Source: Schmidtea nova (taxonomy: Eukaryota). From it: a stretch of DNA of 63,468 nucleotides. The translations under genes and the position numbers were made by a program. Below the pieces are notes generated by a model, which was given only the letters and a program-made list of their open reading frames with translations, had not been told where the DNA came from and did no database searches. Of the stretch, positions 1-63,468 are shown piece by piece. Numbering within the stretch: the first letter of the stretch is position 1; each line of letters starts with the position of its first letter. The stretch is taken from the NCBI GenBank assembly GCA_044892505.1, contig CM097883.1, forward strand, positions 308,822,533-308,886,000, read 5' to 3'.

Positions 1-89
1 GTATAAAATAGTATAAAACGAAGATAGGGAAGCAATTGATGGTTGAAACTTTAGTATTGTCTCCAATTCGTGCAAAGTGATTAATATTT

Positions 90-800
90 TTGTTAATATG
101 TCACAAACTCCGATTGGATTGTGTTCAGATCTCGTTTATCAATTGACATGTAATGGGTGTAATGCCACATACATTATAGAGACTTCCCGTCATTTATGTA
201 TTCGAGTTCTTTAACATGGCCAAACAAAGGGAGTGTCTAATATTAGTGATCATAATAAAATCTTTAACAGAATGATTGGTATGTCTGATTTTAAAATCTT
301 ATCGAAAAATCGAAATAATCATTATGAACGCTTTTATCCAAAGCGTTGTTGATAAGATTGCTGAATCCTAAAGTAAATGTGCAGAATACTGTGACCATGT
401 GTATTTTGAATGTTTTTAAATAGTTTGTGTGTTTTGTTGTATTAAATTGAATTGTGAGATCAAATTTAAAATTTAAATTGAATTAAATAAATAAAATTTG
501 TTTTGGGTTAAAATTTAATAAATATAAATTTTTTGTTTAAAAATATATATTTTTTAAATATTTTAGAAATTTTAAATAATTAAGCATTTTTAAAAATTAA
601 TTTATTGTTTGTTTGTTGATAAATTAAAATGAATATTTCAAATTAAATGTTTGAAAAAAAATTATTTAATTATATTTTATAATTTTGTTGTTTAGCCTGA
701 ATTTAGCATAGTTTTATGGATACCTGATGATGACAGGAAGTATGTCGAAATACATTGTTCGTTTGTTGTATAAATGGCGTTTTACTTTAATAAATATTAT
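90..800 (+). mobile_element. Penelope-like element 3' fragment (degenerate GIY-YIG endonuclease plus 3' end)
   Basis: 100-200 matches the intact GIY-YIG ORF at 58400 (tgtaatgggtgtaatgccacatacatt...gagacttcccgtcat). A hammerhead-like core lies at 724-749. Confidence 0.7.
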
Positions 801-1115
801 ATTAATAATATTGTTGGGGTTGAACAAAAGATGCTCAAATATAAAAATAAGAAGCACAAAACGTTATGGAAAATTAATAAAAGTATAAATAGTTTTAAAG
901 TAATAATTAAACCACGAAAATTAATTAAAATTTCAAAAATTTCAAAATACAGATTTAGTGGAGAAAATGGTGTGTCCCAGAAAAAAATAATTTAAAAAAC
1001 TTTAAATTAATTAAGAATTAATTGGCTAATGAGAAACCCGAGATAATGGGAAACTCGATCCAATGGAGAACCTGAGTATCGTAGGAAGATCGGATAAGCA
1101 GTGAGATGGGTATTT
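640..1115 (+). repeat. Dispersed repeat (Penelope 3' end plus flank), copy 1
   Basis: Inverted homologue at about 7160-7700 (e.g. 1021-1079 attggctaatgag...acctgagtat matches the reverse complement of 7183-7241). A diverged copy lies at about 5960-6300. Confidence 0.7.
718..760 (+). ncRNA. Degenerate minimal hammerhead ribozyme motif
   Basis: CTGATGA-T-GACA(ggaagta)TGTC-GAA-ATACAT-T; stem I pairs poorly. Confidence 0.4.
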
Positions 1116-2404
1116 ATCTCCGAGAAAAGATTCCAAGGGAAACCTGATAGGCGCGATTGGTGGAAGGGTAATTGATTATTTTATTTTTAATGAAGGAAAT
1201 TAGAAAATGTCAAATTGGGAGACATGACCAGACAATTTGATCAGATAGTGAAAATTCATAAAAATGAACAGTGTAAAAAGAGAAAATCACAAAGTTTTCT
1301 AGAGTGGTTGAAGAACTAGAAAGTGAGTAAATATTTATCAAAGGAGAAAATAAAAAGTTTAAAAAAAAGTTTTAAAAAAGTTAAAAAAGTTAAAAGCAAA
1401 TACATACTTCACAGCGTACCAGAAAGAGAGATCTTCCTTTGGGGACTTATTCCGTCACTAAGTTGAAAAAATAAAAGTTATTATGAAATTTTTCTACATA
1501 GACTTGTTGTTGTCAGAAGTTGTATCAAAGATTGTGTTAATTCTAGTTTCAAATAAAATTTTCTGTGTTGGGTTATTTTCTTGAATCAATCATAAGAACA
1601 CCATGGAGTCAGATAATCAGTACCGAATAATTAATAAATACCCAACAATATTAACAAAACGATAATATTTAAGAATTATGATTATTAAAGAAATTGAGGA
1701 GCGCAACCAACTTTTAAAAAGATGTAGGGGATTAAAATTTAATAATTTAAAATTATAAAATGATGTTCTTATTTTATCTACCTGATAACTAACAGTTTGC
1801 ATTTAGTAAAATGATATCGAAATTTAAGACAGGAAAAATTTAGAAATAAAACTCTAACAAAATTGCATAGACAATTAAAATTATAAAAAAAAATAAATTT
1901 TAACTCATAAATCTGATGGTAAAAATTGAGATTATCTCCCGCAAACAAATTGCAAGAATTGGTGGCTTGAGAAACGGGTAATTAATTCCTCCCAATGACA
2001 AAAGGGAAATGATTTATGTACAAAAATGAATATATAATTGCAAATTTATTTTACCTTTCGTTTGTTTATTCAGATTTAAAAATAAATATTTACAGCCGAC
2101 TTTATTGAATATTATAAAATTCTGATTGACTTAATTATAAAATTCTTTTGTCATTCAGTCGCAAAATATAATAATAATTTCATGAAAAATTTTATGAAAA
2201 AATATTTCCGCTTAATTTGTAAAGAATTCAATTTGATTTCACTCTTCAAATACGTTGAAAAGGATTTTCTTCGACTGAATGATAAATCAAAGAATTAGTT
2301 ATAAATTTTCGTAATGTTATTTTCTGTCAAACTTTGCATTAAATATTACATGATCACATGGATTTAAAAATAAAATATATTTTTAGACGATTAAAAAATA
2401 AACA

Positions 2405-2418
2405 TATTATTATTATTA

Positions 2419-2449
<31 letters not shown>

Positions 2450-2505
2450 CATCATCATAATTATCTTTTTTCACCTTTGATCTTTTTTTATTATTATTAT
2501 CAATA
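2405..2505. repeat. (ATT)n-rich microsatellite
   Basis: Visible attattatt runs; a second run lies at 3058-3112. Confidence 0.8.
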
Positions 2506-3058
2506 ATTCTCATAATGATGACTATAGATCAAATTTTTTTTTATAAACAATAACACAATATTTCGGCACAGCCTTTATCAAGTGTGTATTTAATACACAC
2601 TTAAATACACGCTTGATAAAGGCTGTGCCGAAATATTGTGTTATTGTTTATAAAAAAATTTTGATCTATAGTCATNNNNNNNNNNNNNNNNNNNNNNNNN
2701 NNNNNNNNNNNNNNNNNNNNNNNNNNNNNNNNNNNNNNNNNNNNNNNNNNNNNNNNNNNNNNNNNNNNNNNNNNNNNNNNNNNNNNNNNNNNNNNNNNNN
2801 NNNNNNNNNNNNNNNNNNNNNNNNNNNNNNNNNNNNNNNNAACAAAATAAGCCGTTGCTGCAAAAATAATTTTATTAAGTGAGAAAACTTTCGATTATCA
2901 AATAATCCTCGTCAATCTCTCTTGAGATTGACGAGGATTATTTGATAATCGTAAATTTTCTCACTTAATAAAATTATTTTTGCAGCAACGGCTTATTTTG
3001 TTACTTATTTATTAATTAATTTAATACTTAATGCTGCTACCAAGGAATCACCATTTTA

Positions 3059-3095
<37 letters not shown>

Positions 3096-3469
3096 TTATT
3101 ATTATTATTGTTATAAATTTATAAATTAAATTTCGTAAAAATATTTACAATATAAATTTTATTTCGCTTGCAAAAAAATATTGAAACAATCAATTTATCG
3201 CAATTTGTATTTTTAAAAATGTTTTTTATCTGTCTGGATTTGGGAACTACTTAAAAACTTCAACTATTTTTTTGAAATTGAAAATTATTAAAAAAAATTT
3301 TGCCAAATTTTTGTTTAGATGTTCAGTTTTAACATTTTAATATTTGACAAAGAAAATATACACCAAATTTGAAATTTATTCAGAGGCCCCAAAAATATTA
3401 ATCAATTAATATTGGTTGAAAAAAAATTTTTTAATTTCATTTATGTTGGCAGTTTGCACAAATTGACTA

Positions 3470-3980
3470 TTATAAACACCCACGCCCTATTATAGTCATT
3501 ACCTCCCTGTACAGCCACGTCTCATCAATGACCATTACATTCTTTTGGAGGTCATTTAAAATGGTCTGCGCAACATAACATGTATGCTGCTTCATGTTGT
3601 CTGTAAGTTTCTTTGGTACCCAATTGCTGAATACAAATTGTTTGCTGAGATCACCTTTCAGGATTCTTTGAACACTTGACCACAATAATGCTGTCCGGCG
3701 TACACAGACATGTATGGGCCATTCTCCACTTGTTCCTTTACGAGAGAAATGTTTGCATTAGTTCTCGTATGTCTGGGTCTACCTTGTTCCTTTCCATGAC
3801 AGAAATTGAATTGCTCACTCTCTCGGAACTAGTGTGCTTTCCTCTGAATTTGACGAAGACCGAACATTCACTTTTTACCCCAGGCAGTAAACTTCAACTG
3901 ATAAATATCAAATGTTTTCTACTCATTCTATTTTTGAGAAGTTAAGAAGAAATTGACAAGCTTTTCTTAAAATCCCATAA
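3470..3980 (-). pseudogene. Mariner transposase remnant
   Basis: The track ORF 3470-3685 contains NWVPKKLT (mariner WVPHEL motif) and VIDETWLY (first catalytic D). Confidence 0.75.
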
Positions 3981-4289
3981 TTGGAAAACAGCGCTATAAA
4001 CCANNNNNNNNNNNNNNNNNNNNNNNNNNNNNNNNNNNNNNNNNNNNNNNNNNNNNNNNNNNNNNNNNNNNNNNNNNNNNNNNNNNNNNNNNNNNNNNNN
4101 NNNNNNNNNNNNNNNNNNNNNNNNNNNNNNNNNNNNNNNNNNNNNNNNNNNNNNNNNNNNNNNNNNNNNNNNNNNNNNNNNNNNNNNNNTAAGTACTTAG
4201 ACTCGACACAAAATAAGCAATTGATTTTATTCAAACTTTCAGTAACAAACGAGCAGCAAATAAATGTTTATTTCTCAGTGTAAGTTCCT

Positions 4290-5360
4290 CCAACTTTTAT
4301 ATATTCTTGCCAGTTTCAAAATGCTCTATTCATTAAAGGTCTTCTGAAAATCACAGGCACAATTAAAGAATTTTCTTCACAAATCCTTCTTCATTTGTCA
4401 GTAAAGGTTAATATTATTAGGGGCGAGGTCGGGACTGTGTGATGAGTGAAGCATCAATGACAATCCACATGAGTCAGTCGCAATAGCCTGAGTTCAATAT
4501 ATACTTTTTTCTGTCACTTTCTTTTTGCTTGCTTTACCAGTTGTATATAATATTCATTGTTGATTTTGATATATAATGCAGCGAAATCTATTTTGAGAAA
4601 GCCTTTAATGTCCCAAAAGATTGTGAACGTCACAGATTTCTTGTGAGATGTACGAGTTCTCATTTTTAGTGATGGTTTCTCCTCTAGTGTTTTCCGTTTG
4701 GCAGATTCACGTTTAGTTTCAGTTATGTATAGGCTCAGAAGTGTCTCATCTCTTGTGATCGTGTTTAAAAAACATCACAAAAAACAACACTCAAATCGTT
4801 TTTTTTTGCATGTCACCCTTAGGAATACGTGACACAAATCTTGAACACAGCTCCCGATGCCCATTTCATTCAGACAGTTATGAAACCTATCTTTGGAGTT
4901 GTTTAGACGATATTCCAGATCTCTTGTTACAATGTGACGGTCTGTCATAATGATTTTCTCCAGTATTTCTTTCTTATCATTTTCAACTTACACTGGTCTG
5001 ACAGGCTTTTCGAAATCAATAACACCAGCGCGCTCCATTTTAAAATCACGAATCCAGTTGTAATTGGCTGCTTTACAATGGAACTCATTCTTGTAAACAT
5101 CCTGCAGTTGTGCAATAATTTCTTAGCTATTAGTTTTTTTCAACAGCACAAACTTTATAACGCTTCGAAATTCAATATTATCTGACATTTTCTTTTGTAA
5201 TAATGAAATAGGGTAATTTCTTTTTTAAACAAAAAATAGCTTAGAAAAACAAAAGCACTTTTCATTACTTTTACATATTTAAGTATAATCGGCAGTGCTA
5301 TCTATTTTATAAAGTAATTATTTCTTTACGAGTATAAGTATATTTTGGGCGCACCATGTA
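4290..5360 (-). mobile_element. Degenerate mariner element
   Basis: The minus strand has a TIR-like end (tacatggtgcgcccaaaata at 5360-5341), an N-terminal MSDNIEFRSVIKF and an HSPDLAP motif at about 4420-4440. Confidence 0.7.
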
Positions 5361-7159
5361 TATCAAAGATTATATATTGTCTTAAAGCATAGAATGCTAA
5401 TGTGCTCACTTTCCATGTGTAACATAAAAAAGACATTACTTTTGGTCCCCTTTATATTTCACATATATTTCACAATTTCGGGCCTAAAGGATTTTTTTAG
5501 TGTTTTAGAAAAAATGTCTAAATAATTCCAAGATTTAATAGTAATTTTATTTCATTTTATAATATTTTTGTCCAATATTACGCTTTATATGTATTTTATC
5601 AGAGAATATGGAATAATTTTGAAGAAATTTATTGCTATTTTAGAATTTATGGTTATAAATTATGCGAATGATAATTTTAATTTTATTAAATGTTAACTGA
5701 TAAGGGTTTATGTAAACTGTTAATTGCATTTTATGAATTAGTGGATTTTATTAGTGAGAATTGTATTTTATGAATTGTATTTAATTTGATTAATGAAAAT
5801 AAGCGAAATCGTAAATAAACGGTCAAAGGGGTTTGAAAAAAAAATATTTTGATGAAAATAAATGTAATTATTATTTTGTCAATTCTATAATCATTTTAAA
5901 GTTATTTAAAATATATTTCAATAATAAGTTAGAATTTCAACAATATTAAATTATATACAATTGTGTTACCTTTGTTGGGGTTTTTAAAATTTACAGAAAA
6001 TAAATATTTAATAGCACAAATCAAAAAAATACTAAAATTTGGAAAATAATAATATTTGTGAAAACATTAATTAAAAATTTATAAAAAATTTAAATAAAGT
6101 TTGAGCGGGGGAAACTGGTATGGGAGGATGCCAGTTGATGAGACGAATTCAAATATGGGTATATAAAATTGAAAAGGGACCCCCAGAAAGATAAATTAAG
6201 AAAATACAAATTAATTAAAAATAATTAATCGTCTAATGGGAAACCCGAGCCAATGGGAAACCCCAGCGATGTGGGAAACCCGGGGCATCAACAAAATCAT
6301 TTAATTATTGAAATAAATATAATGCCCCGGGAAGAGCTGAAAAACCATTAGGGACGAAACTCAATTAGGTGGCGGTCAAACAAATTAAATTATTTCATTT
6401 TCGACAGATTCAATTAAGCCGACAGGATGACAACAAAAAGTAGTATATAAACGGAGAGCAAATTGCCGATATCGCCAAAAGTAGTCGAAGATAAATTTCA
6501 AGAATAATCAAAATTGTTCAAACAGCTAGAAGCTATTTGGAGGAAGCGTATAGAAGAAACCAAAAATAGAAATTGAATTTAAATCTTCTTGCGTGCCAGA
6601 GTGGGAGATATCCCATTGGGTGTTCTACTCTCACGCGGAAGAATGCAGAGCATTAGTAACTTTCTGTGATAAAAAGTGTTATTGTTCATTGGAAAAATAA
6701 TATAAAGTTATTGTGTTGGGTTTCATTTATTTTCGTGATTGATAGAGAACACAGGAGTCAGAAATTACCGACTTCACAATAATAACCCAACACCTTAATG
6801 AAATTATTCCAAATTGTGCATTTATGTCATTTATACAGTGAAATCTGTACATACAGTTATTTATTATTGGCATAAAAATAGAGTATAAAAATAAATTAAG
6901 CATTGTAACACAGCGCATATGATTCCTATAATAAAACACACATGCAAACATAAGATAAACTTTTGTACATAATATTTTTGAGTTTTTTTAAACTATAAAA
7001 TATTGATATTTTTCAGAAGGATAAAAAATTTAACACTTAACATTATACATTTAAAATATTAATTTGAAAATACTATTTTAAAAATATTTTTTATTTTAAT
7101 CTTTTAAAAATAATATTTAAAACATGGAATTAATTTTTTCGGAGGTAAATACCTATCTC

Positions 7160-7700
7160 GCTGCTTATATGGGCTTCCTATAATACTCAGGTTCTCCATT
7201 GGATCGAGTTTCCCATTATCTCGGGTTACTCATTAGCCAATAAATTCTTAATTAATTTATAAAATTTTTAATTATATTCTTCTGGGACCCACCATCAATT
7301 TTATTTTACCATTTTTGAAATTGTCTCACTATTTAGCATACACTCATATCAATTTTCACCACTAAATCTGTATTTTGAAATTTTCTAAATTTTAATTAAT
7401 TTTCGTGGTTTAATTATTACTTTAAAAATATTTATACTTTTATTGATTTCCCATCAAGTTTTGAGCTTCATATTTTTGTATTTGAGCTTCTTTTGTTCAA
7501 CCCCAACAATATTATTAATATAATATTTATTAAAGTAAAACGCCATTTATACAACAAACGAACAATATATTTTTAGAGACTCCCGGTTATCACCAGGTAT
7601 CTATAAAACTATGCTAAATTCAGGCTAAACAAACAAGTTATAAAATATAATTAGATATAGATATTAACTTTCTTTATTTTTAAAAATGTTTTTCAAGCGT
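7160..7700 (-). repeat. Dispersed repeat (Penelope 3' end plus flank), inverted copy 2
   Basis: Reverse complement matches about 640-1115; the hammerhead core is decayed. Confidence 0.7.
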
Positions 7701-7733
7701 TTATTTTAAAATATACATATATACATATATATA

Positions 7734-7853
7734 TACTGGAACATCGATTTGCGTCGTTAATTGGGACTTGAAAAAGATGACGCAAATCGAGTTTTTAGTA
7801 TTGACGTATGTATAACCATATTTTGTTAATAAATACTAACAGAAAACAATTCC
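7734..7853. mobile_element. Left part of a pogo/Tigger-like MITE interrupted by the giant element
   Basis: TIR tactggaacatcgatttgcgtcgtt (7734-7758), preceded by TA repeats, matches the reverse complement of 37285-37309 at 21/25 positions. Confidence 0.65.
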
Positions 7854-8355
7854 TTTGTAATTGCTGGGCAAATAATTTTCTCTGTCTTCGCCGTTTCTGC
7901 CCAATGCGCTTGCGTTTTTGGTGCGTATTCGCCGATGAGGTGGTTGAATTTGCTGCAGGAGCTGTCTCATTCCGACTTTCGATTAGATCTGCGACATCCG
8001 TGCCTATGGAATTCACAGTCTTCTTTTCTGATGTCCAAGCTTGGTACGTAACCGGACGGATTTGCTCTCTGAGCTCCTTCTCAATATATGAGGCAGTTAC
8101 GGAATGGAGGCATTTTCGGAGTTCTATCTTTGTAGCCTCCCATTCCATTTGATAATCGGCTGCCGTCTGTTGGGCGCGCTCGGTTTTACTGATTTGCTCC
8201 TTCATTCGGGCCGGAGCAAACCAGCTTTTGCGCAAGTATGCAATCTGTGCCTCTGCTTTGATCAATTGTGCCTTGAGGAGACCCACTTCCTTGTCCTGGG
8301 CCCTCCGAATCCGCCACATCTTCTCCAATTCTCTCTGCATCAAATCGGGGTTCAT
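7854..8355 (-). pseudogene. Truncated copy of LTR ORF-B
   Basis: Identical to 34861->34360, then runs into flanking MITE DNA (the track protein's CFLLVFINKIWLYIRQY tail is flank-derived). Confidence 0.8.
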
Positions 8356-8541
8356 TCTATAATTTATTTAGGATATTTACTCTATGATTTAATTATATGA
8401 AAATTAAAATCTGATCATAGGATTATTAGGTCACGAATATGAACTATTAAAAGGTGAAACAGAACAACAATAAAAAAAAAACAAAAATTCACTAATGAAC
8501 TATAATATTTTAATACAATTTCAACATTGGTTAATCAGTGT

Positions 8542-9021
8542 TCATCTCCGAAATAAACAATGCAATTCGCAGTTAATCGGTTTCTGACGCAGACGAGCCC
8601 AGGAAAACGCAGGTTGTCCTTTCCAGCATTCCTTGCCGAAGGGTTTTCGTGGCAGGAATTCGTGTAGGCCTAGTTGGCATAGTTCCCGACGAGGGATATG
8701 CCCCCAATAAATTACACGGCTTGTACGTCAATCTGTGTTCTTGATCAGTACGACAAGTCGGCCAAATTTGTTCGAGTACGGCCTTTGAGAAATCGGCCAG
8801 TTCGGTCCTCCTCGATAGAGTATTTGGTCGTGCCCTCCTGTCCATATCGAGAACGGGCATTTTCGGCCAAACCCCTGTCGCCACTTATACATTTGGCAGT
8901 TGAGGGTTCGCAATATTGATGCTGGTAGATCCTTGAGCTGCGAGATATTTCCATTTCGCAGATTCTCTCGCTCCATATTCCGTAGTTGCGTTAATTGATT
9001 TATAAGTTCAGCTGTCGACAT
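8542..9021 (-). pseudogene. 3' LTR copy of LTR ORF-A with a premature stop
   Basis: The 8730 SNP changes GGA to TGA after LIKNTD (97 aa vs 159 aa in the 5' LTR). Confidence 0.8.
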
Positions 9022-10393
9022 CTATATTACATTTATTGGATATGAAATATCTGAGAAAAGGGGGGAAAATTCGTTGATAATTTAATTATACTGTATATAA
9101 TCACAAAAGTTACTTAAAAATAAGATTAATTTTCTTTCTCTCCGCCGTGATCTACCACGGTCGGAATAAAGAGTTCATAATTAGTCCTGTGCTATATACA
9201 GCATTCAGGAATTTTCAAATTTAATCAAGATTTCCGCGCTATATACAGCGGTCGGATTATAACTTGGGAACCGCGCCATATACGACGATCGGCCTATTTT
9301 TAGTAACTAATTTAATTTGGATTTTCCGACGCATTCCATCGCGATCGGAATTTATCGATATTAAAATTTTGTAGGCGAGATGCTGATTTCGAATGAAATC
9401 GGACTTTGGACTACGTTGGATTTTCTCATTTCAGCGAAATTATTCAAATTTATTTTATTTGTTGCTCACTGCTTTTCCATGCGGGAGGTTCCATTTCGAT
9501 TCAATTTACTAAAATTTTAAGAGTGAGCATGCCCTACCATGGGGTGTCCCTCCTTATCAATCCGCCCTCCGCAATCTACATATTGGGCCCTCGACCTTCG
9601 TCCGTTGTGCAACCCAGAATTAAATAATTTGCAAATGGTCTGTACTAGACTAAAAATCCAATCAAATTTTCTAACTAAAATTTCACATCTAAGTTAAATA
9701 ATAAAAAGGTTGAACCGCCATGTGAGACCCTGAGGCCCCACGACGACGACTCGGACTCCCTCGCCGCGTGAGCAGCATAGGAAGTATAGCTATAATCAAT
9801 GAAAAAAATAAAATAACGTTTACATATAAACTTTTAATTAAATAAAAATCATGGGTACATCATATAAGATAACATAAAAAATTACTTCCGTACTTGAATG
9901 TGTGGTTCCTTGTATGAAATTCGGTTTTTCCAAAGAATTACTCAAATCAAAGTTTAGTCTTGATCTTGAGTGAAAAATAACGTCTAAGTCTGTGATTTTT
10001 GGATCGGTATTTATACTGATCCGTCTGGTTGGATTGACCAATCAGGATCAGGCCGTCCATCAAAGTATTTTTATTATTTTAATCTAATCTAAACATTATT
10101 TTGTTTCCTTTTCCGGTTTCTCGCTGGGTGGTCCTGATTTTCCAAGTAATTAATTAATTATTTGTACTATTATTTTATTTAATTCTATTTTTTCTCCTTT
10201 CAGGCCCCCTTTTGCGGTTGTTTACCGGTTTATTTTCAAAATTTCCTTTTACTGAAAATTTATCAATTATTATTTGTCGTTTTATTGTTATTTTTAATTT
10301 GTTTTTCTTGCTATTTTTATTTTTATTATTTCTTTATTGTTTCATGCTTTTGTTCGTTTTATTGTGTTTTTAGGTGATTTGGCGGGCCCAACA

Positions 10394-10413
10394 TCACCCG
10401 GGGACCCCTAAAA
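10394..10413 (-). promoter_or_regulatory. Candidate polypurine-tract position (atypical)
   Basis: Minus strand ttttaggggtccccgggtga directly abuts the TGTTGGG start of the 3' LTR; G-rich but not pure purine. Confidence 0.4.
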
Positions 10414-10596
10414 TTGCGTCCCGCAATTAATTATACATAAATACTTATATTCATCATCCATAAAAAGTTTTATAAAGTTATACATGCAAAGAAAAATCAC
10501 ATAAGGTGATCGAATTTATACATATCATAAAGTTTGTCATTAAATAGTCAAAATGTAATGATTTGTCACAATAGTTCGGTAAGTTTATCATAATGT

Positions 10597-11166
10597 TTAT
10601 ACAATTTGTTCGATCGTCTGGCTCGCTTGGGGTTGAGTTCGGGTCCTCTCGTTGATCATTTGTAGCTCGTAGTGGGTTTGAATGTGGTTGAGATGGCTCC
10701 TTATTCGTTTTTGAGATCGGTTATCTCGTCTGGAGGTTTGGTTATAGATTTTCTGCTTTTGTTTTAGGATTTTTATTCTATATGAGGCGATTAGGATTGT
10801 GATTGCGATGATAGTTGTGCTGACTGCTAGGATTATGATGATTGCTATGATCCATTTCTCTTGATATTCTATTTCAGCTTGGGATAGGCTTTTTATGGGT
10901 TCTCTACCTTCTTTCAGGATTTTTCGGGTTTCTTCTAGTTTCAGTTGTTGGTTATCGAAGATTTGTTGGATTTGATGGTCTTGATTGTGAGGGTATTTCT
11001 GTCGGAATTCGTTGATTTCTTTAATTACTTCTTCGATTAGGCTGTCTACTTTCTGATAGGTTTTGTCGGGTAGAACTCGTAATTGGGTTTCGGTTAGTTG
11101 TAGATCTTCTCTCTGTAGGGTAATGGTTGTTAACCATAGGAGTGTTGCTATTGCGAGCTTTCTCAT
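10597..11166 (-). CDS. 189-aa putative type I membrane protein (signal peptide, helical ectodomain, TM, basic tail)
   Basis: First ATG at 11166 gives MRKLAIATLLWLTTITLQ; TM segment WIIAIIIILAVSTTIIAITILIASY is followed by RIKILKQKQK. Confidence 0.75.
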   Translation of the reverse strand: MRKLAIATLLWLTTITLQREDLQLTETQLRVLPDKTYQKVDSLIEEVIKEINEFRQKYPHNQDHQIQQIFDNQQLKLEETRKILKEGREPIKSLSQAEIEYQEKWIIAIIIILAVSTTIIAITILIASYRIKILKQKQKIYNQTSRRDNRSQKRIRSHLNHIQTHYELQMINERTRTQPQASQTIEQIV

Positions 11167-11241
11167 CTCTTTTATACATCGGTCAATACAGCTTGACACT
11201 TTTTATTTTACATAATTTATTTACACTTGGTTTCCGCACAT

Positions 11242-12303
11242 TTATACAAGGGTTTCGTTGGGTTCGTGAAAACCTTCGTCTTGAGGTTCCACTTGATTTA
11301 TGGGGAGTGGCATCCATATTACCGTGCTCCTCCACATTTCGACTTCTTCTCGGTATGTGTGGGATATCTGGATCTCTTCATCTAATAAGTATTCCAGATA
11401 GTTCGCCTGTTCTGTTAGGGTTTCAATTTGTTTTTCTAGTTCTGCCAATTTTTTCTCTCTCTCTTCCTTCTCCATCATTTCGGTTACTGCTGCTGTGATA
11501 CTTGTTTCTTTTATTGGTATTGGTTTTTCTGCCAACTTCTTTCTCAGTTCTTCGTTTTCTTTTGTCAAATTTGTTATGTTCTCTTCATAACTCTGCCTCG
11601 TTTCTTCCAGTCTTTCTTTAGTTCTTTTTAATTCTATTTTCTTCTGGGTGATCACTCCTTGATATCCATTTATGTCTCTTTTCATGTTTTCTTCCTTGTG
11701 ATTCCACATTCCGGTCAGCATACCTTTTAATTGTTCTTGATTGGCTAAATCTTCTCCCATTCTTTGTACTTGATAAGTTAATTCTTTTATTTTCTTGGCT
11801 TGTTCTCTGATAAATTGTTGTCTTTCTTTACTCCATATTTTTTTTGACGCTTCTTGACTGATCTTTTGCCCTAATTCCTCTTTTAATTCATCGATCTCTT
11901 TAAACAGTTTCCAATCATCGCTGTACGCTGTTCGTTCTATTATCTCCCTTGCTTCCTTGTAAGAGTCTTTCGCCTCTTTCTTCCAATATCTTGCTTGTTC
12001 TGTGATTGACTGAATCTTATGGTCTGTTTTTATTTGTTGTCTATCCCTATCCTCTCGTCGCTCTTTCATCATCTCTTTGTAGTATTCGTTTTGTTGTCTT
12101 AGCAGTTTGTAGACTTCTTCTATTTTTTCTCGACTTCTTTGATTCGTTTTCTCGGCTTCTCTTAGTGCTTGGGTTTGTCTTTCCAATTCCTCCTGTTTTC
12201 GATAATAGGCATGAATCCATATCCCAATCCGCTCCATGTGATTTCTGATCATTTCGTCTTGATGTGCTGTTACTTCTTGTAAGGTTACTTCTATATTTCC
12301 CAT
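11242..12303 (-). CDS. 353-aa coiled-coil protein of unknown function
   Basis: Intact ORF on the element strand, E/K/Q/R-rich with heptad-like pattern, acceptor-like tatAG two nt before the ATG. Confidence 0.75.
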   Translation of the reverse strand: MGNIEVTLQEVTAHQDEMIRNHMERIGIWIHAYYRKQEELERQTQALREAEKTNQRSREKIEEVYKLLRQQNEYYKEMMKERREDRDRQQIKTDHKIQSITEQARYWKKEAKDSYKEAREIIERTAYSDDWKLFKEIDELKEELGQKISQEASKKIWSKERQQFIREQAKKIKELTYQVQRMGEDLANQEQLKGMLTGMWNHKEENMKRDINGYQGVITQKKIELKRTKERLEETRQSYEENITNLTKENEELRKKLAEKPIPIKETSITAAVTEMMEKEEREKKLAELEKQIETLTEQANYLEYLLDEEIQISHTYREEVEMWRSTVIWMPLPINQVEPQDEGFHEPNETLV

Positions 12304-12416
12304 TTCTATAATTACAGATAAAAAGAATATTTAATCATTTTTTATTTTTATTGTTTTTGATTATTTGTTAATTCATATTGTTTCTATACATTTTATTTAC
12401 ATGGTTACTTCCTTCA

Positions 12417-13793
12417 TTACGCCAACCATCCTTTTCTGTCTGTTTTCTCAGGCCTCTCCATCTCTATGTATAGCGTGTCTGCATATAGTCGCTCCCATAG
12501 GTTTTCTTGCCTTATAAACATTGGTTCTCCTGCTGCTAGTCCGCATTCTGTTGTTGGTTTTTCGCTCGTACTCGTATGTTTGTCTGTTTCAAAGAACTTT
12601 TCTACTGGTTTTCCCATACTTTTGATTCTTATAATGACTCCTACTTTCAAGGGCCATTCTATTAGGTCATCGTATTCTCCTTTACATAGTGAGAAGAATA
12701 TTGACACGTGTGTTCCTTGTCCTCTTCCGTCTCCATTTGGGTATACTTTCAATCTTATTTTAACCCCGTTTTTCCATAAATAAAATGGTGGGCTTATTAC
12801 TGCTGTTTTCGTCATATTTCTGGCTTCTGCTAATTTGTCTCTGAAATCAGTTACTTTCCATAGGTAAGGTGCGATTGGTAAGTCCCTTCTTTCGTCAATT
12901 TCTCGTATTAATTGATTATATTGTATTTTCATTCCTTTTCCTAATTCTTCTATGGCTATTATTTTCCTTTCCATTCTTTCGCGAGTTAGTTCAAACTGCT
13001 CTCTTGTTTCTAGTAGTAAACTCATCATTATTTTATGTGATTCTACTTCTTTTTCTAATTTCTGAATTGTCCGTTCCGTTTCTTTAGTCGTTTCGTTTGT
13101 CATTTCCACATGCGTTAGTGCTGCTTCTTCTAGGTGTTGTTTCATTGATTGCCGCGTCCGCTTTTCTTTGCATCCCTGTTTGTTATATGGGCATTCTCTT
13201 GGCCTTTCGGTACATAGTTTCCAATGTTCATGTAATTTTATTTCTTCTGTTATTTCACAATTGTTTGGACATTTACTTACATATTGTCCGCATACTTTCT
13301 CCTCTGTTATATTCAAGTGTTCTTCTTCGATTTTTCTCCTTGTTTCTCGGGCTTCACAATACTCGCATGCGATTTCTTCTTCTTTACATTCTTCCTTGTG
13401 TTGTTCTCTCTTCTTTAGAATTATTGTCTGTTGGCACTTCTCGCATTCGGTTCTTTTCTCCTCGCACTTTTCCATATGGTTTTCTAGATTACTTATTTGT
13501 CCTTGCCATGTACAAGGTGTATTTACGCACTCCGTTGTGGTGCTCATAATTTCTCTTTGGGTTGCTTTGTCCGTTCTGGTTTCGTCCAACGCTATTCCTC
13601 CTTCTTTACATTCTGGGCATGTTGTTATTCCTGTTACATCTAATTCTTGTATACATTTTGTACATATTCTACATCCACATATCGTTTGTCTGGGTTCTCG
13701 TAGTAAATTGTTACATTTTCCGCATGTGAGTCTCTTGCTCCATTTTCTGTTTTCTAGTCTCAAAATTTCGATTATTCGTTCTTCTCTGTCCAT
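12417..13793 (-). CDS. TRAF-family protein (RING, TRAF zinc fingers, coiled coil, MATH/TRAF-C domain)
   Basis: RING CGKCNNLLREPRQTICGCRICTKC...CPEC; zinc fingers CVNTPCTW...HMEKC and CPYNKQGC...H; MATH YLWKVTDF...SPPFY...LKVYPNGDGRGQGTHVSIFFSLCKGEYDDLIEWP (TRAF2/3/5-like). Confidence 0.93.
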   Translation of the reverse strand: MDREERIIEILRLENRKWSKRLTCGKCNNLLREPRQTICGCRICTKCIQELDVTGITTCPECKEGGIALDETRTDKATQREIMSTTTECVNTPCTWQGQISNLENHMEKCEEKRTECEKCQQTIILKKREQHKEECKEEEIACEYCEARETRRKIEEEHLNITEEKVCGQYVSKCPNNCEITEEIKLHEHWKLCTERPRECPYNKQGCKEKRTRQSMKQHLEEAALTHVEMTNETTKETERTIQKLEKEVESHKIMMSLLLETREQFELTRERMERKIIAIEELGKGMKIQYNQLIREIDERRDLPIAPYLWKVTDFRDKLAEARNMTKTAVISPPFYLWKNGVKIRLKVYPNGDGRGQGTHVSIFFSLCKGEYDDLIEWPLKVGVIIRIKSMGKPVEKFFETDKHTSTSEKPTTECGLAAGEPMFIRQENLWERLYADTLYIEMERPEKTDRKGWLA

Positions 13794-13885
13794 TTTCTAA
13801 AATAATATATACATTCGACTTGTCATTTATTTTTGGTTTTTCTTGTTTTTATTTTTACATATTTACAGTTTTCCGCTTTATTTAT

Positions 13886-14242
13886 CTATGGCTCATTCGT
13901 TGAATCTGGTTCCGCTTCGTTGGTTAATCTATTTATTACCCAACTCATCCATCCTTCTTCGGATCCTTCTCTTTCTCCTCGTGTTAAATGGTTTATTTCT
14001 ATTGCTTGTCTTTGATTGGTGTTGCTTATCGTTTGATTTTCTCTGGTGAGTTCAGTTATCGCTCTTTGTTGTTCCTCTATTCTGTGTAATTGTTCGAAAC
14101 AGTTGTTATAACTTTCTGATAATAACATTTGTCTTTCCGCTAATTGGTTCTGTAATGAGTTGACTGTTCGTACTAATAAATCACATTGTGCTTTCCATCT
14201 CATAGCCATAGTTATTTCAGTTGTTTCGTCCTGTTCGGTCAT
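13886..14242 (-). CDS. 118-aa coiled-coil protein of unknown function
   Basis: Intact ORF between longer cargo ORFs, acceptor-like tttAG three nt before the ATG. Confidence 0.65.
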   Translation of the reverse strand: MTEQDETTEITMAMRWKAQCDLLVRTVNSLQNQLAERQMLLSESYNNCFEQLHRIEEQQRAITELTRENQTISNTNQRQAIEINHLTRGEREGSEEGWMSWVINRLTNEAEPDSTNEP

Positions 14243-14290
14243 TTTCTAAATTATATACATCATTTACTTTGTTTTTCTAGCTTTTTACAA

Positions 14291-14322
<32 letters not shown>

Positions 14323-14389
14323 ATCGATACCCATACTATTACGGTAATGCTTTGTTATTTACACTATTATTTACAGTCATAATCCGCCC

Positions 14390-17300
14390 CTATACCATCA
14401 TTATCGTCTTTTCCTCGTATCGTTCGTCATCTTCTATTTGTTTCCAGAATTCTTTACCTTTCGTTCTTCTTTGGAATTCTTTCTGTATCTCTTCTGGTAT
14501 TTCTATTCTTTGTTTCATAATTTTAATATCTGGCCATTGTATGGCTGTCGCTTTGTTTCTCTTTCTGTATCTCCAATATATTATCATGCTTGTCGTCATT
14601 ATCCCATATGCTATTAATATTCCTATGCTAATTAATCCTATTACTGTTTTTCCACGGTTTGTTTCTCCTTTATTCTGGTTCGCTTTTATCTCATTTTGGG
14701 TTTGAGCCTCTGGCTTCCTCTCTTTCTGTATTTGATTCTTGACTTTGTTCATTACTTCTTGTGTAGACCAATGGCGGTTTAGTAGTTGTTTGACGTTATT
14801 TTCTTTTGTTCGGTTTTCCACGTTTCCTGGTTCGATCTGTTGTTGTAGTTTCTCTGAGATCTGATATAATCCGCATTCTGGTTTTTCTGAACCTTTTCTG
14901 GTGAAGGTACATATCGCGTATGTCCTATTTACTTCCATTTTCTTTAATTCGACTTTTTCTTTATTCTTTATTTCTTTACAGTGGGTTAGGTTGTCTTCTT
15001 CCCCTTCTGGGTTATGCTTTGTCCAACATATTCCTTTAACTGTCTGATCGAGTCCTGTTAATGTCAGAGTTCTTTCTGTCTTTGTTAATTCTTCTTCATC
15101 GAATTTCAGTATCTCTCCTTTTTGGAATGTCTTGCAATGCTCTATTCCCTCTTGGATTCCTCTCTCCCAGATACATATACTTCCTTCTTCATTCATTTGT
15201 ATTTCTTGTATTTCGATTTCCTTGTTTGTTCGTGATTCGTCGCTTGTCTGAACTTGGTATTCCTTCCTTGGTTCGTTGTATGTTCCCCAGCATAGTTTGT
15301 TGCTACTTGTTTTCCTTATTGTTATGGCCATTTGTTCTATTATTATTCCTTTATCGATACGTTTGGACATTGCTAGTATTAATGCAATGCATACGCACTC
15401 CTGTTGGGGTGATATTCTTTCTCTCGTTTTATTGGTGCTCCTCTCCCCTTCTCTTGGTTTGTTCGTTGTATTTTCCTTCTGAGTTGCTGGTCGATCTATT
15501 GTGTTTTTGATCTCTTTCTTTGTTGGTTTTACTTTGTACCACTCAAGTCTAGGTGTTTCATATTTTTGGCATACGACTGTCTTAGGTAGCCCTGACTTCT
15601 TTTCCTTTCCTATTATACATATCCGATGCATGATTCCTCTGTCCATCCCTTCTATTCGTACTATATCCTGGTTGGATTTTCTGACTATACATTTTAGTGG
15701 GTTATCTTTCCCAATTGGTTCATCCTCTCTATTCCAGCATATTTTCTCGACCTCCTGGACATTTACTATTTTTATCCCTGCTTGTAGGTTTGTTGCTTCT
15801 TCCCTATTGATTAATGTTAGTATTATTGTTAGACCCAACCATTTTGAACTCTGCGGTAGGCTTCTGGTTCGCCTTTCATATTTTTTCTCTTCTCCTTTAA
15901 TCTCTTTTATTTCCTTGTCTTTGTTGTTTATTCCTAGTTTTCCGCTTTTTGCTTCTTTCTTTTTTGGTTCTTCTCGTGCTTCTTCTTCTAGCATTTCCAC
16001 TCCATGGCTTGTACTGTCTCTATTTGTCCATTGGGTTACCGATTTCTTTGGGTTTATCTTGCGTATCCATATAGCTGATAACGCGATTATTACTGGTATG
16101 GTCGCTGTTAATATTCCTAAGCCGATTAGTTCTTTAATTTCTTTATTCTCGTCTGTTTGTATAGGTTCGCTTTGGTTGAACATTATTCCGTATTGTCCCT
16201 TTAGTTTTCTCATTAATTGTTCTCGTTCCTCTTGCTTTCTTTTGACTTCTTTGATAACTTCTTCGGGTGTCCATTTTGCTTGAGGGTCGGTTATTGTTTT
16301 TTCTGCGTCCATTTGTTCATTCGTTTGGCTTAGTTCCCTGAATTCGAGTTTCCTTGTTATTCCTTTTGATGTTGCGTTTACTGGTGTATAGTAGGTTTCG
16401 CATCTTTCTTGTTGGTTTTCTAGTGCGTCCGTTTTTTCTATTGTACATACTTCGTACTCGCTATTAAATTGTAGTCTTTCGATCTTGATTTCTTTATTTG
16501 TTTTTCTGCACTCTCTTGATTGTCTTCTTATATATTTCTGGACTAGTATCCAACATATCTCCAATGTTTTATTCTCTATTTTCCATAATGTCAGAGTTGC
16601 TGATGTCTTTTTCTCGGATTTTGTCGTAACTTCTTGGCTTATCGGTTGTTTATTGTTTTTAAAGGTAGTGGTGTACTTCGGTTTCCCTTTGTTTCGTTGT
16701 CTTCTTTTATTTTTTCGTGTTAACGTTTTAGTTCTTGTTCCGGAGGAAGTGGTGTATATTCCGCATTCAAGATCGTTTATCGTTATCTGATCATTTTTCT
16801 TTACCAGACATATTTCGTAAGTTTGTTTACTTTCTAAACCTTTTATTTGTATCGTCGTTGCTCCTGTACTTGTTCGACATTGTGGTGTCTTTCTTTCATT
16901 CGTCTCTTTTTCGTACTTCCTCCAGCATACTCCTTTCACATTTGGTTCTATTTCTTTTATTTCTAATGTTATGTTTATTTTCCGCTTGATTTGTTTATTT
17001 CTCTTCCTCGTTCTCCTTCCGAACTTTATTACTTCTCCGGGTTGAAATGTTTTACATTTTGTGGTACCTTTCTTGTTTGTCTCTTTTTCTAATAGGCATA
17101 GTTTGTACATCTTATCTGCTTTTACTTCGGATACTTTAATTACTTTGTTTGTTGTTGGTTTTCGACTTTTCCTTATTTCATTTACGCCGATTTCCTCGTT
17201 ATTCCTCGCCCAACATTTTATGTTAGTATTCTGTGTATCTTCTACTTCTGTTATTGTCATAGTTTCAATTTCTATTCCTTCCTCTAATCGTTTTATTATT

Positions 17301-17473
17301 ATTAGTATGAGTGCTAAGCATAATACTTCCATTTGGTAAGACACTCTTTCGGTTTCGTTTGTGGCAACTCTTGCTTCGGGTCTTTTTATTGTAATTCGTA
17401 TAGTTGGTGTTGTTTGCTTATCTATTACCTGGGGTTTTTTGTTTTCTGTTCCCTGTGTCTCTGTATGCAACAT
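14390..17473 (-). CDS. 1027-aa membrane protein with six Cys-containing FN3-like repeats and two TM anchors; probable frameshifted continuation of the polyprotein
   Basis: Repeated motif CW-x(n)-I.I.GL...Y.IC-x13-15-C. TM segments LIGLGILTATIPVIIALSAIWI (about 16064-16135) and VIGLISIGILIAYGIMTTSMIIYW (about 14573-14645). Overlaps the end of the 4633-aa ORF. Confidence 0.8.
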   Translation of the reverse strand: MLHTETQGTENKKPQVIDKQTTPTIRITIKRPEARVATNETERVSYQMEVLCLALILIIIKRLEEGIEIETMTITEVEDTQNTNIKCWARNNEEIGVNEIRKSRKPTTNKVIKVSEVKADKMYKLCLLEKETNKKGTTKCKTFQPGEVIKFGRRTRKRNKQIKRKINITLEIKEIEPNVKGVCWRKYEKETNERKTPQCRTSTGATTIQIKGLESKQTYEICLVKKNDQITINDLECGIYTTSSGTRTKTLTRKNKRRQRNKGKPKYTTTFKNNKQPISQEVTTKSEKKTSATLTLWKIENKTLEICWILVQKYIRRQSRECRKTNKEIKIERLQFNSEYEVCTIEKTDALENQQERCETYYTPVNATSKGITRKLEFRELSQTNEQMDAEKTITDPQAKWTPEEVIKEVKRKQEEREQLMRKLKGQYGIMFNQSEPIQTDENKEIKELIGLGILTATIPVIIALSAIWIRKINPKKSVTQWTNRDSTSHGVEMLEEEAREEPKKKEAKSGKLGINNKDKEIKEIKGEEKKYERRTRSLPQSSKWLGLTIILTLINREEATNLQAGIKIVNVQEVEKICWNREDEPIGKDNPLKCIVRKSNQDIVRIEGMDRGIMHRICIIGKEKKSGLPKTVVCQKYETPRLEWYKVKPTKKEIKNTIDRPATQKENTTNKPREGERSTNKTRERISPQQECVCIALILAMSKRIDKGIIIEQMAITIRKTSSNKLCWGTYNEPRKEYQVQTSDESRTNKEIEIQEIQMNEEGSICIWERGIQEGIEHCKTFQKGEILKFDEEELTKTERTLTLTGLDQTVKGICWTKHNPEGEEDNLTHCKEIKNKEKVELKKMEVNRTYAICTFTRKGSEKPECGLYQISEKLQQQIEPGNVENRTKENNVKQLLNRHWSTQEVMNKVKNQIQKERKPEAQTQNEIKANQNKGETNRGKTVIGLISIGILIAYGIMTTSMIIYWRYRKRNKATAIQWPDIKIMKQRIEIPEEIQKEFQRRTKGKEFWKQIEDDERYEEKTIMMV

Positions 17474-20400
17474 GCAATTGTGTTGTGTGATCTTGGATGC
17501 TTTTGTTTTCTAACGGTGCATATTTTGTACCAGGTATTTAGATCTAGGTCGTTGATCTCTATGATCTCTTGCTCGTGTTTTGAGATTCTGCAATCCATCG
17601 GGCTATTTTGTTCCGTGATTTTGTCCTTTTTTGACCAACATACTCGTTCGATTCCTTTCGCGTTTTTTATTTGTATTATTGCCCTTTCTTCACATGTCAT
17701 TCCTTGACTTGGATTAATTAACGTTATAATCATTGTTAGTAATAGTAATTCGGGTTTGAAGAATGGTTTTATGGTTGATTTATAACCTGTTCTTTGGGTG
17801 TCATTTTTATCTCCTTGGACGTTTTTTCCTTGTTCTCCATCTTCATCTCTTTGTTTTTCGTCTTCACTTTTCTTTTCTTCCTTGTCTCGTTTCTTGTCTT
17901 TTCTCTCGTTTTCCTCTTTATCGGGTGGTTCGTGATCGTTTGAATTTTCTGAGTTGTTACCGTCGTCACTATCTGTATTGTCATCTCCCCCTGGCTCGTC
18001 GAAAATGTCGTCCTCGACATTGATTTCTTCTATCAATTTTGCATATGCTAATGTCGTTAGATTACTTGCCTCAAATTCTTGTGTTTCTACCTGCTCCGGT
18101 ATTACTTTGTTTGTGGATTTATATTCTAAGATTTCCTTTTTGGCCTTGATCCAATTGTTGATGTATGTCTTCATCAATTCTTTCCATTTGCCTGTGTATT
18201 TTTCTTCTTTCGGGCTGGTTGTGATTCTTAGATCCTTTCTTTCCATAAACATCTTCAATATCTCTGGCCATTTATACGTTATTAAGGCACTTCTTATACA
18301 CCAGTTTTGGTTATGTTCTGTAAACTTATTAATCCTGAATGCTGGTTCGTTAGTATTAGGATTTATCCACGTAAGTATTGATTCTGTTAGTTCGACGTTG
18401 TTCATCATTGCTAGTACACTGGGTTTCTTGACCGAATCAGTTAGGTGATCTATTTCTTCCTGATTTGGGACGGTTTTAATGAAATTGACCATTTCCCAAT
18501 TGTGTGTTAATAATGCTACATCCAATATCGAATTATCTTTATCTGTCTTTCCAGTAAGTCCTGCACCTGCTTTGTATAGTTCTTCTAATACCTTTGTTTT
18601 CGTTTTGGCCCTTGCTGCAAATACCATAAGTGTATCTCCTTTCTCGTCTATCATATTCATATTGCTTCCGCAATTTAGCATTACTCTTGCAATTTCCATT
18701 ACTTTCCTATCTTTGCCATTTCGTAGAGCTCTATGTATGGGCATTATTCCGTCTTTTGGTAATAGGAATGTTACTGGCATCTCCTTTTTTATTATTACTA
18801 TGTCGTTACCATTGTATGTTCCTTTTGCGTATGCGTGTACTTTTTCAACTAATGCGCCGAGTATTTCCAGTGCATGTTTACTATTCTCGAATTCCGGTAA
18901 CAATTCTTTTGCTTTTTCTTGTATCGCATCTAGTCTAGCTTGGTATGGTGCTTCTGCTTTGAAGAGTGGTGTGAGTTTCTTGTTACTTTCTCTTTCTTTT
19001 TTCTCTAAAACCTGTTTGCATTTTTCGGGATGGTTTAAGATTTTTACTAGCTCCTCATATTCGCTTACTATCGTCTGGTATTTCTCGTTAAAATTGTTTA
19101 TGTCTTTGTATGTTATTAGTTTATCAAGTGGTTTCGCACACCATTTCCTAATCTTATTGAATAAGGCTTCCTTCTCTTTATCGAATTTGTATTCTTCTTC
19201 ATTCTTTGTGATGTTTATGTTTCCTCTGTCTAATAAGGTTAGTAATGTCTTCTGATCACAAGTAAATTTCAAAAGGTATCTTAACAGTGCGTTTTGTCCT
19301 TCGCTGTATACTTCGTTTATGTCTAAGACCCATGTATCATCTTCTGGTCGTTTCCATTTGATTAACTTACGGATCGTGTTGCATTTACCAATTTTGATTG
19401 CCTCTTTGATAATGTCTCTTTTAACTAGTTCGTCTATTTCCCAAGTGCAGTTAGCTATTATGTATTTCAGCATTGGTTGGTGAGAACTCCATATTACGTG
19501 ATTTAGCACTGTTTTGTCTTCTCTATCTCGTTCTGTCCAACTGAAATGAGCTTTTATCAATAGATCTATCATTTCTTTATCTGCTTGGTGGATTGCGGCT
19601 GTCATTAATGGAGTTTCTTGTTCCCGATTCCCTATGTCCAAGTTTTGGTTTGTTTCTTTTGCGATTTTTAGGAATTCTTTTGCTCTTTCCATGTTTTTAC
19701 ACTCTATCGCATTATGTAAGGCTGGTTGTCCTCCTACATCTTTCAATAAGAGTATTTCAGGGATTTTTTCCAATAATTCAGAAATAATTGGTTCGGTTGG
19801 TAATCCTTGTGCGTAACGGCTAATTATATGTCTAATATCCCTTGATATGCCTGCTTCGTCTTTAACATGCCATCTTCCCATTATCTCTCTCGCCTTCAAT
19901 ATGATTTCTTTATTTCTGATTTCTTTTTGCCTTATTTCTTCTTTGTCGTCTTCAGTTGCATTAGCTCTGAGCATGTTTATCCTGGCTGTTTGTGATCTGG
20001 TTATTATTCGATTTTCTGGTGTTGTAGTTATCGTTTTAGGCACCTTCTTACATCTGCAAGTGTTTACATATATGGGTCGTATTAACGGTCGATTTATTAG
20101 CTTAACTTTGACATTATTGTCCTTTTTGTATATAATTTCATACGGTCCTCTTCCAGGTCTTTGGAGTTTCTTAACTGTTCCTGGTATTATTTCGGGAGTT
20201 TCTATTATCACCCAATCTCCTGGTTTTAGATCGTTCGCTTTAACATTTTTCTTCTGGTCGTGTAAGTCCTTATAACTTTCCTGATAAAATTTGATGTTGA
20301 GTTCTGCCGTTTTCCATATTTCCTGCATTCTTTCTTTGAATTTGGTTACATAGTCGTCGTCTTCCATGTATTGCGATAATGGTGGTTGATACTCTAAATC

Positions 20401-23400
20401 TATGGGCATGTTGCATTCTCTTCCATACATAAGTTGAAACGGGCTTAGTTTTGTTGCTGCATGTATCGACATTCGGTATGCCATTAAACATAATTTTATA
20501 TATTCGTCCCAATCAGTCTGATGTCTGCTGACGTAATTTGATAACATTCTGATCAATGTACCATTGAATCGCTCCGTTTGTCCATTCGTTTGCGGGTGAT
20601 ATGGTGAAGTTCTCAATTTTGCTATTCTGAAATAGTTTGTCACCTCGTTCAATAACTCACTCATGAAGTTAGTTCCTTGGTCTGTGAGTATTTGTTTTGG
20701 AGTTCCGTATCTGCAACATATTTCTTCTACCAAAATTTTTGCTACGGTTTTTGCTTTTTGGTCTTGCATGGCAAATGCTTCTGGGAATTTTGTCAGATAA
20801 TCCGTTATTACCAATATATAAATATTTCCGTTTAGACTTTCCGGTAATGGTCCTATTACGTCCATTGCTATAGTTGTCATTGGCTCTGCTGGTATCGGCA
20901 TTGGTTGTAGCGGGTTCTTCCATTTCTTCCCACTATCCTTTCTGGTTGCACAAGTTAGACAATTTTTAATCCATTCCTTTATATCTTCTTCCATTGTTCG
21001 CCAATAATATTTTTGTCTCATACGGTTTATTGTCTTTTTCTCGGACATATGACCTCCTAATTTCCCATCATGGTATTGGATCATTATCTCTTTCCTTCTG
21101 TTTTCCGGTAAACACATCAATCTCTTTTCTCCGTCTTGTATTAACAACCATCCTTTATTTATTATGTAGCGATGTTGATATTTTCCTATATGTTCCTTTA
21201 ATTCCTTATTATCCTTGAATGCCTCCATATTTCGAGACGTTAGGAACTCTATGATCTGTCCCAATTCTTTGTCTTCCTGTTGATCTTTCTTTAACTCACT
21301 AAAATCTAAATCCTCCGCTATTAATACACAAATTCGTTGTACATCAGGATCGGTTAGTTCCGGAAATGTCAGTCTTGACATACAATCTGCATTCGCATTC
21401 GCTTTTCCTGATTTAAATTTTATGTCTGGTGAGTACTCCTGTAACTGCATCGCCCATCGCATTAATCTACTGGATGTTTCCTTGTGCTGTCCTAACCATA
21501 CAAGCGGTTGGTGATCTGTTGTTATGCAGATGATGTGACCCCATAATAAATATTTAAAATGTTTTATTGCTAGTATAATCGCTAATGCTTCCCGTTCTGT
21601 CACTGAATAATTTTTCTCATGCTTTTTGAATGTCCGGCTATAATATCCGATTACCCGTTCCTTTCCTTCGTCGTCGTATTGTCCTAATACGGCTCCTGCT
21701 GCATATCCGCTTGCATCTGTTGCAAGTAGGAATGGCTTCTTGAAGTCTGGGTGTACCAATATAGGTGCGGTTATCAGTTTATCTCTCAACGTTTCAAAGG
21801 CTGTTTGCTGTTCATCTCCCCATATGAATGATACATCTTTCTTTACCAGCTCCTGTATAGGTTTTGCTATTCCGGCGTAATCTTTTATAAACTTTCTATA
21901 ATATCCACATAGTCCGAGAAATTCTTGTATTTGGATTATTGTTTTTGGTACTGGACATTCTTTTACCTTGTCGATGTTTCTAGGATCCGGTTCTTTTCCT
22001 TTTGCTGACACTATATGTCCTAAAAATGTTACTTTCTCTTTAGCCCAATCACATTTGGATGGCTTGAGTTTTAACTTCCATTGTCTAAGTCTAACGAATA
22101 CATCTCGAATATCTTGTATGTGTTGTTCGAATGTACTAGAATAAATTAATAAATCGTCGATGTAGACCATGCACTGCTTTATTCCATGGGTGACGAAATT
22201 CATGCATCTCTGAAATGATGCTGGTGCGTTCGTTAATCCAAATGGCATCTTTCGAAATTGATATAGGTCTCTACCGATGGTAAAGGCAGTTTTCTCTTTA
22301 TCCTCTTCCTTCATTTTTATTTGCCAATATCCGCTTTTCAGATCTAACGACGTAAAATATGCTGCTCCTTGTAATGTTAGTAGCATCTCGTTGATGTCTG
22401 GTAATGGGTAAGTATCTCGTTTTGTCACTGTATTCAATCTTCGGTAATCTATACAGAATCTCTGTGTTCCGTCTTTCTTCTTCACCATTACCACTGGAAA
22501 TTGCCAGGGTGAACAACTTGGTTCGATTACTTCTGCATCCAACATTTTCTTCACTTCCGCTTCTGCTACTGCTTTCTGTGCTTCCGCTAATTTGTACGGC
22601 CTTAATGCAATTGGTGTTTCATCTGTTAATGGTATTGTATGTAGTGTGACATCACATGTTCCTAGATCTAAATCGGATGCTGCAAATATATCCTTATACT
22701 CTATCAGGAGTTTTTCTAATTGCTTCTTTTGATCCTCATTTAATAATTCACTATCAATATTCCAGGTTGGCTCTTTATCTTTCTCTGCCCCTTCTATTGG
22801 TAGTTCGATATCCATCATTGGGGTTAGTTTGCCTAATCTTTCGTTTTCGTATATTATTTTGTCCTCTTCATCGAAGTTTACTACGTTTATTGGGATTTCT
22901 CCATCGTCATTTATGTTGACTAGTCCTCTTGCCATTGGCAATGCTTTTCTTTTCTCGAATCTTTTACTTGGTTCGAAAATCATATCACCTTGGATTGTCG
23001 GATCTATTTTTACGTAACATATTTTCTCCTTTCTTGCGGGTATGATCATTTGCTTTGAACTTGTCACTTTGGCTTCTATTGCGCATATTTGTCCGGTGCG
23101 ATCTTTTAGTCTCATTGTTCCGAGATCGATTACAATCTCTTTAAATAACGCTGGCATCAAATCTGTTCCGATAATGCAAGGCACGCTTAATGCTGGTATA
23201 ACTGCTACGTACGTATCGATTTCCGTGTTTAAGTGGCGTATTTTTACCCACCATCTTCCTGCTACTTCTACAACTTCTTTGCTACATGCAATTACGTGGA
23301 CGTTTGTCCTTTCTATTTCTCGTCTTTGCTCTTGTGGTATCCATTTGATGTCGATGGCGGAAATGTTTGCTCCCGTGTCGATCATTGCTTCGATTTCCCT

Positions 23401-26400
23401 TCCGTTAATCTCTATTGTCGTGGTTAGTACTGGACCTGTGTTTGATGACATTACTGCGATCGTGTGTGTATCTCCTTGTGGATCTACGCTTCTACATCTT
23501 CTCATTTTATAATCTTCCGGTATCATGGGGTATACATTTGTCATTGGCATCATTTGCATCGTGTTATTTTTTCCTCCTTGTAGTGGTTCTTGATACATTG
23601 TTGGTGGAGGTGCGTAACATTTCCATGCGTCGGCTGGATTCTTTTCGATGTATTGTGGTGCTTGGTTCTTATACACTTGTCCTCCCTTATAGTCGTCATC
23701 GTCATCATCGTCGTCACTCGAATCATTTTGGGTTTTATATCCTTTCATCCTTTCCCATAAACCTTTTCTTTCTTTCTTGAGCTGTTGTCTTGCTTGTTCG
23801 TCATTCCTTATCTTTTTAAATTTTCGTCCTACTTCTTCATCTGTTCCCTTCATTTTTGCTAATATCTTTAGGAGTCTTTTTATTCGGTGGATATCTTTTG
23901 AGTGGCCGTGTAACACCATCGTTTTCGCAAGGAATGGTAAAAACCCTACTACCATTTTCCAATTCACTTTCTTTTCTCTCTTGTAAATATCGAAACATGC
24001 TAACATTTGCGTTATTATCACTCTGACGATTTGGATTATTAGTATGACCCCCAGTATTCCGGCCATCATTTGTCCGAATATCAGAAATCTTCCCCACATT
24101 GCTTTCATCATGTTTTCTGTGGCTTTTTTGAAATGTGCTGGTGACAACAATAGTTCATAATTCGGTCTTTCTCGATAATCCGTTCCTCCCGTTATCGTTA
24201 CGATATTTGACAGTAATGCTTCTCTTCTCGCTGGAAATAATATATTCTGCCTTGCTGCTTCTAAATCCTTTGGACTATATATTCCGTTGTTTGAGACATC
24301 TACGTCGCTGAATTGCCTATCCTTTGACAACTGCATTAGCTCGAATTCTCTTGGTGCTATCACTTCGGATCTTCCTGGGAACATAACCCATTTACCATCT
24401 GGTTTCTGATAAAGCGGTCCATACGCATTACTACAGTTGAATGGATTTGGTTCAAACCCTGGTGGATTGATGATTCTCGTCACCGGTTGAACGTATCGTA
24501 CTTTTCCTTTGTAATCGATTTCTAACTCATTTGTACAGGTTCCAGGTTTCAACTGTGTTGTTGCTGCTAGTGACGCGTGTGTCTTTTCGCAAATGTATAC
24601 ATACATTGCTTCTCCAACCACTCTTCCGAAATGTCCTTCTCTCAGTGGTAATAATGGCATCGCGCTATCTGGATTCGTAATCGCTACCGCCAACTTTGTC
24701 TTTAATATTTCTCGATTCAGTATACAATCATTGTTTATCAGATTGTAGTATACTTTTTGTAATGAGGCTTGTCCTCTATGGAATAGGAAATCCATTTTAT
24801 TATTCACATATAGGTGTAGTTTGATATCCATTGTGTCGATTTTGGGTTTCGCATTTGGCACTTCTTGTTTTGACACATATATTCCTGGATAATTCGTTTC
24901 GTATACCGTTGTACTACACTTAAGGGTTGCTTTCCCTTTTATGAATCTCATTCCCACATCTTGATTTGTGGTTATCAATACTGTTGGTGTGGCTCTCATC
25001 TCTATTCGTTTTTCTCTATGATCTGGTTTCAGTTGTCTTTTATTCTCTAAAGCTTCCTTGAGATGCTTTGCTCTATCTTTGTCGTCATCGTCTTCTTCCT
25101 GGAACGTTTTTCCTTGGATTTCGTCGAACTTTGCTCCTTGTAGCAGTTGTAATTGGCATTCGTTCACCTTTGGTTTGTATACTAATGTTGACATTCCCGT
25201 TTGACACATGCTCCTGTCGATTTTACACATGGATAACGTTTTCATTTCTCCCGTTGTTGGTTCGAAGAATGCTTCGTAGCTTTTCAGTTCGACTATATAC
25301 GTATCCATCACCACTAAGTTGGTTGCGGGTACTCCGAATATCGGGTAGGTTTCTCCTTGACAATATCCTTCTCCTCCCGTAATCCGTCCTGCTACATAGT
25401 ACGTCTGTTGCATCATCATTCCTGGCTTTCCTCTTATCTTGATTTTATCTCTTGTTGTTACTTCTCCATGTTTAAACAGTGCTTCGCAGTCTTCTCCTTG
25501 TAACACGATTGGTTCTCTTTCCGTTCCTGGCATGACAATTGCTGAATAGTGTCCTCTCCCGCAGTAGAATGCGAATCTCGTCTTCTGCACCTTACATTCA
25601 TTCACCATTGTCTTTATGAGTTCTGCTTCTTGATACACGTGGTACCATTGTTCCTTTTTAATCTTTTGCAACTCTACTGGAGTTGCATCTTTGCATTGCT
25701 CCGTACCTCTTAATGAATACTTTTCTCCTAACTTCATTTGGTCGCAATCAAATACTTTGAATGCTGTTGCGCTATCGGTGCTAATCATCCATATCAACAT
25801 CATCATTATTATAGAACTCAGATTCATTGATGACTTTGCGTTTCCTGTTCCTGTTTGTTCTTTTTCTAACTCTTCCAATATTTTTTCGAATTTCTTTTTC
25901 ATATTCTTGGCTTGTGTTTTCTTCTGGTTAGTTTTTATAAATGTTTCCCATCCTCCTTTGTTAATGACGTAAGGTTCTATTTCTCTAGCTATAATCTTTG
26001 CGGTGTTTTTTATATGTCTCTCTAATGCAGTGGGTTTTGGTCGACCTCTACTCAATGTCAACAGATTGTAGATCGTGTATGCAATGGCTATTACGTATTT
26101 GTTATCAGTTTCCGCTCCTTCTGTCAATTTCTTTATTAACGTAGTGGTTCCTTGCCAGTCTAAATGATTTGACTTCGTCTTTTCTTTTATGAATTCCGGT
26201 AAGATGGGTGCGATTGCGCTGTGTAATGACTTTGCCTTTTCGCTTATCTCAGTTAAGCGCCAGTATTTTCTCAATTCCGGATCAATTATTGCCAATATCT
26301 CCATTATCGTTTTCGATATCCATTCCTCCCCTTGACATATTGGTGTTGTCTCTTTTTCTTTCATCTCCGCAATTTTATTTAATTTCCTTAAACATAATTC

Positions 26401-29400
26401 CCATTGATCTTGTCTCTTTTCGTCTTTATTTCTTACAACTACAGTTGCTGGGTCTGTCTTAGGTCTACCTCTAGGTCGTTTATCCATTCCTGTACCTGTT
26501 TCCACAAACCTTGTTGCTCGTCCGGTTTCTTCGGTGACATCTCTTGGTTCGTTAGCTCTTTCTTCTAACCATCTTTCCATTTCTTGTGTTAATTGTACAT
26601 TTTCGACATTCGCTCCTCTTGTTTCGTCTTCTGTTAGATCGTTTACTTCTTCTATTATTATTTCTTCTTCGACTTCTGCTTCTCCGGTGTTGGTTACTTG
26701 TATTGTCGTAGGTAGTTCTTGTATTCTTTCGAAAATGTTATCGTCCTTTTCCCTTGTTAATTCGGTTAACTCTTCTATCATATCGTCGCTATCCGTTAAA
26801 ATTTCGTCCACGTCGTATGGTTGTGGTGGAGTCCTTTCTCTGGTTCCTCTGGGTGTTGTCTCAGATCGTCTTGAACTTGTCCCTGGTGTTAGTACTGATT
26901 TCATCGGGCTTGGCGTACTTATACTTCCGTGTGGTTTATGGTTTTCTTCTTTACGTTTCAATGGTTGACCCGCTATTGCTTCTACTGTCAAGGTATTCAT
27001 GAGGTCTAATTGTGCTGGCGTTATTCCGATTTCCAAACTGTTATCTAATGATCGTCCTTGGTGTTGTAAATGGAATGGTGGTTCGTATCTCAATTTCTTT
27101 TTAATATCTCGAATTTTTTCTGCTATTCCTACCCACAACTCTTCCTTATCCTTGTTTGGGTATATTATTCTTAAATGTACTTTCTGTGGAATTTCCTGCG
27201 AGAATTCTTGATTTCTCCATTTCCTAATTACGTGGTCTAGTTGTTCCGGACACCACTCGTTAACTCTTTTATATTCCGCGATTGCTTTTGCTACTTTACG
27301 CAAGCATGTTATATCTTCCCCATTTACCACGAAAAAATCTGCGAGACCCTTTATTACTTTTCTCTTACCGTGCGCATTAGTTTTTAATATTTCGACAAAT
27401 TCTTCCGTTTTTTGCTTTTCCCTTTCTAACCACATGGCCGCTGTTTCTGGTCCATCTAGGTCTATTGGCGTAGCTTTCCTTGTTACCATGCAAACTCTTC
27501 CTATCTCTGGTTCGCAGTCATCTTCAATTCCTCTTTTATATTCTTCTTCATATTCCCCTTCTTTTGGTTCCCAACATTTTCCTTTCTCGTTCCATTGTTT
27601 TTCTCCGGGTGTTCGTATTCGTCGGTTGAGATTGAGTTCTTCTAATACATTTTCCCATTCCGGCCGAATTCGCCAATTTCGATAGATGTCTATTATTTGT
27701 TGTAATTTGCGCACAACTTCTTTCCGTCGTTCCCGTTCTCTTTTCTCATCTTTAGCAGTTTCCCTTGGTGTATCGTCCATTCTGCTAACGTGGATTGTTT
27801 GGTGATTATCCCATATACCGATTTTATATAATCGTCTCTCATCGTGATCCCATAATACATGTTCGTTGTATTGTATGATTATGTCGTCTTCCCATTCGTC
27901 TTCTGGTTCTCTTTGCACTAGTGTCTCGTTGATGACATTTATTAATTCCTTAATGGTGCAATCCGCTACCACTTCGATTTCTTTGGTGTCCTCATTAGGT
28001 AATTCTACCGAAATCTTTAGATCTGTTATTTTCCCTTGTCTAAACATTGTTTTTCCCATTTTTGCGATTAATTTGTCGTGTGAGATCTGTGACCATCTCG
28101 TGTGGCTTGTGTCACGTATGCACTCAATACATCGTTTCAATTTCTCGTATTCGCTTCTCATTAATTCTTTTCTATGTTTTTTGACTTGTGGTATGATTTG
28201 TTCTATCAGGGAATTTAGATTCTTTCGTAAGACTCGTTCTTTCTCGTATTCTAACCGAGGTTTTATTCTCTTTTCGAAGCACGTGTTTGCTTCTCTTGCA
28301 ACTTCTTGTAGGTTCTCTTCTTCCTTTTCATCACATATTGATAACAGAGTTATTTCTCCTGGCCATATACCTGTTTCCACTAAGTGCGTTCTTTTCTTTA
28401 CGAGTCTATTCTGCGAATAGATGAATTTGTTTTTATATGAGCTCCCTAGTCTATCCTCTACCCATCTGTAGATATCGTCTGTAAATGGAGTTTTGATCCA
28501 GATTCTTGGTGTAGATGTATTTATTATTATTGAGATGGTGTAATTGAGGAGTGGTTCCTCTATTAATTTCCCTACGTATCGATTCAACATGTCTACTTCC
28601 CGGTCTTGTAACCATTCTTTGTAGTTCATTTGTAATAATGCTTTCATGAATTTCCGATATTGTTTCTTGTCCATGAACTCTTCGTTATATATTACTTCTA
28701 GCGAGTTATCTAGTAATTTCTGGATTTCATCTACTTTTATCTGTGTAGGTTCTGAGGTCTTTATTACTTCTCTCTCTTTATTTTCATCTTCGGATTCGTT
28801 TAATATGTCTCCTGCTAGGCTACTGATATCACTATCTTCTTCTTCATCGGAAAACTCTCTGGTGGTATTTCTTAGCATATTAATATGTGCTATTTGGTTC
28901 GTTTCTCCTTGTATATTCTCCGTTGGTTCTGGTTCGTTTTTGTCAATTTCTGGTGTTGGTTCACTCTTGTCCTCTATTACTTCGACTTTTCCCATTTTCT
29001 TTCCCAACTCGTCTATCTCTTTTAAACGTCTTCTTATCATTTTTCCTTCAAATATTCGCCGGATTCGGGTTTCGTGACGTATTGGTGGTGGAATTTCTTC
29101 TGGTTTTATTTCTTTAATTCTCATCACATTTCTTTTTGTCTCTGTTACTCCCACGTTTTCCCATGTATCTGTTAATTTTAATTTTACTGATGGTGCATCT
29201 CCTATTTGTAAGAACGCTTCTCTGGGCAGTTTTGTCACTCCTGGAATCATCTGGTTTACTTTATTGAACAGTATTTCCACCTTTTCTTTTGCGTTATATT
29301 GGAATCGAAACATATGGTCGTTGGGCATGATTACCATCATTCCTTTTTTCCAAATTTTTCTTCTCTCTTCTTGGTTTATCTCAGTTTCCTCTCCCTTTTC

Positions 29401-31326
29401 TGCTTCTTTTTCTACTTCTTTATCTTTTTGTACTATTTCTTTTCGACTTTCGTTGTCGGCTGGATTCGGGTCTATCGAATTCATTTCCAGTGTGGTTTCT
29501 TCCTCGCGAGTGTCTGTTTGGTTTATTGCTCTTAACATGTTAATTCTTAGAGGTTGTCGCTCTCTTTCTTGCTGTTTTTGTTCATCCTCTCTTTGTATTC
29601 TTGCCCATTCCTGAGCGTGTCGTGCTTGACTTTCTCGATTCAATCGTTCGTTTTCGCTTTCTATTTTTCTCATCATGCTAATTTGCTGTTGATTGGTTTG
29701 CGGATTTCCTCTCGTCGTATTGTTTATAAGTTCCGTCAATCTTTGGACTTCTTGCATTAAATGTATTTCTTTGGGGGTGGTTTTGTTCTGATTATTGTTA
29801 TTATTGACTTGTTGGTTCCCATAATCTGGTCGGTTTACGGTATTTGCTTGATTTCCGTAATTTGGTCGGTTCCCATTACTCTGCCAGTTTCCTCGTTGAT
29901 TACTTTTTTGTCCGCAATTTCTTGAATAGTGACCAGGTCGTCCGCAATTAAAACAGATTATTGTAGAACATCTGCTTTCCGAGTGTCCTTTGACTCCACA
30001 TTTTCCGCAATTCAAATTTTGATAGCATTCTTGCTGCCAGTGTCCCAACTTCCCGCATGTTTTACATTGTTTTGTTTGTCCTTGAGGGTTGTAATTGTTT
30101 TGGTTTCCAAAGTTCTGCACTTTATTTCCTTCATTCCTTCGTTGAGGGGGTGGTCGGTTTAATTGTTGCGAATTTGGAATGTGATTGTTGAGATTTACCT
30201 CTGGTTCGGTTTGTGCTGTGTCCATGGCTAAATAAATTCTGCCCTCACTTCCTATCATATGCAATTCAAATCGGTTAGCTGTTTCTAACGCTTGATCTAT
30301 GGTTTTGCATCCTTGACATCCTACTTGCGCTCTTATGTCGGGTCTTCTTAGTCCTCCTATGAAGATAGCTGCCATTAACTCCTCGTTTATTGGGCCTCCA
30401 TCCTTGAATACCGATTTTGCTAATTTTTTCAGTTCGCTCGCGTATACCGCATTAGATTCATTCATCTTTTGTTTCCTCATTGAGAATTCTATGAATGCCT
30501 CGCTTAGCACTTTATTTATTCCAAATGTTTGTTGGAAAAAATCCTTTATCGCTGTCCAGCTTGTAGGTGGATTGGTACCATTTTTCGCTTCCAAATATAG
30601 GTCCAATGCACTATCTTTCAAATATAACTGAATTCTGCTTACCGTTGTTTCAGCTTTCCATTTGCATACTTCCACGAATATGCCAAATTCTTTTAAAAAG
30701 GTTTCTAATTTACTCGCATCTCCGTTAAACGGTTCTCCTGAAAATTTATCCTTTATTTCTTCTCTTGGTTCACCCATTTCAATTCCGCTGTCTTGAGTTA
30801 TTTTACTTTCGTTTCCTCTTGTTTCTAGTTCGTTGTTATGTTCGTCTTCCGTTTTACTCGAGCTTGAATCGCTTTCTGTTTCTCTTATTCCTTCGTTATC
30901 TGATATTATACTTTCGTTATCACTCGCGTTGATTTCTATCTCTGGTTCTACCTCGTTTTCTACTTCTTCGATATTATCGTTGTTAGTTTCGTCGATTTCT
31001 CCTTCTTGTTCTATCTCGTGTTCTATTTCTTCGATATTATCGTTATTAGTTTCGTCGCTCTCTATTTCACTTGCTTGGTTCTCCTTGGGTTCGGCTTGGT
31101 TTTCTTTGTTACTTGAGCTGTTGCTTACTATTGACAATTTATCGTTTTCGGTAATCGATTTATCTCTTATTATTTTCCTCGATTTACTCCCTTGTGGGTT
31201 ATCTTTGCCGACTTTCTGCTTTTTTGTTGATTTTGTTGTAGTACTAGTTTTGTCTTTTTTATTATTGTTGCTACCGACTTTCTTTTCCGTTGGCTTTACT
31301 ACGACACTCTTTGCTCCTTTTCTCAA
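17425..31326 (-). CDS. 4633-codon Gag-UBL-Bcl2-Env-PR-RT-RNaseH-IN-ankyrin polyprotein
   Basis: Single uninterrupted frame with the motifs listed as sub-features. The track start is TTG; the first ATG is at 30777. Confidence 0.95.
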   Translation of the reverse strand: MRKGAKSVVVKPTEKKVGSNNNKKDKTSTTTKSTKKQKVGKDNPQGSKSRKIIRDKSITENDKLSIVSNSSSNKENQAEPKENQASEIESDETNNDNIEEIEHEIEQEGEIDETNNDNIEEVENEVEPEIEINASDNESIISDNEGIRETESDSSSSKTEDEHNNELETRGNESKITQDSGIEMGEPREEIKDKFSGEPFNGDASKLETFLKEFGIFVEVCKWKAETTVSRIQLYLKDSALDLYLEAKNGTNPPTSWTAIKDFFQQTFGINKVLSEAFIEFSMRKQKMNESNAVYASELKKLAKSVFKDGGPINEELMAAIFIGGLRRPDIRAQVGCQGCKTIDQALETANRFELHMIGSEGRIYLAMDTAQTEPEVNLNNHIPNSQQLNRPPPQRRNEGNKVQNFGNQNNYNPQGQTKQCKTCGKLGHWQQECYQNLNCGKCGVKGHSESRCSTIICFNCGRPGHYSRNCGQKSNQRGNWQSNGNRPNYGNQANTVNRPDYGNQQVNNNNNQNKTTPKEIHLMQEVQRLTELINNTTRGNPQTNQQQISMMRKIESENERLNRESQARHAQEWARIQREDEQKQQERERQPLRINMLRAINQTDTREEETTLEMNSIDPNPADNESRKEIVQKDKEVEKEAEKGEETEINQEERRKIWKKGMMVIMPNDHMFRFQYNAKEKVEILFNKVNQMIPGVTKLPREAFLQIGDAPSVKLKLTDTWENVGVTETKRNVMRIKEIKPEEIPPPIRHETRIRRIFEGKMIRRRLKEIDELGKKMGKVEVIEDKSEPTPEIDKNEPEPTENIQGETNQIAHINMLRNTTREFSDEEEDSDISSLAGDILNESEDENKEREVIKTSEPTQIKVDEIQKLLDNSLEVIYNEEFMDKKQYRKFMKALLQMNYKEWLQDREVDMLNRYVGKLIEEPLLNYTISIIINTSTPRIWIKTPFTDDIYRWVEDRLGSSYKNKFIYSQNRLVKKRTHLVETGIWPGEITLLSICDEKEEENLQEVAREANTCFEKRIKPRLEYEKERVLRKNLNSLIEQIIPQVKKHRKELMRSEYEKLKRCIECIRDTSHTRWSQISHDKLIAKMGKTMFRQGKITDLKISVELPNEDTKEIEVVADCTIKELINVINETLVQREPEDEWEDDIIIQYNEHVLWDHDERRLYKIGIWDNHQTIHVSRMDDTPRETAKDEKRERERRKEVVRKLQQIIDIYRNWRIRPEWENVLEELNLNRRIRTPGEKQWNEKGKCWEPKEGEYEEEYKRGIEDDCEPEIGRVCMVTRKATPIDLDGPETAAMWLEREKQKTEEFVEILKTNAHGKRKVIKGLADFFVVNGEDITCLRKVAKAIAEYKRVNEWCPEQLDHVIRKWRNQEFSQEIPQKVHLRIIYPNKDKEELWVGIAEKIRDIKKKLRYEPPFHLQHQGRSLDNSLEIGITPAQLDLMNTLTVEAIAGQPLKRKEENHKPHGSISTPSPMKSVLTPGTSSRRSETTPRGTRERTPPQPYDVDEILTDSDDMIEELTELTREKDDNIFERIQELPTTIQVTNTGEAEVEEEIIIEEVNDLTEDETRGANVENVQLTQEMERWLEERANEPRDVTEETGRATRFVETGTGMDKRPRGRPKTDPATVVVRNKDEKRQDQWELCLRKLNKIAEMKEKETTPICQGEEWISKTIMEILAIIDPELRKYWRLTEISEKAKSLHSAIAPILPEFIKEKTKSNHLDWQGTTTLIKKLTEGAETDNKYVIAIAYTIYNLLTLSRGRPKPTALERHIKNTAKIIAREIEPYVINKGGWETFIKTNQKKTQAKNMKKKFEKILEELEKEQTGTGNAKSSMNLSSIIMMMLIWMISTDSATAFKVFDCDQMKLGEKYSLRGTEQCKDATPVELQKIKKEQWYHVYQEAELIKTMVNECKVQKTRFAFYCGRGHYSAIVMPGTEREPIVLQGEDCEALFKHGEVTTRDKIKIRGKPGMMMQQTYYVAGRITGGEGYCQGETYPIFGVPATNLVVMDTYIVELKSYEAFFEPTTGEMKTLSMCKIDRSMCQTGMSTLVYKPKVNECQLQLLQGAKFDEIQGKTFQEEDDDDKDRAKHLKEALENKRQLKPDHREKRIEMRATPTVLITTNQDVGMRFIKGKATLKCSTTVYETNYPGIYVSKQEVPNAKPKIDTMDIKLHLYVNNKMDFLFHRGQASLQKVYYNLINNDCILNREILKTKLAVAITNPDSAMPLLPLREGHFGRVVGEAMYVYICEKTHASLAATTQLKPGTCTNELEIDYKGKVRYVQPVTRIINPPGFEPNPFNCSNAYGPLYQKPDGKWVMFPGRSEVIAPREFELMQLSKDRQFSDVDVSNNGIYSPKDLEAARQNILFPARREALLSNIVTITGGTDYRERPNYELLLSPAHFKKATENMMKAMWGRFLIFGQMMAGILGVILIIQIVRVIITQMLACFDIYKREKKVNWKMVVGFLPFLAKTMVLHGHSKDIHRIKRLLKILAKMKGTDEEVGRKFKKIRNDEQARQQLKKERKGLWERMKGYKTQNDSSDDDDDDDDYKGGQVYKNQAPQYIEKNPADAWKCYAPPPTMYQEPLQGGKNNTMQMMPMTNVYPMIPEDYKMRRCRSVDPQGDTHTIAVMSSNTGPVLTTTIEINGREIEAMIDTGANISAIDIKWIPQEQRREIERTNVHVIACSKEVVEVAGRWWVKIRHLNTEIDTYVAVIPALSVPCIIGTDLMPALFKEIVIDLGTMRLKDRTGQICAIEAKVTSSKQMIIPARKEKICYVKIDPTIQGDMIFEPSKRFEKRKALPMARGLVNINDDGEIPINVVNFDEEDKIIYENERLGKLTPMMDIELPIEGAEKDKEPTWNIDSELLNEDQKKQLEKLLIEYKDIFAASDLDLGTCDVTLHTIPLTDETPIALRPYKLAEAQKAVAEAEVKKMLDAEVIEPSCSPWQFPVVMVKKKDGTQRFCIDYRRLNTVTKRDTYPLPDINEMLLTLQGAAYFTSLDLKSGYWQIKMKEEDKEKTAFTIGRDLYQFRKMPFGLTNAPASFQRCMNFVTHGIKQCMVYIDDLLIYSSTFEQHIQDIRDVFVRLRQWKLKLKPSKCDWAKEKVTFLGHIVSAKGKEPDPRNIDKVKECPVPKTIIQIQEFLGLCGYYRKFIKDYAGIAKPIQELVKKDVSFIWGDEQQTAFETLRDKLITAPILVHPDFKKPFLLATDASGYAAGAVLGQYDDEGKERVIGYYSRTFKKHEKNYSVTEREALAIILAIKHFKYLLWGHIICITTDHQPLVWLGQHKETSSRLMRWAMQLQEYSPDIKFKSGKANANADCMSRLTFPELTDPDVQRICVLIAEDLDFSELKKDQQEDKELGQIIEFLTSRNMEAFKDNKELKEHIGKYQHRYIINKGWLLIQDGEKRLMCLPENRRKEIMIQYHDGKLGGHMSEKKTINRMRQKYYWRTMEEDIKEWIKNCLTCATRKDSGKKWKNPLQPMPIPAEPMTTIAMDVIGPLPESLNGNIYILVITDYLTKFPEAFAMQDQKAKTVAKILVEEICCRYGTPKQILTDQGTNFMSELLNEVTNYFRIAKLRTSPYHPQTNGQTERFNGTLIRMLSNYVSRHQTDWDEYIKLCLMAYRMSIHAATKLSPFQLMYGRECNMPIDLEYQPPLSQYMEDDDYVTKFKERMQEIWKTAELNIKFYQESYKDLHDQKKNVKANDLKPGDWVIIETPEIIPGTVKKLQRPGRGPYEIIYKKDNNVKVKLINRPLIRPIYVNTCRCKKVPKTITTTPENRIITRSQTARINMLRANATEDDKEEIRQKEIRNKEIILKAREIMGRWHVKDEAGISRDIRHIISRYAQGLPTEPIISELLEKIPEILLLKDVGGQPALHNAIECKNMERAKEFLKIAKETNQNLDIGNREQETPLMTAAIHQADKEMIDLLIKAHFSWTERDREDKTVLNHVIWSSHQPMLKYIIANCTWEIDELVKRDIIKEAIKIGKCNTIRKLIKWKRPEDDTWVLDINEVYSEGQNALLRYLLKFTCDQKTLLTLLDRGNINITKNEEEYKFDKEKEALFNKIRKWCAKPLDKLITYKDINNFNEKYQTIVSEYEELVKILNHPEKCKQVLEKKERESNKKLTPLFKAEAPYQARLDAIQEKAKELLPEFENSKHALEILGALVEKVHAYAKGTYNGNDIVIIKKEMPVTFLLPKDGIMPIHRALRNGKDRKVMEIARVMLNCGSNMNMIDEKGDTLMVFAARAKTKTKVLEELYKAGAGLTGKTDKDNSILDVALLTHNWEMVNFIKTVPNQEEIDHLTDSVKKPSVLAMMNNVELTESILTWINPNTNEPAFRINKFTEHNQNWCIRSALITYKWPEILKMFMERKDLRITTSPKEEKYTGKWKELMKTYINNWIKAKKEILEYKSTNKVIPEQVETQEFEASNLTTLAYAKLIEEINVEDDIFDEPGGDDNTDSDDGNNSENSNDHEPPDKEENERKDKKRDKEEKKSEDEKQRDEDGEQGKNVQGDKNDTQRTGYKSTIKPFFKPELLLLTMIITLINPSQGMTCEERAIIQIKNAKGIERVCWSKKDKITEQNSPMDCRISKHEQEIIEINDLDLNTWYKICTVRKQKHPRSHNTIACCIQRHREQKTKNPR
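17470..17755 (-). other. Polyprotein C-terminus: signal-like hydrophobic segment plus first FN3-like repeat
   Basis: ELLLLTMIITLINPSQG then RVCW...IIEINDLDLNTWYKICTV...IAC, paralogous to the unit after WLGLTIILTLIN in the 1027-aa ORF. Confidence 0.65.
18400..19740 (-). other. Ankyrin repeat region C-terminal to integrase
   Basis: GGQPALHNAI, QETPLMTAAI, DKTVLNHVI, IMPIHRAL, KGDTLMVFAAR and DNSILDVAL, spaced as ankyrin repeats in two clusters. Confidence 0.85.
20030..21100 (-). other. Integrase (HHCC zinc finger, DDE core, GPY/F)
   Basis: YHDGKLGGH...CLTC; MDVIGPL; TDQGTNF; HPQTNGQTERFN; GRGPYEI. Confidence 0.95.
21370..22680 (-). other. Reverse transcriptase and RNase H
   Basis: RFCIDYRRLN, LDLKSGYWQI, MPFGLTNAPASFQR, YIDD (22153-22164); TDASG, EREALA, TDHQPL. 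Confidence 0.97.
23130..23436 (-). other. Retropepsin aspartic protease
   Basis: IEAMIDTGANIS (DTG at 23371-23379) and CIIGTDLM. Confidence 0.93.
23900..25827 (-). other. Class III fusion-type (chuvirus/herpes gB-like) envelope glycoprotein, about 640 aa
   Basis: Signal-like IIMMMLIWMISTDSATA, then FKVFDC...YSL...C, FYCG, GYCQGETY, DCILNREIL...NP...GEAMYVYIC, CTNEL...YVQPVTRII, GIYS, and TM WGRFLIFGQMMAGILGVILII. This matches the cysteine/motif pattern of chuvirus-like glycoproteins as I recall it. Confidence 0.8.
25931..26322 (-). other. Bcl-2-like domain
   Basis: BH2-like IEPYVINKGGWETF; degenerate BH1 region DNKYVIAIAYTIY; helical pattern of the expected length. Confidence 0.7.
26974..27180 (-). 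other. Ubiquitin-like fold 3
   Basis: LRIIYPN...EKIRDIKKKL...FHLQHQGRSLDNSLEIGI...TLTV parallels ubiquitin TIENVKAKI...LIFAGKQLEDG. Confidence 0.55.
27781..28020 (-). other. Ubiquitin-like fold 2
   Basis: LKISVELPNEDTKEIEVVADCTIKELI...IIIQYNEHVL...LYKIGIWDNHQTIHV. Confidence 0.65.
29113..29340 (-). other. Ubiquitin-like/UBX-like fold 1
   Basis: MMVIMPNDHMFRFQYNAKEKVEILFNKV...LTDTWENVGV...VMRI. Confidence 0.45.
29914..30777 (-). other. Gag capsid-like domain plus three CCHC zinc knuckles
   Basis: FNGDASKLETFLKEF...LYLKDSALDLY...RKQKMNES...FIGGL; CKTCGKLGHWQQEC, CGKCGVKGHSESRC, CFNCGRPGHYSRNC. Confidence 0.93.
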
Positions 31327-31936
31327 GGGGATTACTTTTGTATACTCAATTTTCCTGTTCTATCTCTTATCGTTTTCTGATTCTTCTTGCTTGATTGATT
31401 GATTTGATTGATTTGTATATCTAAAATACAAAGGTCCTCAACGATACATTATTGTTATCGTCGCGCTTTTATTCCCTTTCTTTCGGGATTACTTATTACT
31501 GGGTTTTCATTATTTCCCAATTCCCAGATTCCCCTTTATTTTTAGTCTATTTAAATTATCTATAGACTGGTCACAATTATCTATTTACGTCGTAATAATT
31601 ATCTATGTTTTATCAAATCGATTACTTTTCCCACAGTTTCCCAATTATTGGTCGCTCGAGCGCTCTAATTCCCTGAGTCTTTCTGACTCGTTTATCATTA
31701 TTTTATCATTTCTATTCATTATTCCCTGCTAGCAATCGTTTTACTCATTCTGCCGGTGGCTCCGGTCAGCTCAAATCTCTACTATTCTCCTTGCATGCTT
31801 TACTTAAGGTTGCATAATCAGCTTTACTCGCATTCTCTTAACTACTAGTGCGCACTACTCTAAATTTCGTCGACGATTATACTATGGGTCTATATTCCCT
31901 CTGTTACTATTTATCCGGATATCTCTATAATTCACT

Positions 31937-32191
31937 ATGGCTCTTCTGGCCTCAATTTTATATCTCACATGGCTCTATTGGCCTCATTTTACTATCTCAA
32001 ATGGCTCTATTGGCCTCAATTTAATCTCTCAAATGGCTCTATTGGCCTCAATTTAATCTCTCAAATGGCTCTATTGGCCTCAATTTAATCTCTCAAATGG
32101 CTCTATTGGCCTCAATTTAATCTCTCCAATGGCTCTATTGGCCTTAATTTAATCTCTCAAATGGCTCTCTTGGCCTCAATTTAATCTCTCC
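31937..32191. repeat. Tandem array, 8 x 32 bp
   Basis: Unit atggctctattggcctcaatttaatctctcaa starts at 31937, 31969, 32001, 32033, 32065, 32097, 32129 and 32161. Confidence 0.95.
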
Positions 32192-32232
32192 ATAACGCCT
32201 AGCTAGGTCATTCAATAAGGCTCATTGGCCTC

Positions 32233-32527
32233 AACCCTTTTTTTCAAGGGACAAACCGCTAATAACCCTTTGTTTCAAGGGACAAATCTCATAACCCTTT
32301 GTTTCAAGGGACAAATCTCCTAACCCTTTGTTTCAAGGGACAAATCTCCTAACCCTTTGTTTCAAGGGACAAATCTCCTAACCCTTTGTTTCAAGGGACA
32401 AATCTCCTAACCCTTTGTTTCAAGGGACAAATCTCATAACCCTTTGTTTCAAGGGACAAATCTCATAACCCTTTGTTTCAAGGGACAAATCTCCTAACCC
32501 TTTGTTTCAAGGGACAAATCTCCTAAC
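32233..32527. repeat. Tandem array, about 10 x 29 bp
   Basis: Unit taaccctttgtttcaagggacaaatctc(c/a) with period 29 from 32263 to 32523, plus a variant first unit at 32233. Confidence 0.95.
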
Positions 32528-33003
32528 TTTGCTTAACCGGTTAATTATAATTCTTAACTTCGCTAGCGATTAATATTTCTCAGCTGAGTTATAACTACTT
32601 CTATGCGAGCTGACTATGCACCTTTTATTATTTCAACACTATCGTTTATTTCTTTGTTCTATTATAACTATTTCCTGATCCGTCTGCTTCAACTTTTTAT
32701 TTATTTTTCTCTATGCGCGCTTTACTCCATCAAGATTTCCCTATTTCTCTCCCCAACCAAAATATACAAAAAGATCGCGTTGGTCCATTAATGCAGGATG
32801 TGGTGATCAATCACATCACAAAAACTTTCCAACATTTGCGATGGGCCCCTTTCTATACACCCTGACTAGGTTGATCAATCGGTACTTCCCAATGGATTCT
32901 TATCGGACTACTTTGCAGTAGCTCAAAAATTATTTATATATGACAATTGTACCCATGATTTCCCCATTAATAAATCCATAAAATTCCATTCAAATTTTAT
33001 TTA

Positions 33004-33465
33004 TTATAAATATACAATAATTTTATCGTCTATCATCAGGTTGCACATAGGACATAGGTCGCACTTGCTGGCACATATTTTACAAAAACGAAAATGTCCA
33101 CAAGGTAAAAACATAATTTGTATCTCGCTATCCTCACATATATAGCACTGTCGGTATTTTTTCGCTGCTTCTACCCCCTGCGCCCTCCATCGATTGTATG
33201 TTGGGGTTAATCGTTGTTCTATTTGCCTGCACTTAATGTTTAGTTCTGCATTTTCTAATCGTGCTCTGTACCATTTGTAGCGGGTCTCTATGTCGATTTT
33301 TCTTGTCCTTTCTGTTATCTTTATTAATTCATCTGTTTCCTCAGTCTGTGTTGTGGGTTCCTGAAATTCAATTTCTCTAAATCGGTTTATTTTCTTGCCA
33401 ATCGTTTCTAATGTTTCGCTTTCTGTGTTGAGAAATTCTTCAATTTCTTTCAGTTTTTCCTCCAT
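33004..33465 (-). CDS. 153-aa coiled-coil plus C-terminal IAP-type RING finger protein (no BIR domain)
   Basis: CYICEDSEIQIMFLPCGHFRFCKICASKCDLCPMCNLMIDDKIIVYL parallels the cIAP/XIAP C-terminal RING and ends at the C-terminus. Confidence 0.85.
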   Translation of the reverse strand: MEEKLKEIEEFLNTESETLETIGKKINRFREIEFQEPTTQTEETDELIKITERTRKIDIETRYKWYRARLENAELNIKCRQIEQRLTPTYNRWRAQGVEAAKKYRQCYICEDSEIQIMFLPCGHFRFCKICASKCDLCPMCNLMIDDKIIVYL

Positions 33466-33772
33466 TTACTAAATAAATAATCGTTTTAACTCTGTTATTT
33501 TTATCGTTTTAAGGTAGTAATATGTTTCGTTTTGTATCTTTTAATATTTAACTCCCCCCGTGTTTCCGAAAATTGTCGTCCCGACAAATTATCTATGCAT
33601 GCATTTTAATTTTTAAATTCACTTTTGTTCACTGCCGTGTTGTTATTTTAATTTTTATACAATAATTTAAATTTAATTATAACCTTTCTGTTTTTTATTA
33701 AATTAATTGACCCGAGCATTTCAAACCTCTCTGCAGATTTTACATTTACATTTTTCCGATAAAACGAAGTTT

Positions 33773-33790
33773 ATCCCGGCTGAGCCCCCA
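33773..33790 (-). promoter_or_regulatory. Primer binding site, tRNA-Pro type
   Basis: Minus strand TGGGGGCTCAGCCGGGAT matches the classical tRNA-Pro PBS TGGGGGCTCGTCCGGGAT at 16/18. Confidence 0.85.
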
Positions 33791-34264
33791 AATTTATGCT
33801 GGGTTCATGGAGGGGTTAGATGAAAAATGTTCTAACAATGACTAGGGATCCCTCATCCATGATCATGCATAAAATTGCAATTTTACACTCAAGCGCCCTT
33901 GATTATTTCCCTATATAATCAAGTTGGTGATGCGCAGGGTGGTTAAACAATGATGGGCAGGTGAGCACTATCGCTAGTACTACTCCCCATTTATGTTTAC
34001 GGGTCCATTGCTGCCGTTAGAAGGACTTATGCTTTAATCATCCACTTATGTATTCCGTGTTAATCTTTCAGAAAATTTATTTTTATCATTACCCAGTCTG
34101 CGAGAAGTATCTCAACGAATGCTCGCTTAATTATTTAATTATCTCTATTCGGTATTTGGTAAAATAAATTTACACTTTTGTTCTATCTTTATCTAATCAT
34201 TGGTAAAGTTAATTAAATCAATTTAAATGAACGATAAAATTCTTAAGCCAATACAACAATTTAT

Positions 34265-34861
34265 TTAATTTTTAATTAGTTCGGTAAAAACTCCCGCCGG
34301 AGGAAAAATCTCCGTCAATAATGCCTCCCCGGTCATCTGATGTAGACCATCGACTTGGATTTGTAATTGCTGGGCAAATAATTTTCTCTGTCTTCGCCGT
34401 TTCTGCCCAATGCGCTTGCGTTTTTGGTGCGTATTCGCCGATGAGGTGGTTGAATTTGCTGCAGGAGCTGTCTCATTCCGACTTTCGATTAGATCTGCGA
34501 CATCCGTGCCTATGGAATTCACAGTCTTCTTTTCTGATGTCCAAGCTTGGTACGTAACCGGACGGATTTGCTCTCTGAGCTCCTTCTCAATATATGAGGC
34601 AGTTACGGAATGGAGGCATTTTCGGAGTTCTATCTTTGTAGCCTCCCATTCCATTTGATAATCGGCTGCCGTCTGTTGGGCGCGCTCGGTTTTACTGATT
34701 TGCTCCTTCATTCGGGCCGGAGCAAACCAGCTTTTGCGCAAGTATGCAATCTGTGCCTCTGCTTTGATCAATTGTGCCTTGAGGAGACCCACTTCCTTGT
34801 CCTGGGCCCTCCGAATCCGCCACATCTTCTCCAATTCTCTCTGCATCAAATCGGGGTTCAT
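34265..34861 (-). CDS. LTR ORF-B, 198 aa, coiled coil plus basic NLS-like patch
   Basis: Intact ORF containing KRKRIGQKRRRQRK; tatAG one nt before the ATG. Confidence 0.65.
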   Translation of the reverse strand: MNPDLMQRELEKMWRIRRAQDKEVGLLKAQLIKAEAQIAYLRKSWFAPARMKEQISKTERAQQTAADYQMEWEATKIELRKCLHSVTASYIEKELREQIRPVTYQAWTSEKKTVNSIGTDVADLIESRNETAPAANSTTSSANTHQKRKRIGQKRRRQRKLFAQQLQIQVDGLHQMTGEALLTEIFPPAGVFTELIKN

Positions 34862-35047
34862 TCTATAATTTATTTAGGATATTTACTCTATGATTTAATT
34901 ATATGAAAATTAAAATCTGATCATAGGATTATTAGGTCACGAATATGAACTATTAAAAGGTGAAACAGAACAACAATAAAAAAAAAACAAAAATTCACTA
35001 ATGAACTATAATATTTTAATACAATTTCAACATTGGTTAATCAGTGT

Positions 35048-35527
35048 TCATCTCCGAAATAAACAATGCAATTCGCAGTTAATCGGTTTCTGACGCAGAC
35101 GAGCCCAGGAAAACGCAGGTTGTCCTTTCCAGCATTCCTTGCCGAAGGGTTTTCGTGGCAGGAATTCGTGTAGGCCTAGTTGGCATAGTTCCCGACGAGG
35201 GATATGCCCCCAATAAATTACACGGCTTGTACGTCCATCTGTGTTCTTGATCAGTACGACAAGTCGGCCAAATTTGTTCGAGTACGGCCTTTGAGAAATC
35301 GGCCAGTTCGGTCCTCCTCGATAGAGTATTTGGTCGTGCCCTCCTGTCCATATCGAGAACGGGCATTTTCGGCCAAACCCCTGTCGCCACTTATACATTT
35401 GGCAGTTGAGGGTTCGCAATATTGATGCTGGTAGATCCTTGAGCTGCGAGATATTTCCATTTCGCAGATTCTCTCGCTCCATATTCCGTAGTTGCGTTAA
35501 TTGATTTATAAGTTCAGCTGTCGACAT
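35048..35527 (-). CDS. LTR ORF-A, 159 aa, unknown function
   Basis: Intact ORF in a GC-richer island of the LTR; tatAG immediately before the ATG. Confidence 0.6.
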   Translation of the reverse strand: MSTAELINQLTQLRNMERENLRNGNISQLKDLPASILRTLNCQMYKWRQGFGRKCPFSIWTGGHDQILYRGGPNWPISQRPYSNKFGRLVVLIKNTDGRTSRVIYWGHIPRRELCQLGLHEFLPRKPFGKECWKGQPAFSWARLRQKPINCELHCLFRR

Positions 35528-36899
35528 CTATATTACATTTATTGGATATGAAATATCTGAGAAAAGGGGGGAAAATTCGTTGATAATTTAATTATACTGT
35601 ATATAATCACAAAAGTTACTTAAAAATAAGATTAATTTTCTTTCTCTCCGCCGTGATCTACCACGGTCGGAATAAAGAGTTCATAATTAGTCCTGTGCTA
35701 TATACAGCATTCAGGAATTTTCAAATTTAATCAAGATTTCCGCGCTATATACAGCGGTCGGATTATAACTTGGGAACCGCGCCATATACGACGATCGGCC
35801 TATTTTTAGTAACTAATTTAATTTGGATTTTCCGACGCATTCCATCGCGATCGGAATTTATCGATATTAAAATTTTGTAGGCGAGATGCTGATTTCGAAT
35901 GAAATCGGACTTTGGACTACGTTGGATTTTCTCATTTCAGCGAAATTATTCAAATTTATTTTATTTGTTGCTCACTGCTTTTCCATGCGGGAGGTTCCAT
36001 TTCGATTCAATTTACTAAAATTTTAAGAGTGAGCATGCCCTACCATGGGGTGTCCCTCCTTATCAATCCGCCCTCCGCAATCTACATATTGGGCCCTCGA
36101 CCTTCGTCCGTTGTGCAACCCAGAATTAAATAATTTGCAAATGGTCTGTACTAGACTAAAAATCCAATCAAATTTTCTAACTAAAATTTCACATCTAAGT
36201 TAAATAATAAAAAGGTTGAACCGCCATGTGAGACCCTGAGGCCCCACGACGACGACTCGGACTCCCTCGCCGCGTGAGCAGCATAGGAAGTATAGCTATA
36301 ATCAATGAAAAAAATAAAATAACGTTTACATATAAACTTTTAATTAAATAAAAATCATGGGTACATCATATAAGATAACATAAAAAATTACTTCCGTACT
36401 TGAATGTGTGGTTCCTTGTATGAAATTCGGTTTTTCCAAAGAATTACTCAAATCAAAGTTTAGTCTTGATCTTGAGTGAAAAATAACGTCTAAGTCTGTG
36501 ATTTTTGGATCGGTATTTATACTGATCCGTCTGGTTGGATTGACCAATCAGGATCAGGCCGTCCATCAAAGTATTTTTATTATTTTAATCTAATCTAAAC
36601 ATTATTTTGTTTCCTTTTCCGGTTTCTCGCTGGGTGGTCCTGATTTTCCAAGTAATTAATTAATTATTTGTACTATTATTTTATTTAATTCTATTTTTTC
36701 TCCTTTCAGGCCCCCTTTTGCGGTTGTTTACCGGTTTATTTTCAAAATTTCCTTTTACTGAAAATTTATCAATTATTATTTGTCGTTTTATTGTTATTTT
36801 TAATTTGTTTTTCTTGCTATTTTTATTTTTATTATTTCTTTATTGTTTCATGCTTTTGTTCGTTTTATTGTGTTTTTAGGTGATTTGGCGGGCCCAACA

Positions 36900-37309
36900 A
36901 TACCAACATAAGAAAATGAACATAAAGAAAATACTATAATACATAAATTCATTAACATAAAAGAAAATAACAAATAACATAAAAATTCATTAAATAAAAT
37001 AAAAAATCTTTTACATTGCACAAACATTATAACATAACTTATAATTTAATATTGACTATAATTTAATATTGACGAGTGACGATTCTAATTTGATGAACTT
37101 GACAATTCTAAATCAATTAATATTTCTGTTGACTCATTTGGTTCTCGTACAGATTTAGTAAAAAAATTAAATGGGACACCCTATTTATATAAAAAATAAG
37201 CGACGCAAACCAAAATTTTAACGACGCAACTCTGAAATGACGAAAATTCAAGAACGACGCAACTTCGAAAACAACGCAAATCGAAACGACGCTAATCGAG
37301 GTTCTAGTG
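36900..37309. mobile_element. Right part of the pogo/Tigger-like MITE
   Basis: TIR aacgacgctaatcgaggttctagtg (37285-37309) followed by TATATA; subterminal GACGCAA repeats at 37201-37290. Confidence 0.65.
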
Positions 37310-37869
37310 TATATATATAAGGCAATTTTTTAATCGTTATTAATATTTAAATTTATTATTTATATTATCATTATTACTATTTTTACTTAAAGATATATTA
37401 TTATTTATATTAATTATCATTTTTATTTATTTATTATTTTATTCATTTGAATATGCAATATATACATGATTTTATCCTTATTTGTAAACATTATTAAATG
37501 ATATAAAATTATCATTACTTAATTTAAATATTATCAAGCTCATTATTAGATAACAAGAAAACTAAAGTCTATTTATTAGATCCAAAATTTTATCTACCAA
37601 TAGAGAGGTAAGGATCCAGAAAGATAAGTGTCCTACTTTTTTATTTAGGAAAACAAATAAAGTAAAATCATCTTTAATTTACGTTCTTAAGATATCTATT
37701 TGTTTTGTTGCTTTTTTGCTGCTGAATTTTTTTCTCTATCTATTTTTTCTCATGGCCTCTTTTGTTCTTTTTTCCCAATATGTTTAACCATGTGATTTTA
37801 AAAACACAAAAATTTAATAAAGATTAGCATTGGGTTAGTAGTAAATATTTATGCAGTATCATATGCAGG

Positions 37870-39097
37870 TCATCGTGGTGTGCCCAATAAATAATGGAAC
37901 TCTTATATAAGTAAATAAATGAAATAAACCAAGCTGTAAATATATATTTAGTATTGTATATAGGCAAATATACTGGTATTTGTTTTAATCAGTTATTACT
38001 GGAGTAAAAAATTTAGCGCTTATTTTAAAATTAAAAATGTCATTCGCATTCTCTTTATGAAAGGCATTAGTAGAAAAGAAGTCAAAACAGATTTTGTGAT
38101 TTTATGATGGTGAGTGCCCATCAAAAGCAACAATTTACACTTGATACGATTACTTCCAAAAAGGTATAACTTCAGTTTATAATGGAAGAAAGCTTAAAGA
38201 AAGTTTTGTGAAATCAAAATAAAGGAAGACCTGAAATTACAACCATAAAGCTAAAAATGCGCCTGAATGAAAGTAAAGGCACTATTTATACATTACTCAG
38301 TGAAAGTGGCATAATGAAAACTATGCTCTCGCTTCGTATTGCGTCATTTTTAACCACGACGTCTGCAGGGCTGTGAAGAAAGCCTTCAGATTTTAGACGA
38401 TGTAGGATAGAGTATTTAGATAATATTAATATCAAGGATGAGACAAAACTTTCATTATATGTTTCACAGTCTAAATGAGAATCTAAAGAGTGGAAACTGC
38501 CTAGAGAAGTCTGTTCTTAGAAGATGAGGTCATCAACAAGTCATCGAAAGTCCCTCGTGTAGACCTGTTTTCAAATGCCATTGGCAATATTCTGGCTGAT
38601 TTTGCAGAAAGTGGGGTCAGAATTAACAGCTCTTAATAATCCAAACATGCACAAGAAACAAGGAAGTTCTGCAGGAAAATCAGGGTGTGTGAGCTCTATT
38701 ACTTACGCAAAACCGCTCTTATTCATACAAGTTCATTTTCAATGGGCACAATTGAGAGTTGTAGACTTAACTTGTTTTCCTATCTTTCCTCAATCTGGAT
38801 TTGGCTCCCTTGGACTTCTACTTGTTTATTCATTTCAAGAAATTCCTGTGAGGTTAGTAGTTTGTCACAAAAGACGATATGAAAGATGCGCTGACGCATA
38901 TAATGGACAAAAAGTTTTAGAATTTCTTCAAAATCGCCTTCCAAAACCTGGCTACACACTGGAAAAAATGTGTTGATGCAAATGATTATTTTGAGAAATA
39001 AACCCTTCATGACTCGCTTATTGTAAATACGATGTATATTTGCGCTCATTTATTTATTTCTATACGAGTCTCATTACTTATTGGGTGTCCTACGTAT
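37870..39097 (+). mobile_element. Degenerate mariner element, about 1.2 kb
   Basis: TIR-like ends (cgtggtgtgcccaataaataatg / cattactattgggtgtcctacg), a DET motif near 38437, and LDLAPLDFYLFIHFKKFL (YSPDLAPSDFHLF-like) at about 38790-38850. Confidence 0.7.
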
Positions 39098-40629
39098 GTC
39101 AAATGTATAATAATAAATATCTATTTTTGACTCAACTAAATTTATTGAAACATCTACTTTAGAAAAGTAATATTATTTTAAGTTTTTTTAAAAAGTTTGT
39201 TATTTTTATTTTATGAAAAAATGAATTAGTTGATAAAAAGATATTTGTATTTAAATTAGAATTAGAATTTTTTTCTTTATCGTAGTATAAATTAAACAGA
39301 TTTATCTGTTTTTTGTCTTCTTTAATTTAATATTTTCACTAATAGTTTTCTTTAAGCATCTCCCATTTCTGGCAACCCTCTCTGTTAAGTTTGTTATGTT
39401 CTTCTGTGAGAGGATATTTTTTTGTTCAAATATTTTTGTTGTAATCTCTGTCGTTGGGTTAGTTTAATTATGAGATGAAGATATTGTAGAGCCCAGCAGA
39501 GTCTCCGATAAAAATCTGTCTTGGGACAGCTGGGTGAATCGTGTATAGATAATGTAATTGTGAGATTGCGTGCGTGCGTATGTAGTGAATGATAATGTTA
39601 CAAACAAATAATAACGTATAACAACTTTTATTATTAATCAAAAAGATCAGATTATAACAACAGTACTCACGAATTCTTCCCGAGATAATATAAGTTGTCC
39701 GTTTGAGTTTTCCAAAACTGTTCTTGGATATTTGATGTTTCTCGCTTTCGTGATTTCCTTAGACAACTTTCTTCCTTTTTTTATTTACAAATTTCTTTCG
39801 TAATTTTCTGTTATCTTTTAATTTTCGTAATATTGTTAGGCAATTAATTTCCCTGTATTTTTAAAGTTTTCTTCTCTAGTTATTTTATTTTTTCAATTTT
39901 TTATTGATTTCTTTTTGTATTAGTAATTTTAATTTTTTATTATAAAAACCTTTTCCAGGCATTTTTGCAACAACATCAAAATAATAATAAGGGGGGGGGG
40001 GGTCATCCTGTGTACGCAAGGACGTCCATATTAATAATAATAACAGAGACAATAATAATCATNNNNNNNNNNNNNNNNNNNNNNNNNNNNNNNNNNNNNN
40101 NNNNNNNNNNNNNNNNNNNNNNNNNNNNNNNNNNNNNNNNNNNNNNNNNNNNNNNNNNNNNNNNNNNNNNNNNNNNNNNNNNNNNNNNNNNNNNNNNNNN
40201 NNNNNNNNNNNNNNNNNNNNNNNNNNNNNNNNNNNNNNNNNNNNNNNNNNNNNNNNNNNNNNNNNNNNNNNNNNNNNNNNNNNNNNNNNNNNNNNNNNNN
40301 NNNNNNNNNNNNNNNNNNNNNNNNNNNNNNNNNNNNNNNNNNNNNNNNNNNNNNNNNNNNNNNNNNNNNNNNNNNNNNNNNNNNNNNNNNNNNNNNNNNN
40401 NNNNNNNNNNNNNNNNNNNNNNNNNNNNNNNNNNNNNNNNNNNNNNNNNNNNNNNNNNNNNNNNNNNNNNNNNNNNNNNNNNNNNNNNNNNNNNNNNNNN
40501 NNNNNNNNNNNNNNNNNNNNNNNNNNNNNNNNNNNNNNNNNNNNNNNNNNNNNNNNNNNNNNNNNNNNNNNNNNNNNNNNAATACTAATAATAATGAATA
40601 ATAATAATATTATAATAATATTATTATTC

Positions 40630-41013
40630 TGTACTCGAGTTTTAGAACATTTTCAATTGGGGATTATGGATTTCGTTTTCAATCATTCTGTTGTTTATAA
40701 ATATGAAAATATTTATAATATATTCTTAAAAAAAATATATTTTTTTGTATAAAAATAAAAGAATATTATATTTTTAAGATTAATTTATTTAAATTTAAAA
40801 ATTTTATGTCGATTTAAATTTTTTGACTATAATAGAATTTAAAATATATATTTCATTTTAAAAATTATTACTAATTTGTTCGAAAAAATCGATTTATTTG
40901 ATTTATATTTGGATGTAACATAGGTAGCACCTGATGAAGAGAATTAAGTTCTCGAAATATATTGTGCAAAATATATATTTGGACTGGCGTTTGTTGTTAA
41001 TTATTTTAGTGCC
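40630..41013 (+). repeat. Hammerhead-bearing repeat (Penelope pLTR-like), copy 1
   Basis: Homologous to 49690-50190 (inverted) and 50360-50640 (direct). Confidence 0.7.
40927..40967 (+). ncRNA. Minimal type I hammerhead ribozyme motif
   Basis: GCAC-CTGATGA-A-GAGAA(ttaag)TTCTC-GAA-ATATAT-T-GTGC: stem I, conserved core, stem II and palindromic stem III. Confidence 0.65.
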
Positions 41014-43049
41014 ANNNNNNNNNNNNNNNNNNNNNNNNNNNNNNNNNNNNNNNNNNNNNNNNNNNNNNNNNNNNNNNNNNNNNNNNNNNNNNNNNNNNNN
41101 NNNNNNNNNNNNNNNNNNNNNNNNNNNNNNNNNNNNNNNNNNNNNNNNNNNNNNNNNNNNNNNNNNNNNNNNNNNNNNNNNNNNNNNNNNNNNNNNNNNN
41201 NNNNNNNNNNNNNNNNNNNNNNNNNNNNNNNNNNNNNNNNNNNNNNNNNNNNNNNNNNNNNNNNNNNNNNNNNNNNNNNNNNNNNNNNNNNNNNNNNNNN
41301 NNNNNNNNNNNNNNNNNNNNNNNNNNNNNNNNNNNNNNNNNNNNNNNNNNNNNNNNNNNNNNNNNNNNNNNNNNNNNNNNNNNNNNNNNNNNNNNNNNNN
41401 NNNNNNNNNNNNNNNNNNNNNNTAGCTAAATTTTGTATTTTAAATATTTGGAATTATCATTAAAAAATTGTCATTTTCACTTGACAAAATCAACTTAGAA
41501 TTTTGTAATTGCTATCAAAACTTTGTAATTAAACTAGTAGGAAATTTTCCTAAATTCCAAAATATCATTTACTAAGCGCCAAAATAATTTAATATTCAAA
41601 TCAAATCCAATATTAAAATTAGACAGTTTTGTTTTATCAAATTCAAAATTCCTGCAATTAAAAGTTGATCTTCCTGTTCCCGACTCAAGCTATATTTTTC
41701 ATGATAAATACAATTTTCGAGAGATATTTTTATTGTTTTATTTCCTATCTTGTGGTTTCGGCAAGTTGTAAATATAATTAATTCAAAGTTGATTTTTGAT
41801 TATTTTTAGAAATTCAAAGTTTTCCCCGGGATTTTACTATCACTAATTAAGAGAGACGGGAAATCAGAACGTTCTTTTTTTAATAGCTAAGTTAAAATAG
41901 GATCAAAAAATGAATTTTTTTGGGAAATTTAAAAACTTAATATATTTTAATTGGATAGTATTATTGATTCCAAAACATTATAACTGCGACTTTTGGAAGG
42001 CATATTGTAAATTGGATTTATTTAAAAAATACTAACCGGAATTATCATAGAATTATCATGAGAAATCTTTTCAAAGAATAAAGTCTCCAAATTTTTATCT
42101 AAAATATTTTTATGTATATTAATGTTATAAATGTTGGCCTGACTGAAGACAAATTTTTGATATTTTATTTAAATGCGTTTAAATACACAAGCTTTACAAG
42201 AAGTTTATTTAAAATCCACGATAATACATCAAGTAAAACAAAGAAATAAAGACCCATTAAAACTTTTTAAATAAAATCAATAAATGCAAAATTCTGCAAG
42301 CATCTACATAAAATTAAATAGGGTTAATACAGCATCAATAAGTAAAATACGCATTGGAATGTTTACCATCGGAAAATTAAAATCCATCATGACGTCCGAT
42401 TAAAAGAAAAGAAAAACTAATAATTTTCATATCAAAATCCCATAATTGATTTTAAAATTAAAAATAAAGAAATAAAAGAAATATTATCTTTGTTTTAAAT
42501 AAATAATTTAAATAAATAATACACACATGCAGGCAAAAAGTACAAACAGCTTGATTGGTTGGTTTAATTGTTTGAGAATGACTCATCAATAATCTTAAGA
42601 ATCTTTACTAAATATTGTAATTAAATTTTAAGAATATACATGCATGCTACCTCGGATGAGTCAATCCGTGGGTGTATACATAACGTCCGAGCAATTGGTG
42701 CTGATGATCAGTAAAGGGGTAGGAAAAGGAAATGAAAGACGACACATACAAAAACTACTTTCTAATCTGAAGACTGAGAGATATAAATTTGGTGTAGCAA
42801 ACCCCAATTGTAGTGGACAAACGGTCACTCAAAATAGTATAAATACAACACTAAACTCCTCAATTTAACTTCGTTTTCACTAGCCAAATTCACTTATTAA
42901 GCAAAATATAGCCCCAATACTTTGTTAGTAAGTTTCAGGAATATCAAGTATACATTTTATTTTGGTTTAATTAGAAGAATAACATTTTGTCAATGAAGTT
43001 TTTAATTTTTCTTTTAATTTTCTTTGATACACATTTGACTCATAATCCC

Positions 43050-43357
43050 TGAAAGGGTAGAATTCACGTTTAAATTAAAATTGCTAGTAAACATTTAAAT
43101 TGTATTTGTCAGATATCATAAATTTTTATTTAAACATCTTAAATTAATTAATTAAATTAACCTTAAAATATATGTTATTTCTTATTTAAAAATTAGCCAG
43201 CATTTAAATCAACATCAGAATTAAAGAAGAATAGCCTTCAAGTTTTTGTTTATATATTAGGAGAAAAGAGCGTAGTTTTCAAATTTAATAAATTTTGTAG
43301 TTGATTTTATTTATTTAATGAATACCGAAAATGATTTTGATATCGTTGCTGCTAATA
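43050..43357 (+). repeat. 5' LTR of the small Gypsy
   Basis: Matches 47778-48085 with one noticed mismatch (43321 a vs 48049 g); ends are TG...TA. Confidence 0.9.
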
Positions 43358-44397
43358 TGGCGACCACGCCAACAAACCTATTGATTAACAGGATGTTACC
43401 AGAAAGATTCCACAGAGACGATGACTTGGAAGAATTCATCAAAGAATGTAAAACGTTTTTTAATATTACGAAGATATCTGTCAAAATGCAGATGATTCTG
43501 GTTACCACACTGTTGGATAAACCATTATATGACGAATATGAAAACGTAGAAGGAAAAACATTCGAGGAAAAGCTCAGAACAGCATTTTCGAGACCAAAAT
43601 CATTATTTGACGACTTAAAGGAAGCTCTTAATTATGAACAAGGATCCGATTCAGCAGACCGATTCATCGAAAAAGTGGAGAAATTAACCAAAAGGTTATT
43701 AAGACATGAGTGGAACGAAGAAGAAATTTAAAAATGACTGCTTATGAATGGAACTCGAGAGAAAAAAGTTAAAAAAGAAATAGAAATGCAAGAACTAAAG
43801 ACGTCAGAAGAAATTAAAAGCACAATTAGAAAAGTTGAGAAAGTGAATAAAGCTATAAGCCATGTTAACACCATTCGACCTATAGCATATCCGAAACCTG
43901 TCAAAAGCTTTAGAGGTGCCGTTCAAAGACCTGCACAGACAAATGTGATTCCGATGTCAAAACCATTGGAAGTGACTAAAAACTTCGTATGCTGGACATG
44001 CCAGAAACCAGGCCATATAAGCCGGGAATGTACTATAAAGAGGAAGATTCAGTGTTTTGGATGTGGATTATATGGACACGTACGCCGAGAATGTCCAAAC
44101 ATCCAGTGTAGGAGATGTCATCTACGAGGTCTCAAAGAAACTGAATGCTATACAAACCTAGAAAGATTTAAGCCGAAAATGAGCCAACATGGAAGGAACA
44201 ATGAAGCATATCAAAATAAAAGGGACCGATTTCAACAAAACAATCAGTATAATAGAAGAGAGGTAGCAGCAATTGGAAATCAAGATGCAAACTATCAAGT
44301 AAATTATTCAAGTGAAGCCGAAGAGAAATACGAAGAAATGCAATACCCAAACGAGGAAGCTCCATCACAGGAGGCGATGATCGGAGCCATTTATTAG
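43318..44397 (+). pseudogene. gag with two in-frame stops and three zinc knuckles
   Basis: TAA at 43729-43731 and TGA at 43735-43737; CWTCQKPGHISREC, CFGCGLYGHVRREC, CRRCHLRGLKETEC. Confidence 0.9.
43358..43368 (+). promoter_or_regulatory. PBS of the small Gypsy
   Basis: TGGCGACCACG immediately follows the LTR; the tRNA is not firmly identified (possibly Arg). Confidence 0.6.
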
Positions 44398-44399
44398 GT

Positions 44400-47300
44400 A
44401 ATTTTGATTTTGATGAAAATGCTGGTTATAATAATTTAGATAATTTGAATAATGTAAATAATTTGAATAATTTAAATAATTTAAATAATGTAAATAATTT
44501 TAATTTTGTTAGTAAAGATTTATGTAATAATATTGATAATAAAACTAATTTTAATGTTTATAAAAGTGGCAGTACAGATCAGAAAAATGAAAACAGAAAA
44601 ATAACGTGTAGCGATGAAGGAACTGGAGAAAAAGTATATAGATTTCTAAAAAAGACATTTGATATGAATGAAGATAAGATTATGTGGATTAATGAAATTT
44701 CCGATAGTATAAAGAATAAAGTGGAACAAAATATATTTACAAAAGACGAATGGAGAAGACCTCGTATGAATTATCATAAAATGCAAGGTAGACCAAGTAT
44801 AACACTTGAAATTCAGGGCCGCGGAATTGAGTGTCTGTTAGATACAGGAGCACGAATTAATGTTATGTCTAAAGCGGTACTGGATAAACTGGACAAGGTC
44901 GAGATAATAAAAACAGATGAAATGCTAAGGTGTGCAAATGACAGTAAATTAGAGACTATCGGTAAAATTCAAATTGATGTAAAGATAGGGAAACTAACAA
45001 AAATAGTGACCTTTACTGTAGTCCAAAAAATTGTCCCAGATGTTATTGGAGGTGTAGAATTACAGAAACAATTCGGTATTGAATTAAGATGGATTCAAGA
45101 AGATGAAATAATATTTAACGAACGTATATGTGAAATTGATGCTAAATTTGGGAGGAATATTACAAATGAAGAAAGATTCCAATATGCAATAGAGAAGTTA
45201 TAAGTAAAAGAAGATAAATTTCTTTTAGAAATTATCAAGAGAAATAAATGTGTTTTCATGGCTGACAAGTGGGATATTGGATGCACTGATTTAATTGAGC
45301 ATAAAATTGAAACAACTGGTGGACTAATAATGATAAAGCCAAGAAGGCAGCCTATAAACTTGGAAGAGAAAATAAACATGGCCATTAAAAATCTGGAGGA
45401 TAATAATATTATAAGGAAGTGTAATTCACCTTGGAACACCCCGTTAGTGTGCGTTTGGAAAAAAGAAAAGAAGGATATCAGACTTTGTTTGGACTTTAGA
45501 CAACTTAACAAAATTACTGAAAGGCAAGCGTTCCCGATGCCAAATGTCGACGAGATCTTAGATGCTTTGCACGGAACTAGATATTTTAGTTCCATTGACC
45601 TTGGAAACGCATACTATCAGGTAAAATTGGATAGAGAATCACAGGAGAAAACAGCTTTTTCAACGAAAGAGGGACAATTCTGTTTTAATCGTATGCCATT
45701 TGGCATCGCAGCAACACCAGGCACTTTTCAAGAGCTCATGGCGAAGATATTAAAGGATTTATGGAAAGATGGAGTAATGGTTTATTTGGACGATATATTA
45801 ATTTTTACGAATACAATGGAAGAACACTATAAACTGCTGGAAAGAGTATTGCAGAAAATTGCGGATGCTAAACTAAGAATTAACCCAGAAAAATTTCAAA
45901 TACTGAAAAGTGAAGTGAAATTCTTAGGCCATATTATAAATAAAGGCGGCATTCAAACTGATCAAAGCAAAATTGAAGCTATTCAATCATTCCAAAGGCC
46001 AAAATGTGTGAAAAATTTAAGAAGTTTCTTGGGCATCTGCAACTATTATCGAAGGTTTATTAAAGACTACGCAAAAAAGTCAAGAGCTTTAGAGAGTATA
46101 TGTGGTAACAATAGCGACAAAATAATGTGGAATGAAAATTGTGAGCAGGCTTTCGAGAATATGAAGTTGGCATTGATAACCGCACCGATCTTGGTATTTC
46201 CGGATTTTAAGAAAGAATTCATATTGGATACGGACGCAAGTTTTGATACGATTGGCGCAGTCTTATCACAGAAGGATGACATGGGATATGAGCAAGTTAT
46301 CGCATATGGATCACATGCGATGAATGACCACGAAAGGGTTATTGTATTACAAGAAAAGAACTTCTGGCTATATACTATTTTTGTCGACATTTCAACCACT
46401 ATTTATATGGAAAAAGATTCACACTACGTACAGATCATAAGGCGATAACGTTTATGCTAACAACAAAGAAGCCAATTACAGCTCAATTCCAGACCTGGAT
46501 AAACTATTTAAGCAGCCTTGATATAAAAATGGAATTTAGAAAAGGTACATTACATGCTAACGCAGACATGTTATCGAGAAAAACGTGTGGCACATGTGTA
46601 CAATGCTTTATGGATCACGATAATCCTAAAATGGGAAGAATGAAAACCAGATTGTTAAGTATAATGACTGAAGGGAAAGGAGAAGAATGGCAAAGAAATA
46701 GTGAAGAAATAGAGGACACTAAAAATAAAATAAGAACTCAACCAAGTAAAAGGTTTATAATAGAAGATAACATTATTTACACCAAAGAAAAAGAATATGG
46801 ATACCAGAAAGTAAAAGAAGAGAAATGATTAAGAAAACACATTTATTATTATGTCATGCCGGAGTTGATAAAGTTATCAAATACATACAAAACAATTTTG
46901 ATATGAGAGATTTAATAAATGAGGTAAAAACAGCAATATCAAACTGCGAATCGTGCCAAAAAGTTAAAGTTGTAACTACAAAGATGAAAGAGAAATCAAA
47001 AGTACTTGAAGCATCAGAACCTTTCGAGAAAATATATATGGACATTTGTGGCCCAATGAAAGAAACATTTAACAGGAAAAGATACACTTGCGCAATAATC
47101 GACCATTACAGTAAATACAATTCGCTAACAGCAATAAATAAACAGGATGGAGAGACAATTGGGAAGATATTGTTAAACAATTGGATTCTAAAATTTGGGG
47201 CACCCAAGGAACTACATGTAGATTGCAGGAAAACATTCGAAGCGAATAGCATAAAGAATATAAGCAAGAAAGCAGGGATCGAAATAGTGTATTCGAGTCC

Positions 47301-47777
47301 ATATCATCATAATACGAATGGTATAATCGAAAGACAATTCCGGACAATAAGAGATTTTATTAATGCATCGCTGAAAGACGGAAATACAAAAGACTGGGCA
47401 GATCTTATTCCAGATATATAATATACACTCAACGCGACAATCCAAAAAACAACGGGAGTAAGTCCAGCTGAAATTGTTTTTTTGGTAGGAGAATTGATAG
47501 ATCGAAATGGTATAGTGATAGTAGAATCAACAGAAAAGAAATAGTATTGAAAATTGAAAGTAAAAGACTAAATGACGAAACAACAACTGCAAGGAAGTTT
47601 GAAGTGGGAGACAAAGTGTTAATCAAGCGAGAAATACGAAACAAGGATCAAGATAGGTATGAAGGACCATACACGGTAGCAAAACGAATACACGATCGTA
47701 GTTATATGCTGAGAGATAAATGTGGAAAGTCTTTAATCAGGAATATTGAAAAGATTAAAGAATTTAAAGAAAGGGGA
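44400..47777 (+). pseudogene. pol (PR-RT-RH-IN), disrupted
   Basis: LLDTGA, YLDD, TDASFD, MDICGP...ERQFR; stops at 45201 and 47419; frame changes near 46335 and 46800. Confidence 0.92.
47766..47777 (+). promoter_or_regulatory. Polypurine tract of the small Gypsy
   Basis: aaagaaagggga abuts the 3' LTR. Confidence 0.85.
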
Positions 47778-48085
47778 TGAAAGGGTAGAATTCACGTTTA
47801 AATTAAAATTGCTAGTAAACATTTAAATTGTATTTGTCAGATATCATAAATTTTTATTTAAACATCTTAAATTAATTAATTAAATTAACCTTAAAATATA
47901 TGTTATTTCTTATTTAAAAATTAGCCAGCATTTAAATCAACATCAGAATTAAAGAAGAATAGCCTTCAAGTTTTTGTTTATATATTAGGAGAAAAGAGCG
48001 TAGTTTTCAAATTTAATAAATTTTGTAGTTGATTTTATTTATTTAATGGATACCGAAAATGATTTTGATATCGTTGCTGCTAATA
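47778..48085 (+). repeat. 3' LTR of the small Gypsy
   Basis: Direct repeat of 43050-43357 at offset 4728. Confidence 0.9.
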
Positions 48086-49689
48086 ATCCCCATTCACGTA
48101 AAATGACTTTCAAAAATATGAATAGGAATTGAAAGGGATGGAGTTCGAAAGAGCATCTGAACTTTCTTTCTTGAGTTCATTCTGCTGTGGATCTTGGTTC
48201 TGGAAATGCACCATCCACCGTTCTTCGGAAAAGTCTTGAAGATTAAATGAGTTGCATTTCAAATTGCGAGGAATGGGATAAAACACAGTAACAATTATAA
48301 ATTCTGGGATCTTTTCAGGGTGTGGAACCAAGATAAATTATAAAGAATTTTACATTGGATTCTTGCTAGAAAGTATAGGCAGACTCATACGCAAATTTTC
48401 CGAAGGCCAAAATTAATATTGCATATTCTAAAACAAAACCTGAAAATAAAGGCGGATTTCTGCCAAAATTTTTCAAATCAACAAAAAGGACTAAGAAAAT
48501 TTTGGAACGTAATTTGAAAATAAAGGCATAACACTACTCAAAGTTTTCGGAAGATTCGTGGGTGTAGAAGTAAATGTGAGTGTAAACGCTGGATTGCAAT
48601 TCGGTTAAAGCGAGAAAGGAATAAGCACGGAAATAGAACACTGCTGAAGATTAAATTGGAATCGTACATCAATGAATGATTAATCCCTGTTAAAGTAAGT
48701 GTAAACACAAAGGTGCCTTCTATTGGCACAGGTATTTTATTGATAAGTATGGATACAAATTTCTATAAGTGAGCTTAGTGTTGAAGAAGCCTATCAATCA
48801 CACACATACAATACCAATATGGACGTGTCTAGTTACGCGTTCACCGATATAATTTGTGGGTTAATGATGAAGGAGTTGAGGGAATTCAATTTGATGACTG
48901 CTAAAAACATTTGTTACCGTAGAAGGGTTGGATTTATACAGACTAACTAATTTTACCAACAATAATTAATCAACTAATACAAGTAAATTTTTTTAATTTT
49001 AAATTTATTAATAAGTGAAATTCTATTTGTATTACTTAAACATGCGTCTATCTCTGAGAGAAACCTCAAAAGAATAAAGGCGTTTTCTATCATAAACCCC
49101 GCTTTGCCTCCTAGGCATGTGAGTGAAACGCAGCTCAGGCATATAATTTAAATCTGGTGTATTGTCATCCTTTACAAACATTATTCTTTTATTTACTTAA
49201 TAAATTGGTAAAATATTAAAATATATCAATCCTATAAATATTGAAAAAATATAAAAAATAAAATTGATAAAAGTCGTAGTTTTAATCTGTAATGATTAAA
49301 TATTTGTTTTAAATAGCAAAAAGTTAAAAGTCTTTTTCAACTTTATCGTCTTTTTTCGGGAATGTAAAATTGTCGACTATTTTTTAATTTTTTAACAATT
49401 GGGTTAATTCATATTAAACTGCAGCTTACAAATTGTAAGTAAAGAAATATTAGTAAATACCATATTTTCACAAATATCAACTGAGAGCGAGTATAATGAT
49501 GAATAACAGAAATAAATTTTGTATTAAAGTTGAATCAATCATGTTACATATATTGCTAGGATTGGTTGATTCTTACTCGAGAACACGAAGAGTCAGATTG
49601 AAATTTTATTATTAATATTTGAAACACAACAACTATTTATTTTTTGTGTTGGGTGATATGATTGTGTCCAAATTTAATTATGAAATATT

Positions 49690-50640
49690 GTTTTAACTAA
49701 ATTTTACAAAACACACTAATACAAAAATCAATTTCTTAACAAAATTAAATAAAATTATAAAATTAAGAATAGAAATATTTATAATAATAATAAAAAATAA
49801 GAATATTATTAATAATAACATTATTAAAATTAAAAACAAACGCCAATCCAAATATATATTTTGCACAATATATTTCGAGAACTTAATTCTAACCAATGTT
49901 ACATTCAAATATAAATCAAATAAATCGACTTTTTCAAACAAATTAGTATTAATTTTTAAAATAAAATATATATTTAAAATCCTTTATTATAGTCAAAAAA
50001 TTTAAATCGATTAAAATTTTTTAATTTAAATAAATTAATCTTAAAAATATAATATTCTTTATTTTTATACAAAAAAATATATTTTTTTTAAGAATATATT
50101 ATAAATATTTTCATATTTATAAACAACAGAATGATTGAAAACGAAATCCATAATCCCCAATTGAAAATACTCTAAAACTCGAGTACAGAAAAGACGATCA
50201 GTCTTCTCCAAAGTATGTGGCATTACGCCCATGACATTTGAAAAATTAAACGAGTATAGAACACAAATCAAAAGAAGAAAATAAACATCATCAACAACCA
50301 CATCAGTTAATTTACTTAAACCGCAAAAAATGAGGCAAAAACATGGACTCAAAACTCTCACTATAATATAGGATTTAAAATATATATCTCATTTTAAAAA
50401 TTAATACTAATTTGTTTGAAAAAATCAATTTATTTGATTTATATTTGAATGTAAGATTGGTTAGCACCTGATGAAGAGAATTAAGTTCTCGAAATGTATT
50501 GTGCAAAATATGTATTTGGATTGGCGTTTGTTTTTAATTATTTTAGTGCCATGCTTGTTGTGTTATGTATTATTAAAATTAAAAATTAAATTAATAATAT
50601 TTAACACAAATAAAAGATTTTACCGCAGAAAAAAATACTA
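49690..50640. repeat. Inverted pair of the hammerhead-bearing repeat
   Basis: 49690-49990 is the approximate reverse complement of 50360-50640; both match 40630-41013. Confidence 0.7.
50464..50504 (+). ncRNA. Minimal hammerhead motif (variant of 40927)
   Basis: GCAC-CTGATGA-A-GAGAA(ttaag)TTCTC-GAA-ATGTAT-T-GTGC. Confidence 0.55.
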
Positions 50641-51559
50641 CTATAAAATTTATCTCAATAAATAGACTGACAAAATTTTTAATTCAAAACTTTATTAAAA
50701 TCCAAAAGAAAGTCTTGCACTATTAATTTTCCAAATTGGTGACATATCCTCATTTTGATCAACTTTATATCCCTGAATTGTGATATCAATATACCAATTT
50801 TCCATATCTTTGAATTTGATTTCTTCAATTGCATCATGGAATCTAATATGACTAACATTAAAGAACATGTTTTCATTACAAAATTCAGTTTAACTGAATC
50901 TGAAAACTCGTATTTGATATCATTTACCAAAACCTACATTTTAAGATCGTGATGCAATTTAACTAGTTTCACATTATCTTTCTTTTACTTAACTGACTTC
51001 ACCGATTCATTATTACTAAATAATTTTGATCCTTTCATTCTAAAACGATATTAATTAAAAGAAAACGTTTTATATTTATAATTCAAGTATATAAGCAAAC
51101 AAAATTCGATTACAATTTAAAAACTTTGAAAACCTTAAACAAATAAAAAATTTAAACTAAAAGCCTTTAAATTTTATAAAGATTAATTAACCAAAATATA
51201 AGAAAAAAAGCCAAAATATGACAATAAAATTTTATTTATCAATTAAATGATCATTATTCCATCTTTCCAGTGCATCAAAATGCTCCTTCTTTTCTTTTAA
51301 AACCTTCCAGTTTGGGCATTATTTATAATGAATACAAAAACTTGGCTCTAGTTTGATGTTAGTTCTATCTAAATTTATTTTGTGTTCTTCGAGTATCTGT
51401 TTAATATCAAGTCCATTTATTAACAATATCTTAAATTCTATCAATTTGCAACGTTGAATGTTAATTTTTTGTTTATAGTGAATGATACAGATAAGTGGAT
51501 CCTGTCGGTATGGGTTCTCCATTAGCTCTAACGATTGCTTCCATTTGTATGTTTAGTTT

Positions 51560-52870
51560 GGAAAGGAAAATCTCTTCATACAATTTTTTAAACCAACTGT
51601 GTACAAACGTTATGTGCATACGAACATTAAATTCACTTGCGTAGAAGAGAAAATGTCATCGATTGCATTTTTAGACTTACTCAATCAACGCAATACGAAA
51701 CATTAAAAGACTGAAATTTATAGAAAATCGACTGATATTGGTTTGTATACTATGTGTGAGAGTTTTTGTGAATTTAAATATAAGAGGAATGTGGTGAGAG
51801 GATCGATGTTTCGTACTTGGTCATTATCTTCTACGTTTGTTAATTCACTAAAAGTATTTAGGCTTTGGTTGAGTTATTATTTAAAAATGGCTATTCTTAA
51901 TCTTTTTTGAGAAAATGACAAAAGCAACTGCGGATAAGTTAATGTTGAATGCTAATGATCATGATATGGATGTGTCTGGATCTACGGTGCCTATTGATTC
52001 TAATGAAAATACTTTGTTAATTTCGGAAAGTGACAAAAATCGATCTAATCGCACTAAGCTGAAATATGTGTTAGTATTGCCTTATCCTGAGGACTTCAGA
52101 AAATAAATGCATAAGATCTGAAACATGTAGACAAAGATCAATTTAGGATTCTTTCCGCGTATTACAATGTTAGTAGTATGTTCACTAATAAATGTCCAAC
52201 ACCAGTTGGTTTGTGTTCTGAGCTCGTGTATCAATTTTCATGTAATAGGTGTAATGCCACATACATTCAAGAGACTGTCCATCATCTCTGCACCCGAGTT
52301 CTTGAGCATTGCTGACTAAAGGGGCTGACTAATATTAGTGATCATTTTAGGAAATGTGTCAGTAAAAAGTAGATATCTCTTATTTTAAAATAATTGCGAA
52401 AGGTTTCAGTAATTATTGGGAACGACTAACTTGTGAGGCATTGTTGATTAGATATATAAATATAAAGATTAATGTACAAGTTGCCCGTTCTATAGATATT
52501 ATGAATGTGTTTAAGAAACTTGGCATTGCATGTTGTGAATTGCGTTTTTGGTTTAATTTTGTTTGACTTCAGAATATGTTTTATTTTTTTTAAATAGTGT
52601 TTTTAAAATTAATTTGTTTTCAATTTTGATTAAAATTAATTTAAATTTTTGTGTTTTTATGGTGTTTTAAGAAAAGATTTATGTTTTTATATATTTTTTT
52701 AAAAATTAAAATATTTATGTGTAGAAATTTATTTAAAAAATTGAAATTTAATACAATTTTAGGATGATTATTATTGATGTTTTTTAATATTTAGTATTTT
52801 CTATTTATTATTGATTCATGATGCTTGTCTGAAGATGACTGTTATTCAGTCGAAATTAATCGCATTTATT
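51560..52870 (+). mobile_element. Degenerate Penelope-like element (RT thumb, GIY-YIG, 3' end)
   Basis: HTNIKFTCVEEKMSSIAFLDLL and KTEIYRKSTDIGLY; a GIY-YIG-like segment at 52200-52330; a hammerhead core at 52829. Confidence 0.8.
52821..52865 (+). ncRNA. Minimal hammerhead motif
   Basis: CTGAAGA-T-GACTG(ttatt)CAGTC-GAA-ATTAAT-C-GCAT, with ATGC upstream as a bulged stem I. Confidence 0.55.
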
Positions 52871-55479
52871 TATATAATAAGTTGGTGTTTATCTATTATT
52901 AAATCATTGTCATGTTTTTTGATTAATTATTATTGTTATTATTCATATTACATAATTACTGTATGTGTCAATACACAGTGTAGTGCCTCCGTTATTTATA
53001 TGTTATTATATTATTTAATAATATATCAATATTTATATTTTAAAATCATTTATTTAATTATTTATAAAAAGAAAAATCGATTTGTTTTAATCACAAAAAA
53101 ATGGACTTTTTGACCTTTTTCAAAAAACAACAAGCAAGAAGCAATTTACAAAAAATGGAAGCTGCACAAATTAAAACCCAACGCAAACCACAAAGTTACC
53201 AATCGAATGTTGCAATTAAAAAGAACTCAAATCGTACGAAAGAATTCAGTGAGTACAAGAGGCGAATGAGACAATCAATCACCCCAGTTATTACTACAAG
53301 CACAAAGATAGATATTTCTACCATTGATATTCCAGAGCGCATTAAAGACAGTTATTTCATGAAGCATAAGAAGATTAATTCAACGGTGAAAGCTGATGAT
53401 ATATCTGCAGCTAAGAAACAACAATTTGTTTTATTGAATGTATTTTTTTTCGTCTTATTAATTATTTTAGCAGCTACCAAACACAGTATTATATTATAAA
53501 TGTATGTGNNNNNNNNNNNNNNNNNNNNNNNNNNNNNNNNNNNNNNNNNNNNNNNNNNNNNNNNNNNNNNNNNNNNNNNNNNNNNNNNNNNNNNNNNNNN
53601 NNNNNNNNNNNNNNNNNNNNNNNNNNNNNNNNNNNNNNNNNNNNNNNNNNNNNNNNNNNNNNNNNTTTTTTTATTTTTATGTAAAAAATACTCAGTAAAA
53701 GTGAATAATTAATCAATTTTTGATGATTTTCTGAAAAAATTGCGTAATTTTTATGTTAATATTATGTCATTTTACAAAAAAACATATATATGGGCGAGAT
53801 CTCCGAAATATTTGGCTTGATTTAGATAGCTAACATTTCTCTGCTCAGCTGTATTAATAATTTTCCATGTGAATTAATATAATAAATTAAAAAATTTTTA
53901 TCCGCTACTTTTCTGGCTGATATTGTGTCTGCCCGGCTAGACGAATTTGTTTTTCTACTAATTTGATTATTTTTCCAAAGAAAATTAATTAAATAATTAT
54001 TTTGTAATTGTATTGCCTGAAGACTGCTAATCGATCTAAAATTATTATATTCATCTTTAACTTTCTGCTTGCAACTAGATCATAATACTTATCCCCCTCA
54101 TAAATATTGTTTTCAATTATTTTTCTTTGAAACCTTTGAATTTTAATTGGTTTAATACTCAGATTTTGTACATTTACATTTTTTTGCATTTATTTACAGA
54201 ACCTCAACAATTTTATATCAATTTATTCAAATAAAATTATATTTTATTGTCAATAATAATGGTTTCTTCATAGATTTAGAATGGGATTCAAATCCTTCTT
54301 TCGTTGGTGTCCATTTGTTACTTGGCCTTTGGCCCAAACTGAACTTAAAACACAGACCAATCGCAGTTGTGACTATTTTAAAGGCAATAACGACTTAACT
54401 TCAAACGGAACAGAAAGGCTGCTTGTAGAAAACGAAAAGAACATCGTAACCAGTAATATAACTGTGCTATGAAGACATTTTACATGTTTTTTTTTATTTA
54501 TAAGTATTATTTAAATAATGTCATCTATTTTGTTTGAGAATAAAAATTTTTCAATATTTTTAAACAGTTTTGTCCCTTTAATTGTTTTTATCATTGATAT
54601 CCAATCGTCAATTGTGGTATGTAGGGTACATTGAGTCAAAGGATAATTGAAAATTAGTAATTAAGAAAGGGTTATTGTTTTTTTTAAGGTAGCACCAAAA
54701 TATAGGTGTGATGCTTGTGAGGACAATTAAATAGAAATCAATTTAATTTTCTGATTAAACTGGATTTTAAAAACTATAATAAAATAATAAATTAACATAA
54801 TAAATGAAATATAATATTGAATTTATTAATTGGTTCACTGTAAATATTATATTTAAGAATAATTGAAAATTAAAAATATAGAATATTTATTGAATTCTTT
54901 TAAAGGAATATTCATAATTCAATTGTTTATTCATGCTTGCTAAAATATTATCAAATATAAAAAGAAATGTTATGGAATTTAAAATTAATTGCAAAATTAA
55001 TTAAATATTTTTAAATAAATTATTTATTAAATTAATTGATAATTATCAAAGTTGTAACCGTATTAAAATTTAATTAAAAATTATTATCATGTAAGCAAGA
55101 ATTTGATTCCAAATTCTCATTGGACACTAAAGGACGTTCATTTGCTTTTGGTCGATTTCTCCATGATACTAAGGAGCTTTTTCCTCTGTCGTTTACAGTT
55201 GCCAATCACAATTGATGTTGCGCCTTTAGTTTATTGTCTATATTGTTGGCTGAAACACATTACATGGCATGTCTATAAATAGTAACATACAGTTCAGATC
55301 CAATATGTCCATAAAATCACCGCGTCATGTGGATTTAAATTACCTGATGATTTAAGAAAGAATTTCTAATGTAGAAACACACAAAGTTAACTGAGTGTTA
55401 TGCAGAACAATACACTCTGGATACACACCCACTACAAATTTATTTATTTGTTAGTCTAGGTGTCTTAATTTTTATATTG

Positions 55480-56000
55480 TTGCGCTAGCATAATCGAAAA
55501 AAATTTTGGTTTAAATTCATCAAACATTAAATGCATACAAAAGAAACGGATTCAAAACACGATAAAACGTTAAGCATTAAAATAGCACAAAAGAAAATAG
55601 TAAAATACAATAGTAGTCATACAAACCGTATTCTATAAGTCGGTCGAGATAGGGCTTAAACGATAGAAAAGAGGCTTCTTAAAAAAGAGCCCACAATTTG
55701 AGTGCAGGTTGGATTTACATTTGAAGGACTGCACGAGAATTGAATGGCGAAGATCATTGCATGTATAGTGAATACGAAAAGCATGATCAAAGAATAAAAT
55801 CGGTATCAGAATGAAGAAAATAATTTATTAAAAATTATAGAAAAAATCCCAATTGAAATATCGTAAAAATAACAGAGACAGGAATAAAAAATTAAATTAA
55901 ATTAAATTTGATTATTTTAATAAATCAATTAATGTACAAAAAACATTGGATGCACATATCTTTTATTGAAATTAAAAACAAATATTTTTAAAAAATAAAT
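55480..56000 (+). repeat. Unclassified dispersed repeat, copy 1
   Basis: Homologous to 56570-56900 (direct) and 61960-62380 (inverted), e.g. tagtagtcatac...aaacgatagaaaagaggc...gagaattgaatg..gaagatcattg. Confidence 0.7.
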
Positions 56001-56569
56001 TAATTAAATTTTAAAATTAAATTTATAAAAATTAAATAAATACTAACTTATTAATACTAATAAGAAAATTTTTTTTGATATTATTATTTCTGAACACCTT
56101 CAGTGATAAATGTTCAATGAAAACACTCATCAAAATATTATAAACATTCAAGAAAATGAGAAATTCTGCACAACATAAAATTACATGGTCAAATACGATA
56201 AATATTAAGCTAAATATTTATTACTTATTTTATTTATTATTATAAATAAAAGAACACCATTTTTTTAAATATACTAATGCAATATATTTCAACAGCTTAG
56301 CTGTCATCATCAGGCTTTCCACAATCTCAATAAAATAAAAATTGATCTTATTTATACGCTTAATAGTGATTACATAATTAAATGTGCATAATCCAATAAA
56401 GCATTTATTTACCCTAGTAAAATTAATTAAACACTCTTAAAATGCATGTAGATATTGCATTTTGTATGTTTATTTTAGGATTAAATGATTTGATCATCAA
56501 AGCCTCACAATTCACACGTTCATAATAATAATAAGAGGATTGATATTTCTAATTTCAAAATACTTTCTA

Positions 56570-56900
56570 GGGTTTTTAAAAAATAAATAACACAAAAGAT
56601 TATTAAATACCAAAATGCAAATAGTAGTCATACGAACAGCATTTCATAAGTCGCTCGAGATAATGGTAAAACGATAGAAAAGAGGCATCTCGAAGGACCG
56701 CATGAGAATTGAATGAGGAAGATCATTGGTTGTATATTGAATACGAGAAGCATGATCAAAGAATAAAATTGGTATCAAAATAAAGAGATTGATTCATAAA
56801 ATTTTTAGAAGACATTCCATTGAAATATCGTAAAAATAACAAAGACAGGAAGGAAAATAAAATTGAAATAAAATTTAGTTGTTTTAATCAATCAATTAAC
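56570..56900 (+). repeat. Unclassified dispersed repeat, copy 2
   Basis: See copy 1. Confidence 0.7.
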
Positions 56901-58399
56901 GCGCGAAAAGTTGTGATGTAGGTATGTCAGCATGGTTTACAAGTTTGGAGTGAAATCTCTTGAACTGTCCAACCCCATGCTGACGACGCGGCATCCAAAC
57001 CTAGCCTCATACTCACGTAGATGTGAGATTATAGCGGAGGATCATTAGCAGGAATTTTACATTAATTATTTTCTCCTTAAAATTGATTTTTTAGTTGTTT
57101 TAATTAATTCGCGGGCAAAACTAACAAGAACAATCTTTTTATACATACACTACATAAAGATGAAAGATAGTAAAGTAGAAAAAGATTATAGTGAAGTATC
57201 TTCACAAAATGTTAAAATGATTAAAATTGAGGGTTAAAAATGACGAAAATATCAAAGACAACTAAGAACATTTGTTGATACATAAATAAACCTGAAAGTA
57301 AAACAGCAGGGACTAATTCAGTCAAGATTTCCTATGTTGGGCAAGGTTTGGAGAATTAATTATCCTATATAAAGGTGTGGTGAAATACTTACAAACTAAC
57401 TTAAAAGTTATGAGAATGAAATTGACGAAGTTGGATTACGACAGAGCTCTAGACGCTGTGGTATTAAAAATACCAGAAAAAATACAATAAAAATTATTAT
57501 ATTTTAATAAAACAGGATAAAAATTTCATAATATTAACTCACATATATTTTAAAAACAGTTACCGTAAAACAAATCATAACATTCCGAGAGCATGAGTCG
57601 AACTTTGGCGATCTGTTGATGCGAAATCCCAAATTCCCGCTTCCGAGATCTGTTGGTGAAAACGGTAGAAATGCTGAAATATAAAATATTTTAAAATATC
57701 AATAAAAGTCGCTGAAGCAGCAATAAGAATAACTTGCGGATCAATGAGGTGTAACCACGTTATGGTAATGATCAAAATCCCGTTCGAGCGATCAATAATA
57801 AACTGTGACAATATTGATTTACCTATAATGATTGATCTGTGTTTGATTTACATTAATACTTCTAACCTTCATGTTAACCATTTGTGTCAGTTAACTTTAA
57901 TCCGATCGAGGAGAAGCGTTAGGGTCAACTCTCACTATTATCATTATTAATATTTATTATTATTGGGTTAGATTTTAGTCTTAAAATTGCAAATATTTTA
58001 GTCAATATCGTTTTAGAAGTAAATTCGTTTAGACAGAATCGTAGATCTAATTTTACCTCACAGAAAACTGACTATAATACTTTATGTTATTAATACCAGA
58101 TCAGGAAGATTATTTCGTGATTCTCTACGTAAGTAATTTCACCACTACAAGAGTATCGGTCTAGATTTTGAACTCCACGAAATTTCTGACAAAACATATA
58201 ATGGAACCTCTTAATTGGCGCATGCGGAATACAAAGATTTTGTTTCCATGTTCCACAAAGATTAGAATGAAAATGTAATATGAAGTAAAATATTTATTAT
58301 AATTAAAACATTTATTAAAACTTTAAGTGTTCTATAATGAAATCCTTAGGAAATTCAAACAAATTTAACATAGTGTAAAAGTCTTTAAAATCAGTAAAT

Positions 58400-58732
58400 A
58401 TGTTTAGTAATAAATCTCAAACCCCAATAGGTTTAGTTTCTGATCTAGTGTATAAGTTTTCTTGTAATGGGTGCAATGCCACATACATTGGAGAGACTTC
58501 CCGTCATCTCCGCACACGGGTTCAGGAACATAGCCGATTGAAAGGTGTGAGTAATATTATTGAGCATGGAAAAATGTGTATAGGAGAAACTCATTTAAAA
58601 GATTTTAAAATTATATTAAAAAACTTTAATAATAAATGGGAAAGAATTTTATGTGAGGCGTTGGTGATTAAATCACAATCCCCTACAATTAATATTCAAT
58701 CAGCAACGAATTTATTGAGATTATTTAATTAA
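58400..58732 (+). pseudogene. Penelope GIY-YIG endonuclease fragment (110 aa open)
   Basis: LVYKFSCNGCNATYIGETSRHLRTRVQEH...ILCEALVIK...PTINIQ. Confidence 0.85.
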
Positions 58733-58800
58733 CTCATTAAATCATAGCCATTACGTCATTACTGTTTCCGTATATAGCATTTGATTTAGATTATGATGGC

Positions 58801-58839
58801 AGACTGATGATGAGGACTATGTCCTTGAAATATATTTCT
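58801..58839 (+). ncRNA. Minimal hammerhead motif 3' of the GIY-YIG fragment
   Basis: AGA-CTGATGA-TG-AGGAC(tat)GTCCT-T-GAA-ATATAT-T-TCT. Confidence 0.55.
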
Positions 58840-60421
58840 ATTGTTTGGCGATTTCATGTTTTTATTAATAATAAGCCATCATTTTTTCGATATTTACATT
58901 TATTTTTTATGAATATATTTTAATCATTTAGAAAGATCAACAATTTATGCTGTATGTCTCCCAGTAAATTAATTCTATACTTTCTCGGGTACCGCAAGAT
59001 TTGTGAGCGAACATCAAAGAAATAAAGCGTTATTGTATAAGAAAGAGGCCGGACATCAAAATGAGCACAAGTCTTCTATCTGTAGCTCTTGAACCCATAG
59101 AAATTACTCGATCAATTATATTTCTGGTAACAGTGTTCACTTTTTGTGGCGGTTAACTACTGGTTAGACAATAGTTATTTGGTCACCATAGAATTAAATC
59201 CTGATATGGCCCCAACAATTTTGTAATTTTCTGCAAGCTCTTTAATCATGTTTAACTCAAATATCTTATCACAATCAAGCAAGATTTCTTTGGGATCTCG
59301 AAATTTTAATATCCAATATTTCATTATTGAACTTGATATTGTTTTTTCGTCTTGTCATCTTACTACTGTTTATAAAATATATCTACTACAGTGATCAATA
59401 ATTCCTAGAATTTACTTGAAGGTTAATTGTTAGAGGTCCACAAAAGTTAGTTTATATTCTCTAAATTCGTTCTAGCGCATCTGATGCCTTTATTCTTTCT
59501 TTAGTTTTTGCTTTCAATGTTTTCCTTTTCTGACATATTTGACATTATTGAATAATATTTTTTTATTTAATTGTTTCTCACTTAATTTTTTGACTGTTTT
59601 TAGTAGAGACATACCATTGCTAGTTTCCAGTCATATTATTTTATATACATTTAGATATGCTTAACCTTTTATATGCCGCAAATTATTAGTACGACTTTAC
59701 ACAACAAGTCGGGAATTTTCAAGAGACGTCACTATGTGTTGAACATTTTATGTCACAGAAAACCCATGATCTTTGCTATTAAAATAAATGCAAAGAATAG
59801 CAAGCTTAGTCGCTCATTTTGTGTGGTTGAAGTGGCGTTCACAGAAATACAGATCGAGTTAATGCGTCGATCTCTTTATAAAGTTTTTGTAAATGCATGA
59901 TTTTAAATATACTTTAATGATGTTGAGGATACCTAAATAATAAAATTAAATAATATCATAAATAAATAAAAGAATTAGGGAGTAGTAATTGACAGGGTAA
60001 AAGAAACGATGTTCTGGAACTGGGAGAAGGAGATGGAAGAGCTAAAATTGAGAAATGAAATAATATTAGAAAAATAAAATAAATTGAACAGTCAAGCAAG
60101 AAGAGGTCATTGATAATTAATTAGCGCAAAGGAAAAAAGGAATTCTAAAATTGGTAAAACAATAAGAAAATTGTTATTTTTACAGCTTGTCAGAGATATC
60201 AGGAATGAGGAAAAAAGAGAAAAACAAAAAGAAATGAATGACATATCTTGACAAATGTCAGAGATAATGCAAGAGCCGTGAAGAAAGTATGTAGTATGCT
60301 GAAGGCAAAGATTTTGGAAACAAAAATAATCTCAAGTACCATAGATTAAAATTTGTAAAGAATTCAGATTGGAGAGTTCATATTTGAGAATTCATATTAG
60401 AGAAGTTAGAAAGTTAGAAAT

Positions 60422-60477
60422 CAGATTGGAGAATTTAGATTGGAGAATTTAGATTGGAGAATTTAGATTGGAGAAAT
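60422..60477. repeat. Tandem repeat, 4 x 14 bp (tagattggagaatt)
   Basis: Directly visible. Confidence 0.85.
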
Positions 60478-61959
60478 TAAAAATTAAAGAAATTGGAGAA
60501 ATCGAAATTTTAGTAGGAGAGATTGAAAAGAAACTTATTGAGTCAATTAGAATCATATTATTGGAAAACGTGAATTAAAGAAAATTAAATTGAACGTATC
60601 AAAACCAGAATTAATAAAATAAGTCAAAGTCTATTGAATAAGGTATCAATTCAGAGCACGAGAACAACCAAAATCTATTGTCAATTGTTGAATCCAACCC
60701 AGAGGTTAGTGAATGTAAACTTTTAGTTATTATACATTAGTGCTATTCCTCACGAAGTGTTTTATTAAGCGCTGTATAATTACATATTTTGGTATTAAAT
60801 TGGACGAGTCATTGTAATTTGTGTAGCCAACTGTAATAATCAATAAAGGACTATATTGTCTGAAAATTGTTATTTTGTGGGTCAAATAGTCAGAGAATTA
60901 ATTAGTAAATTTTAAATTTCACCAACAACCAATAATCCAACAATGATAATTAAATTATCATATTAAGATATCGTGAAATATTTTACTTGCTACATCTGAA
61001 AGAAACATCATAAAAAGAAAGCTAAATGTTGGTTTTATGGGCTGTTGTTAAGAAATTATTATAGATTACAAGGAGTTACTACAACCCATAGCCCATCATA
61101 AATATTAAACTACCTCACTCGTGTACCCATAGTTATTCCCTAATTTACTATGTTGGTACTGTAAACGGTGGCGAGAATCTAGTGAGTAGGTGAGGTTTGT
61201 CGCTAAAACTACTCCTCACTGTATTCTCTCTTTCGGGTTCCTGCTGCCTATTGAAGGACCTACTTATCTACTTATTTTACGATCCTGTTGCATGATTACG
61301 TCTTAACTCTCTATCACCTTATCCTATTTTATGTCTGCACTTATTCATTCTCTAAAATCTACGAATAACCCCTCTTAATATCTTCTGGTTTTCTTTACGA
61401 TTATGTCCTAGGCCACTTTTACCTGTCATCAAAATTTAACTATCAATGAATTTTAGTTTGTTCTCACCGCACCAACATAAATCCGAAAACTCAAGACAAG
61501 AAGGCTTCTATCTCACGGCATTTCACCACTAAGGCTGCAACAATTTATTTATGGGCAGAGTTTAATCGGGAATCCCTTAATCAAAACAAAAATTTTACTT
61601 CAAAAATTTATTGTAAAACACTACATCATAATTACCCAGAAAATATTACAGCAGAAAATATTACCACATACTTGATGTCTAAAACTGGCTGGAGAAATCC
61701 AAACATTTACTCACGGTAATTAATGCTAAGTTTAGATTGTGATTTTTCAGCGTTTTTTTATACTAAATCTACTGACGCTCACATATGTTATTATTTAAAT
61801 AATGATATAGCGATTTAAACTTACTTATTAGTTTTAATAAGTGAGTATTTAATTATGTTTTATAAATTTAACTTTATAATTTATTTATTTATTTTTTAAA
61901 ATATTTGTTTTAATTCTATTAAAAGATGTGTGTATACATTGTTTATGTACGTTAATTGA

Positions 61960-62380
61960 TTGATTAATACAATCAAATTTTAATTCCTATCTCCGTTTTT
62001 TACGATATTTCAATATGGATTTTTTCCATAATTTTTTCTAAATTATCCTTTTTATTTTGATACCGATTTTATTCTTTGATCATGCTTTACGTATTCACTA
62101 TACAAGCAATGATCTTCCCCATTCAATTCTCGTGCGGTCCTTCGTATGTAAATTCAACCTGCAATCAAATTGTTGGCTCTCTTCTGAGATGCCTCTTTTT
62201 TATTGTTTCAACCATTATGAAATGTGGTTCGTATGACTAATATTTCTCCTTTATTATTTTATAATATTTTTCGTCGTTTTACTGCCTAATGCTTTGTCGT
62301 GCGTCTTGAATTAGTTTTTTTGTATATTTAATTTGTGATGAATTTAAACAAAATTTATTTTTCGATTGCGCCAGCGCAAC
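61960..62380 (-). repeat. Unclassified dispersed repeat, inverted copy 3
   Basis: Reverse complement matches 55480-56000. Confidence 0.65.
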
Positions 62381-62399
62381 AGAAATTACATAACCGTGA

Positions 62400-63050
62400 A
62401 GCAGAAATTTGAAATAATTGCCGCCTGCAATGTTCTACCAGAGGAATCCAATACGGTGACTGCTTCTAAATATAGAACAAACACTACCAGTTGAAAGAAT
62501 TCATAATAATCAAGCTTCACAGGTTGATAATATTAGACTAGCAAACAGCGACAAGAAGAGAATTGGGCAAAGTAAATCTTGAGATGTTGATAAAGCTTTT
62601 TACACGTGGTTTTTAACGTTATTTCACGAAATATTCCAGTTAGTGATGAAATATTATTTTACAAGATAAGTATTTGCTAGACTTAAGAGCTCTAACTTTA
62701 ATACTACAAACGGGTATATAAATAGATTGAAGAAGAGAATTGCTGTTATTTTTTAAAAATCTCGATGCAGAAGCATATCTGATAGTATGCACCCTGCAAT
62801 ACCTTTAACGCTGATGAAACAGGGCTTTACTATCGCGGTTTGCCTATCGGTTCTCGCGTTATTAAAGGAAGAGTTTTCGGGTGACAAGTTGTTAAGAGAT
62901 TAATATTGTTGGTCTGTGTAAAAACCATAACAAATGTTTAATCAGATCAAATCCCATATGCATAGGCACAAATCATAACTGTATATGATAGAACGAATTG
63001 AAAAAAGAAATGTCTTGCACAAAGCATTTTATCAAATTTTTTCTGAAAAT
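62400..63050 (+). pseudogene. pogo/Tigger (CENP-B-like) transposase remnant
   Basis: TFNADETGLYYRGLP at about 62801-62845; upstream VDKAFYTWF and FNTTNGYINRLKKR-like segments. Confidence 0.75.
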
Positions 63051-63468
63051 ATACTTTAATTACTTCGGTTATTTGCATATTTTTTCTTTCCACGATTACC
63101 TGCTACTAGCTGAGTCGGGTGTAGTCAAATTTTTTGTCAATCCCACTGATTGAAATTATTAATTTTCGTTGCTAAGCAATTCGGAATTGACAAATTTAAA
63201 ATTTGTTATTTCGGAATTCCAAAGTTCTTAATTTATTGGTAATATCAGTTTTATTATCAGAATCCGGTAAATAACTTTCAACCAAAAAATAATTCAAACT
63301 TATTATCTCCCACTTTTACAAGATTATATTAAATAACAAATTCGAATTTTGAAAAAGATTAGATAATACAAATATTATGAATATTAGCAATGCATTATAA
63401 ACTTCTAAAAATGTAATAAATGCTAGTTTTTCAATATATAATTTTAAAAAACTTTTTTTAAAAACCTT

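Follow-up and report, generated by a model that had tools for sequence, protein, structure and literature searches.

A giant multi-copy Ty3/gypsy element of Schmidtea nova, very probably an envelope-carrying member of the Burro clade

Anatomy, insertion site and copy number

The window is a stretch of 63,468 nucleotides of Schmidtea nova contig CM097883.1 (assembly GCA_044892505.1, positions 308,822,533 to 308,886,000, forward strand). It contains a Ty3/gypsy element whose large ORFs all lie on the minus strand. The non-coding landmarks are, in window positions:

36900..37250, no strand: upstream half of the host repeat hit by the insertion
33797..36899, minus: 5' LTR, 3,103 bp, TG...CA ends
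33773..33790, minus: primer-binding site for tRNA-Pro; the LTR ends 6 nt upstream
31937..32527, no strand: leader region with a pair of tandem arrays (29 bp x 10; 32 bp x 8)
10394..10418, minus: conserved stretch at the polypurine-tract position
7854..10393, minus: 3' LTR, distal end deleted
7700..7853, no strand: downstream half of the same host repeat

Positions 7854-10393 and 34360-36899 are direct repeats of 2,540 bp at an offset of 26,506, with a single mismatch (8730/35236); the offset and the lone mismatch are those given in an earlier note on this DNA. Sister copies have LTRs with the same ends as the 5' LTR and a length of 3,116-3,210 bp, versus 3,103 bp here. The full element measures about 29.6 kb, with an internal region of 23.4 kb and LTRs of 3.1 kb; the restored size proposed in that note was right. 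So was its tRNA-Pro primer-binding site, which is complementary to the 3' end of the host tRNA-Pro over 18/18 bases (15 genomic plus CCA). A TATA-like box lies inside the 5' LTR at 36521-36514, and the 25-mer at the polypurine-tract position is identical in 9/9 sister copies. TG...CA LTRs, a tRNA primer site and a short target-site duplication are all found, as in Ty3/gypsy elements.

Matching 4-bp target-site duplications flank eight of the nine sister copies. In the window copy, a deletion removed about 560 bp from the 3' LTR, along with the target-site duplication and some 35 bp of host repeat. The upstream half of the repeat gave 68 matches, the best 40 of 314 candidates being scored. In all nine empty sites, the downstream half starts 35 bases past the insertion point.

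Exact matches to the LTR start number 598 and LTR/primer-site junctions 309, the junction motif being likely common to the window family and one sister family; controls gave 0. All 40 scored RT matches (best 40 of 848 candidates) show at least 96% identity, corresponding to several near-identical genomic copies. The element is present in hundreds of copies, and the window copy is young, recently inserted and damaged by deletions.

A single polyprotein with an in-frame env

The element has eight genes, one polyprotein and seven accessory ORFs. The polyprotein comprises:

30778..31359, minus: 194 open codons, in frame upstream of the first AUG
17425..30777, minus: first part, 4,450 aa counted from its initial AUG
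25903..26337, minus: candidate BCL2-like domain, helical and degenerate, immediately preceding the Env signal sequence
23980..25830, minus: Env, with internal signal sequence, predicted class III (gB/chuvirus-type) fusogen ectodomain and membrane anchor
20098..23421, minus: protease (DTG), RT (YIDD), RNase H and integrase (HHCC, DDE, GPY), in Ty3/gypsy order
18028..19860, minus: ankyrin-repeat region (Pfam Ank_2, E 3.4e-11)
14390..17509, minus: second part, duplicated cassettes of signal peptide, three to four predicted FN3 domains and membrane anchor; out of frame in the window copy

The first part is composed of Gag with three CCHC knuckles, possible ubiquitin-like modules, the candidate BCL2-like domain, Env, protease, RT, RNase H, integrase, ankyrins, a signal peptide and the first FN3. 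The order of the enzymes and their intact catalytic motifs are those of Ty3/gypsy (Metaviridae-type) elements. The ORFs of 4,450 and 1,027 aa are one gene, which a small frameshifting deletion near 17,465 has split in the window copy. At the equivalent position, a single open frame is seen in 9/9 sister copies, with total lengths of 5,665-5,685 codons. The earlier note had counted nine or more intact ORFs on one strand. Its strand stands for all large ORFs; its count is replaced by eight genes, and the damage within the polyprotein had gone unnoticed.

Upstream of the first AUG, 643 nt contain no ATG in any frame, where 8.8 would be expected. The extension shows a dN/dS of 0.36 (5 pairs), and AUG-free extensions are also present in two sister families. 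Judged from sequence, region 30778..31359 is likely a non-AUG N-terminal extension of Gag. The window shows cleavage-like motifs at 6 places, and two other families have motifs resembling them. Two candidate ubiquitin-like segments of the polyprotein gave E values of 0.7-0.9 or nothing. No significant match to ubiquitin/SUMO-like or dUTPase-like modules was obtained, while conserved segments do occupy the expected places.

The BCL2-like segment alone is weakly similar to Bcl-xL (E about 1.2) and has no Pfam or PDB profile match. Another family has Pfam-positive Bcl-2 domains at the corresponding place, and the segment aligns with these (E 1.6e-4 in a set of 103 ORFs). The model of the segment has a pLDDT below 50 and its BH1 motif is degenerate.

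Env matches Pfam Monjiviricetes_fusion with an E value of 1e-69. Search with the Env model using Foldseek retrieved herpes gB (E 8.8e-12) and chuvirus G (E 3.9e-34), with low TM-scores to gB (0.28 at best; over the query, 0.26 or less for the ten top matches). Env is predicted by its fold to be a gB-type class III fusogen. It is placed between signal and membrane segments, as in gB-type GAG-ENV-POL errantiviruses, and its dN/dS of 0.05 is as tight as that of Gag. Compared with a related family, family C, Env is 97% identical and Gag 61%. This gap in sequence identity points to env exchange between families.

The tail of the polyprotein is internally duplicated (28-29% identity, E 1e-31 to 1e-39) and has a dN/dS of 0.25. 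Its FN3 domains are predicted by fold (E 2.1e-6), the middle one having not folded confidently. No relative of the tail was found among 1.84 billion representatives. The same surface-protein tail is carried by a family with a Burro1-type layout.

Accessory ORFs, selection and acceptor-like sites

The seven accessory ORFs are:

35048..35527, minus: 159-aa ORF inside the LTR, acceptor-like AG right before the ATG
34265..34861, minus: 198-aa intra-LTR ORF of no known family, coiled-coil-like and bearing a basic stretch
33004..33465, minus: 153-aa ORF, IAP-type RING finger at the C terminus
13886..14242, minus: 118-aa coiled-coil ORF (dN/dS 0.18; 52% homologue in a sister family)
12417..13793, minus: intronless full-length TRAF of 458 aa (RING, zinc fingers, coiled coil, MATH)
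11242..12303, minus: 353-aa coiled-coil ORF (dN/dS 0.11; homologues in two other families)
10597..11166, minus: 189-aa ORF; signal-peptide-like start, a single membrane helix by hydropathy (dN/dS 0.22)

The 159-aa LTR ORF, with a dN/dS of 0.18 (9 pairs), has no Pfam match and no usable Atlas match; in the 3' LTR copy, the lone LTR mismatch creates a stop codon. The 198-aa LTR ORF has a dN/dS of 0.10, and a sister family carries a 29% homologue in its LTR. The RING of the 153-aa ORF matches Pfam zf-C3HC4_3 (E 3.4e-11) and the XIAP/cIAP RING (E 8.6e-10), with a dN/dS of 0.16. A Pfam scan of 9/9 ORFs detected no BIR domain, the resemblance to IAP being limited to the RING. The TRAF (dN/dS 0.15) matches TRAF3 with an E value of 5e-24. 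The 353-aa ORF may correspond to the "Smc" motif of the Burro annotation.

Pooled dN/dS values are 0.01-0.36 in 19/19 coding segments, versus 0.85-1.00 in 3/3 non-coding controls, the nine pairs being sister copies of shared ancestry and so not independent. All the cargo falls between 0.03 and 0.36. Every ORF is under purifying selection.

An acceptor-like site is found just before the AUG of 6/7 accessory ORFs, compared with 5/89 non-coding ATGs; the predicted junctions would fall at 35528, 34863, 33469, 14246, 13797 and 12306. In the other families, the count is 9 of 11 accessory AUGs, omitting one ORF without an early AUG, versus 210 of 1,619. The rule was set after inspection of the sequences, starting as WTAG and becoming the wider YAG once the other families had been seen. 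Using a strict pattern, a conserved splice donor was found at the expected place in none of the three family LTRs.

Affiliation with Burro elements

In the RT tree, built from unnamed relatives and genome copies only, the window family, family C and a family with MATH in the polyprotein form a six-row clade at 100/100. RT is 89% identical to that of the family with the Burro1-type layout, in which MATH lies inside a polyprotein of 4,706 codons. A diverged family shows the same gene order as the window element. A dugesiid planarian host, as for Burro, would fit the element homology and the AT-rich flanks. A total size of about 30 kb with an internal region above 20 kb, a single giant polyprotein in which env lies in frame after gag and before protease, and ankyrin repeats with MATH/TRAF cargo, here as a separate TRAF ORF, are features of Burro / GYPSM1. 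The proposal of the earlier note that the element is a Burro or a relative agrees with this clade and with a domain order that is the Burro layout in the available part of PMC6431247. We consider it very likely that this is an env-carrying element of the Burro clade, and likely that it is a new family of these already described elements, published Burro being compared by description.

The available part of PMC6431247 describes Burro1 / GYPSM1 and Burro-2 to -4 of Schmidtea mediterranea and a Burro-like element of Dugesia tigrina. Earlier publications already contain both the provirus idea and an in-frame env (parts available of PMC6431247 and PMC13524379). With the class known, the size and the in-frame env are unsurprising. 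What is added here is selection acting on all cargo genes, the predicted acceptor sites for splicing, the surface-protein tail and protein genes within the LTRs. The duplicated FN3 membrane tail, the two LTR ORFs, the acceptor-like sites and the AUG-free extension were not found in the literature searched. Within that literature, the gene content is only partly described, as the note had suspected, in that the FN3 tail and the LTR ORFs are missing.

Proposed mode of action and alternatives

The reading we favor, and regard as probable, is a damaged recent copy of an envelope-bearing Ty3/gypsy element that would behave like a complex retrovirus, with a polyprotein that is cut and small host-protecting genes that are spliced. 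Transcription would start downstream of the LTR TATA box and tRNA-Pro would prime reverse transcription. The giant polyprotein would be threaded through the ER membrane and cut into capsid, fusogen, enzymes and surface proteins. Host signal peptidase would release Env and the FN3 cassettes, and the element protease would cut recurring I/V-x-M/L sites between modules. The Env signal sequence would remain on the BCL2-like domain as a tail anchor. Such processing is, to us, quite probable.

Each accessory ORF would be reached by splicing to the acceptor just 5' of its AUG; from the sequence evidence, such spliced RNAs have a good chance of being made. The TRAF, IAP-type RING, BCL2-like and ankyrin proteins may damp TNF/NF-kB death and immune signalling, an anti-death role that we rate slightly above an even chance. 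The FN3 proteins would act at the cell or particle surface, and enveloped particles may pass between cells. True cell-to-cell infection has, in our estimate, somewhat less than an even chance. The anatomy behind the earlier description as a complex endogenous virus stands, with a gB-fold Env under purifying selection and seven accessory ORFs; infectivity is only inferred.

One alternative keeps the element as described and makes it wholly intracellular, Env and the FN3 proteins serving particle assembly in the ER or local cell fusion, and the particles being non-infectious outside the cell. In the available part of PMC8532177, S. mediterranea BURRO1 is silenced by SMEDWI-2, and knockdown leads to expression in differentiated cells. 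One Env per Gag in a single polyprotein would also make an odd virion ratio. Against this stand the Env dN/dS, the complete gB-type fold predicted with signal and anchor, and an env common to families at 97%. We find this alternative rather doubtful, while giving it real weight.

Instead of cis-splicing from the LTR, spliced-leader trans-splicing could resolve a polycistronic RNA into the accessory ORFs. Gaps of 87-147 bases separate the closely packed four 3' ORFs, the first three of which each have an acceptor-like AG; the three family LTRs have no conserved donor of the strict pattern, and spliced leaders are in use in flatworms. The flatworm spliced leader ends in AUG. This AUG would be out of frame at 2/6 acceptors and followed immediately by a stop at a third, and every ORF retains its own AUG. 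Trans-splicing thus appears unlikely.

That the cargo genes are recent neutral host captures hitch-hiking on the element is largely refuted and very improbable. Animal hosts have TRAF, RING, BCL2 and FN3 families, and many non-element TRAF loci exist in the genome. However, cargo dN/dS values are 0.05-0.25, the element TRAF is only 24-32% identical to 8/8 top-scoring other TRAF loci and groups with the family C TRAF at 100/98, and the FN3 tail has no relative among the 1.84 billion representatives.

A chimera or assembly artefact of separate elements deserves practically no weight: the window copy shows two deletions and no target-site duplication, but 9/9 sister copies are colinear end to end, 8/9 with matching duplications, the flanks are two halves of one host repeat, and the diverged family keeps the gene order. 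For the architecture, the chimera that the note named as a refuting case is ruled out. No contig piece among those listed spans the internal break with at least 31 bases per side, so the small internal deletion alone could be an assembly error.

Returning to the complex-retrovirus-like reading, a bolder version would make Burro-clade elements working complex planarian retroviruses. They would have an RNA genome of about 27 kb and seven accessory genes, two of them intra-LTR, spliced from one LTR promoter. Duplicated FN3 receptor mimics, cut from a 5,700-residue polyprotein, would be displayed. Envelopes would be swapped between families, and rewired TNF/TRAF death signalling would allow spread between cells, including stem cells. 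We hold this version to be unlikely as a whole. If the element is infectious, the size limit for reverse-transcribing viruses would move to nearly 30 kb, and planarians would have a native gene-delivery route. Every solo LTR would spread the protein genes within the LTRs. Tallies of planarian "host" TRAF/MATH genes may also run too high because multi-copy elements carry TRAF and BCL2-like genes; PMC7586133 nowhere contains "transpos" or "retro" as a word stem.

Comparison with known systems

According to the available part of PMC6431247, the window element and Burro/GYPSM1 share a size of about 30 kb, multi-kb LTRs, tandem repeats, accessory ORFs and TRAF/MATH cargo. Both polyproteins contain Gag with three CCHC knuckles, env before protease, RT, RNase H, integrase and ankyrins, and the BCL2-like domain of Burro has a putative counterpart in the window element. 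The open frame is longer here, 5,665-5,685 codons versus 4,873 and 5,140 aa for published Burro. Here a complete TRAF gene of its own lies downstream of pol, whereas Burro1 has a MATH domain inside the polyprotein and D. tigrina an upstream ORF. The IAP-type RING comes without BIR, unlike Burro1, for which BIR is listed. The FN3 membrane tail, LTR ORFs and acceptor-led accessory ORFs of the window element are not mentioned in that part of the source.

The available part of PMC13524379 describes HSV/gB-type errantiviruses of Platyhelminthes with a GAG-ENV-POL organization, Smed_errantivirus_1-6. Their gene order and gB-type Env are those of the window element, and Env motifs are shared with the printed segments of Smed_errantivirus_5 and _6. 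For none of the six elements does that part give an LTR or primer site, and "splic", "accessory" and "polyprotein" have 0 occurrences in the main text. Counted by eye, the window Env is about 40% identical to that of Smed_errantivirus_5, indicating a different family.

If the splicing inference holds, the window element resembles complex retroviruses in its acceptors, LTR ORFs and host modulators. Complex retroviruses (foamy viruses, lentiviruses, MMTV) use many acceptors for accessory genes and have ORFs entering the LTR and host-modulating proteins. Unlike them, the window element has a Ty3/gypsy RT, a predicted class III fusogen, an env fused between gag and pol, and a genome about three times longer. 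Large DNA viruses carry modulators of apoptosis and TNF signalling, namely viral BCL2, IAP, ankyrin and decoy-receptor proteins. The cargo described here is similar to this kit in functional outline, but it is borne by a reverse-transcribing element and partly lies within one polyprotein.

LTRs, copy number and insertion site

The giant element is a recently multiplying LTR element in which every gene is under purifying selection. Self-comparison of the window revealed that 7854-10393 and 34360-36899 form a single 2,540-bp direct repeat with one mismatch, as the earlier note had claimed for its LTR pair. The reading direction is the minus strand.

Features at the 5' end of the giant element
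Down to 33797, minus strand: 5' LTR, 3,103 bp, TG...CA ends
6 bases past the 5' LTR end, minus strand: primer site, 18 bases

A 22-base motif containing the primer-site complement has 899 exact matches genome-wide, and ARAGORN called tRNA-Pro at 4/5 genes in the single locus scanned. Together with the 18-base site, these data bear out the proposed tRNA-Pro primer site, from which reverse transcription would be primed. At L001-L003, tRNA-Pro genes lie in a tandem array with a 308-bp period.

The 3' LTR of the window copy is truncated by 563 bases. Because a few bases are common to both sides of the junction, this loss fits a microhomology-mediated deletion. The flanks are two halves of a single host repeat, and the downstream flank begins 35 bases past the insertion point in 9/9 empty sites. 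LTR divergence, measured at 0.0004, agrees with the youth suggested earlier; the insertion is very young.

Genome-wide there are 598 matches to the 17-base LTR start and 309 to the LTR/primer junction, against 0 for the controls. Nine sister copies, LTR-start pairs spaced 26.1-27.2 kb and picked by eye among the first 100 matches listed, were all retrieved and compared with the window. Their LTR pairs are 99.0-100% identical. All nine are colinear with the window and eight carry 4-bp target duplications, the ninth being in tandem, which rules out a chimera of separate elements. Sister copy L039 is preceded by a polypurine-tract motif rather than host DNA, a tandem arrangement with a common LTR.

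Elsewhere in the window, 43050-48085 (plus strand) holds a Ty3/gypsy element of ordinary size, 5 kb, whose 308-bp LTRs are 99.7% identical; its gag/pol is split into several ORFs and its RT is distant from that of the giant element. Several foldback repeats occur at 663-7657 and 2518-3002. Fragments at 58400-58732, 83-253 and 52177-52345 resemble GIY-YIG (Penelope-type) endonuclease ends.

A single polyprotein gene

The earlier count of nine or more intact ORFs has to be revised: the 4,450-aa and 1,027-aa ORFs are a single gene, since the frame is open across the break near 17,465 in 9/9 sisters. The apparent short deletion of the window copy at this position may be either an assembly error or real. 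The entire frame is open in 3/9 sisters (5,665-5,685 codons). It also extends 194 codons ahead of the first AUG, with 0 ATG in 643 bases (8.8 expected) and a dN/dS of 0.36.

Pfam matches are, in order, CCHC knuckles, a Monjiviricetes fusion protein (E 1e-69), protease, RT, RNase H, integrase and ankyrins; the catalytic motifs of the enzymes are intact. The model of residues 1471-2270 is confident across most of Env and matches chuvirus glycoproteins (E 3.9e-34) as well as herpesvirus gB (E 8.8e-12, with low TM-scores).

The helical segment that precedes Env has a BH2-like GGW motif kept in three families. Direct searches for BCL2 likeness were weak or empty. Among 103 ORFs, the segment aligns (E 1.6e-4) with Pfam-positive Bcl-2 domains that immediately precede Env in a different family of the same genome. 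We treat it as a putative degenerate BCL2-like domain. The family including L103 and L104 has a Pfam-positive Bcl-2 domain immediately ahead of Env in frames of ~3,060-3,080 codons, and many of the 150 Bcl-2 matches lie within such long frames.

Past the ankyrins, the polyprotein ends in an internally duplicated tail (28-29% identity), each unit combining three to four repeats with a signal peptide and a membrane anchor. No relative was found among 1.84 billion representatives searched. Of the three domains modelled, two have confident predictions, which match fibronectin type III (FN3; E 2.1e-6). Signal peptidase would cut the single polyprotein at internal signal sequences, and the element's own protease may cut at recurring cleavage-like motifs, six of which occur in the window. 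The Env-bearing element would form enveloped particles; the rival view is an intracellular-only cycle.

Accessory genes

Two of the seven accessory ORFs lie within the LTR, one, an IAP-type RING, in the leader and four past pol, one of the latter being a complete TRAF. In pairwise comparisons with the window, these ORFs have dN/dS values of 0.10-0.22 versus 0.85-1.00 for three non-coding controls; the pairs, formed with sisters of common ancestry, are not independent. The cargo proteins may act on TNF/NF-kB death signalling.

An acceptor-like WTAG stands 0-4 bases before 6/7 accessory AUGs versus 5/89 non-coding ATGs, under a rule defined post hoc. A YAG version precedes 9/11 accessory ORFs of other families versus 210/1,619 background ATGs, with one ORF lacking an early AUG excluded from this count. 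Splicing to every accessory AUG would use such sites. No splice donor is conserved under a strict pattern, and trans-splicing is a rival explanation.

The element's TRAF shares 24-32% identity with eight other TRAF loci and clusters with that of a sister family (support 100/98), which points to an old capture. It joins the in-polyprotein MATH with weaker support (85/83). TRAF/MATH loci are densely clustered at about 405-455 Mb of G000:C2, where several top matches have open frames of 417-486 codons and so look intronless. The 27-base A run at 14291-14317, in the gap separating the polyprotein from the 118-aa ORF, was rejected as a poly(A) scar: its length of 5-30 bases in sisters indicates slippage.

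Related families

Family C (L069-L073) has the gene order of the window family. Its frame runs for 5,089 codons, and its 476-codon TRAF frame recurs many times among genome TRAF matches. Env is 97% identical between the two families, versus 61% for Gag and 92% for RT. This suggests recombination between co-packaged families, with a likely module swap.

A second giant family (L064-L067) has the Burro1 layout, with MATH within a 4,706-codon frame, a 3,966-bp LTR, the same tRNA-Pro site and a membrane ORF behind the polyprotein. Here too, FN3-like domains (E 1.8e-6 and 7e-10) form the end of the polyprotein. A compact gag-env-pol family (L049-L063; about 3,440 codons, LTR about 760 bp) has a downstream ORF weakly matching DEDD exonuclease (E 0.0024). 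L047-L048 retain RING, ankyrin, one FN3 and a coiled-coil ORF, with no Env or RT match, and are likely a non-autonomous derivative. Ten database polyproteins (2,627-4,057 aa) have the same gag-env-pol order; in some the protease domain is present two or three times, and some have ubiquitin and ankyrin cargo. A bacterial label on one of them likely reflects a mislabelled contig.

Comparison with Burro and other published elements

Burro/GYPSM1 is described as exceeding 30 kb, with a 4,873-aa ORF1, MATH, BIR, ankyrin and BCL2-like domains and an in-frame env that lies between gag and pol; it has already been hypothesized to be a provirus (PMC6431247). gB-type GAG-ENV-POL elements are described in flatworms, six from S. 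mediterranea (PMC13524379), and BURRO1 is PIWI-silenced (PMC8532177).

The window family and the Burro1-layout family form a 100/100 clade in a 32-row RT tree, with 89% RT identity. With the latter as proxy, and published Burro compared by description only, this sustains the view that the element is a Burro or a relative. The FN3 membrane tail, selected LTR ORFs, acceptor pattern and AUG-free extension were not found in the literature searched, though some of these features may already appear in a Nature supplement. The size, in-frame env and TRAF, BCL2 and ankyrin cargo of the giant element are already known; the FN3 membrane tail is common to the window family and this genome's Burro1-layout family.

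Follow-up and report, generated by a model that had tools for sequence, protein, structure and literature searches.

Six of the seven accessory genes of a Burro-like giant gypsy LTR element in the planarian Schmidtea nova are preceded by YAG signals that, judging from the DNA, are likely real 3' splice sites. As this acceptor pattern is repeated in related elements, each gene is likely cut from one long transcript as its own mRNA. Our favoured model, to which we give about an even chance, assumes a single LTR-driven transcript from which mRNAs for the individual genes would be made by cis-splicing: a short leader without ATG, encoded in the LTR, would be joined to one of several alternative last exons, and each of these likely has a poly(A) site of its own. 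Burro elements are described as abundant, expressed and PIWI-controlled in planarians (PMC8532177). They carry apoptosis and ubiquitin regulators. In the literature searched, which was not exhaustive, no account of splicing-based accessory expression in Burro elements was found; new here are the ATG-free LTR leader with its donor, the ATG-free path to the polyprotein, the TGTA motif after stops and the A tracts in spacers. If the model is true, one promoter of a retrotransposon drives at least eight genes besides the polyprotein, with 3' ends for each gene, and such elements may be the source of some planarian TRAF, RING or IAP transcripts.

The element and its genes

The window, i.e. the whole analysed stretch of 63,468 nucleotides, carries the element on the minus strand from 36899 to 7854. 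With the 3' LTR truncated it measures 29,046 bp, which fits the approximately 30 kb of Burro-like elements; so do the single polyprotein, in which Env follows Gag and precedes PR-RT-RH-IN, and the presence of both ankyrin and MATH/TRAF domains. A review that describes Burro as gypsy-like (PMC6431247) attributes to Burro/GYPSM1 the same approximate size, one polyprotein in which Env lies between Gag and protease, the domains ankyrin and TRAF/MATH, tandem repeats and accessory ORFs. Unlike in that description, TRAF is here a separate ORF downstream of pol, and BIR and BCL2, both present in described Burro members and not clearly defining, had no Pfam match in the element. A BIR-RING ORF is present in an RT-less relative. 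The main parts are:

33797..36899, minus strand: 5' LTR, 3,103 bp, TG...CA, containing the promoter-like site, the leader and ORFs A and B
33773..33790, minus strand: primer-binding-site-like 18-mer just after the LTR
31905..32585, minus strand: two tandem arrays with 29- and 32-nt units, within the predicted intron of the polyprotein mRNA
17425..30777, minus strand: polyprotein, 4,450 aa
14390..17473, minus strand: ORF D, 1,027 aa, polyprotein tail split off in this copy
7854..10393, minus strand: 3' LTR, cut short at 7854

The end of the 5' LTR was set from the 3' LTRs of other copies, and a 4-bp target duplication is present in 5/6 whole copies. The 3' LTR differs from the 5' LTR by one mismatch in 2,540 bp and repeats the acceptors of ORF A (9022) and ORF B (8357). 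The 18-mer is presumably a match to tRNA-Pro. Pfam domains of the polyprotein comprise a CCHC knuckle, a viral fusion glycoprotein, protease, RT, RNase H, integrase and ankyrin. ORF D and the polyprotein form one frame in copy L043 and in the sister family, and polyprotein frames reach 5,736 codons in other copies; ORF D (start 17473) was rejected as an accessory gene, being a broken-off polyprotein tail; no YAG lies at its start. The accessory ORFs proper number seven (A, B, C, E, F, G and H), with starts at 35527, 34861, 33465, 14242, 13793, 12303 and 11166. They are given below with the spacers of the 3' cluster; offsets are nucleotides between YAG and ATG, and ranks are among the 2,309 AGs of the element:

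35048..35530 including TAG, minus strand: ORF A, 159 aa, no Pfam match; TAG offset 0, weak score
34265..34865 including TAG, minus strand: ORF B, 198 aa, no Pfam match; TAG offset 1, acceptor rank 9
33004..33471 including YAG, minus strand: ORF C, 153 aa, RING; YAG offset 3, acceptor rank 10
14243..14389, minus strand: spacer 1, 147 nt; TGTAAATA at 14375 and 14363, acceptor 14246
13886..14242, minus strand: ORF E, 118 aa; offset 3, acceptor rank 32
13794..13885, minus strand: spacer 2, 92 nt; TGTAAATA at 13867, AATAAA, acceptor 13797 (rank 4)
12417..13793, minus strand: ORF F, 458 aa, TRAF-like (zinc fingers, MATH); offset 3
12304..12416, minus strand: spacer 3, 113 nt; TGTAAATAAA at 12401, acceptor 12306 (rank 1)
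11242..12303, minus strand: ORF G, 353 aa, weak filament match only; offset 2
11167..11241, minus strand: spacer 4, 75 nt; TGTAAATAAA at 11225, without a good acceptor
10597..11166, minus strand: ORF H, 189 aa, hydrophobic stretches, last gene

A protein search with ORF F found distant TRAFs only and no planarian relatives.

Acceptor-like signals at the gene starts

All seven TAG contexts quoted in the earlier note are located where it placed them, and its claim of a TAG before nearly every accessory ATG agrees with six of the seven starts (offsets 0, 1, 3, 3, 3 and 2 at 35527, 34861, 33465, 14242, 13793 and 12303). At the start of ORF H (11166) only AAG and GAG and no YAG occur within 0-3 nt; its sister-family orthologue has CAG at offset 2, where spacer 4 lacks a good acceptor. 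The acceptor claimed at 31421 upstream of the polyprotein is present, but 643 nt before the ATG and not within 0-3 nt.

As background, TAG lies 0-3 nt upstream of 38 of the 622 ATGs in the element. When the 60 nt ahead of each start are shuffled, six or more of seven are reached with P = 8e-7, motif and 0-3 nt window having been picked after the data had been seen; the independent check is provided by other families. Four of these from the same genome possess YAG at 0-3 nt at 10/18 starts against 1.68 expected (P 9e-7), at least seven of the 18 ORFs being homologues of ORFs of this element, and within 0-7 nt 15/18 starts fit against 3.3 expected. Starts were taken as the first ATG, two ORFs with a YAG before the second Met counting as misses, and the fits include ORFs without a homologue in this element. 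A homologue of ORF E starts about 90 codons further up, and the YAG signal moves with it.

With an acceptor matrix trained on host introns (45/114 with gaps or weak flanks were dropped), 5/7 starts score above the host lower quartile, compared to 1/88 other non-coding ATGs and 6/570 other ATGs, and the accessory acceptors rank 1, 4, 9, 10 and 32 of 2,309 AGs. Weak scores are found at 35528 (host 10th percentile) and 31421 (host 16th percentile). The acceptor AG of ORF B is conserved in 39/40 copies, that of ORF C reads CAG in 16 copies and TAG in the other 6 of the 22, and ORF A has CAG instead in one copy and in a second allele. Because copies, as well as orthologues, exchange TAG and CAG, the signal is a YAG and not a stop codon. 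TAG as the stop of a stop-start coupling was rejected in view of the CAG variants, the out-of-frame cases and the lack of an upstream ORF ending there. Orthologues differ in the frame that the offset sets, which goes from 3 to 1 in F and from 2 to 1 in G, as expected after an ATG-free leader. A TATA reading of TGTATATA before ORFs E and F was likewise rejected, the motif being too near the ATG.

Leader, path to the polyprotein and 3' ends

The features that would supply the leader and the polyprotein mRNA are:

36514..36548, minus strand: ATTGG box and TATAAATA, promoter-like with putative function; same layout in the sister family
36392..36490, minus strand: predicted ATG-free leader exon, start approximate
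36386..36391, minus strand: predicted leader splice donor GTAATT, GTAA conserved
36296..36298, minus strand: strong acceptor nearest the leader donor, 96 nt past it, rank 3 of 2,309
30778..31423, minus strand: acceptor 31421 and ATG-free stretch to the polyprotein ATG

The leader contains no ATG in 5,680 nt over 48 distinct variants, where 1.8 per leader are expected; the variants are related and include loci chosen by a pattern adjoining the donor. One variant (two loci) lacks the motif and has a similar GAA/GTAAT further on. Across the predicted donor the T content rises from 0.30 to 0.55, and sister-family leaders possess AG/GTAATT (the slash marks the predicted splice point) at a like place in 5/5. 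The donor ranks 25 of 867 GTs, a weak indication because host donors are degenerate. The acceptor at 36296 is a competitor, and the leader donor may serve it alone.

Acceptor 31421 is identical in 22/22 copies. The 643 nt between it and the polyprotein ATG hold no ATG in any frame against 8.8 expected (0/2,000 shuffles), the stretch is ATG-free in 19/20 copies, and the equivalent 483 nt of the sister family are ATG-free too; the 640 nt before the acceptor hold 11. Directly ahead of the polyprotein ATG, its reading frame stays open for 582 nt. In the favoured model, the polyprotein mRNA would also be spliced, with ORFs A-C, the primer site and the tandem repeats removed; it would therefore differ from the genomic RNA, and full-length RNA would arise when all splice sites are skipped.

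The motif TGTA[ACT]A is located 15-21 nt past 14/15 stops with a close downstream gene, and past 0/3 stops of last genes; ORF H has no TGTA motif within 60 nt of its stop. AATAAA follows closely in some spacers only, and the same twin motif occurs after 2/11 host TRAF stops. The motif might be a Pumilio element; all sense-strand matches (9/9) are non-coding. Long A tracts occur in spacers between ORFs of some copies, such as A27 in spacer 1 (14317-14291; A5 in most copies) and A13-17 in spacer 3 of three other copies; slippage in A-rich DNA is a possible cause. Together with the motifs resembling poly(A) signals, the A-tract insertions past ORFs point to separate 3' ends, and each unit of acceptor, ORF and 3' end signal would be recognised as an alternative last exon. 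The acceptor-like sites for separate mRNAs proposed in the earlier note are supported at the level of DNA, while the 'nested set' into which it arranged these mRNAs is, given such motifs and tracts, probably wrong. A CFIm reading of the TGTA motif is unsupported, since planarian poly(A) signals are reported to lack a preceding UGUA (PMC5068929); this, and the restriction of close AATAAA to some spacers, count against the favoured model.

Alternative routes and known systems

Both routes first proposed, cis-splicing from a common leader and spliced-leader (SL) trans-splicing, still stand, the conserved leader and donor favouring cis. A genuine but clearly lesser possibility is an operon that comprises the whole element or at least the 3' cluster, and in which cleavage at poly(A) sites frees the next gene and the host SL is added at the YAG. 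The 3' end motif is followed by an acceptor within 75-147 nt here and, in relatives, within 73-238 nt. Genes on one strand at a spacing of about 100 nt fit the 3' cluster (75-147 nt), but not ORF C or the polyprotein, whose acceptors lie 0.8 and 1.6 kb past the previous stop. Flatworm operon spacing is given as about 100 nt (PMC8629364), with a median of 99 in S. mansoni (PMC12582326), Schmidtea is described to trans-splice (PMC10899757), and an SL1-bearing spliced mRNA is described for nematode Cer1 (PMC3315495). Against the operon stands the conserved ATG-free leader with its donor upstream in cis, although the 36296 acceptor may already take up that donor. The flatworm leader ends in AUG (PMC9851317), whereas about half of the offsets are out of frame and orthologues switch frame; this argument is weak because in-frame targets make up no more than 28% in S. 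mansoni, and the frame of the SL AUG was rejected as a test for not being discriminating. A genome pattern search for leader-bearing retrocopies of E or F, weak as evidence, found none. A mixed cis/trans case is possible, as flatworm acceptors are often common to both splicing types. We consider it similarly tentative that Burro proviruses are eukaryotic operons in which as many as nine genes each possess a poly(A) site and an acceptor and are resolved by the host SL machinery, whose TRAF, RING and IAP-like genes would need planarian SL RNAs and whose cut sites would be mapped by poly(A) tails captured in genomic copies.

Cis-splicing from the LTR leader has its own difficulties: 22-25 kb separate the leader from the 3' cluster, while the longest sampled host intron has 4.6 kb (loci limited to 10 kb), ORF H lacks a good acceptor, those of ORF A and at 31421 score low, and the 75-147 nt spacers match the flatworm operon spacing described (PMC8629364, PMC12582326). 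Genome patterns for spliced retrocopies found none with a junction at E, none at F and, for the leader, one unrelated match. One copy with a match starting at 14244 was rejected as a spliced retrocopy, being a microhomology deletion, likewise two other junctions shown. Four sequencing runs cover all of 7800-17700 with minus-strand intron ends at 0/15 joints listed of 18; their kind is unsettled, so they speak neither for nor against.

It is rather improbable that the acceptors are used locally, either with an own promoter and short 5' intron for each gene or group, or with the spacer as an intron from TGTAAAT to YAG. Two smaller families possess a single accessory gene with ATTGG, TATA and G/GTAATT about 115-120 nt before the acceptor, and TATA-like sites occur upstream of the LTR ORF A here and in the sister family; before E-H of this element no conserved promoter-like pair is found. 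T/GTAAAT equals a host donor (GTAAAT in 6/69, T at -1 in 26/69 host introns), and motif-to-YAG distances of 50-130 nt are compatible with host introns (median 55). However, removal of spacer introns alone would leave a polycistronic mRNA. Host donors are also less strictly defined than this motif, a near-exact 8-mer whose distance from the stop is fixed and which is found after host stop codons as well. ORFs A and B sit inside the LTR, and the accessory gene of the smaller relatives with its own promoter-like site suggests a third route, absent from the earlier note. Least probable is a reading without splicing, in which the motif would arise from AT-rich spacers, from calling ORFs after stops and from start-codon context, or would be left over from captured host genes. 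In its favour, 4/6 TAGs are in frame with the ATG and 3/11 host TRAF ORFs have a positively scoring AG within 5 nt of the first ATG; against it stand the composition-matched shuffles, CAG variants that are not stops, a signal that moves with new starts and an ATG-free zone that starts at the 31421 site.

Complex retroviruses and foamy viruses use one leader donor and many acceptors just before accessory starts, their mRNAs share a common 3' end in the LTR, and in foamy viruses the donor precedes the primer site and the pol mRNA is spliced. The element resembles them in its predicted leader donor and several acceptors, known here from DNA alone; unlike in these viruses, the genes are apparently equipped with individual 3' signals. 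The adenovirus major late unit combines a common leader, alternative acceptors and several poly(A) sites; adenovirus is an unrelated DNA virus without need for full-length RNA. C. elegans Cer1 is described as a gypsy element with host splice sites, the skipping of which its unspliced RNA requires (PMC3315495). It has one spliced 2.4-kb mRNA, found with and without SL1, beside the unspliced Gag-Pol RNA, whereas here up to eight units occur and the polyprotein mRNA looks spliced. SL operons of flatworms and nematodes share same-strand genes about 100 nt apart and a 3' end signal followed by an acceptor; they are described as host genes, mostly in pairs, and the element differs by its upstream cis donor (PMC8629364, PMC12582326). 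The BARE retrotransposon is described with similarly separate RNA pools for translation and copying, but has one ORF, and its splicing gives Gag only (PMC3735527).

Element structure and relatives

The minus strand of the window carries an LTR element of 29,046 bp (36899-7854), which fits the description of planarian Burro elements in the available portion of PMC6431247. Its polyprotein of 4,450 aa contains, according to Pfam, a CCHC knuckle, a viral fusion glycoprotein, protease, RT, RNase H, integrase and ankyrin repeats. Seven accessory ORFs are lettered 5' to 3' as A, B (both in the LTR), C, E, F, G and H; Pfam identifies C as a RING protein and F as a TRAF. ORF D (14390..17473) is not an accessory gene, since copy L043 and a sister family both have it in one frame with the tail of the polyprotein. 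The genome has at least 111 near-identical RT copies of the family, and frames of about 5,650 codons are common among them; 4-bp target duplications flank five of six whole copies. The LTRs show one mismatch over 2,540 matched bp. The 3' LTR is truncated, since those of other copies extend to the equivalent of ~33797, giving a full length of 3,103 bp; it ends inside ORF B at 7854, with no target duplication and with an imperfect inverted repeat as flank (7705-7829).

Alternative versions of the LTR interior with different ORF A alleles occur (window 35400-36200; loci L001, L004, L009, L015; L088, L090, L091), and the protein genes within the LTR are found in solo LTRs and in both terminal copies. 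Copies L001, L003, L035 and L041-L043 have internal deletions with microhomology at the junctions, and in L042 A10 replaces ~30 nt within pol. The window also contains a second, small gypsy element (43050-48085, plus strand; 308-bp LTRs, 99.7% alike; pol broken into several ORFs) and, adjoining an N stretch, two near-perfect hairpins with arms of 58 and 79 nt (2518-2675 and 2841-3002).

Pfam searches of the genome recovered four further families:

Sister family: polyprotein core 78% identical, accessory proteins 30-55%
RT-less relative: 21-22 kb, seven downstream ORFs
Two smaller families: Env-bearing

The 21-22-kb relative (L092-L101, L119-L123) has a high copy number, lacks an RT hit and looks non-autonomous; its gene order is protease plus ankyrin ORF, then E-like, TRAF, BIR-RING, G-like and three unknown ORFs. 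The smaller families (L046-L063) have Env in the polyprotein, frames of ~3,400 codons, LTRs of ~860 bp and a sole accessory ORF with ISG20-type exonuclease similarity and its own promoter-like site.

Acceptor-like sites before accessory starts

The earlier note placed a splice-acceptor-like TAG 0-3 nt before nearly every accessory ATG. The seven sequence contexts that it quoted are all present at their positions, and the pattern holds for six of the seven accessory ORFs, but not for H. Shuffles yield six YAGs (TAG or CAG) with a probability of 8e-7; because the 0-3 nt window was picked post hoc, the other families were tested. For a host acceptor model, a myosin profile was aligned to 20 host loci under no splice-site constraint other than GT/AG, and 69 of 114 introns were kept (median 55 nt; -3 base T 41, C 15, A 12, G 1). 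Scored against all 2,309 AGs that the element contains, the candidate sites come out at ranks 1 (G), 4 (F), 9 (B), 10 (C) and 32 (E), followed by 63 for the AG at 31421 upstream of the polyprotein ATG, 175 for A and 711 or worse for H. The host lower quartile is passed by five of seven accessory starts versus one of 88 other non-coding ATGs (Fisher 2e-6).

In the relatives, with each start taken as the first ATG, YAG occurs at 0-3 nt in 10 of 18 ORFs (1.68 expected, P 9e-7) and at 0-7 nt in 15 (3.29 expected), the 18 not all being independent, as ten align to ORFs of the window element, one of them through the RING alone, and two align with each other. Two of the three ORFs missing a YAG have one ahead of the second Met, and control ATGs from five of these relatives' loci have YAG at 0-3 nt in 101 of 1,073 cases. 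The distance from YAG to ATG differs in frame between orthologues, and in an E homologue whose N-terminus is longer, the YAG sits at that homologue's own start. On these sequence counts, the YAG observation is real and general to the family.

Site 31421 is identical in 22/22 copies and the AG of site B is retained in 39/40; such constancy alone is weak, since copies are ~97% alike. Of 22 copies, 16 have CAG and 6 have TAG at site C; at site A, CAG is found in a single copy and also in a second allele. As far as sequence comparison goes, this TAG/CAG exchange is the informative part of the conservation evidence.

Leader and polyprotein start

Upstream in the LTR lie:

36548-36514, minus strand: ATTGG box and TATAAATA

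The donor-like GTAATT at 36391 follows ~130 nt downstream of the TATA. Leaders before GTAATT contain no ATG in 5,680 nt over 48 distinct variants (1.8 per leader expected), which share common ancestry and were in some cases selected through a neighbouring pattern. The 95 nt after GTAATT include an ATG in 48/48 variants, and T content rises from 0.30 to 0.55 across it. Five leaders of the sister family have AG|GTAATT at the corresponding place; in three of them an ATG lies close to the putative cap site.

Downstream of 31421, 643 nt are ATG-free in all frames (8.8 expected, 0/2,000 shuffles; 19/20 copies), the 640 nt upstream contain 11 ATGs, and no ATG occurs over 483 nt of the corresponding stretch in the sister family. 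The first 60 nt after 31421 tolerate frameshifting indels; the next 190 codons are open throughout, the indels there measuring 9 and 63 nt, and the other two frames have 18 and 23 stops. The coding exon of the polyprotein mRNA would thus begin at 31421, its start being reached by scanning and possibly non-AUG. The ATG-less codons open in the polyprotein frame number ~190 in the window (31359-30778, minus strand) and 120 in the sister family (L117, 8700-9072), and each stretch starts near a common AAA ATT GAG, a candidate non-AUG start.

Signals after stops and expression route

The element has five occurrences of TGTAAATA, all of them within the four 3' spacers. Across three families, TGTA[ACT]A lies 15-21 nt past the stop in 14 of 15 genes with a close downstream gene and is absent there after 3/3 last genes; none follows the stops of ORFs A, B and C. 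An identical twin motif follows two of 11 host TRAF ORFs, which are paralogues. The TGTA motif could serve as a poly(A) element, as a Pumilio site or as a donor; PMC5068929 reports no UGUA upstream of planarian poly(A) signals.

An A27 run at 14317 corresponds to A5 in 16 of 20 flank-matched copies and A10-31 in four, with A16 in one further copy; other non-coding A runs reach 10-14 at most, in single copies only. The F-G spacer has A13-17 in three copies and none in the reversed control. In the RT-less family, the post-TRAF spacer holds A24-42 in 4/8 loci (two near-duplicates), 24 nt past AATAAA or 16 nt past AATATA, one tract substituting for ~33 nt. The tracts may derive from internally polyadenylated RNAs whose tails were captured through template switching; the competing explanation is slippage.

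Spliced subgenomic RNAs are a known feature of retroviruses. They are also described, in the available portions, for Cer1 (PMC3315495) and BARE (PMC3735527). The element type is already known; the literature searched, with the original Burro paper outside it, gives no account of the expression route of its accessory genes, and the accessible parts of PMC8532177, PMC11410931 and PMC13238120 contain nothing on Burro splicing. Each gene unit would comprise an acceptor, an ORF and a 3' signal, and the LTR leader may well be cis-spliced to alternative last exons, a model that would account for the leader, for the unconstrained offsets and for the sites at a distance. Resolution of the units by a spliced leader (SL), a more tentative reading, would account for the tight spacers; published work reports flatworm operon spacing of ~100 nt (PMC8629364, PMC12582326), trans-splicing in Schmidtea (PMC10899757), SL1 taken by Cer1 (PMC3315495) and frequent combination of cis and trans use at flatworm acceptors. 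The smaller families, and perhaps ORF A, are compatible with short introns behind local promoters, a route that is doubtful as a general one. Chance is unlikely as the origin of the YAG pattern and the least probable reading. None of the joints listed for four read sets, of unrecorded kind and possibly not RNA, is of intron type, and copy junctions and genome pattern searches gave no spliced retrocopies. The YAG reading is directly testable.

A dense host MATH/TRAF gene cluster with several tandem arrays is located at G000:C2:405-455 Mb (L104-L114), and is a possible source or sink for the TRAF of the element.

Follow-up and report, generated by a model that had tools for sequence, protein, structure and literature searches.

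Host-like cargo under purifying selection in a giant, enveloped Burro-type Gypsy retroelement of Schmidtea nova

INTRODUCTION

Burro1-4/GYPSM1 of Schmidtea mediterranea and a Burro-like element of Dugesia tigrina are giant retroelements of ~30 kb that encode a gag-Ubl-BCL2-env-PR-RT-RH-IN-ankyrin polyprotein. MATH, BIR, ankyrin, BCL2, and Ubi/SUMO domains and an in-frame env are already in print for Burro, and the available portion of the same account proposes that the elements are "meddling" with apoptosis and ubiquitination (PMC6431247). BURRO1 is transcribed upon PIWI loss, mainly in differentiated and intestinal cells, and RNAi against BURRO1 left the smedwi-2 phenotype no better, according to the accessible text of PMC8532177; we regard this RNAi outcome as neutral at best. 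The accessible parts of PMC11410931, PMC13238120, and PMC8797187 added nothing on the cargo. Our literature search listed no Burro paper dealing with selection, satellites, or splicing, part of which (for example, accessory ORFs or deleted families) may be covered by Jurka 2007, Grohme 2018, or supplements. The cargo list and the apoptosis/ubiquitination idea were thus known already; a selection test and a non-autonomous family, called family C below, are added here.

We analyzed a stretch of 63,468 nucleotides of S. nova DNA (the window; GCA_044892505.1, contig CM097883.1, positions 308,822,533 to 308,886,000). The original prediction, made from the letters alone, had described one retroelement carrying a coherent TNFR/NF-kB/apoptosis toolkit, in the manner of large DNA viruses.

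RESULTS

A recently inserted, enveloped giant Gypsy element

By its LTR pair, its gag, env, and pol, and the accessory ORFs that accompany them on the minus strand, the analyzed region is the inside of one Burro/GYPSM1-type Gypsy LTR element, ~29.6 kb long, which bears out the claim that a single retroelement carries the cargo. Its kinship with Burro1-4 was judged from the published description rather than from sequence identity. The core features are as follows.

33797..36899, minus strand: 5' LTR, 3103 nt, TG...CA
35048-35527 and 34265-34861: ORFs within the 5' LTR, under purifying selection (pN/pS 0.28 and 0.21)
33773..33790, minus strand: primer-binding site after the 5' LTR, presumably tRNA-Pro-like
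31937..32527, no strand: two tandem arrays in the leader, with 32-nt and 29-nt units
29878..30777, minus strand: Gag with CCHC knuckles at the polyprotein start, pN/pS 0.08 (Retrotrans_gag matched in family E)
23878..25761, minus strand: in-frame envelope, Monjiviricetes-type fusion glycoprotein with a TM segment, Pfam E 1e-69
20098..23421, minus strand: protease, RT, RNase H, and integrase, by Pfam, pN/pS 0.03-0.06
7854..10393, minus strand: 3' LTR, lacking ~560 nt in the window copy; 1 mismatch in 2540 nt against the 5' LTR

The window copy measures 29,046 nt including its shortened 3' LTR, with LTRs of multi-kb size (3103 nt). It encodes a gag-cargo-Bcl-2-env-PR-RT-RH-IN-ankyrin-FN3 polyprotein and accessory ORFs. 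On the 4450-aa ORF, Pfam matched CCHC knuckles, a Monjiviricetes fusion protein, protease, RT, RNase H, integrase, and ankyrins; gag through PR-RT-RH-IN thus form a single polyprotein, in which env sits in frame after BCL2 and before PR. There was no Pfam match for a dUTPase-like domain between PR and RT, an assignment that in published Burro rests on HHpred. The LTRs of sister copies are whole, with pair identities of 99.0-100% in 15 of 18 sisters with both compared, and a 4-nt target-site duplication flanks all seven sisters with both ends visible. At least 92 scored TRAF copies, 95-100% identical, are present in the 1.25-Gb genome. The family is young and of high copy number. The window element, an enveloped giant Gypsy retroelement of Burro type, is a copy that inserted recently.

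The element shares with the Burro elements a mononegavirus-type in-frame env and MATH/TRAF cargo (PMC6431247), and its BCL2-like, Ubi/SUMO-like, ankyrin, and MATH domains were all matched, the BCL2 domain indirectly and the Ubl segments weakly. Here the TRAF forms a gene of its own, complete and located downstream of the polyprotein, whereas it lies inside the polyprotein in Burro1 and upstream in D. tigrina. The window element also lacks the BIR reported for Burro1-4 and has a doubled ankyrin block, and its FN3-TM tail, its coiled-coil ORFs, and selection are not named in the available part of the Burro account (PMC6431247).

The cargo is constant and under purifying selection

An RT search listed 39 copies besides that of the window, and we compared the window copy with 18 of these sisters (ranks 2-19), a choice made regardless of cargo. 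Gene order was constant across these sisters. The RING gene, the ankyrins, and env were found in all 18, and, within the fetched range, the TRAF in 17 and the last two ORFs in 16. Three copies made up the exceptions: in one, the fetched range did not contain the last two ORFs; in another, an insertion displaced four ORFs beyond that range; and a third had a partial loss of the Ubl/Bcl-2 region.

Pairwise pN/pS over the 19 copies was 0.08-0.41 for the cargo, with all upper limits below 0.55, and 0.03-0.08 for the core. Nine non-coding controls gave 0.84-1.67, and off-frame controls gave 2.4 and 3.4. With a pN/pS well below that of the non-coding controls, the cargo is under purifying selection and has a function that is useful to the element. 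The original prediction had named neutrally evolving or inconsistently present cargo as what would speak against it, and the dN/dS-type check and the RT-chosen sisters revealed neither. The cargo is also conserved across families, at 30-65% identity. Selection indicates usefulness, not which pathway is the target.

A complete TRAF and an IAP-type RING protein lacking a BIR

12417..13793, minus strand: full-length, intronless TRAF with RING, zf-TRAF, coiled coil, and MATH, pN/pS 0.21
33004..33465, minus strand: RING protein of 153 aa with a helical N terminus and an IAP-type RING, without BIR, pN/pS 0.29

The predicted TRAF was confirmed by Pfam matches to MATH (E 1e-20), zf-TRAF, and RING, and its nearest solved structures are TRAF3/5/2. 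It has the same RING, zinc fingers, coiled coil, and MATH as TRAF2/3/5 and the expanded planarian TRAFs but differs from them in being intronless and inside an element and in having a RING histidine changed to cysteine. Element and host MATH copies are 30-44% identical. In a MATH tree into which 15 of 30 host loci were entered, the remaining loci being identical or too short, the four element MATH domains formed one clade (support 87/94, not starred). This grouping suggests that the element TRAFs likely trace to one capture; the tree does not resolve which host gene was the donor.

The top 10 PDB matches of the 153-aa protein were all XIAP, cIAP1/2, or ML-IAP (E 9e-10 to 1e-7), so the RING type was predicted correctly. 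The rest of an IAP was not found, since neither Pfam nor a sequence check detected a BIR domain in any of the seven ORFs of the window element. XIAP/cIAP and baculovirus IAPs have in common with the window protein a C-terminal IAP-type RING, and a family C protein has both BIR and RING, whereas the window protein lacks the BIR. In mammals, the BIR of cIAP is the part that binds TRAF2; the TRAF2-cIAP interface is therefore missing from the window element.

A divergent Bcl-2-fold domain in front of the envelope

25903..26427, minus strand: Bcl-2-fold domain with a BH3-like helix in front, BH2 GGW kept and BH1 NWGR lost, pN/pS 0.13
25762..25818, minus strand: hydrophobic segment, at the same position in families B, D, and E

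The Bcl-2-like domain predicted at 25931-26322 was supported by indirect evidence. For the window copy, Pfam, PDB sequence, and homologue searches of this region gave no match. The same-position domain of family B passes the Pfam Bcl-2 cut-off in some copies, its NWGR region being nearer to canonical than that of the window copy, and a profile-profile comparison of families A, D, and E with the family B domain gave a probability of 93.8 (E 1.7e-7), over a match that also spans the hydrophobic helix. The same profile against host Bcl-2 alone reached a probability of only 1.6. A predicted model (pLDDT 70) had Bcl-2 proteins alone at the top of its structure matches (Z 13.8, rmsd 2.8, 136 aligned; Foldseek E 3.5e-3). 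This model evidence is partly circular, because 4 of the 11 rows in the underlying alignment are host Bcl-2; a single-sequence fold reached only pLDDT 45. Cellular and herpesvirus/ASFV Bcl-2 proteins matched the model at Z 11-13.8, and the poxvirus proteins N1L, A52, B14, and A46 matched it at Z 6.6-8.2.

The fold, as predicted here, resembles that of viral Bcl-2 proteins (ASFV A179L, KSHV Bcl-2, BHRF1) and poxvirus Bcl-2 folds. The window domain differs in being part of a polyprotein, with a degenerate BH1 and an extra BH3-like helix in front, and in an anchor that would be common with the env signal. From its position, the hydrophobic segment is likely the env signal peptide and the Bcl-2 tail anchor in one.

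Ankyrins, ubiquitin-like segments, and the polyprotein tail

18238..19857, minus strand: two duplicated ankyrin blocks behind the integrase and fused to it, pN/pS 0.16 and 0.19
26923..28572, minus strand: three ubiquitin-like segments, weakly matched, pN/pS 0.08-0.14
14390..17760, minus strand: polyprotein tail with signal-like segments, seven FN3-like repeats, and two TM helices, pN/pS 0.41
13886..14242, minus strand: coiled-coil ORF of 118 aa, kept in families C and D, pN/pS 0.16
11242..12303, minus strand: coiled-coil ORF of 353 aa, of no known family, pN/pS 0.12
10597..11166, minus strand: ORF of 189 aa, signal-like with a single TM segment, pN/pS 0.36

Ankyrin repeats, expected at 18400-19740, were recovered by Pfam as two duplicated blocks (~19198-19857 and 18238-18897) fused to the integrase. 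IkB, p105, and Bcl-3 were absent among the top 60 PDB matches in both ankyrin searches, a result compatible with some kinship to them, and an ankyrin profile run against 1.8 billion proteins returned long generic repeat proteins only. The DSGxxS degron, a feature of cellular IkB that viral IkB mimics often lack, was not found.

The three ubiquitin-like segments are plausibly what the original prediction called ubiquitin-like folds, on weak profile matches: a joint profile matched a redesigned ubiquitin (E 4.5e-4), and one relative matched Rad60-SLD (E 8e-4). The seven tail repeats, of the pattern C-W...C...C, may tentatively be called FN3-like (best Pfam fn3 E 0.01; six of seven weak PDB matches are FN3 proteins). 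The 1027-aa ORF of the predicted FN3-like membrane proteins does not stand as a gene of its own: in 16 of 17 scorable sisters, and also in family D, it is read through from the polyprotein, and it is split off in the window copy because of a private deletion near 17,460 that breaks the frame. The TM proteins were searched for a TNFR-like receptor or a clear TRAF-binding tail, and only loose short motifs were found.

Spacers suggest spliced accessory ORFs

11167..14389, minus strand: four spacers of 75-147 nt each, rich in TGTA/TGTAAATA and AATAAA
33617..33622, minus strand: conserved splice-donor-like site in the leader, with GT after the motif in 80 matches and non-G in 1

Three of the four spacers finish in an acceptor-like YAG directly before the next ATG. 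Over families A, C, and D, a YAG lies ≤6 nt from the ATG in 18 of 21 accessory ORFs, compared with 105 of 571 other ATGs (P 1e-10). TGTAHATA occurs 7 times in the 427 nt of the four spacers, and 18.8 kb of coding sequence contains none; AATAAA reaches 21 per kb in the spacers versus 3-5. These signals fit cis-splicing from the leader donor or operon-type trans-splicing; accessory ORFs would be made from spliced subgenomic RNAs, with an acceptor before each ATG and a 3'-end signal after each stop. According to the available texts, Schmidtea has operon-type trans-splicing (PMC10899757), Cer1 of Caenorhabditis elegans makes a subgenomic RNA that is both cis- and SL1-trans-spliced (PMC3315495), and the spacers of SL-trans-spliced Macrostomum operons peak near 100 nt in length (PMC8629364). 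The element shares accessory ORFs behind acceptors with these systems and with complex retroviruses and foamy-like ERVs; unlike theirs, its splicing is deduced from sequence alone. No spliced genomic copy was seen at the 33622 donor, the lone non-G match being a point change. An A27 run at 14291-14317 was considered as a captured poly(A) and rejected, as it is 22 nt shorter in 10 of 18 sisters.

A non-autonomous family keeps part of the cargo

The window family (family A) has several relatives. Family B is smaller, with a gag-Bcl-2-env-pol order of ~3070 aa. Family D has the order of family A and is 92% (RT/RH) and 97% (env) identical to it, but its cargo is only 30-68% identical. Family E carries MATH within a ~4990-aa polyprotein, as in Burro1.

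In the high-copy family C, gag, Bcl-2, env, RT, RNase H, and integrase are all missing, and RING, ankyrin, TRAF, BIR-RING IAP, and coiled-coil ORFs are retained. Its Ubl-protease-ankyrin junction was identical in 8 of 10 fetched copies, and none of the 10 had core genes in range. All 149 scored ankyrin copies, the best of 3809 candidates, lie in frames of ≤1098 aa. In nine junction-verified copies, pN/pS was 0.19 for TRAF, 0.32 for IAP, and 0.17 for ankyrin, with controls at 0.82-1.18. In family C, an ORF resembling the 118-aa coiled-coil ORF gave an in-frame value of 0.12, and the Ubl and FN3 parts were near neutral (0.75 and 0.71). Because the integrase remnant of a second deleted class, from family E (~1350 aa; 5 copies), has a pN/pS of 0.11, recombination with autonomous copies can import a purifying signal into defective ones. 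The LTRs of families C and E are 94-97% identical, and their common coding parts are 66-77% identical; in all 10 long-frame family E copies, the stretch from the polyprotein to the 3' LTR held neither a TRAF nor an IAP. On this gene content, family C is non-autonomous, and family E is an autonomous family that shares its LTRs. Family C may also have an unsampled autonomous parent.

DISCUSSION

The selected, host-like cargo likely dampens both cell death and ubiquitin-dependent stress signalling in a cell that expresses the element, an explanation that we favor with reasonable, not high, confidence. The element would protect that cell via a membrane-anchored Bcl-2 fold, a TRAF, and IAP-type ligases. 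Signal peptidase and the element protease would cut the polyprotein, leaving the Bcl-2 fold with the env signal helix as its anchor, and the TRAF and RINGs would target the host TRAF-TAK1-p38/TBK1 axis, either as decoys or as E3 ligases, instead of an NF-kB/IkB switch. In planarians, apoptosis is documented to be under TRAF-TAK1-p38 control (PMC4993586), and host TRAFs govern apoptosis and cell survival (PMC7586133), as far as the available texts go. The cargo is real, constant, and selected, the predicted cell-death/ubiquitin theme is reasonable, and the accessible part of the Burro account holds the same idea (PMC6431247).

An extension of the favored explanation, which we rate as rather unlikely, is a bipartite virus-like consortium. 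Autonomous helpers would give Gag, Env, and Pol, and an LTR-sharing, cargo-only satellite would add what the helper is missing, a full TRAF and a BIR-RING IAP. All would be made from operon-like spliced cassettes, and together they would fend off cell death with which the host responds to retroelements.

It is unlikely that the cargo serves the particle cycle, with ligases and Ubl acting in budding and turnover, the ankyrins as an integrase tether, and the FN3-TM tail in attachment. The Gag-Env-Pol polyprotein contains the Bcl-2, Ubl, ankyrin, and FN3 segments as domains, which would therefore be made with the particle proteins; moreover, the ankyrins are fused to integrase, and env looks like an intact fusion protein. 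However, family C keeps selected ankyrin, TRAF, and IAP without gag, env, or integrase, and we know of no assembly role for TRAF, BIR, or Bcl-2.

We consider it quite improbable that the cargo is an NF-kB counter-defence kit like those of large DNA viruses, in which TRAF and RING would form a TRAF2-cIAP ligase, the ankyrins would mimic IkB, and the Bcl-2 fold would act like poxvirus A46/A52/B14/N1. The degenerate BH1 suits a non-apoptotic Bcl-2 fold, and all four poxvirus proteins are among the fold matches, although they score below cellular and herpesvirus/ASFV Bcl-2. In the available text of PMC6211748, RHD-ankyrin proteins occur in planarians, and a related ankyrin domain in a planarian nidovirus; planarian NF-kB homologues, by contrast, are divergent and of unclear immune role, and the one tested had no part in the TBK1 response, according to the accessible part of PMC13563047. 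With no BIR, no degron, and no IkB in the top-60 lists, the coherent TRAF2-cIAP-IkB-NF-kB module of the original prediction and an NF-kB/IkB role of the cargo are unsupported.

That the cargo favors the carrier neoblast in cell competition through survival or proliferation signalling, rather than countering an anti-retroelement response, is very doubtful: the cargo-only satellites have spread, with 149 or more young copies scored, which calls for a benefit independent of replication enzymes, and host TRAFs regulate cell survival (PMC7586133, available text), but BURRO1 expression after PIWI loss is mainly in differentiated and intestinal cells (PMC8532177, available text), and a benefit common to all copies in a genome would hardly select on single copies.

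The selection test lifts the idea of Burro elements acting on apoptosis from a remark on domain names to a supported premise. Family C, which keeps TRAF, IAP, and ankyrin without replication genes, separates the benefit of the cargo from copying itself. Since RNAi is routine in the host animal, knock-down of specific cargo genes offers a direct test of cell killing over retroelement expression and of element resistance to it. Counts of host gene families can also be inflated by the many TRAF, BIR, and Bcl-2 copies that the elements carry.

Open frames in the LTRs and upstream of gag

The window's giant Gypsy element (family A, minus strand) contains three further open frames:

35048-35527, protein-coding ORF within the LTR, also in the 3' LTR
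34265-34861, protein-coding ORF within the LTR, also in the 3' LTR
30778-31359, open frame without an ATG, in frame with gag

Both LTR ORFs are under purifying selection, with pN/pS values of 0.28 (35048-35527) and 0.21 (34265-34861); neither could be assigned to a known family, and relatives of both occur in families B, C, D, and E. In 17 of the 18 sister copies of family A, the ATG-less frame has 173 to 197 codons and is in frame with gag (pN/pS = 0.57). Its counterpart in families D and E comprises 100 to 121 codons. There is an acceptor-like site at ~31421.

Other elements in the window and host TRAF/MATH genes

A second Gypsy-like element, of ordinary type and 5 kb long (43050-48085), has 308-nt LTRs that are 99.7% identical and broken pol frames. 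Two long inverted repeat pairs, each with arms ~6 kb apart, are probably DNA transposons:

663-968 and 7352-7657, inverted repeat pair
55653-55869 and 61997-62213, inverted repeat pair

One arm lies ~200 nt from the cut 3' LTR end of the family A copy. A short ORF (58400-58732) resembles, by eye, the GIY-YIG endonuclease of Penelope-like elements. Host TRAF/MATH genes are densely clustered, many in tandem, at ~405-455 Mb of one contig (G000 C2).

Related families and the history of env and Bcl-2

Family C (loci L105-L108 and L175-L194) is a high-copy-number, non-autonomous element. In addition to several ORFs of secreted-like type, it encodes RING, Ubl, protease, ankyrin, TRAF, and BIR-RING IAP; gag, env, RT, and IN are absent. 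Its LTR and leader are shared by family E, which is autonomous. A second recurrent deleted class, belonging to family E (L205-L214), has a frame of ~1350 aa and carries RING, an integrase core without the zinc finger, ankyrin, and FN3-TM.

The env genes of families A (23878-25761) and D (L112-L113) are 97% identical, whereas the flanking cargo is 46 to 68% identical; env was likely exchanged recently. Family B (L102-L103, L119-L120, and L039-L049) consists of smaller relatives, with RT 46 to 48% identical, that already carry a BH3-like helix and Bcl-2 immediately before env. Therefore, Bcl-2 may be the oldest cargo of these elements.

What the first reader, a model, noticed from the sequence alone, without database searches (positions are those of the whole stretch)
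12417..13793. Full-length intronless TRAF gene inside a retroelement
Seen: complete RING, zinc finger, coiled-coil and MATH architecture as a stand-alone ORF. The RING has Cys at the position usually occupied by His (CGCRIC vs CGHRFC). Established: TRAFs are adaptors and E3 ligases of TNFR/TLR signalling, and flatworms have expanded TRAF families. Inference: captured via an mRNA; part of reported host TRAF expansions could be retroelement cargo.
Basis: partly seen in the sequence, partly recalled or inferred. Interest (0 to 1): 0.8.

Follow-up and report, generated by a model that had tools for sequence, protein, structure and literature searches.

The report
TRAF gene carried by giant retroelement
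A complete copy of a host immune-signalling gene (TRAF) is a fixed, selectively maintained passenger of two high-copy giant jumping-element families in a planarian-type genome, where it likely helps the element steer cell-survival signalling; this extends a cargo already reported for these elements, and the worm's own TRAF expansion is separate and appears older.

Summary
Observation confirmed. 12417-13793(-) encodes a 458-aa TRAF (RING, five zinc fingers, coiled coil, MATH) in the 3' accessory block of a Burro-type giant Ty3/gypsy LTR element (7854-36899). It is no one-off: 38 of 39 copies picked by their RT carry it, 30 of 38 are intact, pN/pS is 0.135, and a second family keeps a 51%-identical TRAF in the same slot. 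The His-to-Cys RING is inherited: 25 of 26 host TRAF RINGs sampled share it, as do three Dendrocoelum TRAFs. Several host TRAFs are single-ORF too, so the missing introns do not show mRNA capture. No host TRAF nests among element TRAFs; the host expansion is real, though element copies probably outnumber host genes in the DNA. Spacers hold a conserved AG acceptor before the ATG and invariant TGTAHATA motifs, suggesting spliced subgenomic mRNAs (no RNA data). MATH cargo in Burro is in print (PMC6431247). This scan noted the TRAF cargo and the acceptors before, on other DNA. New variant of a known kind.

The parts
33797..36899 (-). 5' LTR, about 3.1 kb, TG...CA on the coding strand
   Evidence: Ends defined by LTR pairs of 9 of 10 other copies, 99.87-99.97% identical, each with a 4-bp target-site duplication
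35048..35527 (-). 159-aa ORF inside the LTR, no family; AG directly before its ATG
34265..34861 (-). 198-aa ORF inside the LTR, no family; AG 1 nt before its ATG
33773..33790 (-). Primer-binding site complementary to the 3' end of host tRNA-Pro(TGG)
33004..33465 (-). 153-aa ORF with a C-terminal C3HC4 RING of the kind found in IAPs (kind recalled); no BIR domain found
   Evidence: zf-C3HC4_3 E 3e-11; 46% identical homologue in family F2, 28% in F3
31905..32585 (.). 32-bp and 29-bp tandem repeats in the leader
17425..30777 (-). 4450-aa polyprotein: gag with CCHC knuckles, viral fusion glycoprotein, protease, RT, RNase H, integrase, ankyrin repeats
14390..17473 (-). 1027-aa ORF with weak FN3-like repeats and hydrophobic segments; in this copy separated from the polyprotein by a frame break near 17.43-17.47 kb
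   Evidence: frame stays open upstream in 13 of 16 anchored copies (of 39)
13886..14242 (-). 118-aa accessory ORF, likely coiled coil
   Evidence: pN/pS 0.114; 51% to F2
13794..13885 (-). 92-nt spacer with two TGTAHATA motifs and a putative splice acceptor AG (13797-13798) 3 nt before the TRAF start codon
12417..13793 (-). Full-length TRAF gene, 458 aa
13608..13724 (-). TRAF RING, eight Cys ligands (aa 24-62), Lys26 at the position of TRAF6 Ile72
13110..13529 (-). Five TRAF-type zinc fingers (aa 89-228)
   Evidence: sequence
12885..13121 (-). Coiled coil (aa 225-303)
12456..12866 (-). MATH / TRAF-C domain (aa 310-446)
11242..12303 (-). 353-aa accessory ORF, likely coiled coil
   Evidence: pN/pS 0.084; 54% to F2
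10597..11166 (-). 189-aa accessory ORF with hydrophobic N-terminus and a likely membrane segment
   Evidence: pN/pS 0.256; 36% to F2
7854..10393 (-). 3' LTR, truncated (last ~560 nt missing)

Best explanation
The ORF is a complete TRAF gene fixed in two high-copy families of Burro-type giant LTR retroelements and kept under purifying selection; it was likely captured once, long ago, from the planarian host's Cys-RING TRAF lineage and likely works as an element-encoded signalling adaptor. Shown: architecture, position in the 3' accessory block, presence in nearly all copies, low pN/pS, shared RING type with host TRAFs. Inferred, expression: the gene would be made from a subgenomic RNA spliced to the AG just before its ATG (cis from a leader, or spliced-leader trans-splicing). 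Inferred, action: the protein would trimerise through coiled coil and MATH, join host TRAF complexes or receptor tails, and tilt them toward survival or lower immune output in the cells where the element replicates, in step with the element's IAP-like RING gene. Its RING looks TRAF3-like (Lys at the TRAF6 Ile72 site), so it more likely scaffolds or heterodimerises than builds ubiquitin chains alone.
For: 92 of 92 scored matches are full length at 95-100% identity, 87 without a stop (ranked by likeness, so biased). Unbiased for TRAF: 38 of 39 RT-picked copies have it, 30 of 38 intact, pN/pS 0.135; shared variants omega 0.13 versus private 0.40 (Fisher p 2e-8), lower than the polyprotein end (0.29). 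Family F2 has the same gene order with TRAF at 51% and polyprotein at 57-70%. Element TRAFs and host TRAFs fall on one side against 8 non-planarian TRAFs, 99/96; with 36 rows they stay outside the clade of named non-planarian TRAFs, 97/95. Shared Cys RING and a shared insertion in zinc finger 3. Spacers: 0 of 62 motif and acceptor sites carry a shared variant versus 46 of 338 other sites, p 4e-4; TGTAHATA 7 times in 630 nt of spacer, 0 in 18,876 nt of coding. TRAF RING heterodimers in which one partner supplies only the ubiquitin site are shown for TRAF5-TRAF6 (PMC5702613, passages). Burro1's captured IAP is reported to protect stem cells (second-hand, PMC13465017, passages); host TRAF-like genes are needed for cell survival (PMC7586133, abstract and passages).
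Against: No expression, binding or phenotype data for this gene. 8 of 38 copies are broken. No specific host donor was found: the element pair sits in an open fork among host lineages, with a biased amino-acid make-up, and its sister is an unnamed protein P0137 (97/94). Peptide-groove residues differ from TRAF3 (SSSF versus TSTS, ASGCP versus AAGEP; their role is recalled), so its ligands may not be host receptor tails. No canonical splice donor conserved between F1 and F2 was found by pattern, and the last ORF in F1 lacks a YAG. Lys at the Ile72 site also occurs in 23 of 139 database TRAF RINGs, so it says little by itself about ligase activity. A Bcl-2-like region, a BIR and a dUTPase were not confirmed by Pfam.
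Confidence: 0.6

Rival explanations
1. The TRAF is an autonomous E3 ligase of the element that ubiquitylates host restriction or silencing factors, rather than a scaffold in survival signalling.
For: All eight RING ligands are kept in F1 and F2 (29-30 of 30 copies at each ligand); Cys at ligand 4 is normal in host planarian and in echinoderm TRAF3-like proteins; the element carries a second RING gene.
Against: Lys26/Asn28 stand where TRAF6 has Ile72/Leu74, whose mutation abolishes Ubc13 binding (alignment; PMC5702613 passages); 23 of 25 host Cys-RINGs keep a hydrophobic residue at the first site (read).
Confidence: 0.2
2. The TRAF serves the element's own particle or membrane biology (binding the cytoplasmic tails of the element's membrane proteins or fusion glycoprotein), not host signalling.
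For: It sits among coiled-coil and membrane ORFs that are conserved in order in F1 and F2; the MATH groove has diverged from TRAF3 and from host TRAFs; family F3 keeps only MATH, fused in the polyprotein.
Against: RING and five zinc fingers are kept whole; no partner was tested; I did not test the tails for TRAF-binding motifs against chance.
Confidence: 0.12
3. The direction is reversed: element-borne TRAFs seeded the host's single-ORF Cys-RING TRAFs, so the planarian expansion is domesticated cargo.
For: Several host TRAFs are single-ORF; host monophyly against the elements is weak (62/70); element copies are far more numerous.
Against: 0 of 30 host MATH rows nest in the element clade; none of 54 host-like stretches holds the flanking accessory ORFs; host MATH domains score closer to the canonical profile than element ones (up to 145 versus about 93 bits); Dendrocoelum has Cys-RING TRAFs, one sister to host L070 (95/94), while the Burro1 expansion is reported only for Geoplanidae and Dugesiidae (second-hand).
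Confidence: 0.06
4. The TRAF is a neutral passenger that looks intact only because the copies are young.
For: LTR pairs are 99.87-99.97% identical, so copies are recent.
Against: pN/pS 0.135 with omega 0.13 on shared variants; open frame and ligands kept across F1/F2 at 51% identity.
Confidence: 0.02

Closest known systems
Burro / GYPSM1 giant Ty3/gypsy LTR retrotransposons of planarians (Jurka 2007 and Grohme 2018, not seen; as described in PMC6431247, passages read)
   Same: About 30 kb, internal region 23.4 kb, one huge polyprotein with gag-CCHC, a mononegavirus-like fusion glycoprotein between gag and protease, PR-RT-RH-IN, ankyrin repeats, RING accessory gene, MATH_TRAF_C cargo. Family F3 in this genome has MATH inside the polyprotein like Burro1. 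The review states that a Dugesia tigrina element has the MATH domain in a separate accessory ORF.
   Different: Here the cargo is a whole TRAF (RING, five zinc fingers, coiled coil, MATH) and lies downstream of the polyprotein, whereas the review speaks only of the MATH domain, in the polyprotein or in an upstream ORF. No BIR, Bcl-2 or dUTPase was confirmed by Pfam in this copy.
TRAF2/3/5 subfamily; planarian TRAF-like genes (Smed-TRAF-2A/B, Dendrocoelum TRAF-2/4/5, Dugesia TRAF2-like)
   Same: Domain order, five zinc fingers, fold, Cys-type RING and zinc-finger-3 insertion shared with planarian host TRAFs.
   Different: Only 24-33% identical to any host or database TRAF; multiplied by retrotransposition; Lys at the E2-contact site; altered MATH groove; K/E/T/I-rich make-up.
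Burro1 B-IAP, a captured anti-apoptotic gene said to support neoblast survival (Lee et al. 2026, paper not held, known only through PMC13465017 passages)
   Same: A host death-pathway gene carried as an accessory gene by the same kind of element.
   Different: B-IAP has BIR plus RING and functional data; the TRAF has none, and the window's RING gene has no BIR.

Membership tests
Burro-type giant Ty3/gypsy LTR retroelement | Long LTRs with TG...CA ends, target-site duplication, primer-binding site | tested here: met
   3.1-kb LTRs and 4-bp TSD in 9 of 10 other copies; tRNA-Pro PBS; TSD not testable in the window copy (3' LTR truncated)
Burro-type giant Ty3/gypsy LTR retroelement | PR-RT-RH-IN order in one very large polyprotein with gag | tested here: met
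Burro-type giant Ty3/gypsy LTR retroelement | Fusion glycoprotein in frame between gag and protease; ankyrin repeats | tested here: met
   PF24664 at aa 1926-2266 E 1e-69, Ank_2 at 3687-3776
Burro-type giant Ty3/gypsy LTR retroelement | Giant size (over 30 kb with LTRs, internal up to 25 kb) | tested here: inconclusive
   29.0 kb as it stands, about 29.6 kb with a full 3' LTR; internal 23.4 kb: just under the quoted total
Burro-type giant Ty3/gypsy LTR retroelement | MATH_TRAF_C cargo | tested here: met
Burro-type giant Ty3/gypsy LTR retroelement | BCL2-like, BIR, ubiquitin-like and dUTPase-like motifs | tested here: inconclusive
   Ubiquitin-like E 0.07; no Pfam hit for Bcl-2 or dUTPase in the pieces scanned, no BIR in the RING ORF; the review used HHpred, not run here
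Burro1-4 named families | Sequence identity or RT phylogeny with the published elements | not testable with these tools
   Published Burro sequences were not on hand; only layout was compared
TRAF family (TRAF2/3/5 type) | RING, zinc fingers, coiled coil, MATH in that order | tested here: met
TRAF family (TRAF2/3/5 type) | C3HC4 ligand pattern in the RING | tested here: not met
   Eight Cys; the same holds for 25 of 26 host RINGs and 16 of 139 database TRAF RINGs, so this is a known-type variant inside the family
TRAF family (TRAF2/3/5 type) | Trimer formation, receptor-tail binding, ubiquitin ligase or heterodimer activity | not testable with these tools
   No complex prediction was run; needs bench assays
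Spliced-leader operon (flatworm type) | Same-strand genes under 300 nt apart with an acceptor before the downstream gene | tested here: met
   Spacers 75-147 nt, YAG before 6 of 7 small F1 ORFs and 5 of 5 F2 ORFs; threshold from PMC12582326 passages
Spliced-leader operon (flatworm type) | Spliced leader found on the downstream mRNAs | not testable with these tools
   No RNA run available

The most novel reading that the evidence does not exclude
These env-bearing giant retroelements are complex endogenous viruses of planarians that run a captured, whole TNF-receptor signalling adaptor from an operon-like cassette cut into separate mRNAs by splicing (possibly the host's spliced leader), and with over a thousand genomic copies their TRAF, together with their IAP-like RING, sets the survival threshold of the worm's stem cells.
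Probability: 0.2. Interest if true: 0.8.

Novelty: new variant of a known kind. Interest (0 to 1): 0.48.

Why it matters
It turns a domain-level annotation (MATH in Burro) into a testable gene: a whole TRAF under purifying selection in two element families. If expressed and active, it would be a second host death-pathway gene used by these elements besides B-IAP, bearing on whether they are parasites or mutualists of planarian stem cells. It also has a practical use: genome-based counts of planarian TRAF genes need element copies masked, while the true host expansion (a large cluster on C2 and older Cys-RING lineages) remains and needs its own explanation. The conserved spacer signals point to how a 30-kb element expresses many small genes.

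Tried and rejected
Splice donor: a GT(A/G)AG pattern scan found four sites in F1, none with evident F2 homologue; inconclusive. AATAAA enrichment in spacers was not significant (p 0.08). First pN/pS estimate (0.14, 30 copies) was set aside as biased by protein-score ranking and replaced by the RT-picked set. Cys RING as a planarian-only mark: rejected, it also occurs in echinoderm TRAF3-like proteins. Lys26 as an element-specific inactivation: rejected, human TRAF3 has it. Pfam scans for Bcl-2, dUTPase and BIR gave nothing. Homologue searches with the window protein or alignment A1 returned no relative above 36% identity and no named element TRAF. Lee 2026 and Grohme 2018 could not be read. 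No complex prediction was sent, since a TRAF trimer or TRAF-TRAF dimer would pass by likeness to solved structures. Trees: P0005 left out as an isoform of P0004; tandem near-duplicates left out.

Full report
Observation. The interval 12417-13793 on the minus strand is one open frame of 458 aa. Pfam finds MATH at 310-445 and a TRAF zinc finger; solved-structure searches match TRAF1-6 over both ends; an AlphaFold model from a 19-row alignment has mean pLDDT 86 and its best Foldseek hits are TRAF domains.

Setting. The gene lies in a minus-strand LTR element. Two LTR copies match with one mismatch in 2540 nt. Ten other copies were fetched at both ends; nine gave an LTR pair of 3.1-3.2 kb, 99.87-99.97% identical, each with a 4-bp target-site duplication; the tenth had no 5' LTR in the stretch fetched. 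So the window's 5' LTR is 33797-36899 and its 3' LTR is cut at 7854. An 18-nt primer site six bases after the 5' LTR is complementary to the host tRNA-Pro(TGG). Gene order: 153-aa RING, 4450-aa polyprotein (gag, viral fusion glycoprotein, PR, RT, RH, IN, ankyrin), 1027-aa FN3-like ORF, 118-aa ORF, TRAF, 353-aa ORF, 189-aa ORF. The FN3-like part is set off by a frame break in this copy; the frame is open there in 13 of the 16 copies that could be anchored, out of 39. The host is a planarian by inference: a host TRAF is 70% identical to a Dugesia japonica protein.

Is it a one-off? No. A protein search of G000 scored 92 of 5493 candidates; all 92 are full length at 95-100% and 87 have no stop. 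Because that ranking favours intact genes, I picked 39 copies by their RT (all non-self rows; fetched). 38 carry the TRAF at the expected place, and the 39th lacks the whole 3' block; 30 of 38 are intact, 4 have a frameshift and 4 a stop. pN/pS is 0.135; shared variants give omega 0.13 and private ones 0.40 (p 2e-8), the pattern expected when selection acts on replicating copies. The neighbours give 0.08-0.29. A MATH profile search (150 of 2419 candidates scored) exposed family F2, with the same gene order, a 51%-identical TRAF and a 57-70%-identical polyprotein (7 of 7 F2 loci fetched had Burro neighbours), and family F3, with MATH alone inside the polyprotein. First-look DNA candidates number 510, 539 and 405; these are not copy numbers but suggest hundreds each.

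The Cys RING and the missing introns. Among host-like loci, 25 distinct RINGs were found and all have Cys at the fourth ligand; one further, intron-containing TRAF4-like gene has His. Three Dendrocoelum lacteum TRAFs have Cys, as do echinoderm TRAF3-like proteins; overall 16 of 139 database RINGs. So the change is inherited and tolerated. Six host genes have RING to MATH in one open frame, so the lack of introns does not show that capture went through an mRNA, although RNA template switching is the usual route for LTR elements (recalled).

Origin and the host expansion. In a MATH-region tree of 45 rows the six element rows form one group (97/78, not starred, long branches) with none of 30 host rows inside; 19 rows of the C2 cluster form their own clade (96/96). 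In full-length trees elements plus host genes are separated from non-planarian TRAFs (99/96; 97/95 with 36 rows), host L070 is sister to a Dendrocoelum TRAF (95/94), and the elements' sister is unnamed P0137 (97/94). None of 54 host-like stretches held the flanking accessory ORFs; ten had distant pol, env, RING or LTR-ORF fragments nearby. By my sorting, about 73 of 150 matches are host-like, about 63 of them on C2 at 405-455 Mb. The expansion reported from transcriptomes (99 MATH transcripts, PMC6109357, passages; also PMC7586133 and PMC8807557, passages) therefore has a real host basis here, while element copies would dominate raw genome counts.

Expression signals. The accessory ORFs are 75-147 nt apart. 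A YAG ends 0-7 nt before the ATG in 6 of 7 small F1 ORFs and 5 of 5 F2 ORFs, against 21% of all ATGs (p 5e-4 for F1; the window was chosen after looking, and F1 and F2 are related). The AG before the TRAF ATG is present in 38 of 38 copies. TGTAHATA occurs 7 times in 630 nt of spacer and never in 18,876 nt of coding DNA, and motif plus acceptor sites have no shared variant in 62 sites against 46 of 338 others. A donor scan was inconclusive. No RNA was available.

Mechanism. Most likely the protein is an element-encoded adaptor that assembles with host TRAF complexes and biases them toward survival or weaker immune output. The RING has Lys and Asn where TRAF6 has the Ubc13-binding Ile72 and Leu74 (PMC5702613 passages), as TRAF3 has Lys, whereas 23 of 25 host Cys-RINGs keep a hydrophobic residue; TRAF5 can complete an active site in a heterodimer with TRAF6. 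The MATH groove has changed. All of this step is inference.

Known work. PMC6431247 (passages) lists MATH_TRAF_C among Burro1 polyprotein motifs, says a Dugesia tigrina element has it in an upstream accessory ORF, and suggests meddling with apoptosis and ubiquitination. Burro1's B-IAP function is known to me only through PMC13465017 (passages). PMC8532177 (passages), PMC11410931 (passages) and PMC4558846 (passages) do not bear on a Burro TRAF. Searches (listings) turned up no paper on a full-length TRAF in Burro, but Jurka 2007, Grohme 2018 and Lee 2026 and their supplements were not seen and may describe it. This scan's own notes record the same cargo in this genome and another and the acceptors in another genome; these are not independent support.

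Verdict. Real, robust and selected; a new variant of known Burro cargo rather than a new kind. Interest 0.48.

Noticed in passing
window 11167-14389 (four spacers) and the LTR ORFs: Each spacer has a TGTAAATA-type motif about 15 nt after the stop and an AG just before the next ATG; the motif matches the Pumilio element and also a fused UGUA/AAUAAA polyadenylation signal (both recalled). Invariant across 39 copies.
   Followed up: partly
window 14291-14317: Poly-T run on the plus strand (poly-A on the coding strand, 27 nt) in the first spacer, variable among copies and absent in F2.
   Followed up: no
window 43050-48085: A second, ordinary 5-kb gypsy element with 308-bp LTRs (99.7% identical) and gag, protease, RT and integrase in broken frames (read translations).
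   Followed up: no
window 663-7657: Inverted repeats of about 460 nt in two pieces (88-92%) flanking 6 kb, like a DNA transposon, ending 200 nt from the truncated 3' LTR; near-perfect hairpins at 2536-2658 and 2841-3002.
   Followed up: no
window 58400-58732: 110-aa ORF with a GIY-YIG-like motif (recalled), part of a three-copy repeat in the window; possibly a Penelope-like remnant.
   Followed up: no
G000:C2 about 405-455 Mb: Large cluster of host TRAF genes, many with two coding exons and some in tandem arrays of 4-5 kb period; all RINGs read are Cys-type.
   Followed up: partly
L074:4568-5572: Host ORF with two MATH domains in one frame.
   Followed up: no
L039:1483-2658: Host TRAF in which a poly-Asn run replaces most zinc fingers.
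   Followed up: no
L160 (G000:C1 about 459.6 Mb): Tandem array of tRNA-Pro(TGG) genes with a 308-bp period; 899 matches to the 3' pattern genome-wide. It is the element's primer tRNA.
   Followed up: partly
P0137: Unnamed 452-aa Cys-RING TRAF that is sister to the element TRAFs (97/94); either a related element's gene or the donor lineage.
   Followed up: partly
P0090-P0099 (five of them over 1200 aa): Unnamed database proteins with up to 19 matched TRAF stretches in one chain.
   Followed up: no

Follow-up and report, generated by a model that had tools for sequence, protein, structure and literature searches.

A gB-like envelope gene in one frame with gag and pol in a giant Ty3/gypsy element of Schmidtea nova, probably of the Burro type and likely to be made as a polyprotein threaded through the membrane

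Giant gypsy elements of planarians, termed Burro or GYPSM1, were described by Arkhipova and Yushenova in 2019 (PMC6431247, citing Grohme et al. 2018). As far as that account describes them, they are about 30 kb long, with long LTRs, tandem repeats and TRAF/MATH and RING accessory genes, and a single ORF of about 5,000 codons carries Gag, CCHC motifs, a Bcl-2-like segment, an env in frame between that segment and PR, then PR-RT-RH-IN and ankyrin; the element from Schmidtea nova analysed here is like them in these respects, its Bcl-2-like segment being a weak candidate. It differs in that its TRAF gene is a separate downstream ORF and in that its family carries signal-FN3-TM modules after the integrase, which are absent from the part of the Burro account used here. 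Its env appears to be a class III, gB-like protein, whereas the Burro env was likened in the same paper to gypsy/baculovirus-type Env, with mononegavirus matches noted. BURRO1 transcripts are reported to rise in differentiated cells upon loss of PIWI (PMC8532177).

Errantiviruses with the order GAG-ENV-POL and an ENV of the HSV/gB type were catalogued in Platyhelminthes, Nematoda and Bryozoa by Chary and Hayashi in 2026 (PMC13524379). Our element shares gene order, env class, multicopy state and intactness with those elements, among them Smed_errantivirus_1-6; compared by eye, its env is nearest to that of Smed_errantivirus_5, and a second family in the genome is nearest to Smed_errantivirus_1. 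The main text of that paper does not treat topology or expression and contains none of the terms 'polyprotein', 'in-frame' and 'splic'. Atlas virus and the nematode belpaoviruses have a single stop-free Gag-Pol-Env polyprotein with a glycoprotein captured from an RNA virus (bioRxiv 10.1101/2021.11.23.469668), but as described there they belong to the BEL/Pao lineage and their env is class II, phlebovirus-like and located at the C-terminus, so that Pol never follows a membrane crossing. The original prediction had implied that the layout was novel; it has been in print since 2019 for Burro and was catalogued in GAG-ENV-POL elements of three phyla in 2026, and it adds little by itself. A literature search on how signal peptidase might process a polyprotein of this kind, with coverage that left most subscription journals outside, listed nothing that by its title or the opening of its abstract concerned these elements. 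New here are the class III assignment for the family, an env constraint equal to that of the protease among young copies, and evidence on the topology of a threaded polyprotein.

The window, a stretch of 63,468 nucleotides from contig CM097883.1 (assembly GCA_044892505.1, positions 308,822,533 to 308,886,000), carries the element on its minus strand. The element is 29,046 bp long with an incomplete 3' LTR, its internal region spans 23.4 kb, against about 25 kb for Burro, and the LTR repeats lie 26,506 bp apart. Its terminal and leader features are as follows.

33797..36899, minus strand: 5' LTR, 3,103 bp, TG...CA, with ends set from the paired LTRs and 4-bp target duplications of other copies
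7854..10393, minus strand: 3' LTR, last 563 bp missing, 1 mismatch in 2,540 bp against the 5' LTR
33773..33790, minus strand: primer-binding-site-like stretch, 6 nt past the LTR
31937..32527, no strand assigned: two tandem arrays in the leader (32 bp x 7.9 and 29 bp x 10.1)

The primer-binding-site-like stretch at 33773..33790 appears to resemble a tRNA-Pro site. In eight other copies compared at both ends, the LTR pairs were 99.6-100% identical, and a 4-bp target duplication was readable in five of the eight. The window copy has no target duplication because its 3' LTR stops 563 bp short at position 7854, beside an inverted-repeat element whose two arms lie at 663-1128 and 7134-7657. When the genome was searched with the env DNA, 893 first-look candidates were found, and all 40 that were scored were full length and at least 97% identical. 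The giant element is recently multiplied. The order PR-RT-RH-IN, a Gag with CCHC knuckles, TG...CA LTRs and, in other copies, a short target duplication are the marks of Ty3/gypsy elements present here, and we think it probable that the element is a giant Ty3/gypsy LTR retroelement of the Burro type that combines a single-frame gB-like env with a polyprotein likely to be threaded through the membrane.

Some further features of the LTRs and their surroundings were observed. An ORF of about 200 codons lies within the LTR (window 34265-34873 and 7795-8367, minus strand). Two copies (L037/L038 and L039/L040) contain about 780 nt of LTR that do not match window 36202-35446, which suggests that the family includes a variant LTR. 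Window 43050-48085, on the plus strand, holds another gypsy element, a small one with 308-bp LTRs that are 99.7% identical and with stops in pol.

The coding part of the giant element is one long frame, in which gag, the Bcl-2-like segment, signal, env, TM, PR-RT-RH-IN and ankyrin follow in that order. All of the features below are on the minus strand.

17425..31359: polyprotein frame, 4,644 codons between flanking stops, with its first Met at codon 195 (nt 30777)
29914..30627: Gag (Retrotrans_gag PF03732, E 1e-3, below the cut-off; three CCHC knuckles, PF00098, E 3e-9)
25930..26292: Bcl-2-like segment, weak, with a GGW motif at its end, in the position published for Burro
25762..25827: signal-like peptide internal to the frame, residues 1845-1866 (hydropathy peak 2.67 over 9 residues, A-x-A site at its end)
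24088..25761: class III fusogen-like ectodomain (PF24664, model and fold searches)
24013..24069: predicted TM helix, residues 2431-2449 (19-residue hydropathy 2.55)
23911..23967: second short hydrophobic segment, residues 2465-2483 (conserved GxxP; hydropathy 1.29, too polar for a full TM)
23149..23421: aspartic protease (PF00077, E 3e-7; catalytic DTG at residue 2661)
22009..22485: reverse transcriptase (PF00078, E 9e-37; YIDD at residue 3066)
21433..21747: RNase H (PF17917, E 7e-38)
20593..21108: integrase, zinc-binding and core domains (PF17921, PF00665)
19450..19719: ankyrin repeats (PF12796, E 4e-11)

The envelope segment predicted at 23900..25827 is real: it runs from Met1845 (nt 25827) to residue 2487 (nt 23900) in a stop-free minus-strand frame. 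Its placement between gag and protease held as far as frame is concerned, but env does not adjoin gag, as about 1,360 residues, including the Bcl-2-like segment, separate the last zinc knuckle (residue 482) from the env signal. The Bcl-2-like segment of the window had no match in Pfam or in a sequence search of solved structures; the same position in another family member (L113) matched PF00452 with an E-value of 0.0095, below the cut-off, and the two segments are 20% identical (E 0.004).

The single frame is not a peculiarity of this copy. Among 29 other copies picked by env, 22 had no break in the 6.2 kb that begin ahead of the Bcl-2-like segment and reach into RT. The seven others were broken, and the sole stop position that was repeated, codon 1816, was found in two of the 29. 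Since these 29 were the best-scoring copies, a second sample was taken, the top 20 by similarity to gag, eight of which were shared with the first. Eighteen of these were colinear from gag to RT and seven were fully open, while two left the element before env within the stretch examined. A gag-pol junction without env was found in none of the 20. No stop or frameshift site was common to any two of the gag-picked copies and just one stop position was repeated among the 29, so that a programmed stop or frameshift is unlikely and was rejected. Match lengths of 3200 and 3201 had hinted at a shared indel of 1 nt, which proved to be an end effect.

More distant relatives have the same arrangement. 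A genome search with PF24664 yielded 3,413 first-look candidates, of which 68 were scored; the same search matched none of 14 control genomes. With a threshold of 93%, the loci examined form eight env clusters whose identity to the window env is 35-80%, and env and PR were in one frame in the cluster representatives examined. Two metagenome contigs extend the range: in L143 env (39% identical to the window) and PR share a frame of 3,082 codons, and L145 (440-8518) carries a compact gag-env-pol ORF of 2,693 codons without Burro cargo, with an env 26% identical to ours. We conclude that the single-frame env layout is real, conserved and family-wide, and the fusion of env with its neighbors is not private to this copy. 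Nematode endogenous retroviruses likewise place ENV before POL in a metavirus. Those reportedly described by Sacco et al. in 2022 (J Gen Virol) are said to have a continuous gag-env-pro-pol ORF, nematode hosts and a compact form without Burro cargo, and L145 is a compact element of the same shape.

Two records may represent relatives that split the frame, or decayed copies. In L144 a TGA (3058-3060) lies about 22 codons before the mature env; it parts gag and the ubiquitin-like and Bcl-2-like segments from the env signal, and there is no Met between the stop and the mature env. In this single contig the TGA may reflect decay or read-through. The single record P0001 ends soon after env.

That the env is of the gB/chuvirus type, with a class III fold, is borne out by its sequence family and by comparisons made with a predicted model. 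It matches the Pfam family Monjiviricetes_fusion (PF24664) with an E-value of 1.1e-69 and 235 bits against a cut-off of 27. The ectodomain has 14 cysteines in its first 570 residues and one N-glycan sequon, and it keeps invariant cysteines among relatives spanning 26-80% identity. An AlphaFold2 model made from 13 sequences was weak overall (mean pLDDT 62, pTM 0.39), and residues 34-220 of the model form long strands that are mostly confident. Of the two candidate fusion loops, loop 1 has a conserved C-G, in many cases together with an aromatic residue, and loop 2 is polar. In the comparison with HSV gB that had been proposed with the prediction, Foldseek gave a best E-value of 7.6e-11 for HSV gB (probability 1.0), and all of the matches listed from the top 50 were herpes gB, with low TM-scores of 0.15-0.22. 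Seven class III fusogens, including HSV, HCMV and MHV68 gB, Bourbon virus Gp and Chandipura G, ranked first among 48,161 chains in VIA-align, at Z 5.3-7.6, all under the guide value of 8. Atlas listed eight matches at 0.92-0.95, each of them a cluster of PF24664, rhabdovirus G or GP64; its recognition value of 1559 is under the guide of 2300. Each of these lines has its caveat, and every one points to class III. Neither of the two outcomes named as refuting the prediction, a lack of structural likeness to class III fusogens or a fusion found in this copy alone, was observed.

A sequence search of solved structures with env alone or as a profile had no match. A protein search with a single env query found two relatives, one with the env alignment found none among 7,999 scored candidates, and no env relative was found among viral contigs. 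A conserved furin site was considered and rejected, as a furin-like REKR occurs in only one of nine proteins.

Signal and TM calls were made from hydropathy, and on this basis the predicted topology, in which Pol is brought back to the cytosol, was upheld: one strong TM lies between the mature env and the first PR in nine of nine proteins. The GxxP segment follows the TM in all proteins aligned. Were it to span the membrane, Pol would come to lie on the lumenal side; its hydropathy makes it more likely a membrane-associated helix on the cytosolic side. A Met ahead of the hydrophobic core of the signal is present in four of the nine proteins and absent in five, and four of those five have a Met inside the core. 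L145 has no Met in the 66 residues before the mature env, and the first Met of the window signal is Leu in a sister subfamily that is 80% identical. Because a Met at the signal is not conserved, an internal signal is favored over a dedicated start. In L143 (2-9247) a cassette of a signal-like peptide and a TM lies between two protease motifs; if it acts as signal plus TM, parity would be kept and RT would stay on the cytosolic side. The same contig has three protease-like stretches by Pfam and, past the integrase, a further signal-like peptide. In the window element, a long aspartate run and proline/tyrosine-rich motifs stand in the tail that joins TM and protease (window 23700-23900, minus strand). 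We take these proline/tyrosine-rich motifs to be reminiscent of budding late domains.

Taken at the level of sequence, the element, whose gB-like env shares a frame with gag and pol, is likely to be translated into a polyprotein that is threaded through the membrane. The cytosolic Gag-Bcl-2 part would be made first, and the internal signal would then direct the ectodomain into the ER, where signal peptidase would free its N-terminus. The single TM would stop transfer and leave PR-RT-RH-IN in the cytosol, to be cut loose by the cytosolic PR. The env would serve as a fusogen needed for spread, in enveloped particles or by cell-to-cell fusion. Gag, Env and Pol would come in a 1:1 ratio, as the original prediction held, and extra Gag may also come from a shorter RNA.

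An env that lies upstream of pol might stay open for no other reason than that stops would block the pol behind it, and this position does explain why stops and frameshifts are absent from a dead passenger. Read-through alone, however, conserves no amino acids: keeping pol readable weeds out stops and leaves residues free to change, and the constraint measured on env therefore means that its protein is needed. Selection was measured as piN/piS over 22 copies (231 pairs), comprising the window and all unbroken env-picked copies except one that has an in-frame deletion. The two halves of the ectodomain gave 0.050 (0.025-0.087) and 0.022 (0.007-0.050), compared with 0.021 for the TM region, 0.042 for PR and 0.008 for RT; env values thus lie at 0.02-0.05 with bootstrap upper bounds of at most 0.09. 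When the window was compared with two sister subfamilies, the ectodomain gave dN/dS of 0.04-0.21 with dS near saturation, and the TM region, at saturated dS, was 97% identical. Purifying selection on env is strong, these data already contradict the passenger reading, and we regard that reading as highly improbable. A swap of the ectodomain between the window family and L124 (env 80%, PR 95% identical) was rejected, as dS is high throughout.

The frame could be continuous and the protein levels still unequal, if a spliced or early-terminated RNA gave extra Gag or if a spliced leader started env. Retroelements usually need more Gag than Pol, four of the nine signals have their own upstream Met, and the stop in L144 falls just before the signal, all of which would suit such RNAs. 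Against them, none of the six YAG sites within 180 nt upstream of the signal is a pyrimidine-rich acceptor (at most 7 pyrimidines in 15), no env-skipped copy was found among the 20 gag-picked copies, and linker and tail show the amino-acid constraint expected if they are translated (piN/piS 0.11 and 0.05). We consider this arrangement unlikely. A rise in read depth over env in four short-contig runs was set aside as uninformative on splicing or level. Somewhat less doubtful is an env that acts within the cell or between touching cells, as an assembly anchor or in the fusion of neighbors, with no free infectious particle. Such an env is compatible with the polyprotein model, from which only the last step differs, and purifying selection shows that a protein is needed and not by which route it acts; the full class III architecture and the cysteines invariant across 26-80% identity are nevertheless beyond the need of a simple anchor.

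Beyond the main frame, and again apart from env, the element carries several further coding segments, all on the minus strand.

33004..33465: accessory ORF encoding a RING finger of the C3HC4 type (PF13920, E 3e-11)
14390..17772: post-integrase surface modules with signal-like peptides, FN3-like repeats and two predicted TM helices
12417..13796: accessory TRAF-like ORF with RING-like, TRAF zinc finger and MATH parts (PF22486, E 1e-20; PF02176, E 8e-8)
10597..12330: two further accessory ORFs, one of 362 aa, charged, and one of 201 aa with hydrophobic stretches

Of the TRAF/MATH and IAP-related cargo of Burro, MATH and RING parts were matched, and no BIR domain was matched in the proteins scanned with Pfam. 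In the window copy the post-integrase modules are cut off from the main frame near 17465, where about 80 nt present in all 39 other scored copies are missing; in 27 of 29 other copies the modules are in frame with the main ORF. The FN3 match is weak (PF24942, E 0.011), and a sequence search of solved structures with the FN3-like ORF had no match. The modules at 14390-17772 contain internal repeats, with hydrophobic segments in the order signal, short hydrophobic segment, TM, twice over, and the middle segment is at odds with a simple topology.

Returning to the threaded polyprotein, a bolder and more tentative reading, one we think possible though doubtful, is that the Burro elements of planarians function as enveloped viruses, each built from one polyprotein with several crossings of the ER membrane, in which a gB-like fusogen would precede Pol and FN3-TM surface proteins would follow it. 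The fusogen and the FN3-TM proteins would then possibly form a two-part system of attachment and fusion. If this is true, the selection on env among very young copies would mean that the elements multiply by re-entering cells. If particles were shown, a retroelement with flavivirus-like expression and spread from cell to cell could be tested in a standard model with adult pluripotent stem cells.

Follow-up and report, generated by a model that had tools for sequence, protein, structure and literature searches.

In Schmidtea nova, a Burro-type Ty3/gypsy element encodes a Bcl-2-like domain ahead of a hydrophobic segment that, on the sequence evidence, is most likely the internal signal peptide of its own Env protein. 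With a probability of about 0.72, this signal inserts the chain carrying the Bcl-2-like cargo into the ER, the chain is cut after SATA and the domain stays attached to the membrane, at least for a short time, facing the cytosol. In the pathway that we propose, the ribosome would make Gag and the Bcl-2 domain in the cytosol until the segment directs the chain to the ER during translation, where signal peptidase would cut after SATA and Env would enter the lumen. The Env transmembrane region would stop the transfer and leave Pol back in the cytosol, with further internal signals acting downstream. The topology would thus alternate as in flaviviruses, with Gag and the Bcl-2 domain cytosolic, Env luminal and Pol cytosolic. 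The Bcl-2 domain would be left hanging from the segment at the ER surface, from where it may damp host cell death or stress signalling during Env synthesis.

The window, the whole stretch of 63,468 nucleotides that was analysed, contains the element on its minus strand between 7854 and 36899 (about 29 kb, Table 1). The two LTRs differ by 1 mismatch over their length, and no target-site duplication was evident at 7837-7853 and 36900-36915 with the LTR ends as we placed them. One open frame holds Gag and, after an intervening stretch, the Bcl-2-like domain, the segment, Env, its transmembrane region, Pol and the ankyrin region, in that order. The Pfam domains of Pol follow the gypsy-type order PR-RT-RH-IN, within a giant LTR element of roughly 30 kb. 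The 5' leader, which runs from the LTR to gag, contains two tandem arrays (31905-32585) with periods of 32 nt and 29 nt.

Table 1. Features of the element, in window coordinates.
Feature	Position (nt)	Strand	Basis or remark
5' LTR	34360..36899	(-)	2,540 bp
Polyprotein ORF, 4,644 aa	17425..31359	(-)	reads 31359->17425
Gag CCHC knuckles	29914-30066	(-)	Pfam; in polyprotein ORF
GRPK motif, presumably AT-hook-like; positional landmark	26458..26481	(-)	also in some relatives without Bcl-2
Extra helix upstream of the Bcl-2 bundle, loose BH3-like LxxIA motif	26353..26415	(-)	model residues H2-22
Bcl-2-like domain, aa 1675-1813, full helical bundle predicted	25921..26337	(-)	AF2, VIA, profile score
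Degenerate BH1, TDNK instead of NWGR; basic residue at Arg position	26077..26112	(-)	alignment columns
BH2 motif ending in GGWETF	25939..25977	(-)	motif search, alignment
Charged helical linker, least conserved part	25822..25920	(-)	comparison with sister subfamily
Internal Env signal sequence, predicted cleavage after SATA; candidate tether	25762..25821	(-)	hydrophobic core 25780-25812
Env ectodomain, chuvirus-like / gB-type fusion glycoprotein	24100..25761	(-)	PF24664 E 1.1e-69, 14 Cys
Env transmembrane region, predicted stop-transfer	23983..24099	(-)	hydropathy
PR	23149-23421	(-)	Pfam; in polyprotein ORF
RT	22009-22485	(-)	Pfam; in polyprotein ORF
RNase H	21433-21822	(-)	Pfam; in polyprotein ORF
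IN	20539-21108	(-)	Pfam; in polyprotein ORF
Ankyrin region	19450-19719	(-)	Pfam; in polyprotein ORF
Second internal signal-like segment, after ankyrin region; FN3-like repeat next	17701..17757	(-)	hydropathy
1,039-aa ORF, signal-like and TM segments	14390..17509	(-)	overlaps polyprotein ORF end
Accessory TRAF-like ORF: RING-like, zf-TRAF, MATH; intronless	12417..13796	(-)	Pfam
3' LTR	7854..10393	(-)	2,540 bp

By its gene order and cargo, the element is a Burro-type giant Ty3/gypsy, compared here with the named Burro1-4 by description. The planarian Burro/GYPSM1 elements were described by Jurka 2007 and Grohme 2018, as summarised in PMC6431247. According to the section of PMC6431247 on Burro, these elements carry a BCL2-like motif with Env in frame between BCL2 and PR, and are suggested to meddle with host apoptosis. 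The window element resembles them in its length of about 29 kb with LTRs, in a giant ORF1 with Gag and two CCHC knuckles, in the BCL2-like motif and in the in-frame Env between BCL2 and PR, which is related to mononegavirus glycoproteins; ankyrin repeats, MATH/TRAF cargo, tandem repeats and a high copy number are also shared (PMC6431247). It differs in that TRAF is encoded by a separate ORF downstream of Pol, and in that no Pfam match to BIR or dUTPase was obtained among the ORFs scanned. The BCL2-like domain and the gene order are already published for Burro elements in this section, which does not discuss the signal segment, the topology or an anchor role. The passages of PMC8532177 and PMC11410931 that mention Burro do not deal with the Bcl-2/Env junction. 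The gene order and the Env class are also those of the GAG-ENV-POL errantiviruses with a HSV/gB-type Env in Platyhelminthes, Nematoda and Bryozoa, whose ectodomains are bounded by a signal peptide or a TM (PMC13524379). In the supplement to PMC13524379, one row labelled S. mediterranea looks, by eye, like the beginning of Env in family L053/L063 from the genome that we searched (G000). Neither 'Bcl' nor 'Burro' appears in the main text of PMC13524379, and 'Bcl' is also absent from the supplements searched. A shared anchor and signal segment was not found in the literature searched, which left out the texts of Grohme 2018 and Lee 2026. New here are the predicted structural support for a complete Bcl-2 fold, the conserved predicted cleavage site, the evidence that the segment is Env's own and the exchange of the Env cassette between subfamilies.

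A 254-aa query across the Bcl-2/Env junction matched 149 copies in G000 at 91-100% identity; these were scored among 2,350 candidates, so that the element has at least 149 copies. By our own count, the queried junction stretch contained a stop in 12/149 copies and was free of stops in the other 137. Since open frames of some 5,685 aa are present in several copies, the window copy appears to be frameshifted near 17430-17510. The 1,039-aa ORF, which overlaps the end of the polyprotein ORF at 17425-17509, is likely the continuation of the polyprotein, broken by the frameshift in this copy.

The initial annotation had placed a Bcl-2-like domain at 25760..26322, with GGWETF followed about 35 aa later by IIMMMLIWMIS and then by SATA/F. 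All three motifs are present in the one open frame 31359->17425 of the minus strand: GGWETF corresponds to aa 1802-1807 and starts at nt 25956, IIMMMLIWMIS to aa 1850-1860 (nt 25812-25780), and the Phe codon of SATA/F starts at nt 25761. The gap between GGWETF and the hydrophobic run is 42 aa, and the proposed range contains the motifs but not the whole domain, which is predicted to begin near nt 26337, slightly outside. The G-W of BH2 was invariant in 17/17 alignment rows. When the ORF was shuffled 20,000 times, GGWxxF arose in 78 cases and a longer BH2 pattern in none (0/20,000); both patterns had been written after the motif had been seen. BH1 was located from the alignment columns and by aligning a family profile with Bcl-xL. 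The BH1 Gly was absent in all 16 rows with letters at this position, which makes canonical BH3 binding doubtful; a basic residue was found at the Arg position in 13 of the 16. The LxxIA-like motif of the upstream helix, its BH3 likeness being judged by eye, is also present in rows L103, L085, L087 and L099. This helix lies outside the range aligned to Bcl-2 structures and could occupy the domain's own groove.

The window's own domain gave no match to Pfam Bcl-2 (PF00452), and phmmer against Bcl-xL reached only E 1.3. The assignment to Bcl-2 therefore rests on the relatives and the predicted fold. Against a profile from which its own family had been left out, the domain scored 49 bits, and leave-one-family-out scores were 41-91 bits for 13/13 positive sequences. 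A 10-row profile, in which no row was chosen by Pfam Bcl-2 and phmmer matches showing the motif were picked by eye, matched Bcl-xL and BAX with E 1.2e-5, and all 60 rows shown belonged to the Bcl-2 family. At E<=1, Pfam Bcl-2 matched 13 of the 17 aligned rows, and copies of sister families exceeded the curated cut-off. The PF00452 search of G000 recovered host genes, including BOK-like ones and others of the Bcl-2 family, as well as further element families; some of these matches exceeded the curated cut-off. In each of the element families, the domain was followed by a hydrophobic segment and then Env. An Env-profile search of G000 added further families with the same junction. When phmmer was run over 1.84 billion representatives, 15 matches were obtained; six of these proteins had a weak Pfam Bcl-2 match ahead of Env, and one more was a fragment with such a match. 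Word-based homologue searches yielded at most 1 sequence, which was already known, the ESM Atlas gave no usable match, and 0 of 100 pattern matches in IMG/VR were confirmed. For the BAK-like genes of the host, no BH3 exon turned up in a search reaching about 20 kb. Short, divergent Bcl-2-like genes of host type (L028, L032, L040, L046 and L049) form a multi-copy set with a QW/DW variant of BH2, and some of them contain stops.

The fold prediction that the initial annotation had suggested as a check yielded a full Bcl-2 bundle. AF2 was run on the 17-row alignment, in which five rows descend from the Pfam search, and reached a pLDDT of 70 and a pTM of 0.65. From the single sequence the pLDDT was 45, and the fold search on that model was uninformative. 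Foldseek listed 48 rows, all of the Bcl-2 family with a probability of 0.98-1.00, with a best E of only 0.013 and none under 0.001; four of the five top viral rows were named viral Bcl-2 proteins. In VIA, ranks 1-36 were all Bcl-2-fold proteins and unrelated rows started at Z 5.0. The best match was Bfl-1 (Z 11.9, rmsd 2.8 Å, 136/150 residues), where a Z under about 13 may be generic for helical proteins with this aligner; the aligned part, model residues 28-166, corresponds to aa 1675-1813. We conclude that the domain belongs to the Bcl-2 family by homology through its relatives and by its predicted, complete fold; the identity proposed for it stands on these grounds, but not on a Pfam match of its own or on an NWGR in BH1. 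With the family (PF00452; Bfl-1/A1, Bcl-xL) and with the viral KsBcl-2, A179L, BHRF1 and BALF1, it shares the predicted bundle, BH2 and a hydrophobic segment behind BH2. In the Bcl-2 family this C-terminal segment is a post-translational tail anchor, whereas here it is a predicted co-translational ER signal and the domain is embedded in a polyprotein.

The tether could be transient, with an element protease cutting the linker or signal peptide peptidase removing the segment, and the soluble protein could then act on innate or NF-kB-type signalling, not on apoptosis, like the poxviral A46, A52, B14 and N1. These poxviral folds were among the VIA matches at Z 6.0-6.9, but cellular and BH3-binding viral Bcl-2 proteins scored clearly higher (Z 10-12). 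A degenerate BH1 would suit such a soluble protein, as would the TRAF-like and ankyrin cargo of the element and a linker that is exposed and variable (45% aa identity and pN 0.35 against the sister subfamily); a protease site was not identified. We regard both a transient tether with a soluble signalling role and, as slightly the likelier of the two, a BH3-type anti-apoptotic action as less likely than not.

The domain is being maintained by purifying selection, since the pN of its core, in the comparison with the sister subfamily, was 0.16 against a saturated pS of 0.82. At least six families in G000 retain the domain. That the domain is a decaying relic without current function could be argued from its absence in six relatives and from a window family too diverged to match Pfam. 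The selection data disfavour this, together with the retention in these families and the 137 stop-free copies, and we consider a relic very remote.

The hydrophobic segment is internal in the polyprotein (KD19 1.45). It shows a basic n-region, a hydrophobic core of about 11 residues, a polar c-region and small residues at -3/-1, and the core was identical in 20/20 copies examined. The AxA-type cleavage site proposed at SATA/F was borne out as a prediction: a (-3,-1) site was found at this position in 20/22 sequences, compared with 13% of ectodomain positions, by a loose rule of our own and not by SignalP, and the rule also applied at offset 0 in 14/22 and at offset 6 in 12/22. The equivalent site lies three residues before a conserved [YF]DC motif. 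As had been proposed, the predicted Env ectodomain begins behind SATA/F, with PF24664 matching in two stretches (E 1e-69). Among the relatives, the profile match begins inside the segment, at profile positions 4-8 in most matches and at position 5 in the sister families. The call of a signal peptide is well supported by these computations. If the segment were instead an uncleaved signal-anchor, the Bcl-2 domain, and perhaps Gag too, would stay joined to Env as one membrane protein, and some gB-type errantivirus ectodomains are described in PMC13524379 as flanked by two transmembrane domains. The conservation of the small-residue site, the short core and the polar c-region behind it argue against this arrangement, which we hold to be improbable.

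A separate start or splice for Env was considered and is disfavoured, because no upstream Met before the core was common to all families among the 8 sequences checked, with L085 having none at all, and because a strong splice acceptor within 170 codons was found in 0/8. In four runs of unknown kind with fragmentary contigs, 0/9 listed joints had minus-strand splice ends, which weighs neither way.

The segment was also kept in six relatives without the Bcl-2 domain (P0016, P0006, P0007, P0013, P0014 and L102), all scoring <=2 bits for the domain; P0005 is a cluster mate of P0016. The absence is not a truncation because P0007, P0014 and L102 include a Gag knuckle-type region upstream. L102 (440-8518) has the bare arrangement, a compact Gag-signal-Env-Pol in one frame without the domain. 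P0016 and P0007 have several retropepsin-like domains per polyprotein, with up to 7 Pfam stretches in P0016. The alignments A1, A3 and A4 omit the phmmer matches P0005-7 and P0010-14, which were judged by eye to be without the domain; P0012 looked unrelated and P0011 had no match to the junction pattern. The core is no more hydrophobic with the Bcl-2 domain (KD11 2.1-3.4, n=14) than without it (2.5-3.7, n=6). These comparisons suggest that the segment came with Env, independently of Bcl-2. Since the segment is Env's signal, is kept without Bcl-2 and is no less hydrophobic there, its service as an anchor is likely a side effect of processing in the manner of flaviviruses. P0016 and P0006 grouped with the Bcl-2-bearing L100 (support 94/96 for Env and 93/93 for RT), and their AT-hook-to-Env distance was 98-118 aa compared with 215-239 aa. 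However, a single Bcl-2-bearing clade was not rejected by the AU test (p 0.062), so that the trees do not decide between loss and late gain of the domain.

The window was also compared with related subfamilies along the element. Its identity to L103 was 65-76% upstream, 90-97% across Env and 67-78% after Env, whereas to L106 it was 86-93% upstream and 68-81% across Env. Against L103, L104 and L106, the nucleotide identity shifts sharply at the predicted mature Env start and reverts after the TM region (23900-25761). We conclude from these profiles that the Env cassette was swapped between subfamilies, with one breakpoint at the predicted cleavage site. Against L103 and L106 alike, the identity changes where the signal segment ends, and the segment stays on the Bcl-2 side. 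This suggests a coupling of the two and is one point in its favour, but the breakpoint may merely mark where the onset of similarity permits crossover.

Given the proposed topology, cleavage would leave the segment C-terminal to the Bcl-2 domain. The arrangement that the initial annotation had put forward follows almost automatically, because the domain would still be attached to the segment after the cut. A lasting, selected anchor does not follow: signal peptide peptidase often removes short signal segments, the mature flavivirus capsid is cut off its anchor, and a site for releasing the domain from Gag was not identified. In the flavivirus capsid and the HCV core protein, the C-terminal hydrophobic segment of a cytosolic protein is the signal for the next, luminal glycoprotein, and in this topology the parallel that had been drawn to the flavivirus capsid anchor holds. 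It does not extend to the mature protein, since release from the anchor is the rule in flaviviruses and HCV, which also speaks for a transient tether. There is no homology to these proteins, and here the segment follows a captured host-derived fold.

In a true dual use, the segment would persist as a stable anchor that the domain needs to block apoptosis, holding the BH3 helices of BOK-like or BAK-like killers. The complete and selected predicted fold, the basic residue in BH1, the segment remaining with the Bcl-2 side in both Env exchanges and the BOK-like and other Bcl-2 genes of the host are in line with this, and a functional study of the IAP cargo of Burro1 is reported to have found protection of stem cells (PMC13465017, citing Lee 2026). 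The loss of NWGR, the short core and its unchanged hydrophobicity next to the domain count against it; moreover, the linker from BH2 to the core spans 31-58 aa across the relatives, compared with about 22 aa in one host Bcl-2-family gene. We put this reading forward tentatively and lean against it; a stable, functional anchor for the domain is quite possible but short of probable. To judge from the sequence comparisons, a dual role of the segment is plausible and probably secondary to its role as the Env signal. If the tether is stable and functional, a retroelement would couple envelope production economically to the control of cell death, and would have a second anti-death arm beside the Burro1 IAP cargo reported from planarian stem cells. 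We further speculate, with rather low expectation, that Burro polyproteins in general are processed like those of flaviviruses by host signal peptidase at several signals, each Env leaving behind one ER-anchored death inhibitor with a BOK-like protein as a possible target. Such an inhibitor would be made one-for-one with Env, of all the proteins the likeliest to cause ER stress.

Internal signals appear to be a general device of the polyprotein, because a second, homologous signal-like segment follows the ankyrin region. This segment and its repeat are homologous to the segment and repeat of the 1,039-aa ORF (E 9e-16), where the match to FN3 is weak (Pfam E 0.011). After Pol and the ankyrin region, 14390-17757 is made up of repeated units of a signal-like segment, an FN3-like repeat and a TM. 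They are predicted to encode small surface proteins, for which they are candidates only. Two more accessory ORFs are present at 10597-12330, one of 362 aa that is coiled-coil-like and one of 201 aa with a signal-like start and one TM. Elsewhere in the window, a small second gypsy element lies on the plus strand at 43050-48077 with its gag-pol in frameshifted pieces, and served as the outgroup for RT.
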